This document shows positions 1 through 64,000 of a stretch of DNA of 64,000 bases, piece after piece. Numbering within the stretch: the first letter of the stretch is position 1; each line of letters starts with the position of its first letter. This DNA comes from a virus. Taxonomy: Duplodnaviria > Caudoviricetes. The stretch spans positions 22,008 to 86,007 of IMG/VR virus record IMGVR_UViG_3300047400_000090. One strand, given 5' to 3'. The notes beneath the pieces were generated by a model. The model was not told the DNA's origin. It saw only the letters and a list, made by a program, of their open reading frames with translations, and did not search any database. The position numbers and the translations under genes were made by a program.

Positions 1-492
1 AATCCGAAGACAGGCTCTGCCGGTATTACCCCATCGCCCCTGCTCTACTGCTGCTACTAGGTAAGCTGCCGTCTGGAGCCGTGTCCAGGATGGTACACTA
101 GACCCGGTTTTGATGTCAACCAAGTACAACTTTCCACTAGGTGTTTCATAGAGTCTGTCAAGCGTCCCGGCGTACCCTAGTTCATCCTCATAGACTCTCC
201 ACTCAATCTTTACCGGCCTAAGGGAGGAGTCTTTTAGGAAGGCCCTGTAGTGCTCCAAGGCTGCTTCCTGAAATTCCCCCTCTGGGAAGACTGGATGACC
301 GTTGTCTAGGTCTTCTAGGAGAGAGTGAACCTCAGTTCCGCGCTCTTTGTTGCCGTTGTCCTTGTACCACTTATCTCCTCCGCTCATTGCCCCAAGGATG
401 GTAGTAACCGAAGGGATAGTCTCCCCTGTTATGGGGTCGATGTAGGAGTGTGTTACCTCATCGAAGGAGATAGGTGGTTGAATCTTAAGCAC
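1..492 (-). CDS. PD-(D/E)XK exonuclease (RecB/Cas4-like), truncated by the window edge
   Basis: Not in the ORF track; translated by hand from a GTG at 492 overlapping the ERF stop: ...FDEVTHSY...IPSVTTILG...RGTEVHSLLE...IEWRV...GYAGTLDRL...LVDIKTG...LQTAAY. These are typical phage exonuclease motifs, and the frame is open to base 1. Confidence 0.85.
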   Translation of the reverse strand, partial: MLKIQPPISFDEVTHSYIDPITGETIPSVTTILGAMSGGDKWYKDNGNKERGTEVHSLLEDLDNGHPVFPEGEFQEAALEHYRAFLKDSSLRPVKIEWRVYEDELGYAGTLDRLYETPSGKLYLVDIKTGSSVPSWTRLQTAAYLVAAVEQGRWGNTGRACLRI

Positions 493-1282
493 TTGCAGCT
501 AAAGCCTTCCCTGTTTTCTCGATGGCGGCAAGGTCCGCAAAAGCCTTAGCGAGTTCCGATTGAGTCATGCTAAGTAGCGCCGAAAGTGGCTTTTCGTAGT
601 CGGCTCCAGCCTGTGGCAGGGCAGAGCTATCAGTCTTGCCAAAGTAGGCGCAGTAGAAACGCACAAGGTCTTCTCGACTTACTCCCTTAGCTAGTACAGA
701 GTCCCGCATCTCCTTAACGGTCACTCCAGGACTGGAGTGATTTGGAGCGAGTTGCCCAGAGCCGTTAGTTGGCTGGGGGGGCGCTTTAGGTGCCGCCTTG
801 GGCGCTTGCTTTGCTTGCGTAGTCTGCTGAGGAGGAGTGGAGGCTTTATTGGCATCGTCATCGAGTTCTGAGTAGAGGCTAAACATAGCTCCCAGGCCGT
901 AGCGGCGAGCATAACTAATGGCTGATCCAATGGCCTGTGGCTTGCCGTCTTCGGAGGTAAGGGTAAAGACCGAAGAGAGCCACTGGGAGGAGGCTGCGTG
1001 GAAGACTACGGTCTCTACGGAGATGGTCTTGCCTTCTACTTTGGGAGGCTGCATCATTAGTAACCCAGCCTTAACTAGTGGTGCCTTGATGGCTTCCATA
1101 CAGGCAGCAAGGTCGGCGTAATGGCTCTTAAAGTGTGGATTAAGGGAGTCCTTGGTAGCTGCCTCAATCTCAGTCCAGGCGGCAAGGAAGGCCGGGAGGA
1201 TTTTGTCAATCTTCTCTGAGGTTCGGAGATTGCTAAAGGGGAGCGAGTTAGGCGGTTGGGCCGGGGTAGTTGAGTCTGTCAT
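485..1282 (-). CDS. erf: ERF-family single-strand annealing protein
   Basis: KDSLNPHFKSHYADL and PQAIGSAISYARRYGL...DDDAN are ERF signature motifs; adjacent to the exonuclease. Confidence 0.9.
   Translation of the reverse strand: MTDSTTPAQPPNSLPFSNLRTSEKIDKILPAFLAAWTEIEAATKDSLNPHFKSHYADLAACMEAIKAPLVKAGLLMMQPPKVEGKTISVETVVFHAASSQWLSSVFTLTSEDGKPQAIGSAISYARRYGLGAMFSLYSELDDDANKASTPPQQTTQAKQAPKAAPKAPPQPTNGSGQLAPNHSSPGVTVKEMRDSVLAKGVSREDLVRFYCAYFGKTDSSALPQAGADYEKPLSALLSMTQSELAKAFADLAAIEKTGKALAASA
721..740. promoter_or_regulatory. Copy of the dispersed palindrome (inside erf)
   Basis: TCACTCCAG-GA-CTGGAGTGA, perfect 9-bp arms. Confidence 0.6.
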
Positions 1283-1430
1283 AGGTTATTCCTTCTTTCT
1301 GTGCTTTCAAAATCATTATGTTTTCGTTGACGGGGCCGCTAGGTACTGGCTTGAGAAATGCACGTCCCTTATAGGTTAATGGGTAAACATACACCATGTC
1401 AAGCATTAAATAGAATCGAATGTCTACCAA
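1248..1430 (-). CDS. Micro-ORF, array A, last and possibly degenerate member (IRFYLMLD...)
   Basis: ORF track; ATT-CGA-TTC-TAT-TTA-ATG resembles a mutated M-R-F-Y-L start; overlaps the erf start. Confidence 0.4.
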   Translation of the reverse strand: MVDIRFYLMLDMVYVYPLTYKGRAFLKPVPSGPVNENIMILKAQKEGITYDRLNYPGPTA

Positions 1431-1621
1431 TTGGGTACGCTCCTAAAGTTTTCCAGATGTCGAACTGCCTGTCGATTAAAGGCGCAGTACCCTCCTGCTA
1501 CTATCAGATCAATGGGTCCAGTCCTGAACCTCTCGGAGAATTTGCAGATGCCGAACCGTCCGCCCCAGAAGCTGCTCATGCCGCTCATGTTCTTACCGTT
1601 AAACATCATGAAAATTCTCAT
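1424..1621 (-). CDS. Micro-ORF, array A (MRIFMMFNG..., 65 aa)
   Basis: ATGA overlap with the upstream ORF; shares MMFNG and the 14-bp CCGTTAAACATCAT with 1821-2003. Confidence 0.65.
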   Translation of the reverse strand: MRIFMMFNGKNMSGMSSFWGGRFGICKFSERFRTGPIDLIVAGGYCAFNRQAVRHLENFRSVPNW

Positions 1622-1815
1622 GGTCGCCACCCTAGCGGTCCAATGAAGTTTCTCTCATGTTCTCTTCCGTGTTCAGCGAAGGGCGAGTCGCTACTGGCTA
1701 CCAAAACGCACCATCCCATGCGTTTCCTGTATGTACATTTATCGGATAAACTAGAAACCCAGTAGCCATTTACTAGGCTCATGTTAACACCGTTAAGCAT
1801 TCTTGTGATCTTCAC
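1618..1815 (-). CDS. Micro-ORF, array A (MKITRMLNG..., GTG start, 65 aa)
   Basis: MLNG motif similar to its neighbours; CVLVASS resembles the ASxY/YAS motif of array C. Confidence 0.6.
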   Translation of the reverse strand: MKITRMLNGVNMSLVNGYWVSSLSDKCTYRKRMGWCVLVASSDSPFAEHGREHERNFIGPLGWRP

Positions 1816-1820
1816 GTTGG

Positions 1821-2003
1821 CTACCATTTACATATCTGGAAGTTGGTCCAGTGCTTTCCTAGTCCACTTGTGCGGAGGCAGTTTTGGCCTGCCCAGGCGG
1901 CGATATTCCCATTGTCTTTCATTGCTCTCTTGGACCAGAGATTGATTGGGTAGTCGTCCTGCGCTGTTACATAGGCCCCGTTAAACATCATAAGGATTTT
2001 CAT
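1821..2003 (-). CDS. Micro-ORF, array A (MKILMMFNG..., 60 aa)
   Basis: Internal ATG of the track ORF; paralog of 1424-1621. Confidence 0.65.
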   Translation of the reverse strand: MKILMMFNGAYVTAQDDYPINLWSKRAMKDNGNIAAWAGQNCLRTSGLGKHWTNFQICKW

Positions 2004-2103
2004 TTTGGTAACCAATCTATTTCTGGTCTTCTTAAAGTTCATCCGTGAAGCAACTCTTTATGGTAATGCCCCAGATTAGCGGTACGGATAGGTAGCACTT
2101 CAT
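2000..2103 (-). pseudogene. Frameshifted micro-ORF, array A (MKCYLSVPLIW...; second frame ...RRPEIDWLPK*)
   Basis: The first frame stops after 23 aa (2032). The shifted frame ends WLPK-TGA, overlapping the next ATG as intact members do. Confidence 0.5.
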
Positions 2104-2246
2104 CTCACACGAGACCCTGGGTCATCCCCCTCTGGTGTTATAGCAAACTCATCCAGTAAAGAATCAACATAGACGTATGTACTCTTTTTTGAGCGAGTGA
2201 ACCACCTTGCGCTGGTGTATCCAAAAAGATAAATCCAATGTTTCAT
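2100..2246 (-). CDS. Micro-ORF, array A (MKHWIYLFG..., 48 aa)
   Basis: MKHWI start is identical to that of 23162-23434; ATGA overlap downstream. Confidence 0.65.
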   Translation of the reverse strand: MKHWIYLFGYTSARWFTRSKKSTYVYVDSLLDEFAITPEGDDPGSRVR

Positions 2247-2250
2247 ATAA

Positions 2251-2418
2251 TTACCACTTCGCAGCTTCTTCTTTGACTCCTTGAGACAAGTAGAAACGGC
2301 GCACCCCGTGTGCAAATCCTTTTCTGATATCCCAGACCATCCTGTCGTGGCACTTTGTGAAGTTAAGCATTAACTCATGGGGATATTCACAGAACAACAG
2401 GCTCATCCAGCACTTCAT
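2251..2418 (-). CDS. Micro-ORF, array A (MKCWMSLLFC...RRFY..., 55 aa)
   Basis: Translated by hand; its ATG overlaps the TGA of the vWA gene (ATGA). Confidence 0.65.
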   Translation of the reverse strand: MKCWMSLLFCEYPHELMLNFTKCHDRMVWDIRKGFAHGVRRFYLSQGVKEEAAKW

Positions 2419-3557
2419 TCTATCTCTAGCCTCTCTGCCCAGTCGGGGGTAGACTCCTTGGTGGTAATTGCCACAATCACCGGAACCGCAGGCTTAGAAG
2501 GCCAGTCGGTATAACCATCCGTGATGACAATAATCCCGTCTGCCTTCATCTTTAGCGCCGCCTCAATTCCCATGGTCATGCTAGTTCCGCCGCCGCCGAT
2601 GTGCTTCCCCTTGGTGTACCGTGTAACTGCCACATCGCAGTCCAGGATAATCACCGAAGGGAACAGTCGCTTAATTGATGCCAGTACCCCCAGAACCTTG
2701 GCCCCCTCGTTGCCCATTGAACCACTAGTATCGGCAACTGCCACAATCTTAGGGTTGTAGGCGATGAGCGATGGTCGAATGACTTGGTTGGCCTGCTGAC
2801 GACGGTGGAGCTTCCTGTATGAGTAATCCATGCGTCCACGGCAGGCTTCTTTGTGGGCACTAGAGATCCATAGCCGCATCAGTCTCGGCCATGGAGGCGT
2901 CATGTGCTTTAACTCGTCATCAGCCCACACCTCCACCCCAGCAGGTACCGATCCTTTGCCGTTCTTTTGAACGTAATCCTTAACGGCATTGGCGGTAGCC
3001 GTGCGTATGCCGTCCCCACTTACCTCATCGATGCCATCTTCTCCTGCCCCACCTTCCTTCTCGTACTCCTGGCGTGGACCACCAGCGCCGCTGCCGCAGC
3101 CTTTTCCGTTTGGCTGGGTATCTTGCGGCAGGTCGCGGTAGTACTCTTCTGCTGTAAGGTTGTCCGGTTGGCCGATTAGTGAAGGCAAAACAGCGCCATC
3201 TGGCAGCTTGCTTTTGTCGGCATCGTCGTTGATTTCACAGTCCCCGCAGATATTAAATAGATTATGATCACGAGGGCCGCAGCGTTTGTGGTGACGACGT
3301 AGCAGGTGCTCGATTTCGTGGGCAGTAATGACGTAGGCGCGTTTCTCTAGGGACAGGGCAGAGAACCACTCAAAATCGATGTACAGTCGCCAGTAAGGGT
3401 CAACCGCAATGGTTCCTAGGCCATCCACGGCCAGTGGCTTAAGGGGAGCGATGGCTACGGCGTAGTAGGGCCGCATTACCCGCGCTCCCAGGAGGGCCTC
3501 GGTTGCCATGTCTAGTTCGGACTGGGTTGGTTCTCGGTGTTGTAATAGTTGATTCAT
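2415..3557 (-). CDS. Putative metallopeptidase plus vWA domain protein (DUF2201-like), MoxR partner
   Basis: N-terminal HEIEH (HExxH); C-terminal MIDAS DTSGS...GGGT...IVITDGY. Confidence 0.88.
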   Translation of the reverse strand: MNQLLQHREPTQSELDMATEALLGARVMRPYYAVAIAPLKPLAVDGLGTIAVDPYWRLYIDFEWFSALSLEKRAYVITAHEIEHLLRRHHKRCGPRDHNLFNICGDCEINDDADKSKLPDGAVLPSLIGQPDNLTAEEYYRDLPQDTQPNGKGCGSGAGGPRQEYEKEGGAGEDGIDEVSGDGIRTATANAVKDYVQKNGKGSVPAGVEVWADDELKHMTPPWPRLMRLWISSAHKEACRGRMDYSYRKLHRRQQANQVIRPSLIAYNPKIVAVADTSGSMGNEGAKVLGVLASIKRLFPSVIILDCDVAVTRYTKGKHIGGGGTSMTMGIEAALKMKADGIIVITDGYTDWPSKPAVPVIVAITTKESTPDWAERLEIE

Positions 3558-3758
3558 TTCAGTTATACCTTGCCACTGTCCTTGTTGCGAATTTTCCGTC
3601 TACGGCCTTGGATAGCGTAGAATACCGGAAGGCGTTCGTTTGTCATGGCATAGTAATCAATCCCGCACGGCCTCATGTGCCCTTTGTTTGACAACTTGAT
3701 CGCCGAGACAGTTAGTGTTTTATGCCCCTTGCTTGCCTCCCGGCTAGTGAAAGACAGG

Positions 3759-4781
3759 CTAATAAGCCATGATGCGATCACCGAGTCTCTTACCCTCGTC
3801 TGGAACATCGCCAGTGGACTCAATCAGGACGTGCGCCGCCGTAATAACCAAGTCGGGCCGCTGCGCATCTAGGATCTTCCACGCCTTCTTAATCCGCAAA
3901 TCCCGCTCAGGGTGCTCTGCTAAGGCAGCCACAACCATCGAGGAGATAGTAACGCTAGCCTGATCGCCACGGGATGGAATTTTAGCGATCCCAGCCAGCA
4001 CTTCCTCAGGGTCCGGCAGGTCGAGCGATTTCTCCCAAGTATGCCACTGTTGTGCCGCCGCATCCCCAACCACTGATCCAACCAAGGCGTAACGATCTTG
4101 ATCGGCAAAGCCATGAGCACGGGATAGCAGCCGAATAGCCGCAGTCCATGAGCGAGGGGAAGGCCATGCCCGTGATGCCGCATCGCCCTTTGGTGGCGAG
4201 AGCAGTGCCGCAGGACTATGTTGAATCCAGCCGGTAATGCTAGTAGTAGCCGCTTGTTCTGCCTTGGTCTTGGGAGCTACTCCCCAGCCTCGTAGCGTGC
4301 CAGCGATCCAATTCTTGGCTTCTACGGTAAACTCAACGTGTGCCCACCGATTAGCAGTAGAGGCAGCCAAATAACCACCATCTGCCGCTGTTTCGGCGGG
4401 ATTAGCCGCAGCTACAACACGGCAGCCTGAGATATCACAGTCTCCAACCTTCCGCTCTTGCACCACACGAAGAAGCGCAGCCTGTACCGCAGGAGGGGCG
4501 CAGGATAACTCGTCCAGGAATAGCCAAGCCTGCTGACCACGCTGAAGCGCCTCTCGGATGCGTACTGCCCATGGCGGAGCCGAAGACTTGACGTTACCCT
4601 TGGCGTCCAGGGCGTTAAATCCGCCAACATCAATGGGGTCCATAGTAGAGCCAATAAGGGTCTCCATGTGGGCATTATCTTCCCGCGCTACGGCCTTAAT
4701 GCTTTCGGTCTTGCCGGTGCCAGGGGCACCCCACAGAAGCAGCGGGATATCCGACAATAGGTACACTCTGAGATTCTTCAT
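3759..4781 (-). CDS. MoxR-type AAA+ ATPase
   Basis: Walker A GAPGTGKT, Walker B LFLDEL, AANP, NRW and WPSPRSW. Confidence 0.9.
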   Translation of the reverse strand: MKNLRVYLLSDIPLLLWGAPGTGKTESIKAVAREDNAHMETLIGSTMDPIDVGGFNALDAKGNVKSSAPPWAVRIREALQRGQQAWLFLDELSCAPPAVQAALLRVVQERKVGDCDISGCRVVAAANPAETAADGGYLAASTANRWAHVEFTVEAKNWIAGTLRGWGVAPKTKAEQAATTSITGWIQHSPAALLSPPKGDAASRAWPSPRSWTAAIRLLSRAHGFADQDRYALVGSVVGDAAAQQWHTWEKSLDLPDPEEVLAGIAKIPSRGDQASVTISSMVVAALAEHPERDLRIKKAWKILDAQRPDLVITAAHVLIESTGDVPDEGKRLGDRIMAY

Positions 4782-4856
4782 TTGATTCCTCTTTAAAAAT
4801 TTGGTTTGGGTGGCCTGACCCGTTTTAAGGCAGGTCAGGCCGGTGTTGCGAGTCTT

Positions 4857-5216
4857 CTAGGCCGCTCGCTTAATTGCATCCTTCTGCGCCTTACGGGCAA
4901 GTACCGTCATGGGAACTTTGCACGGGCTAGCGATAAGGATGGCATCCTTGCGGAGAATGGAACCGTCTGCCATGGTGTAGCAAGCGGTAACCAATTCCGA
5001 CAGCTTGTCGGGGGTCGGGGCCATGGCCGGTGCGCCGATGGTGCTGTTGCCATTGGATACCGACTCCAGGTGGACAATATCTTTCAAAGAGACGGACAGG
5101 CCGTCGCTAGAGAAAGCGTCTACGGTTGCACCAATCAGCCACCCCGGAGGGATGAACATGATGTATGCCTTCCCGATCTCAAGATCGGCGGTAAACTCTG
5201 ATTTGTAACTGCTCAT
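4857..5216 (-). CDS. Hypothetical protein, paralog of 7261-7605
   Basis: LEIGKAYIMFIPPGW...LKDIVHLESVSNGNSTIGA aligns by eye with LTIGKTYVIHVMPGW...FKDVIFVESCVNGFDTIGA; SD upstream. Confidence 0.75.
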   Translation of the reverse strand: MSSYKSEFTADLEIGKAYIMFIPPGWLIGATVDAFSSDGLSVSLKDIVHLESVSNGNSTIGAPAMAPTPDKLSELVTACYTMADGSILRKDAILIASPCKVPMTVLARKAQKDAIKRAA

Positions 5217-5264
5217 TCTGATTTAAGTCTCCTTTTGACTTCACTTCTTCATTCTGACTACTAA

Positions 5265-5293
5265 ACTGTACAGCACTAACAAAACTTTATCAA
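5265..5293 (-). promoter_or_regulatory. sigma70-type promoter
   Basis: TTGATA-17 bp-TACAGT upstream of the 4857-5216/MoxR operon. Confidence 0.6.
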
Positions 5294-5446
5294 CATCTTC
5301 TGTCGCATTAAAAGGCTTTCTTTACCTCCTACCGCGTTGCTTCTGCTTGACTCGGCCACGAAGTAGTACTCCCTCTCGACTTGGGCAAACAGTCTCCAGT
5401 GGTTCCCCGCCAAGTCACAGTACATTAAATAGCGATATGGCTTCAT
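5276..5446 (-). CDS. Micro-ORF, array B (MKPYRYLMYC..., 56 aa)
   Basis: Translated by hand; ATGA overlap; MKPY start. Confidence 0.6.
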   Translation of the reverse strand: MKPYRYLMYCDLAGNHWRLFAQVEREYYFVAESSRSNAVGGKESLLMRQKMLIKFC

Positions 5447-5631
5447 CTAGACCTGCTGTTGTACTTTACCAGCGCTCTCTGTCTTGGCGTACGGGAAGCG
5501 ATGCAGGCACCATTAAACTCCCGAGAATCACTAAGTAAAGATATTATGCAATCCGTGCCGTGCTGGATTGCTAGAGCAAAGCACCCCAGGTCTCCGCTCT
5601 GCCAGTGAAGGCAGTAATGGTATGGCTTCAT
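5443..5631 (-). CDS. Micro-ORF, array B (MKPYHYCLHW..., 62 aa)
   Basis: MKPY start; CIAS motif; coupled to neighbours on both sides. Confidence 0.65.
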   Translation of the reverse strand: MKPYHYCLHWQSGDLGCFALAIQHGTDCIISLLSDSREFNGACIASRTPRQRALVKYNSRSR

Positions 5632-5789
5632 CATTTGTAGAATCTCCTGGTCCTTTTGTCATCTGGAAGATCGAAGATTTCCCTCATTATAGAAACGAAA
5701 TGAATCGGAATCCATCCCCTGGTATCGATTCTCTGATAGGCTACTCCGCGATGTCTGTAATTGGTTCCATACCAGAGTGACGTTCTCAT
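5631..5789 (-). CDS. Micro-ORF, array B (MRTSLWYG...RRFYK, 52 aa)
   Basis: Translated by hand; TAATG and TGATG overlaps; RRFY shared with 21069-21236 and 2251-2418. Confidence 0.6.
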   Translation of the reverse strand: MRTSLWYGTNYRHRGVAYQRIDTRGWIPIHFVSIMREIFDLPDDKRTRRFYK

Positions 5790-5971
5790 TAGCAATACTT
5801 CCTTGCGCTCCTGATTCTTAATTTACCCTTAGCTATCACGCGAAACAGAATCGCTTCGCTGGGAAGTATAGAAACAAGAGAAATCATTGTGCCCCCATTT
5901 CCGTTGACTCTTGAGACGTAGGCGACGTTATGGTATCCGTAATAAAGCGAAGACAACATGGCCGCTCTCAT
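5789..5971 (-). CDS. Micro-ORF, array B (MRAAMLSSLYY..., 60 aa)
   Basis: ORF track; ATGA overlap upstream. Confidence 0.55.
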   Translation of the reverse strand: MRAAMLSSLYYGYHNVAYVSRVNGNGGTMISLVSILPSEAILFRVIAKGKLRIRSARKYC

Positions 5972-6087
5972 TTTGCGACTATCCGCTCCACTATGAGGCT
6001 AATTACCACGCTCCACGCTACTACAATCAGCGCCAGTACAACCAGCACGATAAGGACGGATGCCCAGTACTTCGCATCTCTCTTCAT
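5968..6087 (-). CDS. Small single-pass membrane protein (39 aa)
   Basis: Translated by hand: MKRDAKYWASVLIVLVVLALIVVAWSVVISLIVERIVAK; ATGA overlaps on both sides. Confidence 0.6.
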   Translation of the reverse strand: MKRDAKYWASVLIVLVVLALIVVAWSVVISLIVERIVAK

Positions 6088-6287
6088 CTCATTCTCTCCC
6101 CCGCAAAGGTGTGCAGCCTGCGTACCGCCTCGTCATCCTCGATGTCGCCGTTCACTAGGTCAACCATAAACTCCGATAGCCAGCGAGTCTTTAGGCCGAT
6201 AACGGGGCTGCTGACCATTACCGAGAAGAACTCGTAGATCTCCCTGGAGCTACGCGCCCTCTTGTGAGTAGAGAATGGCTTAGTCAT
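6084..6287 (-). CDS. Hypothetical protein
   Basis: ORF track; tightly packed in the operon. Confidence 0.6.
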   Translation of the reverse strand: MTKPFSTHKRARSSREIYEFFSVMVSSPVIGLKTRWLSEFMVDLVNGDIEDDEAVRRLHTFAGERMR

Positions 6288-6290
6288 GGG

Positions 6291-6458
6291 TTACTCGAAG
6301 TCTGGTCCGTTCCGCAGTACGGAGATCCCCTTCTCGATTAGGATCTTGTACATGGCCGAGGTGGTAATGTTTCGCATCAGCGCCATGATCTTGACCTCTC
6401 GGTGCAGGTCTCCCAGGTCTAGGGATAGTTGTGTCTTCTTTGGTTCGTTCTCAGTCAT
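6291..6458 (-). CDS. Putative ribbon-helix-helix DNA-binding protein (55 aa)
   Basis: Translated by hand: KKTQLSLDLGDLHREVKIMALMRNITTSAMYKILIEKGI shows an alternating beta strand followed by two helices (Arc/CopG pattern). Confidence 0.5.
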   Translation of the reverse strand: MTENEPKKTQLSLDLGDLHREVKIMALMRNITTSAMYKILIEKGISVLRNGPDFE

Positions 6459-6878
6459 TTAGTCCTCCACTTTCTTGTATCCCGCGTGGATAAAGGTTTT
6501 TCTTGCCATTACCGCCTTGTTTAGCGCCGCGTAGAGCATTTCCGAAGCACCTAGGGATAGATCCTTGTCAATCTCTGCTGCGATTTCCCTTAGGGATTGC
6601 TCTACCGTGCTTTCATAGCGCAGTCCGAAACCCTTGTCTTGTTGGTTAAGTTTATAACTCACGTCTGATCCTTCTAATAAAACAATTGGCGGTGGCTCTC
6701 GAATTTGGGAAGCCTCAAACCAATCGATTAGGCAAAGACTATCCGTAGGTGGTACTGGGTCAGGGTTGCCCCACATTCTTACAAGATGGTTCATTTGACT
6801 CTTTCCTCCATAAATCTCTGGTACTTCCACTTGTCTCACTCGAACATAATAACTGTTTCTGTCATTCTGATTCTCCAC
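6459..6878 (-). CDS. Hypothetical protein
   Basis: ORF track; operon packing. Confidence 0.65.
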   Translation of the reverse strand: MENQNDRNSYYVRVRQVEVPEIYGGKSQMNHLVRMWGNPDPVPPTDSLCLIDWFEASQIREPPPIVLLEGSDVSYKLNQQDKGFGLRYESTVEQSLREIAAEIDKDLSLGASEMLYAALNKAVMARKTFIHAGYKKVED

Positions 6879-7230
6879 GGACTGTCACCGAAAGAATCTG
6901 GGTGTCGTCCTTGTCGGTGTATACGTGCCCTCTCAATCTCAATTTAGTTACCTCTACCTTGGGACTCCCATATTCTTCCAACTCTGCGTTAAGCTCCTCC
7001 GCTTCCCTTACAAGCAGATTGTCGAAGGGAGAGCACTTGAATAGCCTGATGATAGTGTCCCCTTCTTTCCTTTTATCAGTGCGCTTCCAGTTGTCACGGT
7101 TCCAGATTTTATCCCAGTGTTCGTCTTCTCCTGCCGCCAGATCCTGACCGTATTGGTCAGTCAAAAGATATCTATTTAATTGCGTCCAATCTACAATGGC
7201 CGCTTTGCAGTCCTCACTAGTAATGCTCAT
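6862..7230 (-). CDS. Hypothetical protein
   Basis: ORF track; AGAGGA SD upstream. Confidence 0.7.
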   Translation of the reverse strand: MSITSEDCKAAIVDWTQLNRYLLTDQYGQDLAAGEDEHWDKIWNRDNWKRTDKRKEGDTIIRLFKCSPFDNLLVREAEELNAELEEYGSPKVEVTKLRLRGHVYTDKDDTQILSVTVRGESE

Positions 7231-7260
7231 TTGATCCTCTCTTTTGTGGTGGCGGTAGCC

Positions 7261-7605
7261 CTACATGCCGCGCCGCTTCCCTTTACTATCCCCTGGCAAT
7301 CCGGCCATAGATGTTAGGCACTCCACGACTAGGCCGATGGAGTGGTGCGGGAGAATCAATCCATTAGTCCACGGATAATATGTATTGAGTCGGTCTTTCA
7401 GTTCTTGAGTGTCCTTCGCCGTAGAAACCGCGCCTATGGTATCAAACCCATTGACACACGACTCAACAAAAATGACATCCTTAAACTTTGCGGCAGTTCT
7501 GTTTGCTAGGATACTGTCTAAGGTTCCTGAGACAATCCACCCCGGCATGACATGAATGACGTAAGTCTTCCCAATTGTGAGCGATTGCAGTACTGTGTTT
7601 TCCAT
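7261..7605 (-). CDS. Hypothetical protein, paralog of 4857-5216
   Basis: See 4857-5216. Confidence 0.75.
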   Translation of the reverse strand: MENTVLQSLTIGKTYVIHVMPGWIVSGTLDSILANRTAAKFKDVIFVESCVNGFDTIGAVSTAKDTQELKDRLNTYYPWTNGLILPHHSIGLVVECLTSMAGLPGDSKGKRRGM

Positions 7606-7607
7606 TG

Positions 7608-8009
7608 TTACTTGATCCTCTCTTCTACGAAATTCTGGTATTTCTTTGTCTCATTTCCGTGGCTGGCAGGTGCGTGTAGCGCCACAATCTGTCTAACTGT
7701 CAATCCATCCGCCAGTCGCCGCGCTATTAGCCGGTGTAGGGCCATCCAGCCGTCTTCTGGCGTCTTGCACTTGGCATACCCGGCACTGCCGCGTTTACAC
7801 CCAGGCTGCCCCTTGTAGAGTAGTGCGCCAGGATTGTTGTACCGCTGTGCCATGGTTCCGGGTTTATTGTACCCCTCGTAGTCTGCCATGGCAAGGCTTA
7901 CTTTGTAGGCCGTCCGCTCGAACTCCAGCACTGGAGTGATTGGAGCCTCTAGAGTGGCTGGGCCAATGGCCAGGATGGTTAGGTTCGCTATTACCGTAGG
8001 TAGGTTCAT
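7608..8009 (-). CDS. Lysozyme-like protein with hydrophobic N-terminus
   Basis: EG...RYNNPGAL...GYAKCKTPEDGWMAL...TVRQIVALHAP...NETKKY matches the pattern of NNPGNL-type lysozyme-fold phage proteins. Confidence 0.6.
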   Translation of the reverse strand: MNLPTVIANLTILAIGPATLEAPITPVLEFERTAYKVSLAMADYEGYNKPGTMAQRYNNPGALLYKGQPGCKRGSAGYAKCKTPEDGWMALHRLIARRLADGLTVRQIVALHAPASHGNETKKYQNFVEERIK

Positions 8010-8245
8010 CCAAAAACCTCAATTGGCACCCCAGGGAAGTGATCCATTAAGTATGCCGTCCCAGTACCTGCTGCTGCACGCGCCGTCAGGTCGAGCCGTT
8101 GCGTGTAGGGATAAGTGGCCTCCGGTAGATCCGTGTAAAGGATAATTTGGTCAGCACGTCCGGGTGCCTTTATAACTACCGCTCTTGTGATTTCTAGTTT
8201 CATTTGAAGCCTACTACCTCCACCTTCCGCTGGCAATTTAGACAA
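8006..8245 (-). CDS. Hypothetical protein
   Basis: ORF track; overlaps its neighbours. Confidence 0.6.
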   Translation of the reverse strand: MSKLPAEGGGSRLQMKLEITRAVVIKAPGRADQIILYTDLPEATYPYTQRLDLTARAAAGTGTAYLMDHFPGVPIEVFG

Positions 8246-8660
8246 ACCGCCATATCGCCGCTAAGATTCCACCAGAGAGATTTAGCCCGGTCTTTAACCG
8301 CCTCTCCTGTGGGTTGCTGACCATCGTAATTGCGGCAGTGCTACCGTTATCGCGCAGAAATTGCGTTGCGCTTTGTCGGTCCCCGCAATAGACTACCTCT
8401 CCAGCGGGGAATTTGACCTTGCCGCATAGGTCGATGATTGAATCTTTTGAAACCTTAACTACTAGCCATTTGGCGTCACTGTCCCAGTTAGCAAGGGTTC
8501 CATCTCCAGCACCCCAGAGAAAGCCATGTAATCCCTTGCCGCAACTGTTAGACGGTTCCCAGTCTGGTGCCGAAACATCCCCAGAGGTAGGCCATTTGAA
8601 ACCGCCGGAAGACGTCATGTCTTTGGAACAAGTTCGCAGAACTAGTACGTGTTTTTCCAT
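8238..8660 (-). CDS. Conserved phage hypothetical protein (DUF7666-like, from memory)
   Basis: LRTC..DMTS.GGFKWP...APDW.P...CGKGLHG pattern. Confidence 0.65.
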   Translation of the reverse strand: MEKHVLVLRTCSKDMTSSGGFKWPTSGDVSAPDWEPSNSCGKGLHGFLWGAGDGTLANWDSDAKWLVVKVSKDSIIDLCGKVKFPAGEVVYCGDRQSATQFLRDNGSTAAITMVSNPQERRLKTGLNLSGGILAAIWRFV

Positions 8661-8672
8661 TTCATTTATCCT

Positions 8673-9743
8673 TTAGAAATTCGCCTCTTTGAGAATCTTA
8701 CCTGCCGCCTTGTCTAGCTTGGTACGCTCATCAGCGTAGGGAATCGACTGGGAATACCTTGTTACCCCCTGAGCGAAACCCCAAACCGTGCGAGGGTCAC
8801 CATCCTCATCCTCGCGTACCGCCTCATAACTGGCATCTAACGCCTTGCGAGTTAAACCAAGGCTACGCTTGCCAAAGAGGGTATCTAAAACCTCTTCTTT
8901 GGTAGCCGCAATCAGCGCCGTCTTGGACCGTTCGATCTGGCCCTCTAGGTCGGACACCGATGCGTCTAACCACTTATTGGCTTGTACTGCCATGAGGCTA
9001 AAGCGGTTACGTACCGATCCAACGTGACGCAGTGATACGTCCATCACTTCAGAAGCACCCCAAATAATATGGTTGCCACATAGCTCTCTGTAGAGAAACT
9101 TAGTCAACTTTAGCGCCGAAGCACCCACTTCGCTATTCTCGACAATGACGCCTTTCCACATCGGGCTATCGGTTCCTGCCTCATTTACTGACCGATTATT
9201 AGCTCGTAAGAACACAAACATGTCATGGTCTGAGGCATAGAGCGCCGGGAAGTCGCCTAGTGACTTGCGAATGTCAGGACGCGCCGGTTCCCAGCCCTTA
9301 GCCTGCCAGTCTAGCAATCGCTCAGCCACCTCGTGGTTCCAAATTCGCTCGTAACCCGATCCGGTAAAGGCGCGGAGTAGCAGGCTGCCATTAGCGTGGA
9401 ATAGCAGTCGCGCCGTGGCGTCTTGTGCGTGCTTAGCTAATCCATGGTTTAGGTTCTGTACTGCCAGGGTAGCGGGGAGGTCGCGGAGGTAGGACGCTGG
9501 TGCGCCGATGCGGCTTGCCAACTGGCCGAATGCCCAATTGGTTAGCCGTGCGGGAATTCCCGCCTTGCCGGTGAGAATAACATCGCCGTCTTGTGCCTCA
9601 GCACGAATATCAGAGTAGGTTAATTCCTTCTCTCGTGCTTGCTCAGCGTAGTGCTTGGTGTCGGCGTGCAGTTTCTCAAGCGAAGCATAGCGTTCATCGG
9701 AAGGGCGATTCTTCCATTGGTTGTGCGCCTTAAAGAGTTCCAT
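8673..9743 (-). CDS. DUF932-like phage/plasmid protein
   Basis: LTNWAFGQLASRIGAPASYL, LYASDHDMF, NSEVG, CGNHIIWG and RH motifs. Confidence 0.75.
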   Translation of the reverse strand: MELFKAHNQWKNRPSDERYASLEKLHADTKHYAEQAREKELTYSDIRAEAQDGDVILTGKAGIPARLTNWAFGQLASRIGAPASYLRDLPATLAVQNLNHGLAKHAQDATARLLFHANGSLLLRAFTGSGYERIWNHEVAERLLDWQAKGWEPARPDIRKSLGDFPALYASDHDMFVFLRANNRSVNEAGTDSPMWKGVIVENSEVGASALKLTKFLYRELCGNHIIWGASEVMDVSLRHVGSVRNRFSLMAVQANKWLDASVSDLEGQIERSKTALIAATKEEVLDTLFGKRSLGLTRKALDASYEAVREDEDGDPRTVWGFAQGVTRYSQSIPYADERTKLDKAAGKILKEANF

Positions 9744-9809
9744 TTTAATCTCCTACCCTACTGTGCTTTGGCTAGCCACCGTGGGTTACTTGTCTATCGG
9801 AACAGTACT

Positions 9810-9838
9810 ACCTTACTACTAAAAACTGTTATTGTCAA
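9810..9838 (-). promoter_or_regulatory. sigma70-type promoter
   Basis: TTGACA-17 bp-TAAGGT upstream of the DUF932-like gene. Confidence 0.7.
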
Positions 9839-9842
9839 TACC

Positions 9843-10115
9843 CTACTGCGAATTATTTTCGTCACTAAAAATAAGTGGATTGGGTGCGACGATAGCCTCA
9901 TGCGAGCCTGGATACAGAACCCGTACCCGTAGCGGATTATCCCCAAAAGAGCTAGCCTTTAGAAAATCGGCGAAGGTACGCGCCAACTGTACTGAATTTA
10001 CCGGTTCATATCGACTAGTTTCCTCATTGTAACCGTAGAGGCAATAACTACCAGACTCATTCGGCTTGAGAATGTAGTGATAGTTCCAGTCTAGTGCAAT
10101 CTTTAATTGGGTCAT
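9843..10115 (-). CDS. Hypothetical protein
   Basis: ORF track. Confidence 0.55.
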   Translation of the reverse strand: MTQLKIALDWNYHYILKPNESGSYCLYGYNEETSRYEPVNSVQLARTFADFLKASSFGDNPLRVRVLYPGSHEAIVAPNPLIFSDENNSQ

Positions 10116-10124
10116 GGATTGATT

Positions 10125-10325
10125 TTACCTGTTGCGGATTCTGGTCAGTAGATCATTGAGCAAGACTAAAGAATTGAATACGTGGTTCTGTTTTGCCGCA
10201 TCACTCTCTTGCTCCTCGTAGTCGCGCTGTTCCGAGTCCCAACAGTACTCTACAAGCGACTGCAACGCCTCAACTTCTTGTTCTGTTAGTGTAATCTTTA
10301 GTTGGTTCATAGTTTTCCTCGACAT
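10125..10325 (-). CDS. Hypothetical protein
   Basis: ORF track; start may be the second Met. Confidence 0.6.
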   Translation of the reverse strand: MSRKTMNQLKITLTEQEVEALQSLVEYCWDSEQRDYEEQESDAAKQNHVFNSLVLLNDLLTRIRNR

Positions 10326-10657
10326 GCTTTGCAGTACTCAAAGGTGTAGATATCCCTGTAGGTATCGAGACACTTATCACACTTAAAATACCCGTAATGG
10401 TCGCGGTACTCATAGATCGGATCTAGCATCCAATCACTAATACCACAATCTTCCAGTGTTGGCCGACTGTAAAACCCAATACCTAGCCGATCCTGTATCG
10501 CCGTAGCTTCGCGGTAGAGGTCGAAATAATCCTTGCCGCCGCCAAACTCCCCAATAACCCTAGACCGTTGCTGACAGTAGGCACGTAGCAGGTCGAAAAC
10601 GGTACTGATTTGGTTTGTCGATAGATCGCTCATGGCTTGATCCTGTAGTACTTCCAT
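10307..10657 (-). CDS. Hypothetical protein with C-terminal CxxC...CxxC
   Basis: CDKC...CKAC. Confidence 0.6.
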   Translation of the reverse strand: MEVLQDQAMSDLSTNQISTVFDLLRAYCQQRSRVIGEFGGGKDYFDLYREATAIQDRLGIGFYSRPTLEDCGISDWMLDPIYEYRDHYGYFKCDKCLDTYRDIYTFEYCKACRGKL

Positions 10658-10739
10658 TTCCCGCTAACCATACGTCGATACTGGTTAGAGTTAGCGAAAC
10701 CGCCGTCGCGGTAGAATTGCGCTTTGGTTATCTCCATGG

Positions 10740-11105
10740 CTATTTAACCCGAACCAAGTCAACCCTCTCAGAGTAATACCCGTTACTACATCCGTACCAG
10801 CGTAGGGTTACGCTACCCTTGATTGTGGCAAGCCTATAGAACGTCCATGTAAAAGAATCCTCATAATACCCGCCCTTGGGATTTTCCCTTGAGGTTTCCG
10901 CATAAGCCACAAGTAGCGGACTACCAATAAGATCCTGTAATTCGCCTACAATATCTTCTAGGCGAACCGACTCGCAGCAATCTTGCTCGTGGAACATCTT
11001 GTAGACTTCGCCGTCACTGGTCGTAAATACTAACTCGTGCGAGTCTTTACCGCCGTCAATGCCGGTTAGGGTTTTACCTTTTATTTCTGAAATGTTGATT
11101 GCCAT
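10740..11105 (-). CDS. Conserved phage hypothetical protein (DUF7448-like, from memory)
   Basis: HEQDCCESV...WTFYRLAT...RWYGCSNGYYSE. Confidence 0.7.
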   Translation of the reverse strand: MAINISEIKGKTLTGIDGGKDSHELVFTTSDGEVYKMFHEQDCCESVRLEDIVGELQDLIGSPLLVAYAETSRENPKGGYYEDSFTWTFYRLATIKGSVTLRWYGCSNGYYSERVDLVRVK

Positions 11106-11107
11106 GA

Positions 11108-11374
11108 CTACTTACCTACTCTTGGGATTACAACGTCGTGAATGTACTGCTTAGCCGCCTCTAGGCTATCGCACCCTGGAATACACCCTGAGTATGAATC
11201 CTCAGAATTGCAACCAAAGCTACACGTAAAATTCCACACGGGAGCATAGACTGAACCGATCCATCCCGGACGCAAGTGTAGCCAGACACACCCACGTCCC
11301 ACCTTGATTCGGTAACACTCTAGCGGTTTCTCACCGGCGGTCCATTCCGCCTCTTCCCATTGTCCTAGCTTCAT
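11108..11374 (-). CDS. Hypothetical protein
   Basis: ORF track; ATGA coupling. Confidence 0.6.
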   Translation of the reverse strand: MKLGQWEEAEWTAGEKPLECYRIKVGRGCVWLHLRPGWIGSVYAPVWNFTCSFGCNSEDSYSGCIPGCDSLEAAKQYIHDVVIPRVGK

Positions 11375-12060
11375 GCCTCTACCCCCTTGATTGTTACCAG
11401 TCGCGCCGGTTGGCGTCGCAATGGACCATGGACCGGGAACCCAATAATGACCTCTCTATCCCGCCACGCGCATAGCTTACATGACTCACACGTTACCCCC
11501 TCGTGGGAGATAGCAGGGCAAACTACTACCCGCCGTCCGCTGGGTGTAACCTCACCCTTAGACTGTTCCGGTAATACCACAACTACCGGTGCGATCCCTA
11601 GATCCTTTAAGGTGTCCGCTTGTTCCAGGGTATCGGCGGATAGATTAACCGTAAACCCGCGCTTGTTAGCCATTAGCACGGCTAGGGCATTGGTGTTTTC
11701 GGTATGATTCAATCCTGTTACCGGCTTATGAGTGTAGGTAAACCCCCGCTTTCCCTCATTCGCCTTGACAATGGCGTTTAGCGCCACCGTATCGATTTTC
11801 TCGTCTTTACCGGGTAAGTCCCCCGCTTGATTGTGCCGCCATAGCTGACCATGAGGCAATGCCGCGACCTTAGCCGTGAAGTCTTCTAGGGATAATCCGC
11901 CGTCATTCACCTTACGCCAATGGATAGCCAATGGTCCGGCTTTAGCGTAGCATCTATCCCGCGATCCGCACGACTCGGGGCAAGAGTCGCCGCTAGTAGT
12001 CGATACTGGAATAGGTCCAGTCTTAACGTTAGCCGACTTGAGTGTTAGATGGTAGTTCAC
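11371..12060 (-). CDS. Cys-rich conserved phage protein (DUF7227/gp88-like)
   Basis: N.KTGPIPVST...SCPESC...CYA, RHNQAGDL, YTH, VCPA...CESCKLC and GFPVHG. Confidence 0.7.
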   Translation of the reverse strand: MNYHLTLKSANVKTGPIPVSTTSGDSCPESCGSRDRCYAKAGPLAIHWRKVNDGGLSLEDFTAKVAALPHGQLWRHNQAGDLPGKDEKIDTVALNAIVKANEGKRGFTYTHKPVTGLNHTENTNALAVLMANKRGFTVNLSADTLEQADTLKDLGIAPVVVVLPEQSKGEVTPSGRRVVVCPAISHEGVTCESCKLCAWRDREVIIGFPVHGPLRRQPARLVTIKGVEA

Positions 12061-12260
12061 TTTATGCCTCTCTTTCGTAGCTCCGCGCCGTGAAAGCGTA
12101 GTTCAATTTGATGTTCTATCCCGTTATCTGCCACTACTTGAAAGATCGGCGGTAGTGAATCAGGATCTAGAAGGATGTTTTGTACTGCCTTAGCGGCATT
12201 ATACGCGCTAGTCGCATCTATATCAATAGCGTAGGTAACGCGGTAGTTCTTTAGTTCCAT
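12057..12260 (-). CDS. Hypothetical protein
   Basis: Likely start MELKNY within the track ORF 12057-12359. Confidence 0.55.
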   Translation of the reverse strand: MELKNYRVTYAIDIDATSAYNAAKAVQNILLDPDSLPPIFQVVADNGIEHQIELRFHGAELRKRGIK

Positions 12261-12422
12261 GGACTCTTCCCATCCTTTAGTGACTCGTGCAACTCTGCCA
12301 TTGCGTCTACTGTGTCCGCGCCGTCTGCGTCCATGTCCTGATCTGTAAGCCATGAGCATCGCGCCTCAAGCCGTTTGGCAATCTCTTTTCGCGCCATAAT
12401 GGCGGATACTTCGCTAGTGGTT

Positions 12423-12980
12423 TTAGGCATTTGCCGTTACCCCCATCTCTAGCGCCGGTAGCTTGACTGCTACGGCTAAGTGTCGCGGTTTTAGCCGATA
12501 CAGGCTATAGTTCCCGCTAATAGCCCATACCTTACCATCCTCAATCCGCACAACCTTAACCGGACCATTGGTCCGATACCCTGGCAACTCGTAATAGTCG
12601 CCAATAGCCACCTTAGCCGCCATGGTTCGCGCCTTGCGTGCCTTATTGCGCTTGTCGGCGTGGTACTGGTAGACCTTGTCGCGCCATTCTTGGCTAGTTA
12701 CCGGTGCCATATCCAAAAACCTGATCGGACAATCGTAATAGTAAGGGTGCATGGATTCGTCCATGTCTTTGTAAGACCATTCGCCGCCGTGTTTTTCTAG
12801 CAGGTCGAAAGCGATAAAACGGCGAAATGTCCCATCTTCGCCTTTAGTCGATTCCAGGACGCGCCATAATCCCTTACCCCCTACGTGGTGCGCTATCGTC
12901 TTGCCGTAATAGTCACTTCGCAAGAAGTCTGCAATTACGTCTTGTTTCGTAACCCATCGCTCGCATGAAGTCCACCCCAT
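12423..12980 (-). CDS. Conserved hypothetical protein (DUF6927-like, from memory)
   Basis: WSYKDMDESMHPYYYDCP motif; GGAG SD. Confidence 0.7.
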   Translation of the reverse strand: MGWTSCERWVTKQDVIADFLRSDYYGKTIAHHVGGKGLWRVLESTKGEDGTFRRFIAFDLLEKHGGEWSYKDMDESMHPYYYDCPIRFLDMAPVTSQEWRDKVYQYHADKRNKARKARTMAAKVAIGDYYELPGYRTNGPVKVVRIEDGKVWAISGNYSLYRLKPRHLAVAVKLPALEMGVTANA

Positions 12981-13286
12981 ATCCCATCTCCTTTGATTGT
13001 AATAACTTAGCTAATAACGCTTACTCAAGCCTAATGGTAGCTTACGAGATCGGCGAAAGCTAACCCATAACGCCTACTACAGGGCAAGTGTTATTAACTA
13101 AACTCATTAGAATCAATAGCCTAGACTGGTAAAGCTAAGCTGAAGCTAGAAGTTTAGTTCTGGACTAATTACTGAGTGCTAGGTACAGTAGTACCACGGC
13201 TAGGGCAAGTAGTCCAGTATCGCGTAAGGCTTCGCGTAGTCGCCGTCGCCGGTCGATCCGCCGGTATAGTTCGCGTAGGTCGTGGT

Positions 13287-13787
13287 TCATTGTGCTAACT
13301 CCCTTAGTTGCTCTATCTCGGACGGGCTAAAGAATAGCCGCGCTTGCCGCGCTTGCTCGTTGCAAGCCTCAAAGGTCGCATAAGCCTTGCGGCTATCAGT
13401 GTCGCATCCAAAGTCGCTACACCATGCCGCGAAGTCGCCGTCTATGTCCCAAGTAAGGCATGACAAAACATCGTAGGCGGTAGGCGTGCGCTTGTAATCA
13501 TCGCGTACCCTTAGGTTATGTTCCTCATCTAAGTAACTATTCCAGAAGTCTACGGTTAGAGTATCTTTATAGCCTACTTGTGGCATTTGGTAAGTTCTAT
13601 TGAAGATACCGGCGTAATGCTTGCCATGGATGTGGACCTTGCGCGGGTAGACTCCCAGCTTGTCGATATGCTTGCCCTTGTGTTCGCAGTACATGGGACA
13701 ATCATTCCCAATTGGCACCGCTTGGAAGGTAACGCCGATAGACTTTAGGTAGTCATTAACCGGCGTGTTGTAGTCGTATTGTGGCAT
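13287..13787 (-). CDS. Hypothetical protein
   Basis: PTAYDVLSCL...FAAWCSDFGCDTDSRKA, a pattern common in small phage proteins. Confidence 0.7.
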   Translation of the reverse strand: MPQYDYNTPVNDYLKSIGVTFQAVPIGNDCPMYCEHKGKHIDKLGVYPRKVHIHGKHYAGIFNRTYQMPQVGYKDTLTVDFWNSYLDEEHNLRVRDDYKRTPTAYDVLSCLTWDIDGDFAAWCSDFGCDTDSRKAYATFEACNEQARQARLFFSPSEIEQLRELAQ

Positions 13788-13800
13788 GGTTATACCGCCC

Positions 13801-14004
13801 CTACTTCACACTGACCAAGTAACCGTCTTTCATAATCCCTTGGGCATACCACGCATGAGGCGCGGGATAATGCGGTCCCTCAAGCGTAATCGGTCCATTC
13901 TCTGGTACACGTCCAAAGCCCGGAGCATAGCACGTTTCGCGCTTACCCGCCTTAATCGCATCCTTAAGCGACTTCTTAGTCTTGTAATTCGTGTGAGTGT
14001 ACAT
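13801..14004 (-). CDS. Hypothetical protein
   Basis: MYTHTNYKTKKSLKDAI...LEGPHYPAPHAWYA; GAGG SD. Confidence 0.7.
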   Translation of the reverse strand: MYTHTNYKTKKSLKDAIKAGKRETCYAPGFGRVPENGPITLEGPHYPAPHAWYAQGIMKDGYLVSVK

Positions 14005-14076
14005 GGTTTTATGTTTCCTCTGTGTGGGATAGTGTCCCATAGTTCCCATTGGTTGTCAATAGGGAACTACGCGATA

Positions 14077-14292
14077 CTAGCCTTTACGGATAGCAGCTAT
14101 AGATTCGCTTGCCCAAACTACCCTAGGGTTATGCCTTGGGTGTTTCCGTTCCAGTGTCGCACGTTCTAACAGGCGTGCCTTGAATCGCTCGTTTTCCTCA
14201 CTGGCGCACTGATAGCAGGGTATCATATCGGCGGTAACTCCTACCCGTTGACTGAGTAACGGGTTAAATGTTCGCTTGTGATTGCATGCCAT
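14077..14292 (-). CDS. Hypothetical protein
   Basis: ORF track. Confidence 0.55.
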   Translation of the reverse strand: MACNHKRTFNPLLSQRVGVTADMIPCYQCASEENERFKARLLERATLERKHPRHNPRVVWASESIAAIRKG

Positions 14293-14295
14293 GGG

Positions 14296-14868
14296 TTAAG
14301 CCTCACTTTCGTCTGACTCAAAGGTTAGTACAATATCAAGATCGGCCTGTAACTCTGGAGTCAATAGGTCCAAAGAATCTCCGTTCAAATCCTTGGCATA
14401 GATACCATGCCCTAGCTTGTCGCTAGCGTTAGGACCATTAGGCCGAAACCCGTAAGACTCACAGAATAACTCGTTTTCCGTCCACGCGTCCGTGTCTGGA
14501 GTCTCGATTGTCTTCCATCGTAGAAACGTAGGCGCTAGCCTACCCTTAGGGTAGTCTTCAGGGTATCGCTCGAAACGTTCCCCTACTCCACAGTGTTCCG
14601 TAGCAGCCAGTACACTATCGTCAATCACAATTTTGACGTGTTCGCGCCGATAACCGTATTCCTTGCGTAATTCTTCGATTGTTTCGCTAGCTTCAGGCAT
14701 GAATTCGTCTTCAGAGATGGAGTAGGCGTCTTCCCATGATTTGGCGCGAACTATCCCAAGAATCCCCATTGAATCCCGATGTACGAATATCTTCCCATCG
14801 TCATAGTCCCAGTCGTCATACACTGGTATCTCAAATCCGTTTCGTGTTGCCTTTAGTAATGCTCCCAT
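14296..14868 (-). CDS. Hypothetical protein
   Basis: ORF track; acidic; poly-G SD. Confidence 0.7.
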   Translation of the reverse strand: MGALLKATRNGFEIPVYDDWDYDDGKIFVHRDSMGILGIVRAKSWEDAYSISEDEFMPEASETIEELRKEYGYRREHVKIVIDDSVLAATEHCGVGERFERYPEDYPKGRLAPTFLRWKTIETPDTDAWTENELFCESYGFRPNGPNASDKLGHGIYAKDLNGDSLDLLTPELQADLDIVLTFESDESEA

Positions 14869-14878
14869 TGCCCCCCCC

Positions 14879-15163
14879 CTAGTGGACTAGTCCCAACCAG
14901 TCGCCTTGTTCTGAGATATCGCCACACGCCAACCAAAGTACCGTTTCAGCTAGGCGCGTATCGCTGAAACCTGCTAATTCTTCAGGGGGCCATGCTCCGT
15001 ACTCTCTCAGAAACCCTATCGCCAATTGGCGCGGTACACTAAAGTCTAACTTAGTACGCCAAAACTCTACATCGGCGTCACATTGTCCGCTATGGTGGCA
15101 ATCCGCCACGCAATCCGCCGGTATTTCACCTTGTAACCATCCGTGTTTATCGAACCATTCCAT
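14879..15163 (-). CDS. Hypothetical protein
   Basis: ORF track; C.HSGQCDADV...LWLACGDI. Confidence 0.7.
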   Translation of the reverse strand: MEWFDKHGWLQGEIPADCVADCHHSGQCDADVEFWRTKLDFSVPRQLAIGFLREYGAWPPEELAGFSDTRLAETVLWLACGDISEQGDWLGLVH

Positions 15164-15165
15164 GA

Positions 15166-15438
15166 TTAGTTATCCCCCTTCCAGACGTACAAGTGATAAT
15201 GCGCTGTTCCCTTGGGTGGCCGATAGGTATTAGCTTGTACCACGTTGACGTATTGCATCTCGGAACGCGAACGCACCATAGCCTCTACTGCGTCAATATC
15301 TTCTGGCTTACATGCCCATCCGCATCGAGAGTACCCACCCGTAGCGCCGCCCCATCCGCTTAGGAATTTATCTCGCCCTACTACCGCCCAAGTATGGGTT
15401 AGGAGTTGTTCCAGCGTCCGATCATCTTTGATAATCAT
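15166..15438 (-). CDS. Hypothetical protein
   Basis: DDRT.EQ..TH...VVGRDKFLSGWG.A.GG.S..GWAC pattern. Confidence 0.7.
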   Translation of the reverse strand: MIIKDDRTLEQLLTHTWAVVGRDKFLSGWGGATGGYSRCGWACKPEDIDAVEAMVRSRSEMQYVNVVQANTYRPPKGTAHYHLYVWKGDN

Positions 15439-15635
15439 GCCTCATTCTCCAATTCTTGACAATCGCAGTACTCCCCTACTTCTACCTCACATCCACACTC
15501 GAAACAAGGCACATACTTGACCCATTGCTCCCGTTCTTTGTCCCAAGTTTTACCGCTATTGGGACAGCCAGTCTCATGGCAAAAGACGCCTTGAATCATG
15601 GCCGCTTGGCAAGAATCGCACGCTCTGTTAGTCAT
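15435..15635 (-). CDS. Small Cys-rich hypothetical protein
   Basis: CDSCQAAMIQGVFCHETGCPN; ATGA coupling. Confidence 0.7.
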   Translation of the reverse strand: MTNRACDSCQAAMIQGVFCHETGCPNSGKTWDKEREQWVKYVPCFECGCEVEVGEYCDCQELENEA

Positions 15636-15943
15636 ACTGCAAACTCCATTTCAGCGTCTAATTCCAGTGCCGATTGTTTCGCTTGTTCCAGCGTAGGGTA
15701 CACGTCCCAGTCAGTACAGTCTAAGTACCCTGGTGCCGATAATCGCACGCCATAACCTTTGACTATTTCGTAGTTTTCAGGCTTCCCGGGATAGTACGCT
15801 CGCAAGTAATTAAACTGGGACTCATAATTCCAAATCAGGAAATTTCGGTCAATATCGACCATCGGCACGTTAAAAATCCCCTGATTGCCGTCTATCGCTA
15901 GCCAACGTTGCTTTTCTGTTACTTGTGATTGCATGAATGACAT
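15632..15943 (-). CDS. Hypothetical protein
   Basis: GYGVRLSAPGYLDCTDW. Confidence 0.7.
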   Translation of the reverse strand: MSFMQSQVTEKQRWLAIDGNQGIFNVPMVDIDRNFLIWNYESQFNYLRAYYPGKPENYEIVKGYGVRLSAPGYLDCTDWDVYPTLEQAKQSALELDAEMEFAV

Positions 15944-15954
15944 TGCCGTGTCTC

Positions 15955-16356
15955 CTATCGCGTTTTCCGCGTAACTGATTGATAAATCGACAGTTGTTCG
16001 TCTTCCGTGAACCCATACAAGTGGTAGCTGTAGCTTGTTTCGCTGCTATCGCTTGGGTTTCTCTTAGGGTACGCACAGTACCAGACACCAGGATAGAAGA
16101 ATGACGCCGATGGTTCAACGCCTTGACTTAACAGACACTCACGGGCGATATCGACCGAACTATCGTAATCGTCCTCAGTGCAATCATACCCGATTAGGTT
16201 AGGGTCGAAGTCGAAGTCAGTTTTACCCGGTAACATCGGGTAGTGATTACCGCTAAAATCAGCATAGCCATGCTCGGACGGTTCTCCATGTTCCGCCGAT
16301 TCAGGTGTTACTACCTGATACGTTCTCAAGATGTACTTAGTCATTGAACCCTCCAT
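15955..16356 (-). CDS. Hypothetical protein
   Basis: VVTPESAEHGE...WYC...YSYHLYGFT; start probably MTKY at 16344. Confidence 0.7.
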   Translation of the reverse strand: MEGSMTKYILRTYQVVTPESAEHGEPSEHGYADFSGNHYPMLPGKTDFDFDPNLIGYDCTEDDYDSSVDIARECLLSQGVEPSASFFYPGVWYCAYPKRNPSDSSETSYSYHLYGFTEDEQLSIYQSVTRKTR

Positions 16357-16365
16357 CCTACATAA

Positions 16366-16626
16366 CTACCCTCTGTAGTCTGTTTCAAACGTCCTGTAGT
16401 CTGTTTCAATCGTAACTAGCTTAGTTGATAACCTTGCCAGTCGCTCCGCTCTGTGGATATCTCCACGAGATACCGCTGATCCAAAGTCTACCGACAAGAT
16501 ATCTCTCAGTAGAGCGATATCTTCATGGTCTAGAGTATTTCTATTACCGCATGCGTTTATAGCTGCTAGTATCTCACCAGGTGAGTACTCTACTGCCATG
16601 TCTTCCATCACTTCAAGTAGTACCAT
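16366..16626 (-). CDS. Hypothetical protein, first gene of the leftward early operon
   Basis: GGAGG SD; flanked by 16-bp direct repeats. Confidence 0.6.
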   Translation of the reverse strand: MVLLEVMEDMAVEYSPGEILAAINACGNRNTLDHEDIALLRDILSVDFGSAVSRGDIHRAERLARLSTKLVTIETDYRTFETDYRG

Positions 16627-16765
16627 CGAACTGTTCCTCCTACATAACTACCCTGTATCCCAAGGTACTTAGGTAGAACCATAGCACTTATAGCTATGTT
16701 TGGTCCTAGATCGTCCTATTTAGTCCAGATTGGCCCTCAGTTTTCGGCCAACATTGGCAATTCCA

Positions 16766-16794
16766 GTTATACAGCACTAGCAGGGGGATTGCAA
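16766..16794 (-). promoter_or_regulatory. Strong sigma70-type early promoter
   Basis: TTGCAA-17 bp-TATAAC heading the leftward gene string. Confidence 0.7.
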
Positions 16795-17269
16795 GCGGTT
16801 TTCACACCGGCAAACGTGAAGAATTAGGCCATGAAAGATAGCAAAAATCGTCCAAATCGGCCACGCGATACCCTGAAACGGTACGAATTGACCGGTATGC
16901 TTGGATCAATTCGCCAATATTCGCGTCTACCCGATCCCCCAAGGCGTCAAAACTCCGCGTTGAACACTCGCTAACAAAGTTAATCGTCATTTTCCCATCT
17001 CCCTATCTTGTTGAAAACAAAGAACCAAAATGCCCTTTTCTCGTTTTAGGCAAATTGCAAGTACTAACAGGACGGCTAGCGGTAGAGTCTAACGTATTCC
17101 TCAGTGATATTGCAGTTCGATAAGACGATCCATTGGGACACTTTGCCCTAGGCTATCGCTTATATCTGGGGCCCACAAGGTATCCTTACTGCTACCGCGT
17201 CGCCGTGCCTTACTTACACTCCCATCATGCCCTAGATACGTTCCAGTGTCAAGTGGTTTTACATACGTC

Positions 17270-17800
17270 TATATATCTCATGTATTTTCTGCATCTTGTG
17301 CGTCTTATGTACCTGCTATCTCTTATGTACTTACATGTCTTTATGTATCGACATAATGGCGCAACTGAAGGGCCAAAGTTAGGCGGAGAGGGTATGGTGG
17401 CTTCAGTGGTGGTGGGGTGGAGAGGGCAAGCCCCAACATGCGTAGAAAAATAAAAATTAAAAAATCATGCAGAATCAACAACTTACTCGGCCTACCTGAC
17501 AAATCAGTAAAACCATAAAGCACATAAAGAAATATGTTTACATAAAGCACATAATTGGCATGAGAACCAGTAAGGTATACAAATAGGATTATGCACTTAT
17601 GTAAGATGCAGTAAGTTATGTAAGTTATTTGAAAGACATAAAGACAATAAAGAACATAGAGGCTAGTGGTAGGGATTGGAGGAGTAGGGAGATAGTTTAT
17701 TGGGCAGTAGGGGTTATGGTCTATATGGGGGATAAGTAGCCATGGGTGATAGCGGCGAGGGCGGCAAAATCCACGGAAGTTAGCGGCGGTTGACGAGGTT
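17270..17800. repeat. Low-complexity region with TTATGT/ACATAA repeats and a strand-skew switch
   Basis: TTATGT repeats near 17315-17346 and 17597-17611; ACATAA repeats near 17522-17554 and 17636; pyrimidine-rich to the left, purine/G-rich to the right. Confidence 0.6.
17473..17485 (+). promoter_or_regulatory. IHF consensus site
   Basis: AATCAACAACTTA matches WATCAANNNNTTR exactly and is preceded by an A-tract (17445-17464). Confidence 0.55.
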
Positions 17801-17910
17801 TCTATCCCTTATAGGCTACGGTCTATGGGATGGGTACGGAGCTATCGGTTCTGGTCTATTAGAGGCGGCCCAGGTTGATAAAAAGATGGACTGGTGGTAC
17901 ACTGTGCTAG

Positions 17911-18312
17911 ATGACCGACTTAACCAAGACTGACCTATCAATGACTTCTTCTGACTTGGAGTACTGCTTACGGGAATGGCAGAAGGTATTACGGTTGCAG
18001 GATTGGGATATCAAGGCCGAGATGTGTAATGCGGCGCGACTTCCAGGGAAACTCGGCTCCTGTAGTGTATCTTTCTCGAAGAAGGCAGCTAAGATACTTA
18101 TTCTTGATAGAGTTAGCCATGATGCCACACTGGATACTGACTGGCCTTATGACCCTGAGTTGACGTTGGTACATGAGCTACTGCACTGTCATGCTGGGTT
18201 TATGGATGGCCGTACGGACTATTCTGAGACATTTGAGGAGCACATGGTAGAGTCAATAGCTACTGGATTGGTTGGCCTGCGGCGGTTTTTGCCCAGTGCG
18301 CCGTCCTTCTAA
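17911..18312 (+). CDS. Small zincin-like HExxH protein, paralog of 25838-26269
   Basis: WQKVLRLQDWDI...TLVHELLH...EEHMVESIA. Confidence 0.7.
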   Translation: MTDLTKTDLSMTSSDLEYCLREWQKVLRLQDWDIKAEMCNAARLPGKLGSCSVSFSKKAAKILILDRVSHDATLDTDWPYDPELTLVHELLHCHAGFMDGRTDYSETFEEHMVESIATGLVGLRRFLPSAPSF

Positions 18313-19037
18313 AATCTTTGAATGGCTAGATTTCCGTGGAAGTCTTCTATAATGAATGACATAGACTCAACCATATCACCACAATTTAGGTAGGTTATGC
18401 CATTGATAACGGAGTGTTCTGGGGTATGGATATGCCCACAGATAACGCCATTACACCCAGCGGCCTTTGCGGCCATAGCCAAGGTAGTCTCAAATGAGCT
18501 AATAAACGAGGTAGCCGCCTTAGTCTTCTTCTTAAGGGCTGCGGCTAGGGAGAAGTGGGAAGAAATTCCCAGGAGTCGCCGGACTGCGTTTATTGGCCCA
18601 TTGATCCAGAGTAGCAGGTCGTAGATCCATGCCCCAAGGACTGCCAGCCACTTAATTTTTGAGACAATGGAATCGAACTGGTCGCCGTGGATAACTAGGT
18701 ATTTCTCTCCCTTGGCTGAGACATGAATGGCTCTGTCTATAATGGTTATATTCCCGAAGTCAATGGGACTGACGGTTCTAAGGAAGTCATCATGGTTCCC
18801 TGGTAAGTAGACTACCTTGGTGCCATTATGGGCTAACTTAAGTAGGCGGCGGATGACCTGATTTGCGGGTTCTGGCCAGTGAGGAGATGACTTCATGGCC
18901 CAAAGATCGATTATATCTCCAACTAAGTAAATGAAATCAAACGAGTTATCTTTTAGTAGGCGAAGTACTTTGTCTGGGTTTGAGCCATTAAAGCTTAGGT
19001 GGATATCGCTAATAAAGAGGGAACGGTAGTGTGGCAC
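18309..19037 (-). CDS. Calcineurin-like metallophosphoesterase, LpxH/UDP-2,3-diacylglucosamine diphosphatase-like
   Basis: SDIH, GDIID, PGNHD, IHGD, GHIH and YLNCGD motifs. Confidence 0.8.
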   Translation of the reverse strand: MPHYRSLFISDIHLSFNGSNPDKVLRLLKDNSFDFIYLVGDIIDLWAMKSSPHWPEPANQVIRRLLKLAHNGTKVVYLPGNHDDFLRTVSPIDFGNITIIDRAIHVSAKGEKYLVIHGDQFDSIVSKIKWLAVLGAWIYDLLLWINGPINAVRRLLGISSHFSLAAALKKKTKAATSFISSFETTLAMAAKAAGCNGVICGHIHTPEHSVINGITYLNCGDMVESMSFIIEDFHGNLAIQRF

Positions 19038-19081
19038 TACTCTTAGGGTAGCAGGAGAATGTTTAGGTGGAGTTACTGTGA

Positions 19082-19105
19082 AATTAGTCCAGTACTGGAG
19101 TAATT
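19082..19105. promoter_or_regulatory. Palindrome copy upstream of the phosphoesterase gene
   Basis: AATTAGTCCAGTACTGGAGTAATT, intergenic. Confidence 0.7.
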
Positions 19106-19123
19106 ATTCAGTAGTGAATAAAA

Positions 19124-21031
19124 CTATTTTGACTGTCCCCAAAGTTTGTCATATAGCTTATCTCTTGCTTCCTTGTAATTTTGATTGGTTTTATCGCCAC
19201 CACCTAGGAAGTTTTTCAGCAGGCTCTGGAAGTGTCCAAGTTGAACGTGATCGCCGTCAAGTTGGGCAGGATTAGCTATCATGTCGGAGATGAACTGATG
19301 TACTTTCCCGCTTAGTAGTTGGTTTACTTTTTTACCTTCTGATGCAGAAATTGCAGACAGTGGCCAGAGGTTATTTCCAACCTGAGATCCATACCCGGAA
19401 CCTTCTGGATGAAGACCAATGATGGCTCCGTTGTCTAGCATTTCCTGTGTTGGCTTTAATCCAACCCATGATCCAGATTGAGTAGTTGGTCCAGTAGAAG
19501 GAATCGGCTGTTCCTCCCATCCACCGCTGAGGTTGCCTGGTTCTTGTGCCGACTTCTTGGCAGAACTCCTTATTTCTCCTAAGTTTGGCCGCTCCTTAGG
19601 CATGCCTGGGGTGAAGTTTTCTGGCTGTAATCTCGGCAATTGGCGCAAGAACTCTGGGTCGAGCTTGCTGCGGATGGCCTGGGCCATGTTTTCCAGGGTT
19701 GGCTCAAAACTGGACGAGTAGGGATCCTTTGACTTAAAAATTGGCTTCCCATAGACAGCCTTATTGAACACCTCGGCGGCCTGACCTGGGTCTATCTTGA
19801 AATAACTTGCTATTGGTCCGCCGTCCATGGCGTAATAGTCAACAGGACCGCTGAATCTTCCGTCCCTAATGGCGTCCGGCAGTCCATTTACAAAAGTTCT
19901 TAGCCTATCCTGGTCACTAATTGCCTTAGCCATGCCGTTAGAGTTAAGTACTACTGAAGGCAGATCCGCTGGCTTAACTCTATCGGCCAGGAAGGGATCA
20001 AACATCTTACTACCTTGACGAACCCTATCGGTAATCATGTCGTGGAGCGACATTGACCTCTCAACTGGAATATCTAATCCGTTTTGAATGAACGACTTAA
20101 CGTGATCGAAGGTGATTGGATTATCCATCCACTTCTCAGCTTCTGATGTAAGTAGGTCTTTAGTCCAGGCGGCTAGTGGAGACTTTCCGATATCTTCCCT
20201 GAGCACCTTGGCGGCATCGATCATCTGCGGAGTACCGAACGCAGCTTCTACGTGGGGTTGATTTAAGACTACCTTCTGTAGGGTATTGGGGTTAAGCTGT
20301 ACTGGATTCTTGGTCTGATACTCAAACTCAAAGTCTGGGTTCATTTTTGCAAGATACGCAGGCGTATCGAAGCCAGTGCGCTGCGTCTTCCCGTACCCTG
20401 GATAGACAAACGGTTCCCCACCCGCCTCGGTAATAGCCGACGTCGGTAAGACTAGGCTAACATCGGTCCCAGTAGCCGAAGCCTTGGGGTTAATTGCCCC
20501 TACCCTAGAAACTGAGACCGGCCCCTTGAGCCTCATCCCACGGACAATCCCCTCTAGGTTAGGTAGCTTTGTAGCGTGGTAGACCGTATCACGGGCATTA
20601 ATTAGCTGGTTCAAGACCTCAGGAGATAGCTTATCCTTGGCTATCTGGCTCATGGCCCTTAGGACGTCATAACTCGGGAATCTACGCTCTGCTCCACCCT
20701 CTAGAACCTCTCCGGTAGGCGCTTCCTTGGTCAAAAGAGAGGCCAGGGAGGTAGCGGTACCCCATCCTGGGCTGGCCGACATTGCCATACCGGCCTGAAT
20801 CCCATTAATTACGTCCTGTAACCCAGGAACCGGTGCCGGAGTAGCTACTTCGTTCTTCTGGGACTGTAGTCCCTGGGGTTGGTTCTTGCGGTTGACCACG
20901 ACAGGAGGCGTGGCTGCTGCGGTACGTTGCGGTGATTGGGTTACTTGGGAGAGATAGGACTTATATTCCCCGTTGGGGTCCAGATAGAAGGCTAGAGGAG
21001 GGCCTTGCGGTTGTGGAGGATAACTAGCCAT
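19124..21031 (-). CDS. 635-aa hypothetical protein with P/Q-rich N-terminus
   Basis: Long ORF with GAGG SD; no confident family assignment. Confidence 0.8.
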   Translation of the reverse strand: MASYPPQPQGPPLAFYLDPNGEYKSYLSQVTQSPQRTAAATPPVVVNRKNQPQGLQSQKNEVATPAPVPGLQDVINGIQAGMAMSASPGWGTATSLASLLTKEAPTGEVLEGGAERRFPSYDVLRAMSQIAKDKLSPEVLNQLINARDTVYHATKLPNLEGIVRGMRLKGPVSVSRVGAINPKASATGTDVSLVLPTSAITEAGGEPFVYPGYGKTQRTGFDTPAYLAKMNPDFEFEYQTKNPVQLNPNTLQKVVLNQPHVEAAFGTPQMIDAAKVLREDIGKSPLAAWTKDLLTSEAEKWMDNPITFDHVKSFIQNGLDIPVERSMSLHDMITDRVRQGSKMFDPFLADRVKPADLPSVVLNSNGMAKAISDQDRLRTFVNGLPDAIRDGRFSGPVDYYAMDGGPIASYFKIDPGQAAEVFNKAVYGKPIFKSKDPYSSSFEPTLENMAQAIRSKLDPEFLRQLPRLQPENFTPGMPKERPNLGEIRSSAKKSAQEPGNLSGGWEEQPIPSTGPTTQSGSWVGLKPTQEMLDNGAIIGLHPEGSGYGSQVGNNLWPLSAISASEGKKVNQLLSGKVHQFISDMIANPAQLDGDHVQLGHFQSLLKNFLGGGDKTNQNYKEARDKLYDKLWGQSK

Positions 21032-21068
21032 CTACCTCTATTATAAGGATTTAGTGGCTCAAGCCTAA

Positions 21069-21236
21069 CTAAATTGTGGGTCGGTAGTAGAAGCGCCGCC
21101 TATCCCCGAACTCGCGGAACATGTGGGTGATGATGCGGTTGTTAAATCTGCACCTCATTTCAAACGACCAGTGGAACATTGGATTCTTGCTTGATATCAT
21201 TCTTCCCATGGTTAGTCCAGAAATCCAAGTCTTCAT
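21069..21236 (-). CDS. Micro-ORF, array C (MKTWISGLTM...RRRFYY, 55 aa)
   Basis: Translated by hand; ATGA overlap. Confidence 0.7.
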   Translation of the reverse strand: MKTWISGLTMGRMISSKNPMFHWSFEMRCRFNNRIITHMFREFGDRRRFYYRPTI

Positions 21237-21469
21237 GTGTACAGTTCCGGCATCTTGACTGGAGCTTTAATGATCGACCTTGCAGGAAGTGGACTAAACG
21301 TATCACTTGCAACTATGTAGCAACGATGCTTACCGGGCTCCCGGCACTGCCTACTTAGGGTAGATTCTAGTGTTCTAGATCCGTCAACTGACTCCGTTAT
21401 GGCGAAGATGCTACAGCCATTAAAGATGAACTGAGATGGTATGTTTAGGCTTCTTATCCATGGTTTCAT
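21233..21469 (-). CDS. Micro-ORF, array C (MKPWIRSL..., 78 aa)
   Basis: ORF track; ATGA overlaps. Confidence 0.7.
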   Translation of the reverse strand: MKPWIRSLNIPSQFIFNGCSIFAITESVDGSRTLESTLSRQCREPGKHRCYIVASDTFSPLPARSIIKAPVKMPELYT

Positions 21470-21690
21470 TTTGTGTACATCCTAACTCTCCCCATAAATC
21501 CAATTCCGTCTCTGGAGTAGACATCAAAGCAATGAAGCATTGAGGCATACACTACTCGCCTATAGTGACCACCCATGGTTCTTCCTCCGGTTGTACAGCA
21601 CCACGGATCACGACTTCTCATTGGGCCGTTCTTGATATTTACATATGGCTGGTAGTGGACGTAACTAATTGATGATATCCAGGGCTTCAT
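21466..21690 (-). CDS. Micro-ORF, array C (MKPWISSISY...GRVRMYTK, 74 aa)
   Basis: Clear paralog of the two upstream ORFs. Confidence 0.8.
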   Translation of the reverse strand: MKPWISSISYVHYQPYVNIKNGPMRSRDPWCCTTGGRTMGGHYRRVVYASMLHCFDVYSRDGIGFMGRVRMYTK

Positions 21691-21929
21691 TTTGTGTACA
21701 TCCTGACCCTACCGATAAATCCAGGGCCGTTTTTACAGTAGACATCTAGTAGTCCGCAGTTCTCAAATCCATGACGCATTGAGGCAAACACTACGTTCCT
21801 CTTTGATCCTCCAATGGTTATTCCTCCTGATTTCCCGCACCACGGATCTCTACTAATCATTACCCTGTTCCTAATTTTAAAGTATGGCTCGTAGTGGTTG
21901 TAGCTAATTGTAGACAGATATGGCTTCAT
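21687..21929 (-). CDS. Micro-ORF, array C (MKPYLSTISY...GRVRMYTK, 80 aa)
   Basis: Paralog; ATGA overlaps. Confidence 0.8.
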   Translation of the reverse strand: MKPYLSTISYNHYEPYFKIRNRVMISRDPWCGKSGGITIGGSKRNVVFASMRHGFENCGLLDVYCKNGPGFIGRVRMYTK

Positions 21930-22147
21930 TTTGTGTACATCCTGACTCTACCGACAAAGCAGTGTGGGTCTTTTAGTGGATCCATAACCAATGGAAACAG
22001 CGATGCATAAACTAAGTACCTCCCGGATCCTGTCCACGTTTTACCTCCAGACTTGGTAATGTACGGCATTATGTTCTTCATTGGCCCATCTCTGTTTGAC
22101 AGGTGCCTATAGTTAACGTAGGTAATTGTCGATATCCAGGGTTTCAT
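21926..22147 (-). CDS. Micro-ORF, array C (MKPWISTITY...GRVRMYTK, 73 aa)
   Basis: Paralog; ATGA overlaps. Confidence 0.8.
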   Translation of the reverse strand: MKPWISTITYVNYRHLSNRDGPMKNIMPYITKSGGKTWTGSGRYLVYASLFPLVMDPLKDPHCFVGRVRMYTK

Positions 22148-22380
22148 TTTGATCTGTTATAGGTCCTTATAAATGTCTGCCTGGATGATCCGTCTTTTGA
22201 TCTATCCAAGACTCGAATCACTGCCGAGGCGCAGGTCGCAACTACTCCATTAGCTGACTTAGCAGGACTTGACTTAAAGATATAATGCCTCTCGTTGCCG
22301 ATTGGATAACACGCCAGACATTGGTATACCGCCAAGGAGTTAATGTAGTGCGGGAGTGTCCAGCAGTAGTAGTGTTTCAT
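22144..22380 (-). CDS. Micro-ORF, array C (MKHYYCWTL..., 78 aa)
   Basis: N-terminus identical to 22377-22577. Confidence 0.75.
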   Translation of the reverse strand: MKHYYCWTLPHYINSLAVYQCLACYPIGNERHYIFKSSPAKSANGVVATCASAVIRVLDRSKDGSSRQTFIRTYNRSK

Positions 22381-22577
22381 CGGTTCCTCATAATAACGCC
22401 TCTACGGTGACATGGTAATGCGCTCCAGCAAGAGGCGTAGCAGGCGAAAAAATAATCGCTCATTGATATCAGGTCAACTGTGTAATTGGCTCCATTTTGG
22501 TTTCCGATTTTAGACCAATGAAAATGTGTGGATATATTGCATGCGTCCCTGGTCGTCCAGCAGTAGTAGTGTTTCAT
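22377..22577 (-). CDS. Micro-ORF, array C (MKHYYCWTTRD...MRNR, 66 aa)
   Basis: ACYAS motif; ATGA overlaps. Confidence 0.75.
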   Translation of the reverse strand: MKHYYCWTTRDACNISTHFHWSKIGNQNGANYTVDLISMSDYFFACYASCWSALPCHRRGVIMRNR

Positions 22578-22804
22578 CGGTTTCTGAGTAGCATCCCTCC
22601 CTTAGTGTGATACGGATGGGTGTAGCCTGAAGCGTAGCATGAACAAATGGTACCGGCGGAGGTTGACAAAGTATCAATGTGGGTATCTACTCCATGGATT
22701 TTGCCGACCTTTGTAAACATGTCGTACACCACGGAGAGCCTCCCCTCTATGGCTTGGGAAATAATTGCGTCCCTGGTAGTCCAGCAGTAGAGAAAGTTCT
22801 TCAT
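22574..22804 (-). CDS. Micro-ORF, array C (MKNFLYCWTTRD...LRNR, 76 aa)
   Basis: Internal ATG of the track ORF; SCYAS motif. Confidence 0.75.
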   Translation of the reverse strand: MKNFLYCWTTRDAIISQAIEGRLSVVYDMFTKVGKIHGVDTHIDTLSTSAGTICSCYASGYTHPYHTKGGMLLRNR

Positions 22805-22986
22805 TTTGTCCTTAGTATCATGCCAGATCTCCATGGGATGGCGTCCCTATAGCACGAGGCCCACTCCACTAGAACACCATCTCTTGACTGAGTTGATGTC
22901 CAGATAGACTTAGCGGTTAGTGCCATGGTCCATAAATTGGCATAGGTAGAGTCTCTGGTGGTTAGCCCCTGCAGGTAACTCTTCAT
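22801..22986 (-). CDS. Micro-ORF, array C (MKSYLQGLTTRD..., 61 aa)
   Basis: ASCYR motif; ATGA overlaps. Confidence 0.75.
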   Translation of the reverse strand: MKSYLQGLTTRDSTYANLWTMALTAKSIWTSTQSRDGVLVEWASCYRDAIPWRSGMILRTK

Positions 22987-23165
22987 ACGACCCTAGTGTG
23001 CATCCCTCTACGGCCTGCCGGAACCGACCTATAGCACGAGGCGAACTCAGCCACAATTCCATTGCCTGAAGAATATGAATTGAAGAAACTCCATTGAAGA
23101 TCAACAAGAGAACTATACACAATTTTAGAGTCTCTGTAGGTTATCGATCTAAGCCACTGCCTCAA
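22983..23165 (-). CDS. Micro-ORF, array C (MRQWLRSITYRD..., 60 aa)
   Basis: ASCYR motif; ATGA overlaps. Confidence 0.75.
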   Translation of the reverse strand: MRQWLRSITYRDSKIVYSSLVDLQWSFFNSYSSGNGIVAEFASCYRSVPAGRRGMHTRVV

Positions 23166-23434
23166 AATTCACCTACCTTGCTAGATCTCCAGCCAATCTT
23201 TGGGTAATAGTGCCATGCCATGCTGTCTGTTCTGGCGTAAGACGCCAAGACGCATCCATATAACCCATTCAAAATGCTAGCTTTACTCTGCATTGAGACA
23301 AGTATCTTGCTTTGCTGTGTGACGCTCCCAGACAGATAGATCGTCGCCTTGGTAGTGGCACACCATACTGGAATCTCTCCCGTTGACCAGTACCTGTGGC
23401 CAGCAAACGGTAATGCTGTAATCCAGTGTTTCAT
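23162..23434 (-). CDS. Micro-ORF, array C (MKHWITAL..., 90 aa), first gene after the internal promoter
   Basis: LASYA motif. Confidence 0.75.
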   Translation of the reverse strand: MKHWITALPFAGHRYWSTGEIPVWCATTKATIYLSGSVTQQSKILVSMQSKASILNGLYGCVLASYARTDSMAWHYYPKIGWRSSKVGEF

Positions 23435-23438
23435 TACA

Positions 23439-23462
23439 GATTAGTCCAGTACTGGAGTGATT
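23439..23462. promoter_or_regulatory. Palindrome copy between the array promoter and its first ATG (operator candidate)
   Basis: GATTAGTCCAGTACTGGAGTGATT. Confidence 0.75.
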
Positions 23463-23485
23463 CTGAGGTGCCAACCATAAGCTGA

Positions 23486-23514
23486 AGTATAGCCAGTTAT
23501 TATCTACATGTCAA
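23486..23514 (-). promoter_or_regulatory. Strong sigma70-type promoter inside array C
   Basis: TTGACA-17 bp-TATACT. Confidence 0.8.
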
Positions 23515-23680
23515 CCTTAATCACGTCCTGTCTTTACTGGAGGGAATAGAAACAGGAGTAAACATTCAAGAGAGCAGCACCGGATCGCAGCGTTGCTTAT
23601 GCTGCTTCTGACTGGGCCGAAATAAAGATACGATCTCACGTCTATCGAGACAGGCTCTCATTGGTAATTACAATACTACC

Positions 23681-23854
23681 CTAGACATCAAACTTTGGCA
23701 ACCATTGCCACTCTAGGCTGGCATAGCTAGCCGCTCCGAATGGACTAGTTAGAGAGCTTGCGTTGGGAGCCACCCTGTGCGCTAAAACCCAGGACATAAT
23801 TTCGCAAGGGCCAGTGCCCCATACATGGCATGACGACATTAAGAAGTGTTTCAT
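23681..23854 (-). CDS. Micro-ORF, array C (MKHFLMSS...ASYAS...WLPK, 57 aa)
   Basis: Translated by hand; ATGA overlap. Confidence 0.7.
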   Translation of the reverse strand: MKHFLMSSCHVWGTGPCEIMSWVLAHRVAPNASSLTSPFGAASYASLEWQWLPKFDV

Positions 23855-24057
23855 AATACGTAGTACGGGAACCTGCCTTTAAAGGACGTATAGCAGCAAT
23901 AGGCACCTAGTGACCCATTGCTGCCGTGCCTAGAGACAGTGCTAAGTAGTTCTATTCCAATTCCTGACTGATGGGCAGATGTAACCCATTTCTTATGCGC
24001 TCCCGGTATTCCCTTGCGGTAGTGCGGACTAACTAGTCCGATTAGGTATGGTTTCAT
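23851..24057 (-). CDS. Micro-ORF, array C (MKPYLIGL..., 68 aa)
   Basis: ORF track; ATGA overlaps. Confidence 0.7.
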   Translation of the reverse strand: MKPYLIGLVSPHYRKGIPGAHKKWVTSAHQSGIGIELLSTVSRHGSNGSLGAYCCYTSFKGRFPYYVL

Positions 24058-24215
24058 AAGAATCTACTAGATCTAAACCACCAACCGGCTTGGCAGAATG
24101 ATACCGCCTTACTGTCCCATCCTGGGTCTTCTAAGAACACCTGACGCAAATAAGTGCAGTACCTGTAGCACTTATTTGCGGTATCCATTACAGGGCAGTA
24201 CATCCAGATCTTCAA
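24054..24215 (-). CDS. Micro-ORF, array C (MKIWMYCP..., TTG start, 53 aa)
   Basis: Internal TTG of the track ORF; resembles MKAWMYLP upstream. Confidence 0.6.
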   Translation of the reverse strand: MKIWMYCPVMDTANKCYRYCTYLRQVFLEDPGWDSKAVSFCQAGWWFRSSRFL

Positions 24216-24217
24216 AG

Positions 24218-24403
24218 TCACCCCACCCTCTCCGCGTACACCTGCTCTTCCGCCGCCGAGAACCTGTGCCCGTCTCGAATAACCTTTACAGAGGCCCCGT
24301 TCGCCCATCCTTTGCCGGTAATACAATGAGACTCTATTTGAAATCCATCCATTGAACAAGTTTCGCTTGTTCTCATCCACGGTAAATACATCCAGGCTTT
24401 CAA
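24218..24403 (-). CDS. Micro-ORF, array C (MKAWMYLP..., TTG start, 61 aa)
   Basis: TTGA overlap with the upstream stop. Confidence 0.6.
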   Translation of the reverse strand: MKAWMYLPWMRTSETCSMDGFQIESHCITGKGWANGASVKVIRDGHRFSAAEEQVYAERVG

Positions 24404-24609
24404 TATGCCCTCCTTGGGAAGACTCTCATGGATCCTACGTGATGGGCGTGCTGTCGAGTAGGTTGACAGTACGCCCATGACTGTAGCCCAATATTGTTTG
24501 TGTATGCTCTCGATAACATAGAGACACCCTCATGAAAGCCTCTTGCGGTTACCATTACACTTCGGGTTGACGGCTCATAGCCGTGGAATAGAGCCATGTA
24601 GACTTTCAT
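24400..24609 (-). CDS. Micro-ORF, array C (MKVYMAL..., 69 aa)
   Basis: Internal ATG one base after the upstream stop. Confidence 0.7.
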   Translation of the reverse strand: MKVYMALFHGYEPSTRSVMVTARGFHEGVSMLSRAYTNNIGLQSWAYCQPTRQHAHHVGSMRVFPRRAY

Positions 24610-24610
24610 C

Positions 24611-24793
24611 CTAGTCGGTATCCCAGTGGTAAAGTCTTTTCTTCCATAGCCTCTCATTGTTATCTATAACCAAATAAAGCAGCGAGGCCGCCAGAGCAAG
24701 CCATCGCCCTCTGGCCCTGCTCTTTCTGGCGTATAGGTTGAACCACTTGGCAGACTGCTCATGGCTCATAACGGTCATTAGGTAGGCTTTCAT
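24611..24793 (-). CDS. Micro-ORF, array C (MKAYLMT...LWKKRLYHW, 60 aa)
   Basis: Shares the LWKxRLYxW C-terminus with the two upstream ORFs. Confidence 0.75.
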   Translation of the reverse strand: MKAYLMTVMSHEQSAKWFNLYARKSRARGRWLALAASLLYLVIDNNERLWKKRLYHWDTD

Positions 24794-24978
24794 ACCTCGT
24801 GCAACCAGTGATACAGTCGATTTTTCCACAATTCATCACTTTTTATTGTGAATTGCTTAATTGATGCAGCAGTGGAATAGTAAGACGAGGATGCACTTTC
24901 GAAGGTGTACATTACCAATCCCTTACTTAGCAATTTCGTCCAGCTTGGGCCGATCCCGGTCATGTTATAAACTTTCAT
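24790..24978 (-). CDS. Micro-ORF, array C (MKVYNMTG...LWKNRLYHW, 62 aa)
   Basis: Paralog of its neighbours. Confidence 0.75.
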   Translation of the reverse strand: MKVYNMTGIGPSWTKLLSKGLVMYTFESASSSYYSTAASIKQFTIKSDELWKNRLYHWLHEV

Positions 24979-24979
24979 G

Positions 24980-25147
24980 TTAGCCCCATCGGTACAACCG
25001 CTCCTTCCATAGCTTCTTATCAGGCGGAACAAGACTAACTATCGATGGACTCATAACTGTCCACATTGCAATGGAGCTAATCCTTGTATACCAGCAAAAG
25101 CGGTCTGATATCATCTTCTCCGGCCCTGCCATGTTATAGACTTTCAT
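24980..25147 (-). CDS. Micro-ORF, array C (MKVYNMAG...LWKERLYRW, 55 aa)
   Basis: Paralog of its neighbours. Confidence 0.75.
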   Translation of the reverse strand: MKVYNMAGPEKMISDRFCWYTRISSIAMWTVMSPSIVSLVPPDKKLWKERLYRWG

Positions 25148-25148
25148 T

Positions 25149-25340
25149 CTATCTCTCAAATCTCCCAGGGAAGTCAATAATAGCCTTGGCCCAGTGTGTA
25201 AATAACTGTCCACCATAAGCATAACTACAGGAGGTGGAGATGCAAGAAATTGGTAGATTGTAAGATGTTGCAGACAGCCGCATAGCCATGTGCCTACTAG
25301 TAACTACAAGGCCAGCCGGGAGAACCAAGTGCGATTTCAC
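25149..25340 (-). CDS. Micro-ORF, array C (MKSHLVL..., GTG start, 63 aa), probably leaderless
   Basis: GTG lies 7 nt after the -10 box; SCSYAY motif. Confidence 0.6.
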   Translation of the reverse strand: MKSHLVLPAGLVVTSRHMAMRLSATSYNLPISCISTSCSYAYGGQLFTHWAKAIIDFPGRFER

Positions 25341-25347
25341 AAATCTA

Positions 25348-25376
25348 ATCTTATAGCTAGACGGATGGCCTGTCAA
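25348..25376 (-). promoter_or_regulatory. sigma70-type promoter heading array C
   Basis: TTGACA-17 bp-TAAGAT. Confidence 0.75.
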
Positions 25377-25396
25377 CTTGGATGATATAATTAGGC

Positions 25397-25756
25397 ATGG
25401 CTAAAACGCCTAAGTATCTCTGCGACAACCCTAATCCCCATGTCCGCAGGAGATGCAAAGACTGCATCAGGATCTACAATAAACTCCACCTTGAGCGAAA
25501 GAAAGCCACTACCAAAGCCAGAAAAGAAGCCGCCAAGGCTCTCGGCCTAGATCGACTCCCTAGAATCAAGAAACCTAGAAAGATTACTACCCCACGGCCA
25601 GTCTATAGAGACCTCATGGAAGAGTGGATTAGAATCAAGTCTCACATGGAGCTTAACCCCGAGGACAAGAGGATCCTAACCGGAGCCATTACCGAGGCAA
25701 CCAAGGTGGATCTCTTGGATGAAATAGCGGCAGAATTTAGTCCAGTCCTGGAGTGA
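25397..25756 (+). CDS. Basic hypothetical protein with Cys/His cluster
   Basis: C...H...CKDC; divergent from array C; a palindrome copy (25736-25759) spans its stop. Confidence 0.6.
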   Translation: MAKTPKYLCDNPNPHVRRRCKDCIRIYNKLHLERKKATTKARKEAAKALGLDRLPRIKKPRKITTPRPVYRDLMEEWIRIKSHMELNPEDKRILTGAITEATKVDLLDEIAAEFSPVLE

Positions 25757-25837
25757 TTTAGACTCTTTGTTTTCAATAACTTAAGAAATAACAATCCGCC
25801 CATCTTGGGGCGTGCTACCCTTCGTGTAGGAGTTTTA

Positions 25838-26269
25838 ATGTCCCTATCCAAGGCAGACTTCAAGGCCACGACTAAGCGACTAGAGGCCTTAATCCGAAAG
25901 TGGCACGTTCCCCTAGGACTACAGAAGTGGAGGGTCTGTTATAGTTACGACGATACTCCCCCTGCTATGGATGATGAAGAGTGGCAAAGAACCGCCTGCA
26001 CCTCCTCTAAGTGGCAGTACCTAGAGGCAAGCATTAGCTTCAATATCGAAGCCTGCTCTGAGTTAAACGACAACGAGTTAGAAGAGGTATTTGTCCATGA
26101 GTGCTGTCACATTCTAGTGGCGGAGATGCATGGGGTTATCGATACGGAGCGAGAGTGGAGCAAAGAGCAGGTCGCCCACGAGGAGAGAGTGGTTGTTCAA
26201 TTGGCTCGGGCTTTTATTGATGTAATGGATAGAGGTTGCAAGTTAAGCAAGATTAAGGTAGAGTCTTAA
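25838..26269 (+). CDS. Small zincin-like HExxH protein, paralog of 17911-18312
   Basis: WHVPLGLQKW...VFVHECCH...HEERVVVQLA; GGAG SD before the ATG at 25838. Confidence 0.7.
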   Translation: MSLSKADFKATTKRLEALIRKWHVPLGLQKWRVCYSYDDTPPAMDDEEWQRTACTSSKWQYLEASISFNIEACSELNDNELEEVFVHECCHILVAEMHGVIDTEREWSKEQVAHEERVVVQLARAFIDVMDRGCKLSKIKVES

Positions 26270-26920
26270 TTATGGACAACAACTCCGTCCCGGAAGAAAC
26301 TCAACCACCGCAGCAAGTAGCGCCCTTTGACCTACCAGGACACTACTGGGTAGAAGATGAAAGCGTTCCCCGAGAGTGCCTCTTTCGGGGATTCAAGGAT
26401 GCTGCCTCTAGGGCTCAGGTGATTTGTATGACCTGCAACTGTTCAAGGTGCTCTCCCCAATGAAGACCACAAGATCGCCCAAGGGGCCGCAGGTGGTGTG
26501 GACGGTGGGACTTCTACTGGGGTGTGTAATTATTCCCTGGTGGCTGGTTTACTTAATTGTCAAATCTGTAGTAGGATTGTTCTAGAATGACTAAACAGCC
26601 TTGCGAGAAGTGCAATAAAAAGAGCGACTTACTGACCTATAGGGCCTCCGGGGTTGTTTTGCACCTATGCCCTACATGTCTAAATGAGTGGCTAAGCAAG
26701 AGAGACGCCGCCGTCAATGCCGCCTTCTGCGAGTGGACCAAGTCTAAATGACACACCTCTTTGCCTGTGCCCTAGGAGACGAGCTAACCAATAAGACCCT
26801 TCGCTGGTGCTACCGCTGCCAGCAATGGATCTGTGAAATTGAGGATTGCTCCGCCCAAGAGTGTACTCCCTACGAACCGCCGTGCCACGTCTGTCAATGC
26901 TTCGATACTCAGGTTAATAA

Positions 26921-27145
26921 ATGTTAATCTTTTCAATCATCGCCTACTTCGTTATATCCGTCTGGTTCTACTTTGACGGTATCTTCAAGTGGCACTATTG
27001 GGTTCAGATTAGGTCAGCAGCAGGCAGGGAGACCGCTCCTTTTGATTGGTCTGATAACTTTGCCATGTTTATGATGGCTCTGTTCTGGCCGCTTCAGGTC
27101 TTGGTTGAAGTAGTTATTAATCTGTATCATAACATTTTTCAATAA
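26921..27145 (+). CDS. Small membrane protein
   Basis: Two hydrophobic segments; ALFWP motif. Confidence 0.6.
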   Translation: MLIFSIIAYFVISVWFYFDGIFKWHYWVQIRSAAGRETAPFDWSDNFAMFMMALFWPLQVLVEVVINLYHNIFQ

Positions 27146-27408
27146 TGCCTACCTACGAGTATAAGTGCGAAAGATGCGGCTATGGAGAAGAAGTCAAGAT
27201 GCCCATAACCAGCTTCATCTCCGATGACCACTGGTGTCCAGAGTGCGGAAAGACCTTCGGCGAAGAGACTCTTGGATTTGGATTAAAGGAGCCGGGAGAC
27301 CGGACACTTAAGCTGGTGGTTCATGCCCCTGCGATCAAGTTTAACGGAAAGGGATTTTATGTCAATGACTACCCATCAGGAAGTAAGCCTGCCAGTAGAC
27401 GTAATTAA
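27145..27408 (+). CDS. FmdB-like zinc-ribbon protein
   Basis: MPTYEYKCERC...CPECG...FNGKGFYVNDY. Confidence 0.8.
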   Translation: MPTYEYKCERCGYGEEVKMPITSFISDDHWCPECGKTFGEETLGFGLKEPGDRTLKLVVHAPAIKFNGKGFYVNDYPSGSKPASRRN

Positions 27409-27578
27409 GATTCTCGAAGACTTTGTCTCAAGGGTTGGTCCAGTTACCCTCTGGTCTGGAAAGGGCTGTTACCCAGGCAGAGCGGTCTCAATGCCTATCC
27501 CTAATGGCTTAAGGCCAGCCGCCGAGATGCTCTCCCGTAGTGCCTTCATTGAAAACTTAGGAAAGTAGTTAAGTCTAT

Positions 27579-27587
27579 TGCTATAAT
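27579..27587 (+). promoter_or_regulatory. Extended -10 promoter upstream of the endolysin
   Basis: TG-C-TATAAT. Confidence 0.45.
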
Positions 27588-27641
27588 GGAGTTAACCAGG
27601 GAGTAGGTCTCCCAACTTACCCGACAACCGGGGATTCTTGG

Positions 27642-28310
27642 ATGGATCCCCGGCCCCTACAAGGAGGCAACGTGAAGTTAGACCAGACGACACATCGACT
27701 CCAGGATGGATGCTTCTTTCCAGAGAAGCAAGCAAAAGACCTACTCGTGCTACACTTTACCTCTGGCTATGGTGCAGCCTCCTCTATCTCTGGCTGGAAC
27801 GCCGTAAAGAATGGTGTATCTACCCCGTACATTCTCGACCTAGATGGAACACTCTATGAGACTTATGACCCATCGTTGTGGTCGTATCACCTAGGGATCC
27901 CAGGATCCGACTCAGGGAACCATAAGCACGATAAGCGAAGCATCGGGCTAGAGATTGCAAATATTGGACCCCTTAAAAAAATAGGGAATGATCTCCTCTG
28001 CTGGCCGAAGAACTTTACCCAAAGGTACTGTTCTGCGTCCGATAAGGGGAGTTTTGTACAGAAATCCTACCGTGGATTTGACTACTATGCAGCCTTTACC
28101 GAGGCACAAAAGAAGGCTATCCCTGAGGCGGTAAAGATGATCTGTGATAAATTTGGCATACCCATGGTTATGCCACCCAAGGATAAGTGGTTGGAGTTTG
28201 ACTTGCCGTACTACTCTAAGTGGAAAGGAATGTCCAATCACGGGAATTTTCGAGCCGACAAGTACGATTTAGGTCCAGCACTGGAGTATGATGAAATTTT
28301 AGCAGTTTAG
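27642..28310 (+). CDS. N-acetylmuramoyl-L-alanine amidase (endolysin)
   Basis: VLHFT, WSYHLG, SIGLEIAN, TEAQ and NHGNFRADKYD (Amidase_2 zinc ligands); the start may be the GTG at 27672. Confidence 0.85.
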   Translation: MDPRPLQGGNVKLDQTTHRLQDGCFFPEKQAKDLLVLHFTSGYGAASSISGWNAVKNGVSTPYILDLDGTLYETYDPSLWSYHLGIPGSDSGNHKHDKRSIGLEIANIGPLKKIGNDLLCWPKNFTQRYCSASDKGSFVQKSYRGFDYYAAFTEAQKKAIPEAVKMICDKFGIPMVMPPKDKWLEFDLPYYSKWKGMSNHGNFRADKYDLGPALEYDEILAV

Positions 28311-28347
28311 GCTAAACGCCGGAAAGGAGCGTGGTCCTAGTTGGTAT

Positions 28348-28385
28348 GGCTGTACCTGGGATAACCGGTGCAGCCTTTTGTTTTT
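28348..28385 (+). terminator. Intrinsic terminator
   Basis: GGCTGTACC/GGTGCAGCC stem followed by TTTTGTTTTT. Confidence 0.7.
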
Positions 28386-28406
28386 GAATCAGAGAAAGGA
28401 GGTAGA

Positions 28407-28565
28407 ATGGCAAAACATCCAGGATTTAAGAAGGTTCAGGAGAAAATTGAGGCCAAGGAAGGCGTTTCAAAGAAGGCGGCAGGAGCAATCCTAGCCAGTG
28501 CGACTAGAAACGCCGGTAAAGCGGCCAAGGCTGCAAATCCTAACCTGAAAAGAGTTAAGGGCTAA
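28407..28565 (+). CDS. Small basic protein (MAKHPGFKKVQ...)
   Basis: AAGGAGG SD; Lys/Ala-rich. Confidence 0.75.
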   Translation: MAKHPGFKKVQEKIEAKEGVSKKAAGAILASATRNAGKAAKAANPNLKRVKG

Positions 28566-28623
28566 TTTTTAGAGTAACTTACGGTTCTCTTGTGCAAAAA
28601 TAGTAGGAGAGGACCGTAAGACT

Positions 28624-28986
28624 TTGATTGCAACAGCCAGTTTAATGACCCCTTGGGGCGCTGCCGATAAGGTAGGAACGTTAGCCATCTCCAATAGCGC
28701 GTCTGGGGATACCACTCTAATTTCCGGCACATCTGGATCCTTTATTGTGGTCCTCGGAATGGTCCTTGTAGCCGCCGGAACCGTAGTAGTCACCTTCAAG
28801 GACAGCACCCCTGCCACTATCTCTGGGCCTTTTACCATGGGAACAAGCACCGGTAATGTCGGTGACTGTTCTGTTAATGGTCTCCACTTCGCCTGCGGAG
28901 CGGGTAAGGATCTAGTTATGAATCTAGGTTCTGCGGTTAATGTAGGTGGACACTTAGTCTATGCCTTAGTCAAGGGCGGCCAGTAA
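28624..28986 (+). CDS. Hypothetical beta-rich virion protein
   Basis: ORF track; directly precedes the fibre gene. Confidence 0.6.
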   Translation: MIATASLMTPWGAADKVGTLAISNSASGDTTLISGTSGSFIVVLGMVLVAAGTVVVTFKDSTPATISGPFTMGTSTGNVGDCSVNGLHFACGAGKDLVMNLGSAVNVGGHLVYALVKGGQ

Positions 28987-29003
28987 CCTAAGGGGAGGGT
29001 AAA

Positions 29004-32000
29004 TTGGCCTTAGACGCCACTAAAAATTTCGCCAAGGCTACTGTCTCTCAGGGATACAGTTCCTCGGCAACGACCATTGTTCTCAAGACTGGCGATGGGG
29101 CCAAGATGCCTACGGCACCGTTCAATGCCGTCTGGTGGAACGATACAACCTACGCCGACCCATCTGATGACCCATATGTTGAAATAGTTAGGGTTACTGC
29201 TGTCTCTGGGGATACTTTAACTATTACCAGAGCGCAGGAAAGTACGGCTGCGGCTGACCATAACATCACTGGACGTGTTTATAAGTTTGTGGCTGGTGTT
29301 ACCGCCCTACTGCCCCAGACCATCAACACCTATATCGGTCCTCTACTTACCCCGCAGAACGCCAACACCGTACTAGCTGGACCCACGACTGGCTCTGCCG
29401 CCGTAGCGGCCTTCAGGGCACTGGTTGCCGCAGACATGCCTGCTGGCGTAGTTACTTCGGTAGTCAACGACACTAACGTCACTGGTACAGTTGTCTCTGG
29501 GGTAATGACCCTGGGATGGACTGGGACCCTAGCAGCGGCACGACTTAACTCTAATGTCGTACAGTCGGTAACCAATGACACTAACATCACTGGATCGATC
29601 TCTGCCCAGGCCCTCACCCTGGGATGGACCGGCACTCTAGCCAAGGCTCGCCAGTACTCGGGGACGGTCTATAACGATCAGGCTAATACCTTTGGATCCG
29701 GCCTAAAGCAGACCTTTACCACTAGCGCCACTACTGCTGGACTCAATCTAGTGGCCGTTACTGCCAATCCTTCCTCCCCTGCCTCGGGGGATATTTGGTT
29801 TAGGAGCGATACCGGGCAGGTCTACTTCTATGACACCGCCGTCAGGCAACTTGTCAGGACCGATGTAGCCACCCTCTCCAGCCTTGCCTCCATTGGGACT
29901 ATTACTACAGGAATCTGGAATGGCACTGTAGTTGCAGTAACTTACGGTGGAACAGGGGTATCTACCGCCTCAGCTAACGTAGTCTTCTCAGGGCCTACTA
30001 CCGGAGCGGCTGCTGCCCCCTCGTTCCGTGCTCTAGTTACGGCTGATATGCCCAGTTCGGTGGCTACCTCGGTGGTCAATGACACGAACGTCACTGGTTC
30101 GATTGCCTCAAATGTCTTCACTCTTGGCTGGACAGGCACTCTTGCCGTCAATCGTGGTGGAATTGGGACTGGTACGGCTGGGATTGGTGCCTTTAACAAC
30201 ATAACTGGCTATACCGCCGCAGGGGCAACGGGAACCACCTCTACCAACCTAGTTTTCTCGACTAGCCCAGCACTAACCACCCCCACGGTAACCACCTCTG
30301 CGATTCTGTCTAATAACAGCCTTGGAGCGGCTACCGCCGATGGTTATGTACTACAGAACACTACGGCGGCGGCGGCAGGGGCGCAGCAATGGTCTCCAAA
30401 TCTTCACTTCAAGGGGCAGGGATGGAAGACAAACGCTACTGCAGCCTCGCAAGCTGTTGAATTTAGGGAATATCTAGTCCCGGTTCAGGGTGCAGCCAAT
30501 CCCAGTGGAACGTTGTACTGGGATTCTCAGGTTAATAGTGGCGGCTGGGTCAATCAAATGACCCTAACATCTTCCGGGGTACTCAGTGTGCCCACTGGTG
30601 GATCTTATCAGATTAATGGCGCTAATGTCCTAACGGCAACCACTCTTGGATCTGGAGTGATTAACTCCTCACTGACGTCCCTGGGAACGATTGCCACAGG
30701 TGTCTGGAATGGCACAAAGATTGGCTTGGCCTATGGCGGCACAAACGCAGACCTAAGCGCCACCGGCGGGACGAGTCGAGTCCTGATGCAGACCTCCACC
30801 GGGGCTAACATCTCTGTGGCTCAATTGGCAGCTTCGGACCTGAGTAACGGAGTAACCGGCTCTGGATTGGTGGTTCTTGGGACTAGTCCGACCTTAACGA
30901 CTAGCGGTACGGTTAGCTCGACGTCAATTGGCACTGCCCAGACTGCTGGATGGACCGTACAAAACACCACCGCTGCAGCGGCGGGAGCCCAGCAGTTCTC
31001 TCCCATGGTGGTCTTAACGGGCTATGGCTGGAAGACTAATGCCACAGCGGCGTCTCAGGAAGTTGATTTTGCACTCCAAACCCAACCAGTGCAGGGAGCA
31101 GCCAACCCCACGGGAAATCTGATTCTCTATAATCAGGTCAATGGCGGTGGCTGGAACACGCTACTGACTGTCCCTAGTGGCGGGAACCTTAACCTAAACT
31201 CAGGATCCTACCAAATCGGCGGGACATCGGTACTTAGTTCATCTACTCTTGGATCTGGAGTAACCGCCTCCTCTTTGACCTCGGTAGGCACTATTGCTAC
31301 CGGAACCTGGAATGGTTCTGTAATTACGGTGGCTTATGGCGGAACTGGGCAGTCTACCTTTACTAAAGGTGACATCCTGGTCGCTACCGGGTCTACGACT
31401 CTTACTAAGCTGGCAGTAGGCACGGATAATTACATCCTAACTGCCGACTCGGCGCAGGCGTCTGGCGTGAAGTGGGCAGCCAATACTGGTGGAGCGGCTG
31501 CTAGTCAGGCTCTTGATAACCTAGTCTCGGTAAACATCAACGCTTCGCTTCTTTTCCAGACCGGACTAGATGTCGGTTCTGCTGCCAAGGCCGCTAGGAA
31601 TTTGTACCTTTATGGGGCTGGCACTTATGGGACAACTAGCTTTAAGCTTGATGGTACACCTACCGCCGCAAGAACGTTAACCTTTCAGGATGCTTCCTAC
31701 ACGGTCATTGGTCGAGATACCACCGATACCCTAACCAATAAGACCTACGATACAGCTGGCACGGGCAATACCTTTAAGATCAATGGAACTACGATCTCTG
31801 CCGTTACTGGCACGGGGTCGGTGGTCTTGGCTACGTCACCTACTCTGGTTACGCCGGTCTTGGGCACGCCAACCAGCGGCACTCTGACTAATTGCACTGG
31901 GCTGCCTATCTCTACTGGAGTTAGCGGGCTTGGAACTGGTGTCGCAACTTTCCTTGCTACCCCTTCCAGCGCGAATCTAGCATCGGCGTTGACGGACAAG

Positions 32001-34139
32001 ACTGGAACGGGGGTAAGCGTATTCGGGACTGCTCCGACATTGTCGAGCGTCACTTCAGACAGAATTACTCTTACTGGTGCCGTTTCCGCGACGGCTTGGG
32101 GCACTGCGGGTATCCCTCTTAGAGTGGTGGCGTCCACTTACACCGACACGTCAAGCAGTGGAACCGTGGCGACCGCAATGATGAATACTATTGGTATTCC
32201 AACCATAGCGGCGTCCTCTACTGTAACTTTTACCGATGCGGCAACCTTCTATATTGCTGATAAGCCTACGGCTGGATCTAACGTAACACTAACCAACTCC
32301 TGGGCTGCATATTTTGCTTCTGGTAACAGTTACATGGCTGGCGGCCTTCAAATCGGGTCGGGAAGTTTCCCTGATAAGCTCACAGTCAACGGCGATCAAG
32401 GCCTATATGGAACGTCCGGCACTAGGAAATTTACAATCAAAAACACGGGCAGCGGTACGGGCGATAATGCCCGTTTGATACTCCAGAATGATAGTGGCGC
32501 GAATAACCAAGCGATATGGGCAAACTACTCCTCTGGGTATACCGGGACGGCCTTCGGTATCACGGTAGCAAACTGGGTTCTGCTAGACATTTCAGGAGGG
32601 TCTAATCAAGGATTAATTATCGGCAATGAGTCAAACAAGCCAATCGTCTTTGGCACCAATAACGCCGAGCAAATGCGCCTCATGGCCACCGGGAATTTGG
32701 TATCTGGGTCTACGACAGACGGGAACTACAGGTTGGATGTAGCCAAGAGTGGATCTAGCGGAACTTTCCGTGTTTATGATGCGACCGCCACAACAGGAGT
32801 AACGCAGTGCATCGTGAAGGCTGGAGCAGGGCAAAGCACAACGTCGATCTTCTCCGTACAAGATAATAGTGCAAACACTTTGTTGTCTGTCGTATCCAGT
32901 GGAACTAGTTATTACGCCCCATCGAGCAACTCCACCACGGCATGGCAATTCCGAACCGCTGCCGGTGGAAACATCTTCAACGTAGATTCAACTAACGGAA
33001 GAATTGGGATTGGGACAAACGCTCCTGGAGCACTTCTAGACATAAATGCAAACAGTGTTTCACTTAGCCCAGGTGCGCGCCTGTTGAGCGGTAACACTGC
33101 TAACTATATCGGATTTTCAGTAGGTCGAGCGGCGGAGGAGATTAGTATTGCGGCTGCTGCTGGCGCGGACCAATTCCTAACTGGAACAGTGGCCGGAAGC
33201 GGCGTAGTTGCTTCAAAAAATGACCTGTACCTAGGGACTGGACTGACTGTTGGATCTGTTGTAGGAACGGCCCAAATGAAATTGTCTACTGGTTCGGGGA
33301 CATCGTGGATTAGACCCGTAACCAACTCTACTACGGCGTGGCAGTTCCAGAACGCGGCGGGAACCTCCTTTGCAAATTTCGACTCCACGAACGCTGTTGC
33401 GACTTTAGCAAACAACGGCACAGTCGGTGTCGGAATATCCTTCCAGAGAATTTCTTCTCAGTACGGGCAATTGGCATGGAATACATATGGCAGTTCATAT
33501 TCAGCAGGGGCCACAGGTTATGGTGCAATTTTTGAGCTTAATGAATCATCCGGAACATTTTCATACTACACAGGTAGCAGCGTTACGGCGGGCAGCAATC
33601 ACGTAAATACAAACACCTTCAGCTTAGCTGCTGGATCTGGGACAACTTGGTTTCGGCCAGTAACAGATTCTACTACGGCGTTCCAGTTGAGGAATGCAGC
33701 AGGAACTGGCATTTTCACTGTCGATACGACTAATAGTCTAATACTGATTGGAGCTACCTCCGCCCTTCATAATACGGTATCCAAGCTAGAGGTTCGCGGA
33801 GGAAGAACCTATATCTCCTCTGGTGGCGATACCTACGCCCTAGGATTATTATATAACGACGCGGCCAATGGGCAATTCTTCCTTGGAGCGTCAAATAGTG
33901 CTACCCCAGACCTAATATTATCAAACAATGCCGGAACAGAGATTGCCCGTTTCGCTAACAGCGGTAACGTGGGAATAGGGGTTTCTTCTTTCGGTACTTC
34001 TGCGGTAGGCGTTATAGGCATTGCTAACGGGACCGCGCCATCTTCTTCTCCGGCCAGCATGGGACAGCTTTATGTCGAATCTGGTGCTCTGAAGTATAGA
34101 GGATCTGGAGGCACGGTAACTACAATTGCAGCAGCCTAA
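29004..34139 (+). CDS. Long tail fibre/spike protein (1711 aa) with internal repeats
   Basis: T/S/G/A-rich; VVNDTNVTG-like x4, AAAGAQQ.SP...GWKTNATAASQ x2, STTA(W/F)Q x3. Confidence 0.8.
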   Translation: MALDATKNFAKATVSQGYSSSATTIVLKTGDGAKMPTAPFNAVWWNDTTYADPSDDPYVEIVRVTAVSGDTLTITRAQESTAAADHNITGRVYKFVAGVTALLPQTINTYIGPLLTPQNANTVLAGPTTGSAAVAAFRALVAADMPAGVVTSVVNDTNVTGTVVSGVMTLGWTGTLAAARLNSNVVQSVTNDTNITGSISAQALTLGWTGTLAKARQYSGTVYNDQANTFGSGLKQTFTTSATTAGLNLVAVTANPSSPASGDIWFRSDTGQVYFYDTAVRQLVRTDVATLSSLASIGTITTGIWNGTVVAVTYGGTGVSTASANVVFSGPTTGAAAAPSFRALVTADMPSSVATSVVNDTNVTGSIASNVFTLGWTGTLAVNRGGIGTGTAGIGAFNNITGYTAAGATGTTSTNLVFSTSPALTTPTVTTSAILSNNSLGAATADGYVLQNTTAAAAGAQQWSPNLHFKGQGWKTNATAASQAVEFREYLVPVQGAANPSGTLYWDSQVNSGGWVNQMTLTSSGVLSVPTGGSYQINGANVLTATTLGSGVINSSLTSLGTIATGVWNGTKIGLAYGGTNADLSATGGTSRVLMQTSTGANISVAQLAASDLSNGVTGSGLVVLGTSPTLTTSGTVSSTSIGTAQTAGWTVQNTTAAAAGAQQFSPMVVLTGYGWKTNATAASQEVDFALQTQPVQGAANPTGNLILYNQVNGGGWNTLLTVPSGGNLNLNSGSYQIGGTSVLSSSTLGSGVTASSLTSVGTIATGTWNGSVITVAYGGTGQSTFTKGDILVATGSTTLTKLAVGTDNYILTADSAQASGVKWAANTGGAAASQALDNLVSVNINASLLFQTGLDVGSAAKAARNLYLYGAGTYGTTSFKLDGTPTAARTLTFQDASYTVIGRDTTDTLTNKTYDTAGTGNTFKINGTTISAVTGTGSVVLATSPTLVTPVLGTPTSGTLTNCTGLPISTGVSGLGTGVATFLATPSSANLASALTDKTGTGVSVFGTAPTLSSVTSDRITLTGAVSATAWGTAGIPLRVVASTYTDTSSSGTVATAMMNTIGIPTIAASSTVTFTDAATFYIADKPTAGSNVTLTNSWAAYFASGNSYMAGGLQIGSGSFPDKLTVNGDQGLYGTSGTRKFTIKNTGSGTGDNARLILQNDSGANNQAIWANYSSGYTGTAFGITVANWVLLDISGGSNQGLIIGNESNKPIVFGTNNAEQMRLMATGNLVSGSTTDGNYRLDVAKSGSSGTFRVYDATATTGVTQCIVKAGAGQSTTSIFSVQDNSANTLLSVVSSGTSYYAPSSNSTTAWQFRTAAGGNIFNVDSTNGRIGIGTNAPGALLDINANSVSLSPGARLLSGNTANYIGFSVGRAAEEISIAAAAGADQFLTGTVAGSGVVASKNDLYLGTGLTVGSVVGTAQMKLSTGSGTSWIRPVTNSTTAWQFQNAAGTSFANFDSTNAVATLANNGTVGVGISFQRISSQYGQLAWNTYGSSYSAGATGYGAIFELNESSGTFSYYTGSSVTAGSNHVNTNTFSLAAGSGTTWFRPVTDSTTAFQLRNAAGTGIFTVDTTNSLILIGATSALHNTVSKLEVRGGRTYISSGGDTYALGLLYNDAANGQFFLGASNSATPDLILSNNAGTEIARFANSGNVGIGVSSFGTSAVGVIGIANGTAPSSSPASMGQLYVESGALKYRGSGGTVTTIAAA

Positions 34140-34147
34140 GGAATAAA

Positions 34148-34519
34148 ATGGATAACTCTCCAATTACCGCACAAGACGAAAAAGACGTCCTAATTTTAAC
34201 CATCGAAATGCCTTTCCGTGGCATCACTACCACAGTAACGGTCCCCGCCATCCAGGTAGCCATGGGAGAGGTCTTTGTAGCCGACCAAGGAGATAAGTAT
34301 AGCGGTCTTATCGATATGATTATAAAGCACTTAAAAGAAAGCCTTATCAATCCTATCAATAAAACCTATGGCCCAAGGACCCCGCTCTTTGCCGACGTAG
34401 TTGCCGCCTATCAGTTACTTGAAGAGAAGAAGGCAGCCGCCGAAGCCCTTAAGACGAGTCTATTCAAGGTAGAGACGGTAGTTACTCCTCCAGTCGCGCC
34501 AGACGTTCCTCCGCAGTAG
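34148..34519 (+). CDS. Hypothetical protein
   Basis: ORF track; SD upstream. Confidence 0.65.
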   Translation: MDNSPITAQDEKDVLILTIEMPFRGITTTVTVPAIQVAMGEVFVADQGDKYSGLIDMIIKHLKESLINPINKTYGPRTPLFADVVAAYQLLEEKKAAAEALKTSLFKVETVVTPPVAPDVPPQ

Positions 34520-34567
34520 ACATTTTCTTTCAGTAGTGCTAGACTGTCATTAGGTTTAATTAACTCA

Positions 34568-34945
34568 ATGACTATTACACTAACAAAGATGGCGAGAATT
34601 GCCATTAGTAAGAACATGATGGCCAAGACCGGCCTTTCTGCTAAGGACATCAAGATGGCTATTGGGATCGATAATAAGATCGCCGTCCCCGAGGCGGAGA
34701 TTAAGGAAATGCACGTTGATTCCTGCCCTGTCTGCCAGCAGCCCGTTGGCTTCGACAAGAAGATGGCTATTGCCGGAGAACCCAAGTCGGTTGATCTTGA
34801 GTCCTCTGAGATCCGCTTCCTTAAGGAACTTCTGGATGAGTTGATTAAGGGTATTACCCCGCAACTCTACAAGGACTGGTACGGAGAAGCCCTGGCAAAG
34901 TTCGAGGAAGCAGTCAAGGCAATCGATTCTCCAACCACGGCCTAA
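34568..34945 (+). CDS. Hypothetical protein
   Basis: ORF track. Confidence 0.65.
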   Translation: MTITLTKMARIAISKNMMAKTGLSAKDIKMAIGIDNKIAVPEAEIKEMHVDSCPVCQQPVGFDKKMAIAGEPKSVDLESSEIRFLKELLDELIKGITPQLYKDWYGEALAKFEEAVKAIDSPTTA

Positions 34946-34969
34946 ATCACTCCAGCACTGGACTAAATT
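34944..34969. promoter_or_regulatory. Palindrome copy abutting the dUTPase ATG
   Basis: AAATCACTCCAGCACTGGACTAAATT followed directly by ATG. Confidence 0.7.
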
Positions 34970-35476
34970 ATGAATGAAACACCGAAACTAATGGACAGGG
35001 CTCCTGGTAAGCCTGTAGTAAAGTTCAAGAAACTTGAACCAACTGCCGTTATCCCAACTTTTGCCAAAGACGGAGACGCGGGACTCGACTTAACGGCTAC
35101 GTGGTTCGAGAAGAAGGATTTTACCATCATTGCCCATACCGGAATCTCAATGGAACTACCTCCCGGCTACGAAGCCCAGGTACGCTGTCGCTCAGGACTG
35201 GCCGTTAAGGGAGTAACAATCGTCAATAGCCCAGGAACTATCGATCAAGGCTACCGTGGCGAGATTATGGTTATCATTGGCTCTGTCTCGGGGATTGCTC
35301 CATCGATCTATGGTACGCGCTACGAGGCAAATTGTGCATCTACTAGCCTAAGAGCAGGGGACAGAATTGCCCAACTGGTAATCAGTAAGCTGGATCCGTT
35401 CAAGATCGAAGAAGTTGAGGATCTTGACGAGTCTACTGAGAGAGGTGCTGGCGGAATGGGGTCCACAGGTGCATAA
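34970..35476 (+). CDS. dut: Trimeric dUTPase
   Basis: AGLDL, RSGLA, GTIDQGYRGE, RIAQLV and RGAGGMGSTG. Confidence 0.95.
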   Translation: MNETPKLMDRAPGKPVVKFKKLEPTAVIPTFAKDGDAGLDLTATWFEKKDFTIIAHTGISMELPPGYEAQVRCRSGLAVKGVTIVNSPGTIDQGYRGEIMVIIGSVSGIAPSIYGTRYEANCASTSLRAGDRIAQLVISKLDPFKIEEVEDLDESTERGAGGMGSTGA

Positions 35477-35642
35477 GTGCCGATTAGACCAACGAAAGAA
35501 GACCAGCTTTCAATTAGCATCTCAGAGTCGGTAAGGCTCCTTGATGAAAAGTTCCCGCATCTAAGGGACGTAACTTGGTCCGAGACGGAAGATCGCAAGG
35601 CTCGGGCCATCAAAAGAAGACTAGAACAGGAAGAAAACAAGA

Positions 35643-36020
35643 ATGAAAACACTTAATCAAGTAACGCTGCTTGGCCGCCTAGGCCGTGATGCAGAAACCT
35701 CTTTCACTGCCAATGGGAAATCAGTAACCAAGTTCTCCATTGCCACTGAAAATTCCTACAAGGTGGGAGATGAATGGAAGACCGATACCTCCTGGAATAA
35801 CTGCGTAGCCTGGGGTAAAGACAAGGTTGCAACCTATATGACAAAGGGTTCGCAAGTTCTAGTAACCGGGAGACTTAACACTCGATCATACGAGAAGGAT
35901 GGAGAAAAGAAGTACGTAACAGAGGTGGTTGTGGATAACATTGTCCTCTGTGGAGGCAAGGGAGGTTCGGATAGCAGCGGTGGCGGTGGAGCTTTCGATG
36001 ATGATGGAGCACCGTTCTAA
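35643..36020 (+). CDS. ssb: Single-stranded DNA-binding protein
   Basis: NQVTLLGRLGRD, KGSQVLVTGRL and acidic tail DDDGAPF. Confidence 0.95.
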   Translation: MKTLNQVTLLGRLGRDAETSFTANGKSVTKFSIATENSYKVGDEWKTDTSWNNCVAWGKDKVATYMTKGSQVLVTGRLNTRSYEKDGEKKYVTEVVVDNIVLCGGKGGSDSSGGGGAFDDDGAPF

Positions 36021-36248
36021 TGGATTCAACTTTTGCTGCTAATCTGCAGTCCACTGAGCAACTCCTTCCTGCCGGATCCTCTAGGCAGGTCGTCAGGGCC
36101 GAGTTGCGCCGTAGAGCCTTTCGTAATATTACAGAGCGCGTCAATGGCTCAAGGGCCGACCGAAGGGAGTTGGCACGTAGGATTTCGTCTGACATGTACA
36201 AGACAGGAGAGCGACTAAGTAAATAAAATCAACAAAATAATGGATTTA

Positions 36249-36279
36249 GCCCTGCGGAGACGATCCGTAGGGCATTTTT
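36249..36279 (+). terminator. Intrinsic terminator
   Basis: GCCCTGCGGA/TCCGTAGGGC stem followed by ATTTTT. Confidence 0.7.
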
Positions 36280-36299
36280 ATTTGCTATTATATTGGTTA

Positions 36300-36542
36300 A
36301 TGAGCATTAATGAAACAGAATGCCATGCGCCGTTCAGTCTGGATCAAGTACGGTCATTTAACCAGTGCCAGCAGGATGGCCGCATTGTAGGACTTCTGTG
36401 CCAGAACTGTAAGACTGGTAGAATGTACGCCAGTGAGGATAACCTAAAGTGTCCTGAGTGTTATGATACTGTTAGCAGGTGTCCCGTAGCGATGACAAAT
36501 TGGGCCTGGACTAAATTCAAATATCCGGCAAATAAGGAATAG
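36300..36542 (+). CDS. Cys-rich hypothetical protein
   Basis: CQNC...CPEC; the start is probably MSINETEC. Confidence 0.6.
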   Translation: MSINETECHAPFSLDQVRSFNQCQQDGRIVGLLCQNCKTGRMYASEDNLKCPECYDTVSRCPVAMTNWAWTKFKYPANKE

Positions 36543-36854
36543 ATGGAATCATTAAATCTAGTAGTTCTTTCTGGACAAATCGAGTCTTCTGCCGACATTT
36601 TCCTAATGGACGACGGCAAAGAAGCCTGTAATTTCTCCATCAAAACCTTCAAGACGACTGGCCGTGGGCCGGAAAAGACCAGAACCCCACAACTTCACAC
36701 GGTTACCATGATCAATCCTGGAACCATTGGACGTCACCTCCTCAAGGGCAAGGCTGTCGTAATTCAGGGGAGGCTTGAGCCGTGTCCAGGTGGTCCGTTT
36801 GATATGATAGTAGCGACTACTATTCACTTCCCAGTGTCGGAGAAGAGGTCCTAG
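36543..36854 (+). CDS. Second SSB-like OB-fold protein lacking the acidic tail
   Basis: LNLVVLSGQI...FSI...KGKAVVIQGRL. Confidence 0.7.
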   Translation: MESLNLVVLSGQIESSADIFLMDDGKEACNFSIKTFKTTGRGPEKTRTPQLHTVTMINPGTIGRHLLKGKAVVIQGRLEPCPGGPFDMIVATTIHFPVSEKRS

Positions 36855-36855
36855 A

Positions 36856-37302
36856 ATGACAAATCTTTACCTAATCCCCGTTGGCATGGCTATCCCGCCG
36901 ATCTTTTGGGCTGTCTACTGGGCATTTCAGCAGTTCCGGTCTATGACTGCGGCTATTTCGTCCCTAAAAGAGGCTGTAGAGCAACTTTCCGCCAAGGAAG
37001 TGGGGGCTATTGAGGCAAAAGTTGACCTTTCTCCACTGCTGGCTTCGCTCAAGGGCCTGAATCAGTCCATTACTGGACTAAAAGACGTGATGTTTACACC
37101 ACCGGAGCCCCATCAAGACCCTCCGATGAGCGAATTACGGCTAAGGGACGACCGTCAGGCTTATGACTTGTTCGATACCTACTACAGGGACCTACTGGAG
37201 CAGGGAATGGATCCAGAAGAAGCAAAGAACAAGGCAGGGATGTACGCTAATGAGGTGGTTGCCGCCAGCCTGAGTGGTGGTGGCATTGGATTTTCAGAAT
37301 AG
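36856..37302 (+). CDS. Hypothetical protein with N-terminal TM segment and coiled coil
   Basis: Hydrophobic N-terminus. Confidence 0.65.
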   Translation: MTNLYLIPVGMAIPPIFWAVYWAFQQFRSMTAAISSLKEAVEQLSAKEVGAIEAKVDLSPLLASLKGLNQSITGLKDVMFTPPEPHQDPPMSELRLRDDRQAYDLFDTYYRDLLEQGMDPEEAKNKAGMYANEVVAASLSGGGIGFSE

Positions 37303-37314
37303 AAAGAGGAAAGA

Positions 37315-37725
37315 ATGAACAGATTTAGATATTGGCTTTACGAACGACTGATGAAATTGGCCTTCTTGGTCTATCCGGCACAAAAGGAACAGGAATTGGA
37401 CCAAGAATCACTGGAATGGCTAAATCTATACACTAATCCGCCAGAAAATGGCTGCGAGTGCGACATCTGCCGCGACCTCAAGGCGAAAGAGGAACGATTG
37501 AGTTTCGGAAACGTGTCTGAAACCGTCACTGGCCTCACGGGGGAGGAACTTAAGCCCACCTCTATTGGGACTATCGCAGTGGATAACCAATCCAATTTGT
37601 TTGTCGCGCCCAGGTTAGAGCAAGGCACACCCAAGGCCAATAAGGCCAAGGCAACCACCACAAAGAAGAAGGTAGCCAAGAAGACCCCCAAGAAGTCTCC
37701 ACTTAGGCCGGTAAGGATTAAGTAG
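37315..37725 (+). CDS. Hypothetical protein with Lys-rich C-terminus
   Basis: ORF track; SD upstream. Confidence 0.65.
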   Translation: MNRFRYWLYERLMKLAFLVYPAQKEQELDQESLEWLNLYTNPPENGCECDICRDLKAKEERLSFGNVSETVTGLTGEELKPTSIGTIAVDNQSNLFVAPRLEQGTPKANKAKATTTKKKVAKKTPKKSPLRPVRIK

Positions 37726-37727
37726 CC

Positions 37728-38336
37728 ATGAATAAGAATGCCATTATCAAGGCCCTTAAACGGGCTGCTGAACGAAAGCTGGACATCTCCAGTACCGCCG
37801 ACCTGATTATCGACTATCTGGACCTTCTGTGCGATACCGCTCCATTCCAGGATCAAGAAGTTTCACAGGCAGTAGACACTGGAGCCTTGACCGAACTACT
37901 AGCCCGCAAGGATATCACCAAGAAGACTCCTTCTCCGCCTATTACCAAGCCCCTAGAGCTTGCCACTGAGTTGGGCGAAGAAAGGACACCCTGGGAGACG
38001 GAAGACATGCTAAAGGCTCTCAGCGATGTCTCGTGGACCTTTACGGCCAATCCTCCCGGAACTACTCTGTCCCTGAACTACAGAGGGACGGCGGTGCCAG
38101 ATCCAAAGAACATGAAGGGGGTAATGGTCTATTTTAAGTGCCCTGATGTCAAGACCCCGGCAGAGATTCCGGTTTTTTTCCCGTGTTCCGAGGCAGAACT
38201 TGATCCACAGGCCAAGATCAAGGAAGCAAAGGATGTAGTAGAGATGCTTTTCAAGGCTAGAAATACCCCCGTTGTAGCCAATACGCCCAGACCCACTGGG
38301 CCGCCTGCTTTTGGCTTCAGTGAGGGTTTCCTGTAG
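37728..38336 (+). CDS. Hypothetical protein
   Basis: ORF track. Confidence 0.7.
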   Translation: MNKNAIIKALKRAAERKLDISSTADLIIDYLDLLCDTAPFQDQEVSQAVDTGALTELLARKDITKKTPSPPITKPLELATELGEERTPWETEDMLKALSDVSWTFTANPPGTTLSLNYRGTAVPDPKNMKGVMVYFKCPDVKTPAEIPVFFPCSEAELDPQAKIKEAKDVVEMLFKARNTPVVANTPRPTGPPAFGFSEGFL

Positions 38337-38398
38337 AAAAAGTATTGTAGCACAAGATTCGAGACTATACTAGAAGTAGGGCACGACCCGGAGGATTT

Positions 38399-38746
38399 AT
38401 GAGCATTAAGGATTTTTTCAGTTTCAAATGGCTGACCTCGTTTGTTGACGGCCCAAAGGCGCAGAAGATCGTGGAAGATATCGAGACGGTTGCCCATGTT
38501 GCCATCCCGGTAATCGAGTACATCGCCAAACTTACTCCCAATAAGGCCGATGACGAAATTGCTGCTGTTCTTAAACAGTACGGAGTAGCAGAGGCCGAGA
38601 AGTTTTTGGCACTACCCGCAGAACACAGAGGAATGGCTCTACTGGCTGCGGCCACTACTGGGGTACAGAAATTGCTGCCGCATATCCCGGTGTCTTCGAT
38701 TCAGACCGGTATCCAGATTGCTTTAGCTGGATTCAAGTCCAAGTAG
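38399..38746 (+). CDS. Hypothetical protein
   Basis: ORF track; GGAGG SD. Confidence 0.65.
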   Translation: MSIKDFFSFKWLTSFVDGPKAQKIVEDIETVAHVAIPVIEYIAKLTPNKADDEIAAVLKQYGVAEAEKFLALPAEHRGMALLAAATTGVQKLLPHIPVSSIQTGIQIALAGFKSK

Positions 38747-38758
38747 GCGGGATGAATA

Positions 38759-39022
38759 GTGCCCATCGGACCGGGAGACATTCAGGCCCTGCTGAAGCTG
38801 GGTGGATTTGGAATCTTGATGCTTTTCCAGTCATTTGCTATCGTGGTTCTATGGAGACTAATTAAGTCTAAAGACCTAGAACTAAAGGATGAAAGGACAA
38901 AGCGAGAAGACTTAATGAAGGAAGCCATCAAATCAGCAATGGGGATGGAAGAAGCCGCCAATAAAATGAGTGAATGCTTGGCGAGACTAGAGGTGGGGAT
39001 TGCGCGTGCGAGAATTGATTAG
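38759..39022 (+). CDS. Holin-like single-TM protein with coiled coil
   Basis: GGFGILMLFQSFAIVVLW followed by a charged tail. Confidence 0.5.
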   Translation: MPIGPGDIQALLKLGGFGILMLFQSFAIVVLWRLIKSKDLELKDERTKREDLMKEAIKSAMGMEEAANKMSECLARLEVGIARARID

Positions 39023-39177
39023 CGATATTTTGAAGATAGAAAAACCCCAGGTTACCCAGGTTGTTACCTTGGAAATGGATAAGCGGCAACAAGAGGCCAT
39101 TGGGAAACTGCGCCAGAGCAGAGATAAATTCATGTCTCAAGTGTCTCAGGCCGCCAAGATTGTTCCCAGTGGGCTAA

Positions 39178-39591
39178 ATGATGCCAGGGCCGTCTAAAGC
39201 CAAGGGAACCGAACTAGCCGTAATCGAGTCTACCGCCCTAGCTCCTCAAGGGCCAAAGCCAGGGGAACTACAGAAGTGGACACAAGAGCGCCTGTGCGAA
39301 GACGCCGTTGAGCTTTACGGATCATTCATCTCCTCCCTAAAGCAGCAGATGAAGCCCTATACCATGGCTAATGGTGACATTGTAATGCCCAGTGTCAAGA
39401 TCATGGAATTGGCGGCAGATGTTCTAAAGCTGCGAGATACGGCGGGGATCAATATCAATCAGAACTTCGGTAGCACGACGATCAATAATGGCGGGACAAA
39501 CTTCTCCCCGGAAGACATTCTCCGTAGGCAGGCAGAGAGAGATAGTAAGCCTGTTATCATAGACGTAGAGGTAATTGAAGATGCAAAGTAG
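39178..39591 (+). CDS. Putative terminase small subunit
   Basis: Position upstream of terL; GININQNF...VIIDVE tail typical of small subunits. Confidence 0.5.
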   Translation: MMPGPSKAKGTELAVIESTALAPQGPKPGELQKWTQERLCEDAVELYGSFISSLKQQMKPYTMANGDIVMPSVKIMELAADVLKLRDTAGININQNFGSTTINNGGTNFSPEDILRRQAERDSKPVIIDVEVIEDAK

Positions 39592-39763
39592 CGCCGATAG
39601 CGCCAAGATCGCCAAAGTTCTCAAGGAATTCAAGGAGGGCAGCCTGCACTCCACCTCAAAGAATGGACCTAGGGTCAAGACTCGCCAGCAAGCCATTGCC
39701 ATCGCCCTTAGTGAGCAACGCAAAGCCGGTGGAGGGACCATGAACCTTAGCAAATCTAAGTAG
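39575..39763 (+). CDS. Small basic protein (DUF6496-like)
   Basis: KIAKVLKEFKEGSLHS...VKTRQQAIAIALSE. Confidence 0.75.
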   Translation: MKMQSSADSAKIAKVLKEFKEGSLHSTSKNGPRVKTRQQAIAIALSEQRKAGGGTMNLSKSK

Positions 39764-41940
39764 TGATTGACCTTTCCTCTAGAGATAAACTAGTAGCCGA
39801 TATCATTGCCTACTTTGACTCCGATAAATTCCTAGTCAAGGACGCAAAGAACCCAGATGACCTACGCCTTCGCCGCTTAGGTCTACTCTCCCCGTCAGAT
39901 GCCAAGATCATCGAGAGTGAACTACTAAAGTGCTCAGAAGATTATAGATACGCCGCAGGAAACTACTTCTGTATCTCCGATAAAGACGGCAACGATCAGT
40001 TAATGAGCCTCTGGGATGGTCAGGAGTTGTTGCTCCAGCGAATGGAGGACATGAAGGCCCGTGGCAAGCCCCAGTTAGTCATCGCCATCAAGGCTAGGCA
40101 GTTAGGGTTGTCGATGTTTGGCTGCTCCATGGTCTTCTGGAATAGCGTCTTTAAGCGCAACAAGAAGGGTCTGATCGTCTCGGAAGACTTAGTCCAGTCG
40201 CAGAACCTATTTTCATCCTACCTTTCCCCACTCTATAGGCAGCTTCCCTGGTGGCTAAAGCCGCAATCCTCTGTCTTTAAGGAAGATGGAATCGTCTTTG
40301 ACAAGCCAGCCAAGGAAGGCGGAATGGGACTAAACTCCTCCATTGCCGTGCAATGGGCCTCTCGCAAGGGCGGTCTAGGCCAGGGCTACAAGCTCAATGC
40401 CTTCCATGGGTCAGAGTTCACGGCCTGGGATAACCTAGCCGAGAGCCTGGAACAAGACCTCAAGTATGCCCTAGTGCGGCAGCCTTCTACTATTGGCATC
40501 CTTGAGTCCACGGCCAAGGGTGCAGGTACGCCTAGTCATGCCTTCTACAACAAGTGCGAGGCACTAGCGGAACAGTCTGACTGGGAGGCGGTATTCTTGC
40601 CGTACTTCTTTGAAAAGACTAGGGTTATGGCTCCAAGGAAGGGTTGGAGACCGGAGAAAGAAGACCTTCGGATGCGCGAGGTGGTCTATGCCAACTGGAC
40701 CGTCTGCGACAATAAGAAGTGCCTGCGCTATGTCAACAGGAAGTCCAGTACTGGAGTTCGAGATGGAGAAAAGTGCCCCTCGTGTAAGATTGGCACTCTG
40801 GGACCGTACACCTTAACCGATGAACAGATTTACTTCATGGTTAATGAGCGGCTAAACTCCTCTGCCCAGAGGAACATCGACCAGGAGCTTGCCCTAACCG
40901 TAGAAGAAGCCTTCGTCGCCGAGGGTGAGCAGGTCTTCTCAAAACAATCTATCAAGGCCCTAGAGTACATGGTCCAGACGGCTAATCCTCCGCTACCTGG
41001 GTTTATGGATAAGCATGGCTTCTTCCATGGCTACAGGGAGGACGACCTTGACCGGAAGTGCCACCTAGATGGCTGTAAAATTTGGCATGGTGGAGAAATC
41101 CAGAACATAAGAGTCTGGGAAAAGCCCAGGACTGGAGAGTCGTACCAAATCGGTGCCGATATCGGCTATGGAAAGGGTAAAGACTACTCTGTTGCCACCG
41201 TCATTAGAGTCGGCAGGAGCGGTGGACGAGATTATCAATGCGCCACGCTTAGGTCTAACATCATAGAACCATTGGAATTCGCCTATCTCATTGCCAAGTT
41301 AGCTAAGTGGTACAATGAGGCCCAGGTAGCCATTGAGTACAACACTCCGGGTAATTCCACGGCTGATCACCTAGCCAAAGTCTTGAATTATCCGAACATC
41401 TACCGAGAAAGAGCAACCAATAGCACCCTCCACTGGGTAACTAATCAAAAGTCTAAGCCTAAGATTATCATCACGTTAGACCGATGGCTAAAGGAAGAGA
41501 TCTTCATTGCTAGGGATAAGCTGCTCCTGGACGAAATAAAGGTCTTCACTAAGGCGGTTGACTCGGTATCTACGGGGGCAGAACAGGGATTTAATGATGA
41601 CTGCCTAATGTCGGCTATGATTGCCCTCTATACGGCCCATGCCGGGGACTACGAGGACAATCTTGGGATCGTGCCCCAGAAGATCGACAAAGACCCGACA
41701 ACTTGCCTCTATCGGATGGACTGTACGGCCTGTCATAAGATGTGGGGATCTGACAACCCTCGGATGATGGATAACTGTCCGTTCTGCAAGTCTATGATGA
41801 TTAGGGCTACCAGAAACATGTCAGTTCAGATGGATACAAGCTCCGATTATAGGGAGTCTTCTATGTTCACTCCAGACATGCTGGACGTTTACAGTAAAAA
41901 TGATTCTCATTGGTACGAACCGTCCTACGAATCTCTTTAA
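39763..41940 (+). CDS. terL: Terminase large subunit
   Basis: KARQLG, GSEF, LESTAKG, YQIGADIGYG.G.DYS, AIEYN and FNDDCLMS. Confidence 0.92.
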   Translation: MIDLSSRDKLVADIIAYFDSDKFLVKDAKNPDDLRLRRLGLLSPSDAKIIESELLKCSEDYRYAAGNYFCISDKDGNDQLMSLWDGQELLLQRMEDMKARGKPQLVIAIKARQLGLSMFGCSMVFWNSVFKRNKKGLIVSEDLVQSQNLFSSYLSPLYRQLPWWLKPQSSVFKEDGIVFDKPAKEGGMGLNSSIAVQWASRKGGLGQGYKLNAFHGSEFTAWDNLAESLEQDLKYALVRQPSTIGILESTAKGAGTPSHAFYNKCEALAEQSDWEAVFLPYFFEKTRVMAPRKGWRPEKEDLRMREVVYANWTVCDNKKCLRYVNRKSSTGVRDGEKCPSCKIGTLGPYTLTDEQIYFMVNERLNSSAQRNIDQELALTVEEAFVAEGEQVFSKQSIKALEYMVQTANPPLPGFMDKHGFFHGYREDDLDRKCHLDGCKIWHGGEIQNIRVWEKPRTGESYQIGADIGYGKGKDYSVATVIRVGRSGGRDYQCATLRSNIIEPLEFAYLIAKLAKWYNEAQVAIEYNTPGNSTADHLAKVLNYPNIYRERATNSTLHWVTNQKSKPKIIITLDRWLKEEIFIARDKLLLDEIKVFTKAVDSVSTGAEQGFNDDCLMSAMIALYTAHAGDYEDNLGIVPQKIDKDPTTCLYRMDCTACHKMWGSDNPRMMDNCPFCKSMMIRATRNMSVQMDTSSDYRESSMFTPDMLDVYSKNDSHWYEPSYESL

Positions 41941-41981
41941 TCTGTTGTAAATAAAGTACATTGTTATGCCATAATTAAGTT

Positions 41982-42527
41982 ATGGCTAAGAATCCATCCG
42001 GGAAAGCCGTGCTTGCTTTGGGTCTTGAACTCGACCAGCGCGATCTTTCCACCCTAACTGAAGCCTTTAAGGCTGACGGAAATCCCACAGAAACCATTAA
42101 GACCTGCGTTGAGAACTACTTGCACGAGTACGCCAACGGAGGCTTTGTGCTAACCGCTGAAGATGTAGCAACCATGGGCAAGACCCTGGGTAAGAAAGTC
42201 GGCGACTCCAAGGACATTATTACTGCCCTGGAAGACTCGGCTGGCAACAAGAAGGGTAGTAAGGTCTTTAAGTTAGAGGTTGATCCGGCGCTCATTGGCT
42301 CCTTTGAGGATGCCGCTAAGATGCGCGGTGTAACCGTTGAGGACTATGTTACCGAGTGCTGGAATTATATCCATGCCAATGGCTGGATGTTTAACATGAA
42401 TCCAGACGTCGCCTGGGTGCCCTTTGGCGGCCAGGATGCCGAGTACCTGAAGTCCAGTACTGGATCTCCCGTCCTAACCTCTACTACTGTTGTTAATCTC
42501 CTAAAGAAGAGGACCGTAGGGGCCTAA
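41982..42527 (+). CDS. Hypothetical protein
   Basis: ORF track; contains a palindrome copy at 42451-42464. Confidence 0.7.
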   Translation: MAKNPSGKAVLALGLELDQRDLSTLTEAFKADGNPTETIKTCVENYLHEYANGGFVLTAEDVATMGKTLGKKVGDSKDIITALEDSAGNKKGSKVFKLEVDPALIGSFEDAAKMRGVTVEDYVTECWNYIHANGWMFNMNPDVAWVPFGGQDAEYLKSSTGSPVLTSTTVVNLLKKRTVGA

Positions 42528-42901
42528 TGCCGATCTTCGAGGGGTACTGCGAAAACTCGTCCTGTGGTCGCTCAGGGGAACTATTTGAGTACCTCTTAAG
42601 GTCCTCGGATAGCCCCGACCCTGAGTGCCCTGGCTGTGGTATCTCGGTCTCAAGGACATGGAGCACCCCGTCGATTTGTTGGGCTAAGGACCTAGGACAG
42701 TACTTCGGAAGGAATGATGAGGGGCACTATGCCCACTGGACCGACGAGAAGGGGCAGCCGCAGAAGACCTTTATTCGGACCAGGGAACAGCAGAAGACAT
42801 TCTGCAAGGATCATGGGTACCGTGATCCTAATGACTTAAATGATAAGCCGACTCAAGTAGCAAAGACAGAACCTACGGGACAGAAAGGCTCCTGGATCTA
42901 A
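42527..42901 (+). CDS. FmdB-like zinc-ribbon protein
   Basis: MPIFEGYCENSSC...FEYL...CPGCG. Confidence 0.7.
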   Translation: MPIFEGYCENSSCGRSGELFEYLLRSSDSPDPECPGCGISVSRTWSTPSICWAKDLGQYFGRNDEGHYAHWTDEKGQPQKTFIRTREQQKTFCKDHGYRDPNDLNDKPTQVAKTEPTGQKGSWI

Positions 42902-44800
42902 GTGCAACTACCAGCTAATTCACCAGTCTTGGCAGCGAACGGTAAAGATACGCCGGAATATCGCCTAAACTACCTTCGCGCAATGGCGAATTGGAGAGAA
43001 GAAACACGAGAACAGGCCGAGCTTTCCTATCGAAACTCCCCCGAGTTCAATAACGTAGAAAAGTACATCCGCTACCTTGAGGGTAATCAACTCGACGAGC
43101 GCCGCCGCAAGTACAAGAGTAGGTATGTGCTTAATAAGATTGAGCTTACTCGACGACAGAGACTGGCGTTACTGACTGACTCTAAGCCTATTGGGGATGT
43201 TTCTTCCAATGTGGCTGCCTTCGCGGATCAGGCTCAGGTAATTCAGAAGGTGCTGCAGGCTGAGTACTTCCGTCAGGGCCAGCAAGACATTTTAGCGGAT
43301 GTTGTTGATATTGCAATGCTTCATGGCATTGGCTTTGTCCGAGAAGGGGCATCTACCCCAGGCCGAAGCAGATCCATCCCTCTAGGGCCGGACAATGTCA
43401 TGCCGATCCAGCCCTCACTGACCAGCCTACAGGACTCAGTGGCGGTGCTCTATAGCGCCTGGAAGCCGATTCCTTACTTTAAGAAGGTGTTCCCTTATGC
43501 CTCTGATGGCATAGAAAGTCAGGCTAAATCTACCGAGAATCGTAATAAGGATCGATTTATTCGCCCCTTACACATTCCTGAGTACACCTGGAGCCAAATG
43601 AGCCCAGGGTTCAAGAAGATGCTTGGTGGCAAGCCGTCTAGCGAGATCGTAGGCGACTTCAGTAAGCTCTATGGATCTATCAGGCTGGAAGAGTACTACA
43701 TTGATGACCTGTCGATCAATGAGTCACGTAGAAACATCATCGTCAAAGACCCGTTCCTGCCTCAAGGGCTGCATAACTGGTGGTATGAAGTAAAGCCTGG
43801 ACAACGCCTGTACCCCCGAAAGAGGCTAGTTATCTATGGCGGGAATAGACTTCTTTATGATGGCCCTAGCCCTTACTGGCATGGCATGTACCCCTTTGAG
43901 GAGCTTCGCCTTAACCCCGTGCCGTGGTCTTACTATGGGTTATCGACCTATCGTAGCCTAATGGCACCCCAGGATGCCGTTAATGACATTCCTGCAGGCG
44001 TACTCGACTTAGCCAAGAGGGCGCTAAATCCCACCCTGATGTGGAAGAGTAGCGTAGCCTCAGAGGCGGCCATGAAGGAGTTCCTGTCGGATCTTCCCGG
44101 TGCCCGTCTACAGACTAGGCCGAACGTCAATCTTGATACTGATATCCGCTATGGTGAAGTTCCGCAGGTCCCTGCATTTGTTGGGCAGGTCTACGAGAAC
44201 GTAATTCTTCCAGAGTTTGATAAGTTGTCTGGAATCGTAGACATGGCAGCAATGTCGGCGAAGAATCAAATGCCTTCTGGTGACACCTTAAACCAGATGC
44301 AGGATGCCCTACAGACGCCACTACGTCGCGAGGAGAGGCTCATTGAGACCTTCCTGCAACGCTGTGGACAGCAGAAGGTGTCTAATATCATCCAGTTCTA
44401 CACGGCCAAGCAGAGACTTCGCCTCCTGGGCGCGGATGGAATTACCTGGGAAGACTTTGACCTAGACCCCGGTAAAATGCACCCAGCAGAACAGACCGCA
44501 GACGGCATTAATCGAGAGGTCCAGGCTTCTTACTGGCAGCAATTCTCCTTCCAGGTAGAGCCTGGATCTATGCACCAAGGTGCCCATGACAAGAAGAAGA
44601 TGATGGCGTTACAAGAGGTATCCAGGGGTCTAATTAGCCGTCAGGAGTACATGAGGGCTACCGGCAGGACAGCGGAGCAGGCGCAGCAAATCTTGGGAGA
44701 AATTGCACAAGAGGCGCAGGCCGCTGGGGAGATTCAGAACTCCATGAGGACACCTAGGTCAGCCGATCAGAAGAATGGTCCCAGTGCGCCTACTGGCTAG
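42902..44800 (+). CDS. Portal protein (podovirus/P22-like)
   Basis: 632 aa, after terL; GPSPYWHG.YPF and G.S...LMAPQD.VN patterns. Confidence 0.85.
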   Translation: MQLPANSPVLAANGKDTPEYRLNYLRAMANWREETREQAELSYRNSPEFNNVEKYIRYLEGNQLDERRRKYKSRYVLNKIELTRRQRLALLTDSKPIGDVSSNVAAFADQAQVIQKVLQAEYFRQGQQDILADVVDIAMLHGIGFVREGASTPGRSRSIPLGPDNVMPIQPSLTSLQDSVAVLYSAWKPIPYFKKVFPYASDGIESQAKSTENRNKDRFIRPLHIPEYTWSQMSPGFKKMLGGKPSSEIVGDFSKLYGSIRLEEYYIDDLSINESRRNIIVKDPFLPQGLHNWWYEVKPGQRLYPRKRLVIYGGNRLLYDGPSPYWHGMYPFEELRLNPVPWSYYGLSTYRSLMAPQDAVNDIPAGVLDLAKRALNPTLMWKSSVASEAAMKEFLSDLPGARLQTRPNVNLDTDIRYGEVPQVPAFVGQVYENVILPEFDKLSGIVDMAAMSAKNQMPSGDTLNQMQDALQTPLRREERLIETFLQRCGQQKVSNIIQFYTAKQRLRLLGADGITWEDFDLDPGKMHPAEQTADGINREVQASYWQQFSFQVEPGSMHQGAHDKKKMMALQEVSRGLISRQEYMRATGRTAEQAQQILGEIAQEAQAAGEIQNSMRTPRSADQKNGPSAPTG

Positions 44801-44806
44801 AGGCAA

Positions 44807-45259
44807 CTAGAATCTAACCACCTTAACCGGCTTTCCTAACTTCTTCATTTCTCGTACCATTATCTCGCTACCTTTTGAGTTGTTCTCTATGAACACAATA
44901 GCCTCATCGGCGTACTCTGCCATTTGCTTATTTCGCTCATAACCGGCACGCTTGCCCAGGTTAAACCAGTCAGGCTTGAATCGCTTGATCTTGACCCCTC
45001 GGTCCATAGCCCATGACTCACCGGCCAAATCGGCCCCCTCTGCTGTTCCGCTAACGACCTCAGATGGGAGAATGTGGTTAAAATCACCATTGATTACGTT
45101 AACGGGCATAAGGTTATCAATGTGTACGTAGACTTCTGCTAGTTGCTTGTTGTACTTATCAAGATCTTCACTGGCCAGAAAGGGATTAAGTTGGTACTTC
45201 TTGAGCAGGAGATTTGGCCTACGGGCCACTGTTCTACTGCCAGCAATAATTAGCTTCAT
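44807..45259 (-). CDS. SLOG-family (YspA/DUF2493-like) protein
   Basis: MKLIIAGSR, VVSGTAEGAD, AGYERNKQMA and SKGS. Confidence 0.8.
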   Translation of the reverse strand: MKLIIAGSRTVARRPNLLLKKYQLNPFLASEDLDKYNKQLAEVYVHIDNLMPVNVINGDFNHILPSEVVSGTAEGADLAGESWAMDRGVKIKRFKPDWFNLGKRAGYERNKQMAEYADEAIVFIENNSKGSEIMVREMKKLGKPVKVVRF

Positions 45260-45260
45260 G

Positions 45261-45284
45261 AATCACTCCAGTACTGGACTAAAT
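45261..45284. promoter_or_regulatory. Palindrome copy covering the RBS of the SLOG gene
   Basis: On the minus strand ATTTAGTCCAGTACTGGAGTGATT-C-ATG. Confidence 0.7.
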
Positions 45285-45424
45285 CTGCCCCAGGATTTCA
45301 CAAATCGTTCCTATTGCCGCAATACTCCAATAGCAGCCAGCTACCTGACCAACCTAGAGACCACGACTGCGTCTATCTGGGTCTGACCGAGACATTGGAG
45401 CGACCGCTGCTCAGTTCAGGAAAT

Positions 45425-45775
45425 CTAATCATACCAATCTTCCATTACCCTGTCAACCATCGCCTCCTCTGCCGCCTTGTGAATACCTGAATTGACACTC
45501 AGGTATTCCATGGCTCGCTCCAGGGAGGCCGGATTATCCCTAAAGTGTCCTAACCCAAGGTTACAGTTTCGACAAAGGAGTCCTCTCCGTAGGCCGGTTA
45601 GGTGGCAGTGATCAATAACCAACGGGACGGCCCGCTTACAGATTGCACATTGGTAGTTCTGGAGTGACTTTAGATGCTCAACCTCGGCTACAGAAAGACC
45701 ATATTTAGAAGCATAAGTAGCCTCTCTATGATCTTTTGTTACTCGAATTCGCCGTGGCTTAGTGTATTTCGGCAC
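45425..45775 (-). CDS. Recombination endonuclease VII-like protein
   Basis: KYGL...CAIC...LVIDHCH.TG..RGLLC..CN.GLG.F.D. Confidence 0.88.
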   Translation of the reverse strand: MPKYTKPRRIRVTKDHREATYASKYGLSVAEVEHLKSLQNYQCAICKRAVPLVIDHCHLTGLRRGLLCRNCNLGLGHFRDNPASLERAMEYLSVNSGIHKAAEEAMVDRVMEDWYD

Positions 45776-45892
45776 CTAAACCTAATTCTACCTTCTTTTC
45801 ATGGCCTAAGTAGTTGTGTCAAAAGATTTTATTACCAGTTTCATGGTGCAGAACCATAAAATGAAGATAGAGGACAGTGTCCCAGATAAACT

Positions 45893-46168
45893 ATGAACAT
45901 TCAGTCAGTTAGCAACAAAGAGCCGCTGAAGACGGATTCGCGCAACGTCCTTCCCGATTTTCACAAAAAGCCCGCAGTTCAGGCCATGGGCACTGAGATT
46001 AAGCTCCAGTCGTCTCCCTCGGACTACAAGTACGGTGCCGATACCCCCAATGGCAAGTATCAGACTCTGGGAACGGAGATTAAGCTCGATAAAACGCCGC
46101 GCAAGGGCTGGTCGCAGGTTGATACCCCGATGAGTGACCGAGCGGTACAGGCTTCTAAGGGCTACTAA
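45893..46168 (+). CDS. Hypothetical protein of the head module
   Basis: Internal repeat GTEIKL x2. Confidence 0.7.
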   Translation: MNIQSVSNKEPLKTDSRNVLPDFHKKPAVQAMGTEIKLQSSPSDYKYGADTPNGKYQTLGTEIKLDKTPRKGWSQVDTPMSDRAVQASKGY

Positions 46169-46176
46169 GGTAAATA

Positions 46177-46536
46177 ATGAACCCTCAAGGACCTCCTATT
46201 TCGCCCGATGTAATGGCGCAGCAGATGCCGCCCATGTCGGCGTATGGTCCGCAGGCGGATCAATTGCTGGGGAATAAGCCCCAGGATGCTACGGGAGCAA
46301 ATCCCGATGACTTTATTAAGTCGCAGATGGATGACATTGCGGCGAAGTTGATGACGGTTGCCAAGGTAATCGGTCAGACGCACAAGGAATTAATGCCCAT
46401 TGTCCAAAAGATGGCAGAGGCTGGCTCGATGTTGATGAACGAGATCAATAGCCAGAATCAGCCAGTTCAGGGACAAGAGGCACCTCAAGGCCAAGCGCAG
46501 GCAAGTGGACCTAGCGGCATGGCTTTGGGCGCGTAA
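46177..46536 (+). CDS. Hypothetical P/Q-rich head-module protein
   Basis: ORF track. Confidence 0.7.
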   Translation: MNPQGPPISPDVMAQQMPPMSAYGPQADQLLGNKPQDATGANPDDFIKSQMDDIAAKLMTVAKVIGQTHKELMPIVQKMAEAGSMLMNEINSQNQPVQGQEAPQGQAQASGPSGMALGA

Positions 46537-46628
46537 GTTTAGTCAAGGCTACGGCAGGCAAATAACCAAGACTGGCCCCTAGGGGAGGTTATTGGAGGGT
46601 TTAGCTGGGCGGTAGAAGAGATGAAGTA

Positions 46629-47459
46629 ATGGCAGTGAATAGCTTCGATGAAATTTTGAATTCTGTTGACGAGAGCGATAGGGCGACCTTAAGCGATCTG
46701 TCAAGTAGATATCCCGACTTAAAGAATGGGTGGCTAAGGCAGTCTGACTACTCCCGTAATTTGGACAAGCTAAGGGCAACTGAGGCTGAGTATCAGAAGT
46801 ACAAGACGACTGCGGAGGCATGGACAGAGTGGGCCAGTAACAACTGGGATCTTGAGGCGAATAGACCCAAGGCCGAGAAATACTGGAACGATAGGGCTAA
46901 CGAATTAGAGGCACAAAGAGGACAGGATATGACTTTTGATGACATTAAGAAGTTCGCGACCGAGCAAGGGTTTATCAGCAAGACGGACCTGGAAAGCACG
47001 CTCACGCAAAAGCAGAATGAAATTGGAGAGAGCTTTAAGGGCTCCGCTTACTTTAGTGCGGTGTTGAACGAGCTTCAGGGCAATCACATCCACGAATTTA
47101 AGCAGCCGCTTAAGACTCGCGACTTTATTAGCAAGCTCCAAGAGTACGGAACCAATGACTTAGATGCAGCCTACGAGAAATACGTAGCCGATGATCGAAG
47201 AAAGATCGCGGAAGAAAGGCATCAAAAGGAACTTGAGAAAATCCGTGCCGAGGAGAGGGATAAGGTTGAGCAGGAATTCCGGGGTAGAGGATTGACACTG
47301 CCGGTCGATCAAGAGGCTCCAGGAGTTGGTCACTTTGAATCCCGCGTCAAGCACGTAGGCGATCCAGAGGCAATGGCGAAAGCCACGCTAGGGGATGGCA
47401 TTACAGCGAGATTAGCGGCAGAGCAGTACAGAAAAGATAAGGCTGGCGCAACGGCTTAA
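46629..47459 (+). CDS. Capsid scaffolding protein (putative)
   Basis: Helical and charged, directly upstream of the capsid gene; LRQSDYSR motif. Confidence 0.7.
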   Translation: MAVNSFDEILNSVDESDRATLSDLSSRYPDLKNGWLRQSDYSRNLDKLRATEAEYQKYKTTAEAWTEWASNNWDLEANRPKAEKYWNDRANELEAQRGQDMTFDDIKKFATEQGFISKTDLESTLTQKQNEIGESFKGSAYFSAVLNELQGNHIHEFKQPLKTRDFISKLQEYGTNDLDAAYEKYVADDRRKIAEERHQKELEKIRAEERDKVEQEFRGRGLTLPVDQEAPGVGHFESRVKHVGDPEAMAKATLGDGITARLAAEQYRKDKAGATA

Positions 47460-47497
47460 ATAAAGGCCGGAGCCAGTAGCAAAGAAAAGGAAAAGAT

Positions 47498-48553
47498 ATG
47501 GCTCTAAGCTACGCAGAAATTAACGCTTACACGGTTAATAACATCGTTCCTAAGACGACTGACGTCATCTTTAAGAATGATCCGTTGTTTATCCGCTTGA
47601 TGAGCAAGAACAAGATCAACTTCGAGGGCGGTCTCCAGATCCAGCGTCCGATTATGTACGCTGCGCTGGCGTCCGGCTTCTTTGGTCGAGGCGATCAGTT
47701 TGATACTGGTTACCGTCAGACCGATACGGCATTCGCTGTCAATATGAAGTACTGCTACGTTAACGTATCATTGCTTGGTACTGACGCAGTGCTTAACCGT
47801 GGCCCCGAGGCGGCCTTCTCGCTCGTTGAGTCGAAGATGGCTAATGCTTCGCTGACCATGGGGCAGACTCTCGGTCAGGCGATCTACCAGGATGGTTCCG
47901 GTACCCTCTCTAGCACGAAGTCTCTCGATGGACTCGTGGCGTGGGTGGATGATGGTAACTCCAACTCGACCTACTCGACTGCGACCGATGTGACGAAGTC
48001 GTACTCGGCGGTTGGCGGAATTACCCGCTCGGATATTTTGGCTGGCCCGTCCAGCGGTTCGGTTACCTCGTACTCGCAGGTTGGTGGCATTAACTCCTAT
48101 ACCAGCCGAGCGATGAGCACCTTTACCCTCAATGACTTGAACACCGCGTTCGGTTATTCGTGGTTCGGTGCCGACAAGCCGGATTTGCTGGTTGCAACCC
48201 AGAACGCCTATAACAAGATTTGGAACTCGACTGTCCCGAATCAGCGTTATGCGCGTGCGGATAGCGACTTGGCGAAGATTGGCATTGAGAGCTTCCAGTT
48301 CAATGGTGCTGATGTCGTGATCTCGAAGTACTTGATGGATGCCATCGGCTCGACGAACGGTGCGATCTTTGGTCTCAATACCAACTACCTCGAACTGTAC
48401 GTCAGCGGCGATCCGAAGTTCCAGTTCGGTTTCACTGGCTTCAAGGAAGCGCAGAACACGCTGGATGTCAGCGGTCAGTTTGTGTTTGCTGGGAATCTCG
48501 TAGTCCCGAACCCAAGGGCACATTTTAAACTGACTGGCACGGCTCTCGCTTAG
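47498..48553 (+). CDS. Major capsid protein
   Basis: 351 aa; GG..I..PIMY...LDGL.A...GGI.RS...FQFNGADVV...FGLNTNYL; follows the scaffold gene. Confidence 0.88.
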   Translation: MALSYAEINAYTVNNIVPKTTDVIFKNDPLFIRLMSKNKINFEGGLQIQRPIMYAALASGFFGRGDQFDTGYRQTDTAFAVNMKYCYVNVSLLGTDAVLNRGPEAAFSLVESKMANASLTMGQTLGQAIYQDGSGTLSSTKSLDGLVAWVDDGNSNSTYSTATDVTKSYSAVGGITRSDILAGPSSGSVTSYSQVGGINSYTSRAMSTFTLNDLNTAFGYSWFGADKPDLLVATQNAYNKIWNSTVPNQRYARADSDLAKIGIESFQFNGADVVISKYLMDAIGSTNGAIFGLNTNYLELYVSGDPKFQFGFTGFKEAQNTLDVSGQFVFAGNLVVPNPRAHFKLTGTALA

Positions 48554-48568
48554 TCTAACAAGGGAATA

Positions 48569-48594
48569 GGGCTGTGGATTTAGGTCCACGGCCC
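48569..48594 (+). terminator. Hairpin after the capsid gene
   Basis: GGGCTGTGGA/TCCACGGCCC stem; no U-tract. Confidence 0.45.
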
Positions 48595-48626
48595 ACAGAA
48601 AAGATCAAGGAAAAGGAAATTAAACT

Positions 48627-48977
48627 ATGCTAGGAAATCATGTATTGCAGGCTAACCCTGCAGGTGGCCCGACTTACGTCACGGCTACTGGTACTACGAC
48701 TCTCGGCTTTATTCCCGGTGCCACTGCCTTCGCTGATGTGATTGTAGTTAGTGCTTCGGGTGCGGCCACTATCGCCCTGCCTCCGGTTGCGGTTACCGCT
48801 ACGGCTCTCGGTACGGGCCCTAATGAGGTCGTTCGTGTTATCAATTTGGCGGCCCAGAGCGTTGCTTTGGCGGCTGATTCGACCAACGTCATCAAGGGTG
48901 CCTCTGGTACCATCGCTCAGAACACCTGCGCGACTCTTGTTAGCGATTCGACGAACACCTGCTGGTATCGATTCTAG
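48627..48977 (+). CDS. Capsid decoration-like protein
   Basis: Small, A/T/V-rich; similar to the C-terminal part of the next gene. Confidence 0.6.
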   Translation: MLGNHVLQANPAGGPTYVTATGTTTLGFIPGATAFADVIVVSASGAATIALPPVAVTATALGTGPNEVVRVINLAAQSVALAADSTNVIKGASGTIAQNTCATLVSDSTNTCWYRF

Positions 48978-49003
48978 GCCGTAGATTAGGAAGGAGATAA
49001 CTC

Positions 49004-49462
49004 ATGCCTAACTATGTTCGCGAGGATTACCTCGTTCGTCAAGCGCAAGCCGACTCCGGTGCTCCCGGTTCCGGCACTTATAACGTAATGGACTTAGTGG
49101 AGAACAACTCCCCGGCGCTCAACAACCCGCTGTTCTGGGTGTGTACGTCTGGTGGTTCTCCCGGTACGTGGATCGCGGGGCCTCCGTTGGCTAATGTCAG
49201 TAATGTCGTGGCTAACTCGGCGGCTGCTAGCATCCCCGTGACGGCTAATATTGTCAGCATTACTGGCTCTGGTGGTTATAACTTAACCCTGGCTGCTCCG
49301 GCTGCTGCTAATAACGGCTCTGCCATTAGGTTCGTCAATGCCTCTTCTGGCACCGTTACTCTTGTGGCGGCTACCGGATCGGCTATTGTTGGTGTTGCTA
49401 CCATGGCGACCAATACCTCTGGCTCGGTCCACAGTGTCAGCACGAACTGGTATCGCATCTAA
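49004..49462 (+). CDS. Capsid decoration-like protein
   Basis: AGGAG SD; ends TNWYRI, compared with TCWYRF in the previous gene. Confidence 0.6.
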   Translation: MPNYVREDYLVRQAQADSGAPGSGTYNVMDLVENNSPALNNPLFWVCTSGGSPGTWIAGPPLANVSNVVANSAAASIPVTANIVSITGSGGYNLTLAAPAAANNGSAIRFVNASSGTVTLVAATGSAIVGVATMATNTSGSVHSVSTNWYRI

Positions 49463-49477
49463 GAGTTGTGAGTGAGA

Positions 49478-49493
49478 AGTCCAGTACTGGACT
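49478..49493. promoter_or_regulatory. Perfect 16-bp palindrome copy
   Basis: AGTCCAGTACTGGACT, intergenic. Confidence 0.7.
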
Positions 49494-49498
49494 AGATT

Positions 49499-49532
49499 TA
49501 GGGAGTCTGGAGTGTCTAGGCTCCCTATTTTT
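49499..49532 (+). terminator. Intrinsic terminator
   Basis: AGGGAGTCTGGA/TCTAGGCTCCCT stem (with G-U pairs) followed by ATTTTT. Confidence 0.65.
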
Positions 49533-49546
49533 ATTAAGGAGGAAAG

Positions 49547-50710
49547 TTGGCTTTAGTAAATCAAGCATTTAATGCCCCTACCCTGGGTGTTATTGTCGGC
49601 AGAGTCCGTGCTGCCAAGCCAAATATCGCTCCTACCCTTGTTCAGAATTTTTGCAATTCGCGAATTGCGGATATCCTTAACCGTCAGCCCCGTTGGTCTG
49701 GACTAATCAAGGAAACCCTCCTCTACGTCCCTGCCTACACCACTGGCGGTTCTGTAGCCCTAACCCAGAACTCTACTACGGTAACAGGTACGGGAACCTC
49801 ATGGTCGGCAACTAGCGCCGTAAATACTACCATCCCTGCAGGCGTACAGCGCCCTGGGGTACAGTTGGTTACTCCGGCATCCATGACTGGGATTACTACC
49901 GATACCTACCTGTACCTGGACGCTAGCGGAACCCCTGAGATTGTAAATGTCTTGGAGATTACGCCGACGTCTTTTAAGGCCAACTTCCAGTACACCCATA
50001 GCTCCTCTTGTACGGCGACCTCTAGTACGCTGTGTGGGCAGCAGTTGAGATTAGGGAATACCTACCCGATCTTCACCGTAGTGGCGGTGGTTTCGTCTAC
50101 TAGCCTGATTGTCGATATGCCATGGCTGGCAAGTGCAGCTTCGGGGCTAGATTACCAGATTTGGAAGATGTTCTACACCATCTCCCCCGATGCTAAGGCG
50201 ATTATCTCGGTCTTGGATCAGGCTCAGGGCATTCCTCCGTTAGAGGTGGATGTACCAATTGAAAGAATTAATGCCATTGATCCTCAAAGGTCTAGTACTG
50301 GTTACCCGCAAAAACTTGCAAATAAAGGGGTTAACCAGAATGGCAATAACCAATGGGAATTATGGCCTCGATGTCCAACAGAGAGGCAGTTGCGGGTGAC
50401 TTATGCCGCCCAGCAGCAGGAGTTAACCTCGGCGGGGGATAGAATCCCTCCCTTCATTGATCCAAGCGTACTGTACTACGGGTGCATGGCTGATGCCTCT
50501 ATGGTTCGGGTAGGCCCCGATGACCAACTTTACGACCCGAAATTAGCACAGTTTTACGAACAGAAATTTGAAGAAGGGGTTAACCAAATGATTATTTCAG
50601 ACAACGAAAGGAATCAGACATCCTATCATAACGATGGCATGAACCTAGGTGCCGGTGGCGCTAATTGGGCTAAGGACCACTTGGTGTTTATTGATGGGAA
50701 CTACTGGTAA
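49547..50710 (+). CDS. Head-tail adaptor/virion protein
   Basis: Position in the module; ELWP.CP...Y pattern; AAGGAGG SD. Confidence 0.6.
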   Translation: MALVNQAFNAPTLGVIVGRVRAAKPNIAPTLVQNFCNSRIADILNRQPRWSGLIKETLLYVPAYTTGGSVALTQNSTTVTGTGTSWSATSAVNTTIPAGVQRPGVQLVTPASMTGITTDTYLYLDASGTPEIVNVLEITPTSFKANFQYTHSSSCTATSSTLCGQQLRLGNTYPIFTVVAVVSSTSLIVDMPWLASAASGLDYQIWKMFYTISPDAKAIISVLDQAQGIPPLEVDVPIERINAIDPQRSSTGYPQKLANKGVNQNGNNQWELWPRCPTERQLRVTYAAQQQELTSAGDRIPPFIDPSVLYYGCMADASMVRVGPDDQLYDPKLAQFYEQKFEEGVNQMIISDNERNQTSYHNDGMNLGAGGANWAKDHLVFIDGNYW

Positions 50711-50718
50711 GGAGAGAA

Positions 50719-50946
50719 ATGAGTCAATTTTCAGATTTTAAAAGTAAGATGGCAACGCCGGAACTTGGCGTCTCTGACCCGATTTTTAATCAGGCCAGAA
50801 CCCGCGATACCCCCAGTCAGGACTCCAGCAACCCGCCTATGATGGCTTATGAGGCAAGGTGGCAGTACATGGATCACTTGGCTAAGGGTATGAGCAATTT
50901 CGACATGAAGAGTGATCGAGATAGGCCGGGGTTGTTTAAGGAGTAA
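50719..50946 (+). CDS. Hypothetical protein
   Basis: ORF track; SD upstream. Confidence 0.6.
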   Translation: MSQFSDFKSKMATPELGVSDPIFNQARTRDTPSQDSSNPPMMAYEARWQYMDHLAKGMSNFDMKSDRDRPGLFKE

Positions 50947-50948
50947 TC

Positions 50949-51602
50949 TTGGCTCACATTGATCTTGCTAGCCTAAAGGCGTTGGTCTACGCTCGGCTGG
51001 AGGGGAACACCTCAATGTACTCCGACTCCGAGATAACCTGGGCTATCAATGAAGCAATTTCGTGCGGTAATCTCATTTGCGGCTGGTCTCAGGATACCTA
51101 CCGCATTACCGGCGGAAGCGTGCCTGGACGCCACATCTATGACGTCCCTGAGGGGATTATCTTCCCCATTAGGGTCTGCTTCATGGATGAGGTCCTGGAG
51201 AAGGGGTCCCTGTCTTCGGGGATTTCGCTGCTACCTGAGTTAATGAGAGACACTACCGCCAGCACGGGAAAGCCGGTCTCAAGGTGGTTTCCAATTGGGA
51301 TTACTAAGTTTGCCATCCATCCAGCAGATTCAGTTGGCGGTGGAGCAATTACCGTTACAGGGATTACGGAATTCCCCAAGTTGACGGCTAGTACGGATGA
51401 TACACAGATGCCCAAGGAGTCGATTACGGCGGTGTGTGATTATGCGGCCCATATCGTTCAGTGCAAAATGCAAGGGGCTCAGTTGGCGCAGTCGTACTCA
51501 TTTTTCCAGAATTGGCAGAATTTAACAAAACTCGATAAGTATTGGCAGACCTTTAGTCAGCCCAACTACTACTTCGATGAACAAAATTTAGTAAGAGGAT
51601 AA
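50949..51602 (+). CDS. Head-tail adaptor-like protein
   Basis: L...V.ARL.....YSD.EI..AINEA, a connector-type N-terminus. Confidence 0.6.
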   Translation: MAHIDLASLKALVYARLEGNTSMYSDSEITWAINEAISCGNLICGWSQDTYRITGGSVPGRHIYDVPEGIIFPIRVCFMDEVLEKGSLSSGISLLPELMRDTTASTGKPVSRWFPIGITKFAIHPADSVGGGAITVTGITEFPKLTASTDDTQMPKESITAVCDYAAHIVQCKMQGAQLAQSYSFFQNWQNLTKLDKYWQTFSQPNYYFDEQNLVRG

Positions 51603-51604
51603 CA

Positions 51605-51832
51605 ATGAAGTTCAGCTTTAATGTCAACGCAATGATTCAGTGCCTAGCGACGGCGCTACAATTCGCCAACATGGCCAATGACCTACCACTGCCACCCAAG
51701 GCAAAGGGTTATGTCACCGTGGCCATTGGAGTTATTCAGAGCATTTCCGGGTTGCTGGCGCACTTCAAGAACCCGGATGGGAGTTCAGCTAAGGAGCCAT
51801 GGTCTACGGGAACTACTCCTACGGCACAGTAG
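51605..51832 (+). CDS. Holin-like small membrane protein
   Basis: Two hydrophobic helices ending in NPDG...W. Confidence 0.5.
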   Translation: MKFSFNVNAMIQCLATALQFANMANDLPLPPKAKGYVTVAIGVIQSISGLLAHFKNPDGSSAKEPWSTGTTPTAQ

Positions 51833-52695
51833 CCTACGGAGGCGAACTAGAGGAGTCGATTTCGGCACAGCCTGCTATGCCAATCTCTGTACGGGATATC
51901 TATAATCAGGTCTGCGACTCTATCCTAGAGCCCGGTGGCCTCACAGGGGAAACCCTGTCTGACGATGACTTCCTAGTGTTTCTTAATGACTCACTCAGGG
52001 ATATCCTTGAGGCGTCAAACTGCTTTATCAAGCTACAAAACCTTGTAACATCAACAGGAACAAGGGTTTATACACACCCCTACTACATCAATCAGACCGT
52101 TGGGATGCTCTGCGATGACGCCAGCTTGTTCCGATCCTCGGGTAGTTACTGGGACAATGGGGACTACTTATGGCAGTCTTGGCCATCCTCGGCCCCTGAA
52201 GAGTGGCGCGATGATGAGCTTCCAGAAGACTCAGTAGAGGTTAGACCGGCCCCTCAGTGGATCGGATATACCCCGACCTATAGTGCAGGCTTCTATGGGA
52301 CGTTTAGTTCGTGCTCGGCGGTAAATACCTTCCAAATCGCCTATGCCGCCAATATGTACGGAACCATCCAAGACGGCAATTACGGAGATGTTTATACCGA
52401 GTTCACGGCCCCGATGTACGGCACCATGGCAAGCATCGTTGACTCTTCCTTAAATCTTACAGAGTTTGATACCTACACCCAGGAGAGCGCTATTGACTCC
52501 CTGGATGACTATGTTCAGGACTTACCGGTTAGCTTTGGGCCTTACCTGAAGTTTGGAGTCTTGGCTAGGGCTTATTCCATGGACGGTGAACTGAAAAATA
52601 TGGCACTGGCAAAGTACTACAAGAGCCGCATGCAAGAGCTTTTCCGTCTCCTAAGATCAGTTACTGGAGAGGCATTACTTGAGGTGGTACAATAA
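51799..52695 (+). CDS. Head-tail adaptor-like protein
   Basis: FLVFLND...Y.HP...; LKFGVLARAYSMDGE...AKYY. Confidence 0.55.
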   Translation: MVYGNYSYGTVAYGGELEESISAQPAMPISVRDIYNQVCDSILEPGGLTGETLSDDDFLVFLNDSLRDILEASNCFIKLQNLVTSTGTRVYTHPYYINQTVGMLCDDASLFRSSGSYWDNGDYLWQSWPSSAPEEWRDDELPEDSVEVRPAPQWIGYTPTYSAGFYGTFSSCSAVNTFQIAYAANMYGTIQDGNYGDVYTEFTAPMYGTMASIVDSSLNLTEFDTYTQESAIDSLDDYVQDLPVSFGPYLKFGVLARAYSMDGELKNMALAKYYKSRMQELFRLLRSVTGEALLEVVQ

Positions 52696-52704
52696 GTTAG
52701 AGAT

Positions 52705-52956
52705 ATGCCATCCTCAGTAACAATCACTCCGCGTAAAATCTTCCTAGAGGACCTCCAGGTCTCCACGGCTTATAGCCCCACGCTCTCGGCCCAGACCGTA
52801 GGTGGTGTTGGAACGGTCTCGCTTACGCCTATCAATGCCGTTCTCTTCTCATCCTTCCCTTCTTATGCTAGCCGAGCGGCTGCTACTGCAGCCCTGGGTG
52901 GGGGAAGAATCTACTTTGATTCGACTCTTGGGACTCTTGGCGTAACTACTGGCTAA
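52705..52956 (+). CDS. Hypothetical virion protein
   Basis: ORF track. Confidence 0.55.
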   Translation: MPSSVTITPRKIFLEDLQVSTAYSPTLSAQTVGGVGTVSLTPINAVLFSSFPSYASRAAATAALGGGRIYFDSTLGTLGVTTG

Positions 52957-53138
52957 TGACCCAGGATGAGTCACTTGACGAGCTTGTCGAGGCAATCCTA
53001 GAGATTGTAGGCCGCGACCCAGCAGGGGAAGCCAGACTAAGAGCGGTAATTGACTCACTGAAAAAGAAGCGTAATCCCAGGGAGGGATGGTCTAACTTCG
53101 AGGTAATTGAAATTCCTCCTCTTCCCAAGGCGGGTTGA
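52956..53138 (+). CDS. Hypothetical protein
   Basis: TAATG coupling. Confidence 0.55.
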   Translation: MTQDESLDELVEAILEIVGRDPAGEARLRAVIDSLKKKRNPREGWSNFEVIEIPPLPKAG

Positions 53139-53163
53139 CTTTAGTCCAGTACTGGAGTAAACT
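53135..53163 (+). promoter_or_regulatory. sigma70-type promoter whose spacer is the palindrome
   Basis: TTGACT-ttagtccagtactggag (17 bp)-TAAACT. Confidence 0.7.
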
Positions 53164-53200
53164 AAAATCATAGCAGACAGGTAAGGTTTGGACCGCTATA

Positions 53201-53230
53201 TAAAGCCTACTCTTAACGGGGTAGGCTTTA
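53201..53230. terminator. Perfect 10-bp hairpin, possibly a bidirectional terminator or attenuator
   Basis: TAAAGCCTAC-10 nt-GTAGGCTTTA. Confidence 0.55.
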
Positions 53231-53269
53231 TTCCTTCTATAACCCGCAACTCATTGATAAAATGGGATT

Positions 53270-56200
53270 ATGGCGGATTCCACGGTTACACGTCTACCCA
53301 TGTCCAATAAGGGCATGGTCCAAAAATTAGACTTAAACCAACTCTCTGATGGGCAATACGCCTACCTTCTCAACACTGTCTCTGAACAAGAGGGTGCCCT
53401 CTCCCCGCGTTACGGCTATACCGACATCTCCATTACCTCCTGGGGTCCAGCTAGGGTCGATTCTCTCTTTGTTTCCAACCCAGTAACAGCGACTGATGCC
53501 TATAAGCCGAACGTCTATGTTGGCGAATCCAGCAACATCCGCCGAGTAGCAGTCTCAAATACCCCCTCTACCTCCCCAGCAGGGACCTCTACAACCATCT
53601 CTACGGGTGGCATTGGAGTAACTGGATCAGGTGCCCAGGCGCGAAGAATTGGAATTACCCAGTACGCTACCGATCAGTATAACAATGTCGGGACTACGTA
53701 CATGGCTACCGGATACAACTTTAATGGTAGCGGTGGGGACGCGGGTAGAACCTTTAGGGGCGTCTTAAGGGATAATGGCTCCTACTCTGTGGCTAGGACG
53801 GTTGGGATTCTGCCTCCGGTTGTACCGGCCTTTGCTACCCCTGCAGCGCCACAGGTTAAGACCTTTGGTACGGTCTCTAGCAACACTAGGGTAAACACTA
53901 CCACCTCTACGGCTATTCCGACCCCGACTCAGTCGGTTCTATCTGACTATTACCAAGTGCAGGTCGGTACTGTGGGCGTGCCAACTAAGTCTTACCTCAA
54001 TGGCATCCAAGAGGGGATGTACATTACCGTAGGAACAGGTGGAACCACCTCGGCAGGACAGCTTCAGGGTCCGGTTGGCGGAATTGATCAAGACAACTCG
54101 ATCTTCTACCTAGGTGGACATGGCGTAACCCCGTCTATTGCGGCAGGATCTACCGTAGTAGCTTATACCACCGAGAGCGCCAATGTGGCTGTGCCTGCTG
54201 TTGGAACAGCACTGGTTTATGCCTACCCTTTCCCTAATTCTGGGGGAACGGCAGATTTTAGCCTAACTGGCGTCTATCAGAACGGGTATGACTCTAACGA
54301 TACTGTTCACGTCTCTTTCTATAACGGAACCCCATCAAATATTCAGAGCGTAGAGCTTAGGATTTTCTGTGGCAGCAGTAATGGCTACTACAGTTACATG
54401 ATCAACCTAGACAGCGCTCTGGGGGCAAGTGGAGCGTACTGGCTAGAGCAAGACATCATTAAGTCGGCCTTTACCAAGAACGGCGTAGGATCTGGCAATA
54501 ACTCCTGGATCAACGTCACAGCGGCACAACTTGTAATTACCCCGGTCGATACCTCGGTTGGTTTCACGATTAACGCCGGTCAGTTATTTGCCTGGGGTCA
54601 TGGCGGCCTAGACTCCGGGTCGGATCCCAAGTTACAGCCCTACGACTACGTCTATACTTATAGGGATCCAGAGACCGGAGCAGAGAGCAATCCTTCCCCT
54701 CTAATGAACGCCGATAAGGCAATAACTGTATCGAATCAGGGAGTTAGGGTAACCTTCTTTGGTACGGACAATGGCACCTTTAGCACTAATTGTTCCTCCA
54801 ACGCCGGAGTAACCCAGGTAGCCATCTACCGAAGGGGTGGATCCTTTACCGATGGAGCATTTAGGCGAGTAGGGCTAGCTACAAATCCAGGAATTAGCGG
54901 AACTTCGCTTAATAATGATTTCTTTATTGATACCGTTGACGACCTATCTATCACTAACGCGGTACAAGCCAAATTCGACAATGATGCCCCGGTAACCGTC
55001 TCTATCGGCAAAGAGTACGTAGGCTCCATTAACTCAGGAACTGCCGTTGGAAATACCCCTATTACTATCACCCCTACAGTCTCTGGAGTTTCTGACCTAA
55101 CGACGGTTTTGACCCCAGGGACGCAGGTAATTATTGGGAATGGTGTATCCTCCTCCACGGCTGGTGGCTCAGAGAATCAGGAGATCGTAACAGTCTGGAA
55201 TATTACCGCTACCACCTTTGACTGTTACCTGAGTTATGTTCATGCCGCCAATGAGCAAGTCTCTTGGAGCACCAATGCTGGATTGGCTGGTGATCAGGTC
55301 TTGGCGGCCATGGACTGCCTATGGATGGCAGGTGTTGCCAAGGCTCCGCACATGCTCTGGAGATCCAAGACAGGGCAGCCTGAGGCATGGCCCACTATCA
55401 ACGAATCGACCGGAAATGCCCATGTGGTTCAAATTTCTACCCCGGATAACCCCATTATGGGGCTGGCGGAGTTCAATGGTGAAATTGTAGCCCTGTGCCA
55501 ACATGGTATCTACACGGTTAGGCTCGATAATGGACGCATGGTTGGTCCATTCAAGACTCCTGCCAATCGCGGATTAGTCCAGAAGTATGCCTGGACCTAC
55601 GTCGATAACGAAATCTGGTTCCTGTCCTACGATGGTATTTATGCCTGGGCAGGCGGCTCTGTCCGCAAGGTTAGCTTAGCTATTGACTTTGTCTTCAATC
55701 AGAGAGTCGTTAATGGAGTAACTCCGCTGAATCAAAACTACACGGGCACTGGGTCTTCCTCGATCTATCCGGCCCTGGTCAGTCTAGTTCAAAAAGGGAA
55801 TGAGGTCTACTTTGCTGGCAATTTCTGGCAGCCAGGGACTACCACTACGGCGTTTTACCTATTTAGGTACAATATCTTATTTGACCGCTGGAGCGTGGAT
55901 GAGGTCTATGACGCATCGGCCACTCTGTCTACCACTAGAAACGGCGTAACACTGTATCCTACTTCGGTTACCTGCCTAGCCTCCAATAAGGCCACTGGTG
56001 ATATTATTGCCGCCAAGTCTTCCTATACCGGAACGACGGTAGCTGGACTGATCTACTACAATAACGTCGGCACCTACAGCGACGGGACCGGGGCTCATGC
56101 GATCTACTACGATGTCATTAGCAAGTGCTATGACATGGGAGCGGCGCTAGTTAAGAAGAAATTTACCGACATTGGCGTAGAGTTTACCTCAGGGGCCGTT

Positions 56201-59200
56201 ACTTCGACTACCCCAGGGAAGACTACAAACACCTTCGTTTCTCAGCTTTACTACGACTACTCCTCCACGGCTGACTCTACTGACGTCTTTAACTTCACTC
56301 CTGGATCCACGGGCCGCCAGACAGTCTCACTGCCGCTTCAGCAGACAGGTAGTCCCCTAACCTCTGCTGGCAAAGAGGCAAGGGCTGTACAATTTGAGTT
56401 CTATGGCACCTCCACGGCTGCCAACTTTATCCATGGTCTATCGTTCAATACCATCGCCCTACAGGACATCATCAAGGGCCGCGTAACCGACTGGAGCGAC
56501 CTTGGGCACCCCTATGATAAGCGCCTGAGTACGGTAACCATTGAGTATGACAATAGCATCAGCGGCACCCCCACGGCCTGTGACATCCTCTTGGACACCG
56601 TCTCGGGGATAGCAGGAGGTACGCAAACCCTAGCAACTCAAACACTTACGCTTCCTGCGGCAACTGGAAGATCTAAGATTACCCTGCCTATCAATGACGG
56701 AACCATTGCCAAGATGGTCAGACTGCGCCCGAAGGTAGCAAGTGCCGTCTATGAGATTTTCGACTTTAAGTTCGTACAGGATAACTACCCTCCCGACAAG
56801 GTCTACTTTACTGACTTCAAGGATGAGGGCTATGAGTACGAGAAGCGCCTGTACGCGCTGTACATTAACTGCGATACTAACAATCAGAACGTCCGAGTAG
56901 ATGTCTGGGGTGATGGCGGGATTTTACAGACCGTCACCGTTACCGGGACGGCTGATAACAGGATGCAGGCTATTCCCCTGAATCCTGACCTGATTGCCAA
57001 GCTAATTAGGCTTAACGCCAACGCTTCTGATGTCAACGCCACGAACTCAAAATTCCAGTTATTTGACTATCGGTTCGACTACGAGAAGTTGCCAAAACCT
57101 ACAATTTACTCCACTCCCTGGAGTGATTTTGGGTACGATTACCTCAAGGATGCAGAGCAAATTGCCTTCGACGTGAACACTAATGGGCAGACTGTTCCTG
57201 TGCAGGTGTACTGCGATGGAACGCTGAATCAGACTGTCAATGTCAACACCACTCACGCTACCAGAAACATCAACATAACCCTCAATCCGGCCATTCAGTT
57301 CAAGACCATGAGGCTGAAAATTGACCCCACGGCCATTCCTGTAGGTGGTCGCTTCCAACTATGGGACTACACCCCCATCTTCGTACAGGCCGACAAAGGG
57401 GCCGTTAAGCACACCTTCGACTGGGATGATCTGGGTCACCCCTACGACAAGAAAATCTCGGAAGTAACTATTGAGTTCGAGACCGGGCACGATAGCGGTG
57501 ATACCGCCATTCAGCTTGCTATAGATACCCTTAGTGGCATTGATGGAAACACCCCGTCTCTGGCCGCACAAACACTGACCCTGCCGAACACTAGCGGAGT
57601 CCGTGGCAAGAAGACCTTCCCTCTTACGGAGACAGTCTGTAAGATGATTAGAATCAGGTCTTTAGGCAACTCTGGCGGAGGGACCCAGAGTAATAGCTTT
57701 AAGATGTGGGGGTATGAGTTTAGCAATACCGTAAAGTATCCCCAAGATAAGGTCTACTTTACTGACTACTCCGACCAGGGGTATGAGTATGAAAAACGGT
57801 TATACCAACTGTATATCAACTGCGATACCGCAGGCAATAACGTAAGGGTTGATATCGTTGGGGATAACTCTGTCCTCCAGACCGTTACCGTTAACGGCAC
57901 TGCCGCTAATCGGATGCAGTCTTTTGCCATGAATCCTGACTTAGTGGCTAGGCTGATCAGGCTGAACACGAACACTACGGACGTCAACGCTACTGGGGCA
58001 AAGTTCCAGTTATTTGACTATCACTTTGACTATGAAAAGTTACCCAAGCCAACAGTTCTTTCTACGGAGTGGACTGACTTTGGGTATGACTACACGAAGT
58101 ACGCCGAGCAAATTACGTTCGATGTTAACACCAATGGCCAGACCGTACCTGTGCAAATTTGGGGTGATGGCAGCCTTAAACAAACGGTAAATATCACCTC
58201 CACCCAGGCGACGAGATCGGTAAATATCACTCTAAACCCCGGGATTACCTTCCAGATGATGCGCCTACAGGTCGATCCAACGGCCATCCCCTCTGGTGGT
58301 AGATTCCAACTCTGGGAGTACAAGGCAATCTTCCGTCCAGTAGACAAAGGGGCAGTTTATCATACCTTCGACTGGGATGACCTAGGACACCCTTATGACA
58401 AGAAGATCTCTGAGATCACCATTGAGTTTGAAACAGGTCACGACACCAATGACACTAACGTCCAGGTTGCTATTGACACCCTAACTGGGATTGATGGAAA
58501 TACCAGGACATTAGCCGCCCAGACGCTTACCTTGCCTAATAGCTCAGGCGGCAGGGGACAGAAGACCTTCCCATTGACTGAGACGGTCTGCAAGATGGTC
58601 AGGGTTAGATCCCTAGGGCAAAACGGGGCCGGGACGCAGAGCCCTGACTTCAAGATGTGGGGGTATAAATTTGGCAATACTATCCCCTATCCGGCTGATA
58701 CTTCTAAGTTTACAGAGTGGACTAACGCCAATAGTGCCTGTGCCAAGATCTTTAGGGGAGTAGGTATCCAAATCGATACAGGTGGAGTAGACTGTACGGT
58801 TGGCCTTGAGGTCGATGGCACACAAGTCCAGACCTGGACTGTCAATACCTCTACCTCTACTCGTCAGACCTTTGAGACTCCTGTCAATGCCACCGAAATT
58901 AATGGCTACCTCTTTAGGCTTACCTTTACCCCAGGGACGGGAGGAAAGGCTCAGTTATTCGGCCAGCCCGAGTGGAATCTCGTAAGGGACGCCTGTGACT
59001 TTGTCATCTTTGATACCTACAACCAGGGGTACGGTTCAGTTGGGTATAGTATTATCAAGCAGTTATGGGTGGACTACAAGTGTGCCGGAACTATCACCGT
59101 TAGCATCTACCGGGAGGATGGAACATTCTTCTACTCCACTGTTCTGCCAGTTCATCCAACCAGGGAGACTGAGCGGTTCTATGTCCCATCGGTCTATAAC

Positions 59201-59374
59201 GGAGTAAAGAATAAGGACAAGAAGCACAGAATCGTCTTAACGGCCAATGACCCGACTAAGAAGTTCCGGCTTTATAGAGACTGTTCTAGGACGTGCTACA
59301 TTAACCTATCCAAGGATCAGAGGCAGGATGCTGACTCGTTTATTATTTGGGAGAACCTAGTTGTACAGGTCTAG
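53270..59374 (+). CDS. Large tail (nozzle/stabilisation-like) protein, 2034 aa
   Basis: Podovirus tail-type segments (YVYTY.D..G.ES.PSP; LWRSKTGQPEAWP; AWTYVDNEIWFLSYDGIY); internal tandem repeat. Confidence 0.7.
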   Translation: MADSTVTRLPMSNKGMVQKLDLNQLSDGQYAYLLNTVSEQEGALSPRYGYTDISITSWGPARVDSLFVSNPVTATDAYKPNVYVGESSNIRRVAVSNTPSTSPAGTSTTISTGGIGVTGSGAQARRIGITQYATDQYNNVGTTYMATGYNFNGSGGDAGRTFRGVLRDNGSYSVARTVGILPPVVPAFATPAAPQVKTFGTVSSNTRVNTTTSTAIPTPTQSVLSDYYQVQVGTVGVPTKSYLNGIQEGMYITVGTGGTTSAGQLQGPVGGIDQDNSIFYLGGHGVTPSIAAGSTVVAYTTESANVAVPAVGTALVYAYPFPNSGGTADFSLTGVYQNGYDSNDTVHVSFYNGTPSNIQSVELRIFCGSSNGYYSYMINLDSALGASGAYWLEQDIIKSAFTKNGVGSGNNSWINVTAAQLVITPVDTSVGFTINAGQLFAWGHGGLDSGSDPKLQPYDYVYTYRDPETGAESNPSPLMNADKAITVSNQGVRVTFFGTDNGTFSTNCSSNAGVTQVAIYRRGGSFTDGAFRRVGLATNPGISGTSLNNDFFIDTVDDLSITNAVQAKFDNDAPVTVSIGKEYVGSINSGTAVGNTPITITPTVSGVSDLTTVLTPGTQVIIGNGVSSSTAGGSENQEIVTVWNITATTFDCYLSYVHAANEQVSWSTNAGLAGDQVLAAMDCLWMAGVAKAPHMLWRSKTGQPEAWPTINESTGNAHVVQISTPDNPIMGLAEFNGEIVALCQHGIYTVRLDNGRMVGPFKTPANRGLVQKYAWTYVDNEIWFLSYDGIYAWAGGSVRKVSLAIDFVFNQRVVNGVTPLNQNYTGTGSSSIYPALVSLVQKGNEVYFAGNFWQPGTTTTAFYLFRYNILFDRWSVDEVYDASATLSTTRNGVTLYPTSVTCLASNKATGDIIAAKSSYTGTTVAGLIYYNNVGTYSDGTGAHAIYYDVISKCYDMGAALVKKKFTDIGVEFTSGAVTSTTPGKTTNTFVSQLYYDYSSTADSTDVFNFTPGSTGRQTVSLPLQQTGSPLTSAGKEARAVQFEFYGTSTAANFIHGLSFNTIALQDIIKGRVTDWSDLGHPYDKRLSTVTIEYDNSISGTPTACDILLDTVSGIAGGTQTLATQTLTLPAATGRSKITLPINDGTIAKMVRLRPKVASAVYEIFDFKFVQDNYPPDKVYFTDFKDEGYEYEKRLYALYINCDTNNQNVRVDVWGDGGILQTVTVTGTADNRMQAIPLNPDLIAKLIRLNANASDVNATNSKFQLFDYRFDYEKLPKPTIYSTPWSDFGYDYLKDAEQIAFDVNTNGQTVPVQVYCDGTLNQTVNVNTTHATRNINITLNPAIQFKTMRLKIDPTAIPVGGRFQLWDYTPIFVQADKGAVKHTFDWDDLGHPYDKKISEVTIEFETGHDSGDTAIQLAIDTLSGIDGNTPSLAAQTLTLPNTSGVRGKKTFPLTETVCKMIRIRSLGNSGGGTQSNSFKMWGYEFSNTVKYPQDKVYFTDYSDQGYEYEKRLYQLYINCDTAGNNVRVDIVGDNSVLQTVTVNGTAANRMQSFAMNPDLVARLIRLNTNTTDVNATGAKFQLFDYHFDYEKLPKPTVLSTEWTDFGYDYTKYAEQITFDVNTNGQTVPVQIWGDGSLKQTVNITSTQATRSVNITLNPGITFQMMRLQVDPTAIPSGGRFQLWEYKAIFRPVDKGAVYHTFDWDDLGHPYDKKISEITIEFETGHDTNDTNVQVAIDTLTGIDGNTRTLAAQTLTLPNSSGGRGQKTFPLTETVCKMVRVRSLGQNGAGTQSPDFKMWGYKFGNTIPYPADTSKFTEWTNANSACAKIFRGVGIQIDTGGVDCTVGLEVDGTQVQTWTVNTSTSTRQTFETPVNATEINGYLFRLTFTPGTGGKAQLFGQPEWNLVRDACDFVIFDTYNQGYGSVGYSIIKQLWVDYKCAGTITVSIYREDGTFFYSTVLPVHPTRETERFYVPSVYNGVKNKDKKHRIVLTANDPTKKFRLYRDCSRTCYINLSKDQRQDADSFIIWENLVVQV
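56786..58687 (+). repeat. Direct tandem duplication, period 951 bp (317 aa), inside the tail gene
   Basis: YPPDKVYFTD starts at 56786, YPQDKVYFTD at 57737 and YPADT at 58688; the two units are highly similar throughout. Confidence 0.9.
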
Positions 59375-59376
59375 AC

Positions 59377-62300
59377 ATGAAGACTAATTCACAAGAACCA
59401 GATACTCGTATGAAGGTCCTCTCTTCGGACCTCGGCGACCCTGACCTGTATCGCCTAAATCAGATCATTAACGATCTGTACTCCAGGGTCTCCTCTAAGA
59501 CAGGAACTACTACTAACACCACCGTACAGCAGATCATCAACTCTACCTCTGGAAACAGGGGTGGAGGAGGCGGAGGGGGGGCCAGTACAGTCAGGGTTCA
59601 GTACGCACCTACTACTGACTTCCTGGGAGCAATGGATCGCCAACTAAATGAAAAGATTGGAGAAAGTATCTCTGTTCTGGATTTCGGGGCAGTGGGGGAT
59701 GGCACAACGGACTGCTCTGCAGCATTTAACGCTGCGGTTACTGCGGCATCTACATCTACGATTGCAAGGACGATCTACATCCCGGCGTGCAAGTCGTTCT
59801 ATAAAATGGGGTCTACGGTTACAATTAACTCCTCGGTCCCGATCAGTTTTGTAGGAGAAGGGGTTGGTTCGCTAGTTAAGTTAACAGGAACGCTTGCTAC
59901 CTATAAGGGTCTTTTTGACGTTAAGAGCGACAATGTAACCTTCTATAACTTCTGCATCGACGGAGGAACTACCACGGCGGCTAAAGGTGGATACAACGAG
60001 GCCACGCACGTAGGGGACTTCAATAATGACCCTATGCACTCGTTCCTGACGCTAAACACGTCTGTTTGGGTTCATGGTCCAGTAAAGAACACCACTTTTG
60101 CCAAGATGACCTTCCAGCACGCTGCTGGGTATTCCATCTTAATTGACGCAACCAACGGTACGCCATCCGGGGGGACCAATAGTGGGGTTTACGATACTGG
60201 CGTTTATGACATCTATAACACCAAGATCATCGGGTGCGATTTCCTAAACAACAGACCGACCATCTTTGGTAACTGGAATCATACAGACTGCAATTACGGA
60301 TCTTGGAATGGTGGAATCTTCCTAAATACCTACGGAATTGCTGGAGGTGGTGCCTATTTATCAACGACCTACGGAACACTTGTGCAGGGGTGCGAGTTTA
60401 GAGGGAATTATGGAAACTGTGTCTGGAGTCATCTTTATAACTTTGATATTCTGCACAATGATTTAAGGGTTATTGGCAACACTTTTATTGATAACGGATT
60501 AGACTGCATTCTTTTTGGTGGCGTCGTTGGCGGAGCAGCCATCGGGAATTCTATGCGAAGGACCGGCTATATACCGCCAGATCGAACCATAGACATTGGA
60601 CCAACCAACATTCCAATACCCCGCTGGGCAAGGATTATAACACAAGACAGCCCCAGGGTGTACACTAACAAGAATGCAACAGCCCTTGACACTTCAGGTA
60701 TATGTAAAGGTGTAACCTACTCGGACAATTCAATGATGTCCACTAATGGTGGAGACATTGATGCTGATGGATTTTGCGATGGTACCATTTCTGGTAATAT
60801 CTGCATTACTCCGAGAAGCTCAGGACAGAATGGGACGGCAGACCCAGAGTACGCAAAAGACCAAATTAGCATTTCTGGGCCGTCCAATGATGGATCGACA
60901 TGGTCTTACGGTGTTAATGCCAATAATACCTATGGCGGCATCTTTGGTTCAAGAAACATCAACATCTCTGGCAACTCCTTCATAAATAAGGACGGAGGAG
61001 CTATCCTTTTAGGAGGCTCCCAGAACTCAACCGTCTCCAGCAATAACGTGGTTCACTATCTCAGGTCGGACGGAAGCGGTCCAGGATCTGGACCAATAAC
61101 CCTGTATAATATCACGGACGGATTCGGCACTAAGCGAACAGTAAAAAACAATACCGTAATTGGGAATACTATCGCCTGGATAAGCCTAAATTACCAATGG
61201 TGCGCCATCACCGAGGATGGAGCCGACCTGGGGGCCCCTGCTTTCGATTCTGGCGATAAGAACTGGATCCACGGAAATCAGTTACTAAGTCCTTACCTAA
61301 CAGAGTTTTACAAGGATTCTGGATCAAGTTCCACAACTGGGATTACGCTATCCCTAACCCAGAATGATCTAACGGCTAAATCAGACTCGCTTTTGACTCG
61401 CTATAGGTCAACCTCTAACTCGGTTAACTTCGACTATTTGTCGTTTTATGGGTCAACTTACTCCAGTACTGGACTAAAAGCCTTCCTATCCGACAATGCC
61501 AAACTCCAGTACGTTGGCTGGTGCTCTACGGCGACTACCAACGTAACTTGGCAGTCTGGAGACGACTTCTCGTCATTTTCTAACGGTGGGTCAATTGTAA
61601 TCAATGGCGTAACCTACACGATCTCCACCAAGACCGACTCTACACACCTAGTTCTTTCGTCTAGCGCCGGAACCCAGGCATCGGTAGCCTTCTCTAACCC
61701 CCTGCTATACCAAGGGGAGTCGATGTTTAATGTCTGCGCCTCCACCAAGGGATCCATCACCACGGGCGGCAGGACACTGCTATCTTATGACGACGTTATA
61801 GCTACAGGCAGTCTTCAGGGTGATGCCATGTTTGCCTTGACAGATAGCACCTATAGCGCCCAGAACGCCAATAAGTACGCCGATACCACTGGGCTCTTTA
61901 GGTACGATTCCAGCGCCAAGGCTTTCAAGTACTCCACCTCAGTTACCTCTGGGGTCAGGAACTGGACAACACTAAGCAGTTCCTTCACGGCTGGATCTGA
62001 CAAGCAACTGATTTTCAACAATAGCGGAACCCTGACCGGGGATGCTAATTTGTTATGGTATTACGGCTCTTCCCCAGAGATTCTCTACCTTGGAAATAGT
62101 GCCTACCTACAGACTACAGGCGGAGTTCTTTCTCAGTCTAATAACTATGCCGCACTTAATGCTTGGCAGCCCACAGCCAACATCGGCGGAGGTGCGCTTC
62201 TTTCTGGGATTGGTATAGGTCCAACGTATTACCAAGGAACGGTAAATACCGTAGGAACCGCCGTTACCTGGGCATCTGGGGCGACATTTACCTCGGCGCT

Positions 62301-63846
62301 TGCTGGTCAAACTATTAATATCAATGGAGTTAACTATACAGTATCAACCTATAACTCCAGTACTTCACTAACCCTAACCGGAAGTGCAGGAACTCAGACC
62401 GGAGTTACTTACTACTCCTATGTCGGAGGCAGGGGTGGCTATATCGACTTCCAGGCCCTGAGCTATGCCAATACCCCTACTGGGCTAACCGGGTTGGGAT
62501 CTTTTGGGGCCAACGACCCGCTACTCTGGGCCTCTGGGACAAACTCCTCCACGGCGGTATCTACCTACGCGCTGTGTACTAATTCTTACATTTGGGCCAA
62601 GAGCGGGTTTTATACCGACCTAGCAAACTACCAGTGCATCCGCGCTAGCGCGGGTGGTGTACAGGCAGCTAACTTCAGCGTCACTAACTACATAACAGCA
62701 GCCTCTGTCGCCAGGACTCCGACGAGAACCACTGGAGATGACTGGTCAAGTGGCCCTGGTGTTCTTTTCTATGATAACGCCACCTACGCCGGACAGACCT
62801 TCTGGACGTTTGCCTATGGGACGGGGGCGGGGACGATCTCGGATGCCAATCTATGGGGAGCTGGGGCAAGATTCTCGGGGGCGGCATATAATACCATTCA
62901 GGCACCTTCTGGCGGCCTTTATACCGGACTAGGTGTAACCGTAGATCAGTCACTCTACCTCAAGAGTTACTCAACCACCGCTGGGCTAAATACTCCAGGT
63001 GGCGGGTATGGCGGATTTGCTTATAAGTCTGGGGCTACTTACTGGTACTATAATGCCGGATGGCAGACTGTAGACTTCTCTGCGGTATCGACCAACTACT
63101 GGAGCAGATCGGGAACCACAATTGCTCCGGCTACGGCTGGAGATAGTCTTAATCTATCCGCCAGTGGCGTATACCAAATCGCAGGCACTACTGTAATAGA
63201 TGCCTCTAGGAATCTAACCAACGTCGGTAGCCTGTCGATGTCGTCAACGATTAGCGGCGCGACGACGATTACCTGCAGCTCTAATTTCAACACCACGGCA
63301 GGTGGGTATAACATCAACGGAACTCAAGTTATTGATTCCAGTAGAAATATCGCCAACGTGGGCACAATTTCAACGTCTGGATCGATATCCACTTCAGTAT
63401 CAACGGCTTCTACGGCATTCCAGGCCGGTGGCGGTAACTTTATTGTCTATGGCGACGGTACGCTCAGCACGGCGAAGGTTATCTCTTCCACGGGAGCCAG
63501 TGGAGGAGTTAACGTAACGGCCCAGACAGCTACCAACTCTATCCAGACCGTAGGTGGGTTTAACGCAGGGTCTAGCGGTGGATCCAATGGGGTCTATCAG
63601 GTTAATAGCACTACTGTTATCAACGCCTCAAGGAGAGCACTCTTTGATACCCTTAGTACTGCTGCTGCGGTCTCGACAACAGCAGGATCTATTGTCGCCG
63701 GATCTGGGTACTACGTCAATAACGGAACAACCTACACAGGTCAATCCTGGACCGTTTCTCTAACAGGTGGCACCCAGTTCACTATTTCCGGCGTCAATTA
63801 TAATAGCCTGATTTTCACTGGAGGAATCATTACCGGGGTAGCCTAG
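59377..63846 (+). CDS. Tailspike/tail fibre with N-terminal pectate-lyase-3-like beta-helix
   Basis: ISVLDFGAVGDG.TD.SAAF.AA...IYIP, then Asn/Gly-rich beta-helix repeats; start likely MKTN at 59377; contains a palindrome copy at 61458-61479. Confidence 0.8.
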   Translation: MKTNSQEPDTRMKVLSSDLGDPDLYRLNQIINDLYSRVSSKTGTTTNTTVQQIINSTSGNRGGGGGGGASTVRVQYAPTTDFLGAMDRQLNEKIGESISVLDFGAVGDGTTDCSAAFNAAVTAASTSTIARTIYIPACKSFYKMGSTVTINSSVPISFVGEGVGSLVKLTGTLATYKGLFDVKSDNVTFYNFCIDGGTTTAAKGGYNEATHVGDFNNDPMHSFLTLNTSVWVHGPVKNTTFAKMTFQHAAGYSILIDATNGTPSGGTNSGVYDTGVYDIYNTKIIGCDFLNNRPTIFGNWNHTDCNYGSWNGGIFLNTYGIAGGGAYLSTTYGTLVQGCEFRGNYGNCVWSHLYNFDILHNDLRVIGNTFIDNGLDCILFGGVVGGAAIGNSMRRTGYIPPDRTIDIGPTNIPIPRWARIITQDSPRVYTNKNATALDTSGICKGVTYSDNSMMSTNGGDIDADGFCDGTISGNICITPRSSGQNGTADPEYAKDQISISGPSNDGSTWSYGVNANNTYGGIFGSRNINISGNSFINKDGGAILLGGSQNSTVSSNNVVHYLRSDGSGPGSGPITLYNITDGFGTKRTVKNNTVIGNTIAWISLNYQWCAITEDGADLGAPAFDSGDKNWIHGNQLLSPYLTEFYKDSGSSSTTGITLSLTQNDLTAKSDSLLTRYRSTSNSVNFDYLSFYGSTYSSTGLKAFLSDNAKLQYVGWCSTATTNVTWQSGDDFSSFSNGGSIVINGVTYTISTKTDSTHLVLSSSAGTQASVAFSNPLLYQGESMFNVCASTKGSITTGGRTLLSYDDVIATGSLQGDAMFALTDSTYSAQNANKYADTTGLFRYDSSAKAFKYSTSVTSGVRNWTTLSSSFTAGSDKQLIFNNSGTLTGDANLLWYYGSSPEILYLGNSAYLQTTGGVLSQSNNYAALNAWQPTANIGGGALLSGIGIGPTYYQGTVNTVGTAVTWASGATFTSALAGQTININGVNYTVSTYNSSTSLTLTGSAGTQTGVTYYSYVGGRGGYIDFQALSYANTPTGLTGLGSFGANDPLLWASGTNSSTAVSTYALCTNSYIWAKSGFYTDLANYQCIRASAGGVQAANFSVTNYITAASVARTPTRTTGDDWSSGPGVLFYDNATYAGQTFWTFAYGTGAGTISDANLWGAGARFSGAAYNTIQAPSGGLYTGLGVTVDQSLYLKSYSTTAGLNTPGGGYGGFAYKSGATYWYYNAGWQTVDFSAVSTNYWSRSGTTIAPATAGDSLNLSASGVYQIAGTTVIDASRNLTNVGSLSMSSTISGATTITCSSNFNTTAGGYNINGTQVIDSSRNIANVGTISTSGSISTSVSTASTAFQAGGGNFIVYGDGTLSTAKVISSTGASGGVNVTAQTATNSIQTVGGFNAGSSGGSNGVYQVNSTTVINASRRALFDTLSTAAAVSTTAGSIVAGSGYYVNNGTTYTGQSWTVSLTGGTQFTISGVNYNSLIFTGGIITGVA

Positions 63847-64000
63847 AGATGGGTTCTTAGGCTATAATGGAGCTTATGGTAAAATTAACCATGCTCCAAC
63901 GCCTCTCTCTGTCGGGACTAATCGCCCAACAACGAGGAAGCGCCAAGGACCATCTCTAATCACTCTGTACTACCTGTCAAAGAAGATCGATGTACCCAAT

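Follow-up and report, generated by a model that had tools for sequence, protein, structure and literature searches.

Why does an uncultured freshwater phage carry one palindrome of 16-26 bp about once per 4 kb, conserved genes included? The phage (G000 in the following) is represented by an 86,007-bp contig that is 85% complete and has podovirus-like adaptor genes. The window, i.e. the whole stretch analysed here, comprises 64,000 nt of this contig, and coordinates refer to it unless stated otherwise. Three genomes (G001, G002 and G003) make up the sister clade used for comparison.

Motif, copy number and spacing

The palindromes in G000 are real. A sequence-only reading of the window had reported at least 13 copies, and we counted 14 cores there, with 19 over the entire contig; the earlier coordinates were right within 0-5 nt, and the copies at 28272 (one mismatch) and 58825 (exact) had been missed. 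The shuffled-genome count that had been suggested as a check placed the frequency well above composition: ASTCCAGNNCTGGAST occurs in 12 exact copies in the window versus 0.00 expected (100 dinucleotide shuffles), and the 12-bp core TCCAGNNCTGGA (TCCAG-NN-CTGGA) 14 times versus about 0.03 expected. The whole contig contains 15 exact 16-mers, 19 exact cores and one to four further near-copies. In a position-weight scan, a clear score gap separated about 20 strong sites from the background, and near-copies were added at genome position 446 and at window positions 13151, 42451 and 62354. The sites follow the consensus AAAT[C/T]A[C/G]TCCAG-NN-CTGGA[C/G]T[A/G]ATTT, with conserved flanks that stretch them to 24-26 bp. 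The central 2 bp are variable, as had been noticed before, with TA nine times, GA/TC seven times, CA three times and AC once. Lone half-sites are not clearly over-represented, so that no weight can be given to those listed previously at 16719 and 21212; that at 13160 is not a lone half-site, being part of a weak full site at 13151. The following sites were found in the window:

723..738: ACTCCAGGACTGGAGT, its arms extended, within the minus-strand Erf gene (485-1282)
7922..7937: in a minus-strand gene of 133 aa (7608-8009) that shares a leftward gene run with the 55-aa/67-aa gene pair (see below), the site lying upstream of that pair by about 1.5 kb
13151..13166: weak site with two mismatches and a good right arm, dividing the sole 11-kb gap among the strong sites
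19086..19101: intergenic, between a 635-aa gene and a phosphoesterase gene
23443..23458: 5' leader site, preceding the ATG of the minus-strand gene 23162-23434 by 8 nt and lying about 27 nt downstream of a promoter (TTGACA-17-TATACT)
25739..25754: overlaps the stop codon of a 119-aa gene (25397-25756), the first rightward gene
28272..28287: one outer mismatch, at the 3' end of an amidase gene (27642-28310)
34949..34964: top-scoring site, exactly filling the interval from a TAA stop to the dUTPase ATG (34970)
37064..37079: one core mismatch, inside a 148-aa gene (36856-37302)
40742..40757: inside terL
42451..42466: exact core, outer mismatches, right flank weak; lies in gene 41982-42527, near its 3' end
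45265..45280: 5 nt upstream of the ATG of a minus-strand SLOG/YspA gene (44807-45259); a promoter (TTGACA-17-TATGAT) precedes the site by 147 nt
49478..49493: intergenic, with a stop codon before it and a rho-independent terminator after it (49499-49527 plus T-run)
53143..53158: intergenic, filling the spacer of TTGACT-17-TAAACT (53135-53163) upstream of a 2034-aa tail-region gene
58825..58840: inside the 2034-aa gene, in a conserved stretch and without indel
61460..61475: inside a 1499-aa gene
62354..62369: weak site, only the left arm being good

Eleven to twelve of the G000 sites are intragenic, and copies within Erf, terL and the two giant tail-region genes had been recognized correctly before. 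The sites are distributed more regularly than random placement would give (gap coefficient of variation 0.56 versus 0.96 expected, P=0.004), and the smallest gap amounts to 1464 nt (P=0.0004).

Three copies adjoin start codons (23434, 34970 and 45259) and one fills a promoter spacer, both in agreement with the sequence-only reading. Three of the four strong intergenic sigma70-like promoters are followed by a site at a distance of 27-147 nt (binomial P about 2e-4), and a link of the sites to transcription units is supported. Sites with mixed arms are split about 5:4 or 6:3 with respect to transcript orientation, showing no consistent bias.

DNA-level sites or RNA hairpins

At the C/G position of the consensus each arm varies independently: the two arms are non-complementary in 9 of the 15 exact sites, and a stem formed by them would be mismatched in 11 of 20 sites. 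The sense strand gained no folding advantage (mean energy -7.1 kcal/mol, compared with -7.6 kcal/mol for the antisense strand), and intragenic copies occur in frames 0, 1 and 2. Independent arm variation, the use of all frames and the lack of a sense-strand folding gain suggest that the sites are DNA-level targets of two-fold symmetry for a dimeric protein and not RNA hairpins, a preference already expressed in the earlier reading.

The conserved genes are informative in this respect. When aligned with three relatives, the sites in terL and in the 2034-aa and 181-aa genes lack any indel and were built by multiple substitutions, some of them non-synonymous. The terL site alone involves about 6-7 substitutions, three of which change an amino acid (KTPTGT to KSSTGV). 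Judged from these alignments, the sites are under DNA-level selection, and this selection prevails over the amino-acid sequence of the large terminase. A miniature mobile element (MITE-like insertion) was rejected in view of the missing indels at the three conserved-gene sites, as was an intrinsic terminator or REP-like hairpin in view of the stem mismatches, the absent sense bias and the intragenic position of most sites.

It is very unlikely, in our estimation, that the sites act as hairpins of RNA or single-stranded DNA, be it as terminators, as processing or stabilising signals, or as switches hiding a ribosome-binding site. Five sites do form perfect stems of 7-12 bp (about -10 to -15.5 kcal/mol), the arm CTGGAGTGATT includes a GGAG spaced from the ATG at 45259 as a ribosome-binding site would be, and A-rich flanking sequence on one side is matched by T-rich sequence on the other. 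Against this, in the mismatched sites G.G or C.C face each other at stem position 6, and folding yields only -3 to -8 kcal/mol; the commoner RNA orientation is the weaker-folding one, sense and antisense energies being similar; copies lie mid-gene in terL, Erf and others; and the two sites that are trailed by true terminators have these as separate hairpins.

A different palindrome in the sister clade

The TCCAG-N2-CTGGA family is absent from G001, G002 and G003. These genomes contain another palindrome, ACTG-N9-CAGT, in 10 (G001), 19 (G002) and 22 (G003) copies versus 1.2-1.5 expected. Most of its sites lie inside genes, intergenic positions are not enriched, and the distances between sites show no significant regularity; these points speak against the function proposed below. 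Of the 11 locations that could be mapped, 5-6 are separated from a G000 site by no more than about 200 nt (P about 0.0025). In Erf, for example, the sister-clade palindrome is found 66-69 nt from the position orthologous to the 723 site, and a copy lies 134-176 nt upstream of the dUTPase gene (compare the 34949 site of G000). The G002 and G003 orthologue of the 148-aa gene that harbours the 37064 site also holds a sister-clade palindrome, and a further one lies about 200 nt from the equivalent of position 53143.

Between G003 and G001, 6 of 15 alignable sites are conserved, and overall the sites are no better conserved than their flanks (78% versus 75%, P=0.28). This low conservation implies that individual sites are dispensable, and it makes a role in transcription start unlikely for most of them. 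By comparison of the four genomes, the G000 motif is private to its lineage, with a different palindrome in partly the same placement in the sister clade. A lineage-private motif combined with roughly conserved placement is the pattern expected of a binding protein that co-evolves with its sites.

Candidate binding proteins

All three sister-clade genomes encode a protein with an HTH_ParB match above the Pfam cut-off and PDB matches to ParB, Noc and KorB, in which GFGRYEA replaces the GERRxRA box. A six-frame search of G000 yielded neither ParB_N nor HTH_ParB. A ParB-family protein is therefore found on the same element in G001-G003 and not in G000, although G000 shows another feature of ParB/KorB-type networks such as KorB-OB and Noc-NBS, namely a palindrome, in these networks of 13-17 bp, repeated at many dispersed places (about 20 in 86 kb). 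Searches of the four genomes for ParA (AAA_31) produced nothing above the cut-off, and a parABS partition locus (ParA, ParB and centromere sites) was rejected because ParA is missing from all of them. Two small reading frames of G000 deserve mention:

6084..6287, minus strand: 67-aa ORF, matching the C-terminal 57 residues of the sister ParB/KorB-like protein (E 2e-9)
6291..6458, minus strand: 55-aa ORF, directly upstream of the 67-aa ORF (TAA-ccc-ATG)

Going by its sequence match, the 67-aa ORF is likely a remnant or partner of a binding-protein gene. To regard the 55-aa ORF as a candidate DNA binder is speculative. A ribbon-helix-helix fold failed with Pfam, PDB and a profile comparison with P22 Arc and Mnt, and the AlphaFold model, a single long helix, counts against it. 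Pfam and PHROG scans of about 130 ORFs revealed no classical regulator or repressor in G000. The sole winged-helix protein found in G000 is an orphan replication initiator that carries its own 22-bp iterons and probably binds these. Phage_integrase had no match in G000-G003, two of which are 96-100% complete (G000 reaching just 85%), and HTH_3 had no match.

As no binding protein was found, the previous claim that one regulator controls early, array, replication and structural genes stays at the level of inference. The role in DNA organisation or segregation that had been named as an alternative gained weight, as the work of a ParB-type protein, from the partner-less ParB/KorB-like gene of the sister clade. 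Taken as a whole, the earlier interpretation is partly supported.

Proposed function and alternatives

We think it probable that the palindromes are docking or operator-type sites on double-stranded DNA for a sequence-specific protein acting as a dimer or dimer of dimers. According to our proposal, each subunit would read T-Y-A-S-T-C-C-A-G and the bound protein would act genome-wide. At the three sites that lie between a strong promoter of host type and the first start codon, it could serve as a roadblock or repressor. The many intragenic sites may form a distributed docking or loading lattice, like KorB at OB sites on plasmid RK2, with long-range silencing or the organisation of the genome as possible purposes. 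The ParB/KorB-like protein without a ParA partner would be the likely binder in the sister clade. Since G000 is devoid of the ParB-type DNA-binding part and its motif is rewritten, its binder would be a different protein, whose gene may be a neighbour of the 67-aa C-terminal-domain homologue or, alternatively, may lie in the roughly 11-15 kb missing from the contig. The presumed link between ParB and motif rests on a single contrast of two lineages.

More tentatively, and with considerable reservation, we suggest that these freshwater phages of roughly 90-100 kb, in which no integrase was found, may depend on a plasmid-style system with a lattice of about 20 sites, in which the reader was swapped and all sites were rewritten with their neighbourhoods kept. 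One lineage would have lost the DNA-binding part of its ParB/KorB-like protein and another binder would have taken over, the swap rewriting ACTG-N9-CAGT to TCCAG-N2-CTGGA even in conserved genes such as terL. The system envisaged would be of a clamp-loading type, or a long-range silencing and genome-organising one, in lytic phages. The two sister lineages provide a natural experiment: their palindromes are wholly different but comparable in number and partly in position, and a ParB/KorB-like protein is present in just one of the lineages. The pairs available for comparison are the ParB-like protein with ACTG-N9-CAGT and the small ORFs of G000 with TCCAG-N2-CTGGA. If the function is indeed long-range silencing or genome organisation, KorB-type biology would extend from plasmids to virulent phages.

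Instead, the phage might exploit a protein of its host, for instance a global transcription factor or a nucleoid protein, with the sites as its targets; the lineages would then differ because their hosts, or the host factor used, differ. A replaced motif in roughly conserved placement fits this explanation equally, and no phage-encoded binder was found in G000. It has a precedent in the CtrA sites of phages of Alphaproteobacteria (PMC9437464). Nevertheless we regard it as unlikely. A scan of one genome per prokaryotic species with the extended site gave 11 single hits in unrelated genomes, by estimate about chance level, and none of the genomes was enriched. Even spacing and a terL site that costs amino acids are unusual for borrowed transcription-factor sites, and we know of no operator consensus that matches TCCAG-NN-CTGGA.

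Even less probable is a role of the sites in recombination, as repeats or targets of a site-specific enzyme that drive inversion, deletion or module exchange. Contigs from a 2025 freshwater run that were aligned to the window show loose ends at 45260 and 53141, which are identical to the sequences flanking the site at 23443 (reverse strand) and that at 19086, respectively. The site pairs concerned are exactly those with the longest identical runs (23 and 20 nt), however, and the loose ends are explained equally well by normal contigs of the other locus that align only in part; contigs continuing into the second flank were not seen. Several intergenic sites adjoin lineage-only genes, and G000 encodes Erf and two endonuclease VII/HNH-like proteins. 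Two deletions in Cluster O mycobacteriophages, ascribed to recombination between 17-bp repeats (PMC4351075), also favour this possibility, although such events could be a mere side effect of carrying repeats. The conserved-gene sites of G000 arose by point substitution and not at rearrangement borders. We give hardly any credence to the sites being a target of restriction-modification or DNA modification, or a by-product of biased repair, with no regulatory binding role. The invariant 5+5 core with its free 2-bp centre resembles an enzyme recognition site, and relatives encode DNA methyltransferases. Yet enzyme recognition sites are usually depleted in phages and not enriched, G000 has no methyltransferase in 86 kb, and those of G001 (C5 type) and G002/G003 (N6/N4 type) differ although the three share their motif. 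The conserved flanks of 24-26 bp sites and the even spacing would also be left unexplained.

Comparison with known systems

Returning to the proposed docking sites of a dimeric protein, we compared G000 with other dispersed-site systems. Cluster A stoperators (L5, Bxb1) are 13 bp long, asymmetric and mostly in one orientation to transcription, and they are bound by the monomeric immunity repressor of a temperate phage (PMC6550527, PMC9283540). They resemble the G000 sites in number (20-36 genome-wide), in lying partly within or between genes far from promoters, in a motif that differs among related phages and tracks lineage, and in that sites downstream of promoters could block elongation. The G000 sites differ in being palindromic and unoriented, with no repressor found in G000 and no integrase in the four genomes. 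The stoperator reading proposed at first does not hold in its strict sense, and a strict stoperator system was rejected: neither the asymmetric 13-bp site and single orientation nor a temperate-phage repressor, integrase or parABS locus was found. The CIRs of Streptomyces phage phiC31, a 17-bp inverted repeat at many loci and often at gene ends, are bound by the c repressor; they differ from the G000 sites in belonging to a temperate phage whose binding protein is known.

Dispersed symmetric repeats in phages without lysogeny genes have already been published for Cluster O mycobacteriophages. Their 17-bp dyad repeat, TGTTCGG-N3-CCGAACA, is present in 34 copies in Corndog, and its authors predicted a dimeric binding protein that they could not name (PMC4351075). 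Cluster O and G000 share short, perfectly symmetric repeats throughout the genome of a phage that is not obviously temperate, a variable centre, about one third to one half of copies within genes, and an orientation unrelated to transcription. G000 belongs to this type, a descriptive class only, by its invariant inverted arms and variable centre, tens of copies between and within genes, and the absence of lysogeny genes. Cluster O also encodes a ParB-like domain protein, as does the sister clade G001-G003. The repeat sequences are unrelated and not homologous, and so are phage and host, a Mycobacterium siphovirus on the one hand and an uncultured freshwater phage on the other. In contrast to Cluster O, G000 has a sister lineage with a different palindrome in partly conserved placement, and its ParB-type DNA-binding region is lost.

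KorB, a ParB-family protein, loads at its site and slides up to 1.5 kb, needing no promoter-proximal site (PMC11790492). KorB-OB on the IncP plasmid RK2 is comparable to G000 in having about 12-24 palindrome copies over a mobile genome of 60-100 kb, with sites both near promoters and far from any, and the sister clade adds a ParB/KorB-like protein without ParA. G000 differs by the lack of a ParB N-terminal or HTH domain, having only the C-terminal-domain homologue, and by being a phage and not a plasmid. KorB-OB on RK2 and the Cluster O 17-bp repeat are the nearest parallels to the palindromes of G000.

Number and composition of the palindromes

The TCCAG-NN-CTGGA palindrome family of the phage under study (G000) is real and highly significant. 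Its core, TCCAGNNCTGGA, is present in 14 copies in the window, where 0.03 would be expected, and the 16-mer ASTCCAGNNCTGGAST in 12 (0.00 expected). The whole contig holds 19 exact cores, which bears out the sequence-only reading of a palindrome repeated genome-wide. A symmetric weight matrix sets about 20 strong sites apart from all else and adds near-copies at genome position 446 and at window positions 13151, 42451 and 62354. The half-site consensus is AAAT[C/T]A[C/G]TCCAG, and the arms favour one of two forms, ATCACTCCAG (12 arms) or TTTAGTCCAG (about 9). Over the leftmost 30 kb, most sites combine two ATCAC arms around a GA/TC centre; farther right, a TTTAG and an ATCAC arm mostly flank TA. 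Lone half-sites occur at counts near expectation, so we rejected half-sites as separate elements and conclude that selection acts on the paired arrangement. Elsewhere (viral contigs, metagenome contigs and one genome per prokaryote species) the motif gave single, chance-like matches only, and none of the metagenome contigs with a match is related to G000.

Phage genome, relatives and occurrence

The window covers positions 22008-86007 of its source contig (86,007 bp, IMG/VR), which is estimated to be 85% complete. The left part of the window is transcribed leftward and carries replication and recombination genes together with a big accessory block; rightward genes start at about 25.4 kb, and the right end is taken up by a pair of giant genes (2034 and 1499 aa). 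The replication set of G000 includes DnaB, a two-gene DnaG primase and SSB, and an RNA ligase is also encoded.

Landmark genes (window positions)
485-1282, Erf, in the leftward block
2415-4781, MoxR/vWA pair
27642, amidase, rightward part
34970, dUTPase, rightward part
39763, TerL, rightward part
42902, portal gene, rightward part
47498, major capsid gene, rightward part
49547, SU10-type adaptor gene, rightward part

No close cultured phage was found (capsid identity below 30%). Six contigs are related to G000, their capsids being 74-78% identical to its own and 87-99% identical to one another; three of them, G001-G003, are long (94-103 kb) and are referred to here as the sister clade. DNA methyltransferases differ among these relatives, being of the N6/N4 type in G002 (C1:19759-20022) and G003 (C1:78937-79221) and of the C5 type in G001 (C1:17840-18817); none was found in the 86 kb of G000. 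No integrase is present in any of the four genomes.

For some 26 kb of the window (1358-27600; 23.3-49.6 kb of G000), tblastn (E <= 1e-4) found no counterpart in the three long relatives, except for a single short match at 15632-15943. This block holds the MoxR/vWA pair, DUF932, DUF7227, DUF7448, a phosphoesterase, a 635-aa orphan and micro-ORF arrays, and its left edge is the exact place of a ParB-like gene in the sister clade. The 135-aa plus-strand ORF beside Erf (1358-1765) looks spurious, as it overlaps minus-strand micro-ORFs; it has no similarity to the small rightward gene of the sister clade. Additionally, a minus-strand block of two genes at 44807-45775, encoding a SLOG/YspA-like protein (150 aa) and an endonuclease VII (116 aa), is set against the gene direction between the portal and head genes and has its own strong promoter, TTGACA-17-TATGAT. 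In the relatives, the SLOG homologue lies at another place and an endonuclease VII homologue was not found.

G000 was detected in aquatic and freshwater metagenomes of 2015, 2021 and 2025 from five studies: near-identical sequence (99-100% of sampled words) in 2015 and 2025, and a strain diverged by about 5% in a 2021 run. Portions were also found in four metatranscriptome runs, with contigs mainly over the capsid region (46.5-49.5 kb).

Placement along the genome

Sites are spaced more evenly than random placement would give (coefficient of variation of the gaps 0.56 vs 0.96, P=0.004), the smallest gap measuring 1464 nt (P=0.0004). About 8 of the 20 sites are intergenic, in a genome estimated from crude ORF calls to be about 90% coding; enrichment at gene boundaries is weak in G000 (P=0.04) and not significant in the relatives. 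Three of the four strong sigma70-like promoters that are intergenic and on the correct strand have a site 27-147 nt downstream (P about 2e-4).

Promoters with a downstream site and terminators next to sites
genome 12121, promoter, TTGACA-17-TATAAT
window 23478, promoter, TTGACA-17-TATACT
window 45420, promoter, TTGACA-17-TATGAT
window 49499-49527, intrinsic terminator hairpin listed by the terminator scan
window about 53200-53235, intrinsic terminator hairpin read by eye (estimated extent), not listed by the scan

At three sites a start codon follows 5-8 nt past the end of the palindrome, and one site fills the spacer of a promoter-like element (TTGACT-17-TAAACT, window 53135-53163). Two intergenic sites have a stop codon on one side and a separate intrinsic terminator on the other; the terminator hairpin comes downstream of the site, at a distance of a few bases to about 50 nt. 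The TTGACT-17-TAAACT element is itself followed by the second terminator within about 50 nt; judged from sequence, this arrangement could yield a very short transcript or act as an attenuator ahead of the 2034-aa gene.

A DNA-level element

That the palindrome is a DNA site rather than an RNA hairpin, as had been proposed from the sequence, is upheld by how its arms vary. The C/G position is picked independently in each arm and is non-complementary in 9 of 15 exact 16-mers, and stem position 6 is mismatched in 11 of the 20 sites. Hairpin energies are modest, with means of -7.1 kcal/mol for the sense and -7.6 kcal/mol for the antisense strand, hence without advantage to the transcribed strand. 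We therefore rejected an RNA or single-strand hairpin on the grounds of arm independence and folding energies. Intragenic copies occur in all three frames and encode differing peptides. In terL, the relatives read AAG ACN CCN ACC GGN ACN (KTPTGT) where G000 has AAG TCC AGT ACT GGA GTT (KSSTGV), and neither this site nor those in the 2034-aa and 181-aa proteins show an indel against the relatives. This rules against mobile insertion: the sites arose in situ through several substitutions, part of which altered the encoded amino acids. A methyltransferase or restriction target was likewise rejected, since the motif does not follow the methyltransferase type.

Public runs were compared over window 40000-59999 as assembled contigs. 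Those from RNA libraries cover the capsid region, and one runs through the site at 49478 and on across the terminator that follows. In a 2025 freshwater DNA run, contigs carry 255-nt loose ends at 45260 and 53141, which match exactly the sequence flanking two other sites, those at 23443 (reverse strand) and 19086. Such matches to the flanks of other sites may mean that the contigs are recombinants between sites; however, the two pairs are those with the longest stretches of identity (23 and 20 nt), which could give partial alignments at exactly these pairs. For this reason we consider that the loose ends probably reflect contigs of the other locus that align in part.

A different palindrome in the sister clade

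No member of the TCCAG-N2-CTGGA family was found in G001-G003. These genomes carry a 17-bp palindrome of their own, W-ACTG-[A/C]-A-[A/G]-N3-[C/T]-T-[G/T]-CAGT-W, in 10, 19 and 22 copies, respectively (1.2-1.5 expected; at most 5-6 in 200 triplet shuffles), which is present as a single copy in G000. Transferring the sister-clade sites to G000 via protein alignments gave 11 mappable locations. For five to six of these, a G000 site is no more than about 200 nt away (binomial P about 0.0025), an overlap possibly inflated by a slight lean of both site sets toward gene boundaries.

Neighbourhoods shared by G000 and sister-clade sites
inside Erf, 66-69 nt apart
gene spanning genome 277-735, weak G000 site at 446, 89 nt apart
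start of the 2034-aa gene, about 200 nt
upstream of the dUTPase
in the 148-aa gene
2034-aa gene, C-terminal repeats, ambiguous

Within the sister clade, sites turn over: G001 has an intact copy of only 6 of the 15 G003 sites that could be aligned, and sites are overall no better conserved than their flanks (78% vs 75%, P=0.28). Almost all lie inside genes, and no significant evenness was seen in their spacing. The palindromes thus look like a redundant, density-dependent system rather than individually essential operators.

Candidate binding proteins

Each of G001-G003 encodes, adjoining Erf, a protein of 315-327 aa in which a ParB-type HTH scores above the Pfam cut-off (G001:C1:4467-5414; G002:C1:769-1704; G003:C1:96721-97476). 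PDB sequence matches are to ParB, Spo0J, Noc and KorB over the N-terminal and HTH domains; the protein has the box GFGRYEA in place of GERRxRA and a long acidic/lysine-rich linker leading to a helical C-terminal domain. ParA was not found in G001-G003 or G000, so this ParB/KorB-like protein is without its partner. In all three genomes one ACTG-N9-CAGT copy lies about 0.9 kb upstream of its gene, and we infer that it is the obvious candidate for binding the 17-bp palindrome.

In G000, neither ParB_N nor HTH_ParB was found in any frame, and no XRE-type HTH or MarR was detected. Its leftward block does hold two small adjacent ORFs.

window 6084-6287, minus strand, 67-aa ORF
window 6291-6458, minus strand, 55-aa ORF

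The 67-aa ORF, about 5 kb upstream of Erf, is 40% identical (E 2e-9) to the last 57 residues of the sister ParB/KorB-like protein; no longer homologues of it were found. It is directly preceded by the 55-aa ORF (spacer TAA-ccc-ATG). A ribbon-helix-helix assignment for the latter is unsupported by Pfam, PDB or profile similarity to P22 Arc or Mnt; its AlphaFold model, one long helix, tells nothing about the fold, nor does a fold search, which returned nothing, and the sole hint comes from language-model neighbours (0.93) in Arc/HicB-type clusters. A 64-aa homologue (76% identical) exists in ENA data, and the identical 55-aa protein is found on 38 public contigs. The longest of these measures 96,954 bp, and public assemblies therefore contain a more complete copy of the G000 genome; the binder gene may accordingly lie in the 11-15 kb missing here.

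The one clear winged-helix protein of G000 (457 aa, genome 9093-10466, minus strand) resembles phage Rep-O/HTH_36 initiators. Among 1.8 billion representative proteins it has no homologues except a 153-aa entry, 97% identical to its N-terminus. Its gene carries one palindrome (genome 9532) and five tandem 22-bp iterons (CGTGTTGAATTGACCACGGTN; genome 9988-10098, outside the window) encoding a repeated TVVNSTR peptide, an arrangement that looks like a lambda-O-style replication origin within the initiator gene. With iterons in its own gene, the protein is more likely a lambda-O-type replication initiator; it most likely binds the iterons at the origin, not the palindromes.

Comparison with known systems

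The G000 palindromes are most likely a lattice of protein-docking sites. The earlier proposal of a stoperator-like network holds in part: genome-wide spread and a lineage-specific motif are common to both, but stoperators are asymmetric, oriented and bound by the immunity repressor of a temperate phage (PMC6550527), and on none of these three counts do the G000 sites agree. Among published systems, the 17-bp dyad repeat of Cluster O mycobacteriophages comes closest. Corndog has 34 copies, of which about a third are intragenic; the phage is not temperate and encodes a protein with a ParB-like domain, and the study made the case for some process other than the initiation of transcription (PMC4351075). 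As a mechanistic model, KorB at the OB sites of RK2 would by analogy fit best: this ParB-family clamp is loaded at dispersed palindromes and exerts silencing on promoters at distances of up to 1.5 kb (PMC11790492). The G000 lattice is of a kind already known but poorly understood; distinctive here are a motif wholly rewritten between sister lineages and the loss of the ParB-type DNA-binding region.

Follow-up and report, generated by a model that had tools for sequence, protein, structure and literature searches.

The genome of an uncultured 86-kb aquatic tailed phage carries 20 chained open reading frames (m1-m20) on the minus strand at positions 21069-25340 of the window, the 64,000-nucleotide stretch that was analyzed (Table 1). 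The encoded proteins measure 53-90 aa, and the genes are arranged in an upper block of m1-m9 (23681-25340) and a lower block of m10-m20 (21069-23434). An earlier note on this DNA had listed all 20 frames, and each was found where it had been placed, with the predicted N-terminus and a length within the 53-90 aa range. The same note had counted five members as missing from the ORF track or hidden in it, which was too few: eight are hidden within longer calls in the plain ORF list. Gene callers applied to the public contigs found 10-11 of the 20. The array is located at the head of the leftward arm of the genome, and the arm with the terminase, portal and capsid genes diverges from it. Neighboring genes encode a metallophosphoesterase, a SprT-like protein and an orphan protein of 635 aa, the gene for which begins 37 nt beyond m20.

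Within the blocks, each of the 18 junctions is either a 4-nt overlap or a gap of 1-2 nt. In 500 dinucleotide shuffles, ORFs of ≥50 aa formed a mean of 0.19 and a maximum of 3 coupled junctions, as compared to the 18 observed. The upper-block spacings are, in order, +1, +1, -4, +1, -4, +2, -4 and -4. The lower block had been described as joined by ATGA throughout. Its junctions are indeed four-base stop/start overlaps in 10/10 cases, nine of them ATGA and one TTGA, and the description was slightly overstated because m11 starts with TTG. The same start codon is used by m6 and m7, and m1 begins with GTG. Most members lack a Shine-Dalgarno sequence. Upstream of m10 a 14-codon ORF overlaps the m10 start by one base (TAATG).

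Table 1. Features of the micro-protein gene array (positions in the window)
Feature	Position	Strand	Description
upper-block promoter	25348..25376	-	TTGACA 25376-25371, 17-nt spacer, TAAGAT 25353-25348; m1 GTG 7 nt past -10 box
m1	25149..25340	-	63 aa; uncertain GTG start (codons 18 and 20 are in-frame ATGs)
m2	24980..25147	-	55 aa; paralog group m2-m4, C-terminal L-W-K-x-R-L-Y motif in common
m3	24790..24978	-	62 aa; paralog group m2-m4
m4	24611..24793	-	60 aa; paralog group m2-m4
m5	24400..24609	-	69 aa; singleton
m6	24218..24403	-	61 aa; TTG start behind AAGGAGG; paired with m7
m7	24054..24215	-	53 aa; TTG start behind Shine-Dalgarno-like purine-rich run
m8	23851..24057	-	68 aa
m9	23681..23854	-	57 aa; last gene of upper block
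inter-block spacer	23515..23680	-	two hairpins; candidate weak terminator
lower-block promoter	23486..23514	-	TTGACA-17-TATACT, 11/12; ATG 7 nt past -10 box
14-codon leader ORF	23434..23478	-	starts at predicted transcript 5' end; TAA overlaps m10 ATG; read from sequence
palindrome TCCAGTACTGGA	23445..23456	.	within leader ORF; probable operator
m10	23162..23434	-	90 aa
m11	22983..23165	-	60 aa; TTG start (TTGA overlap); paired with m12
m12	22801..22986	-	61 aa
m13	22574..22804	-	76 aa; orthologs in L009 and L017, omega 0.19-0.27
m14	22377..22577	-	66 aa; flanked by 31-nt direct repeats, 97% identical; missing in L009, L017, L018
m15	22144..22380	-	78 aa; ortholog omega 0.09 (L009), 0.14 (L017)
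m16	21926..22147	-	73 aa; ortholog omega 0.10
m17	21687..21929	-	80 aa; in m16-m18 triplication; missing in L017, L018
m18	21466..21690	-	74 aa; in m16-m18 triplication; missing in L017, L018
m19	21233..21469	-	78 aa; directly after m16 ortholog in L017, L018
m20	21069..21236	-	55 aa; last unit

A promoter scan recovered the single sigma70 promoter that had been assigned to each block, TTGACA-17-TATACT for the lower (11/12) and TTGACA-17-TAAGAT for the upper block (10/12). Because both promoters put a start codon 7 nt past the -10 box, we infer that the mRNAs are leaderless, and termination-reinitiation at the overlaps is proposed because most members have no Shine-Dalgarno sequence. With this geometry, host sigma70 RNA polymerase would fire from the two near-consensus promoters, each transcript would start at or within ~2 nt of the start codon, and ribosomes would move from gene to gene by terminating and reinitiating at the ATGA/TTGA overlaps. 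As a counterpoint, GTG, the start codon of m1, would initiate poorly at the 5' end of a leaderless mRNA. The palindrome TCCAGTACTGGA, present in 14 copies in the window versus 0.03 expected, is probably an operator; by its position just downstream of the second promoter it may allow a phage regulator to switch the lower block off. The promoter type and the gene order suggest that the array is expressed early.

Coding status and selection

To compare orthologs we used the related metagenome contigs L009, L017 and L018. Alignment of m15 with its L009 ortholog was ungapped over 78 codons and gave 27 synonymous versus 14 nonsynonymous changes, distributed over the three codon positions as 5, 9 and 27. 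For m16 this distribution was 4, 4 and 17. The earlier note had called for a check on purifying selection between orthologs, and this was found, with omega values of 0.09-0.14 for m15, 0.10 for m16 and 0.19-0.27 for m13. Furthermore, a member of a sister array (a1_3) had an omega of 0.08, as compared to 0.03 for the flanking primase gene. Over the five members with informative orthologs omega was 0.08-0.27 and third-position changes were in 3- to 5-fold excess; in paralog pairs the third codon positions also change most. These substitution patterns show that the array ORFs encode real proteins and evolve under purifying selection. For m1, m5, m8, m9, m10, m19 and m20 it is the ORF chain that suggests coding status, as these seven lack both paralogs and informative orthologs. 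The proposal that the repertoire is rapidly diversifying holds for the gene set, which turns over fast between relatives, but no evidence of positive selection was found (omega 0.08-0.5).

Units with conserved ends and variable middles could also occur in a non-coding repeat array of structured RNAs, tRNA-like genes or CRISPR- or integron-like cassettes, and for four units of the upper block the predicted fold is somewhat more stable than in shuffles (z -2 to -3.5). However, the ortholog comparisons contradict this, since the divergence is codon-position-specific; the mean RNA fold z is ~0 (+1.6 for m17-m18) and no tRNA or Rfam family was matched. Nor does any stop reassignment open a long frame, which argues against a recoded long gene, and we assign these explanations next to no probability. 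A diversity-generating retroelement was also rejected, since the 86-kb record gave no RVT_1 match with the controls working and thus holds no reverse transcriptase.

It is highly improbable that the array is translated filler, i.e., duplicated DNA kept open for ribosome travel or capsid filling with an irrelevant peptide sequence. Ribosome travel could in that case serve mRNA protection or ribosome delivery to downstream genes. The amino acid composition is nearer to random-codon expectation than to that of the long genes of the phage, AlphaFold2 finds no fold, and a sister array joins the two halves of the primase operon into one chain by overlaps, all of which would suit filler. Genome growth by tandem duplication has moreover been proposed for jumbo phages (PMC5646251). 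Absence of stops would suffice for such a purpose, whereas five members show omega values of 0.08-0.27 with a third-position excess, and internal motifs (N-G, [aromatic/C]-A-S and a basic tail) are conserved.

Shared N-terminus, paralog groups and turnover of units

The members have in common an M-[KR]-x-[WYF]-[ILM] start, a basic charge and an excess of W, Y, C, M and H. After eligible ATGs, M-[KR]-x-[WYF] was found in 27/80 cases in the arrays of the genome versus 7/597 elsewhere (Fisher p = 3e-21), and in 0/39 long genes of the phage; the M-K-x-aromatic start is not equally common outside the arrays. The signature is kept at the amino acid level, with codons that vary synonymously (17 AAA versus 14 AAG, TAC/TAT, and many Ile/Leu/Met codons). 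Net charge averages +5 and the pI ~9.7 (8.8-11.5 for 18/20), and aromatic residues make up 11-23% of the members. The richness in W, Y, C and M noted earlier was confirmed, as C, H, W, M and Y each occur at 1.8-3.2 times the long-gene level; D, E, Q and N are at about half. GC at the first codon position is atypical (0.39 vs 0.52). An -A-S motif, previously noted in many members, is present as [aromatic/C]-A-S in 11/20.

All BLASTP pairs with E < 1e-3 were between neighbors or next-but-one members (2-3-4, 6-7, 11-12, 13-14-15 and 16-17-18), in agreement with the earlier observation that neighbors are more alike than distant members. Copies are mostly <40% identical. The restriction of these pairs to neighbors, together with direct repeats in the array with periods of 180-240 nt, supports the proposed expansion by tandem duplication, and the pairwise similarities show neighboring members to be diverged paralogs from local duplication events. 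The view of the array as one family of 20 was not supported, as profiles of one group fail to recover the others. An m10-m19 profile reached m8 at E = 0.024 and m20, m6, m9, m5 and m4 at E 0.4-9, among random frames; apart from the five-residue start, no profile test tied the m10-m19 group to m20, to the upper block or to the other arrays, and an array-1 profile found no array-5 member. By these tests the members form several small paralog groups of neighbors, not one provable family.

The common start could be an expression signal, with unrelated small genes converging on ATG-AAR-NNN-T(G/A)N-(A/C)TN because it helps ribosomes to reinitiate past an overlapping stop codon. Initiation is known to benefit from an A-rich second codon, most members have no Shine-Dalgarno sequence and depend on coupling, the groups are unlinked by profiles beyond the start, and an unrelated ligase-like gene chained in L009 likewise starts with M-K-P. 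However, positions 4 and 5 keep their class (aromatic, then I/L/M) through different codons, for which an RNA signal has no need, and ATGA-coupled long genes of the same genome lack the signature. We consider such a signal unlikely, though not negligible. If it existed, the 'family' would be a mere packing mode for orphan genes. The proposal concerns the signature only and is compatible with the main explanation given below.

Comparison of the locus across related contigs, as the earlier note had suggested, revealed fast turnover. The gene order is m13-m15-m16-m19 in L017 and L018 and m13-m15-ligase-like gene in L009, so that m14 is missing exactly from all three and m17-m18 from the first two. 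In the sister array two members are swapped for alleles only 47% identical, whereas the flanks are 99.7% identical. The repeats at the unit borders consist of the C-terminal basic tail, the stop/start overlap and the M-K-x-aromatic start. The aligned contigs show that whole units are gained or lost between related phages exactly at these short repeats of conserved gene ends, and exact loss at junction repeats indicates unequal homologous recombination.

Related systems and role of the products

The genome contains ~45 micro-protein genes in five arrays, which occupy about a tenth of it. Four further arrays of this type are found amid replication genes. All five are preceded by sigma70-type promoters on the early/replication strand, and no array is located with the virion genes. 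Searches of phage and metagenome proteins gave no homologs outside the phage lineage among 1.8 billion representatives, and the members had no match in Pfam, PHROGs or the PDB. A shared fold, also suggested as a check, was not recovered, since AlphaFold2 returned no usable model (pLDDT 48).

The SPO1 terminal-repeat module and the T7 class I genes are small early genes directly behind strong host-type promoters. The array apparently resembles these host-takeover modules as a block of many small genes behind strong early promoters at the start of infection, but the SPO1 and T7 genes are not known to be paralogous or to have an N-terminal signature in common, and they are translated from strong ribosome-binding sites of their own. 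RiPP precursor arrays, which would call for a long conserved leader, a hypervariable core and a nearby modifying enzyme, were rejected because the conserved N-terminal part is five residues and the neighbors encode the metallophosphoesterase, the SprT-like protein and the 635-aa orphan. Tandem-duplicated phage gene arrays (2017, PMC5646251) likewise consist of many small head-to-tail genes, and in both cases adjacent genes are mutual closest relatives. Here, in contrast, the phage has 86 to 97 kb, the copies form several groups and have diverged almost past recognition, starts are apparently leaderless and chained by stop/start overlaps, and five arrays have a five-residue N-terminal signature in common. 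In the hyperplastic regions of T4-type phages, too, small orphan genes that are non-essential are grouped downstream of strong early promoters of sigma70-like type, with a content that varies between close relatives by recombination at short conserved sequences (PMC2839356). Their PeSL units are non-coding cassettes of a promoter and a stem-loop terminator between genes (Arbiol et al. 2010, PMC2839356). Such cassettes were rejected here: two strong promoters serve 20 genes, there are no terminator-like hairpins at the 4-nt-overlap junctions, and recombination takes place at repeats made up of the coding gene ends.

[quoted passage not shown] The array members are similarly small, basic and variable, with only the start in common and kept at the protein level, and this start might be a tag that loads them into the capsid for co-injection. 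Yet only the first four CTS positions are alike (M-K-x-[WYF]); positions 5-10 are hydrophobic or polar instead of Q-E-F-I-A-E, and no acidic helix or Glu cleavage site follows. PHROGs found no prohead protease on the structural genes. In the whole record, ~85% complete, Pfam S78 was absent with controls working and S77 was absent as well, but the S77 control gave no match. Moreover, the arrays belong to early/replication operons, not to head genes, and ~45 members would compete for capsid space. We regard packaging as highly unlikely. The M-K-x-aromatic-hydrophobic start could more generally be an address tag for a library of small basic proteins, at least 45 in number and variable between strains; the tag would hand all of them to one machine, and gene ends would double as recombination joints. 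We regard this as quite unlikely. Candidate machines are the assembling capsid (co-injection, cf. the T4 CTS) or one host or phage factor, and coding gene ends that act as joints would let the phage shuffle the library.

Our preferred explanation, with a probability of roughly 0.6, is that this uncultured tailed phage carries two early operons at the locus, which together encode ~20 small, basic, aromatic-rich proteins. From their context, the products may act early in the host cytoplasm as strain-variable binders of host macromolecules. A location downstream of strong promoters of early type would be consistent with a role in host takeover or counter-defense, as would the size, charge and turnover of the members, and the charge of ~+5 together with 11-23% aromatics suits binding to nucleic acids or acidic proteins. 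With four more arrays amid replication genes, the term 'early effector' may be too narrow.

This phage thus devotes about a tenth of its genome to micro-proteins that no database recognizes and of which standard gene callers find about half, and their genes are under purifying selection despite turnover between strains. The array illustrates how genes can be expressed without ribosome-binding sites, by apparently leaderless starts and stop/start chaining, and how they multiply and are lost by recombination at conserved coding junctions. Should the members turn out to bind defense proteins or host factors, the set would amount to a naturally occurring library of small inhibitors. Should the common start prove to be an address tag, the principle known from the T4 internal proteins would have a second example in an unrelated phage.

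The 20-ORF array and its coding status

The virus record comprises 86,007 bp (bases 22008-86007 form the window) and is about 85% complete; the longest contig with identical proteins has 96,954 bp. Its minus-strand genes run leftward through replication functions and the rightward arm carries packaging and structural genes. The array of small ORFs examined here occupies 4.3 kb at the start of the leftward arm. It is directly followed by a gene for a 635-aa orphan protein that matched nothing in Pfam or PHROG and retrieved only itself among 5.8 billion clustered proteins. The three giant ORFs of the structural arm had no PHROG match, and the 1711-aa ORF, the sole one scanned in Pfam, had no match there either. 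IMG/VR scans for relatives of the 635-aa protein, the terminase and array member m15 found none, and no reverse transcriptase was present in the 86-kb record.

Coordinates of the features discussed (window positions unless prefixed)
Feature	Position	Strand	Remarks
20-ORF array (m1-m20)	21069-25340	minus	upper block m1-m9, lower block m10-m20
Leftward arm	from ~25340 down	minus	metallophosphoesterase, MoxR-type ATPase, split DnaG primase, DnaB, ThyX, RNA ligase
Rightward arm	from 25397		SprT-like protein, amidase, terminase, portal, major head protein, three giant proteins
635-aa orphan	19124-21031
Giant ORFs	29004-34139; 53270-59374; 59347-63846		1711, 2034 and 1499 aa
Array 1 (L007)	G000:C1:5153-6449		outside window
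Further micro-ORF arrays	1248-2418; 5276-5971; G000:C1:16208-17548 (L008)	same strand	chained
TATAAT, first rightward gene	25386-25399		ATG 25397
TATAAT, 635-aa orphan	21031-21052		ATG 21031
Palindrome TCCAG-NN-CTGGA	725-61473		examples 19088, 23445, 25741, 40744, 45267, 53145
Ligase-like gene	L009:462-593		fragment
Region compared with L011	G000:C1:1-3000		differences grouped at 1-1000, 2000-3000, 5533-5659

All 20 ORFs described in the earlier note, with their N-termini, are present at the locus. The lower block indeed has ten 4-nt overlaps (m10-m20), although the claim that all are ATGA had to be amended to nine ATGA and one TTGA. Spacings in the upper block are +1, +1, -4, +1, -4, +2, -4 and -4. 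The 18 coupled junctions compare with a mean of 0.19 and a maximum of 3 in dinucleotide shuffles. An M-[KR]-x-[WYF] start is seen at 27 of 80 eligible ATGs within the arrays of this genome as against 7 of 597 elsewhere (p = 3e-21); none of the 39 long genes has it. The unusual composition was also borne out, with C, H, W, M and Y at 1.8-3.2 times the long-gene level and D, E, Q and N at half of it. The proteins are basic, with a mean net charge of +5, and GC at the first codon position is 0.39 in the array versus 0.52 in long genes.

The array contains no tRNA and no match to an Rfam family, and excess RNA structure was not found (z of +1.6 for m17-m18, mean over the 20 units about 0). A recoded long gene was rejected, since stop-codon reassignment opens no long frame. 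The decisive evidence that the frames are genes came from ortholog comparisons with variants of the proteins encoded on short contigs of other samples, which were found by profile search and cluster look-up. Over 78 ungapped codons, m15 and its ortholog on contig L009 differ by 27 synonymous and 14 non-synonymous changes, distributed over the three codon positions as 5, 9 and 27 (dN/dS, ω, of 0.09); comparison of m15 with contig L017 gave an ω of 0.14. For m16 versus L017 the changes were 4, 4 and 17 (ω 0.10), and for m13 and its orthologs ω was 0.19 and 0.27. A member of sister array 1, a1_3, had an ω of 0.08 versus 0.03 for the flanking primase gene. The dN/dS check proposed earlier thus revealed purifying selection, with ω of 0.08-0.27 for these genes. 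In paralog pairs within the array the third positions differ most and ω is about 0.3-0.5 where measurable. The micro-ORFs are genes that evolve faster than their neighbours, with a dN that exceeds the primase value 4- to 25-fold, yet under purifying selection. For m1, m5, m8, m9, m10, m19 and m20, which have no informative paralog or ortholog, the evidence for coding is the chain itself. The four contigs carrying m18 match the window with 100% identity over 12-20 kb and consequently provide no population signal for this array.

Paralog groups and a common start

Neighbouring members are most alike, as was noted earlier, and significant similarities occur only within m2-m3-m4, m6-m7, m11-m12, m13-m14(-m15) and m16-m17-m18. 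When the members are aligned jointly, they suggest a loosely shared layout consisting of the start signature M-[KR]-x-[WYF]-[ILM], an N-G turn, an [aromatic/C]-A-S motif and a basic tail. The proposal of a single family of 20 was not supported, because held-out profile tests fail to join the groups: with a profile of m10-m19, the upper-block members and m20 score no better than random frames. Likewise, neither of the profiles of array 1 and the 20-ORF array retrieves the other. We therefore treat the 20 ORFs as several young paralog groups with a common five-residue start, a single family not being demonstrated. The signature is kept at the protein level; its Lys is encoded by AAA in 17 and AAG in 14 cases, both Tyr codons are in use, and Ile, Leu or Met at position 5 is specified by at least seven codons.

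Searches of 5.8 billion clustered proteins and of 1.84 billion representatives found no homologs outside the lineage. An exhaustive profile search of the latter retrieved solely the members of this phage and their strain variants, and m18 as single query only itself. GenBank phages yielded nothing in a DNA search with the array or by tblastn with m18, IMG/VR and JGI contigs contained no homologs, and two metagenome scans, with the m15 alignment and with a junction DNA pattern, gave no matches. The array proteins had no match in Pfam, PHROG or PDB and no usable one in the ESM Atlas. An AlphaFold2 model of m15 from a 23-row alignment reached a pLDDT of 48 and was not usable for fold comparison.

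Turnover of units and sister arrays

In the related contigs L017 and L018 the gene order is m13-m15-m16-m19, with m14 and m17-m18 missing exactly. In the window m14 is flanked by 31-nt direct repeats of 97% identity and m17-m18 by D2 and D4, junction repeats of 42 to 71 nt, and at both breakpoints the relative's sequence aligns across to both repeat copies. The precise absence of units and the repeats spanning the breakpoints point to gain and loss by unequal recombination at conserved coding junctions. On L009 a fragment of an ATP-dependent DNA-ligase-like gene comes after the m15 ortholog, behind the same ATGA junction; it starts M-K-P and includes a K-L-D-G ligase motif (Pfam DNA_ligase_A_M, E = 0.01). 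Its homology to the window stops within the first three codons, and tblastn found no counterpart of it in the 86-kb record.

Array 1, with six or seven micro-ORFs of this type, separates the Zn-ribbon gene of the split DnaG primase from its Toprim gene and has ATGA overlaps to both. Variants of it occur in strains L013-L016. In four contigs a1_1 and a1_2 are swapped for alleles with 47% protein identity and no BLASTN match, in flanks that are 99.7% identical, and L015 has extra units. In the three further arrays many members start M-K-x-W/Y, and some instead share M-M-F-N-G or M-T-T-A motifs. The record also differs in patches from contig L011, a strain otherwise identical over 15.8 kb, as is typical where recombination has brought in tracts of a diverged lineage.

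Expression and possible function

Each block has its own promoter, as proposed, consisting of TTGACA, a 17-nt spacer and a -10 box, and in both cases the distance from this box to a start codon is exactly 7 nt. In the upper block this codon is the GTG of m1; in the lower block it is the ATG that opens a 14-codon ORF, the TAA of which overlaps the m10 ATG. The first rightward gene and the 635-aa orphan gene have TATAAT 5-8 nt before their starts, and leaderless starts may be a general early strategy of this phage. Good AGGAG sites precede many long genes and are absent from most array members. The simplest reading would be that leaderless transcripts are translated along the chain by termination-reinitiation. 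The 14-codon leader ORF, between the lower-block promoter and m10, contains the palindrome TCCAGTACTGGA (TCCAG-NN-CTGGA), of which the window has 14 copies where shuffles predict 0.03. The palindrome is probably a regulator-binding site, and the copies look like a genome-wide operator network of one phage regulator. Parts of m13, m16-m19 and other genome regions are represented at a depth of 2-7 in the metatranscriptome contigs of one aquatic study, which indicates presence in RNA libraries and cannot show transcription, strand or level.

The most likely class of function is an early role directed at the host, given the position behind strong host-type promoters, the small size and positive charge of the proteins, their many aromatic residues and the turnover between strains. 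The proteins would bind nucleic acids or acidic proteins and so act in takeover or counter-defence. Among the alternatives the most interesting comes from T4, whose internal proteins are 'highly basic' and 'highly diverse' with only the capsid targeting sequence MKTYQEFIAE in common (PMC8442874, PMC3012670). The first four positions of this sequence fit the signature, but the remainder is unmatched, a prohead protease was not found, and every array is part of an early or a replication operon.

Phages G and 121Q are on record as having small paralogs in tandem arrays (PMC5646251), and in T4-type hyperplastic regions small orphan genes that lie behind early promoters turn over by recombination (PMC2839356). 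What is new in the present phage is a protein set unrelated to these, with an N-terminal signature at the protein level, an overlap-chained and apparently leaderless expression design, coding junctions that serve as recombination joints, and the spread of the same gene type over five arrays, one of them inside the primase operon.
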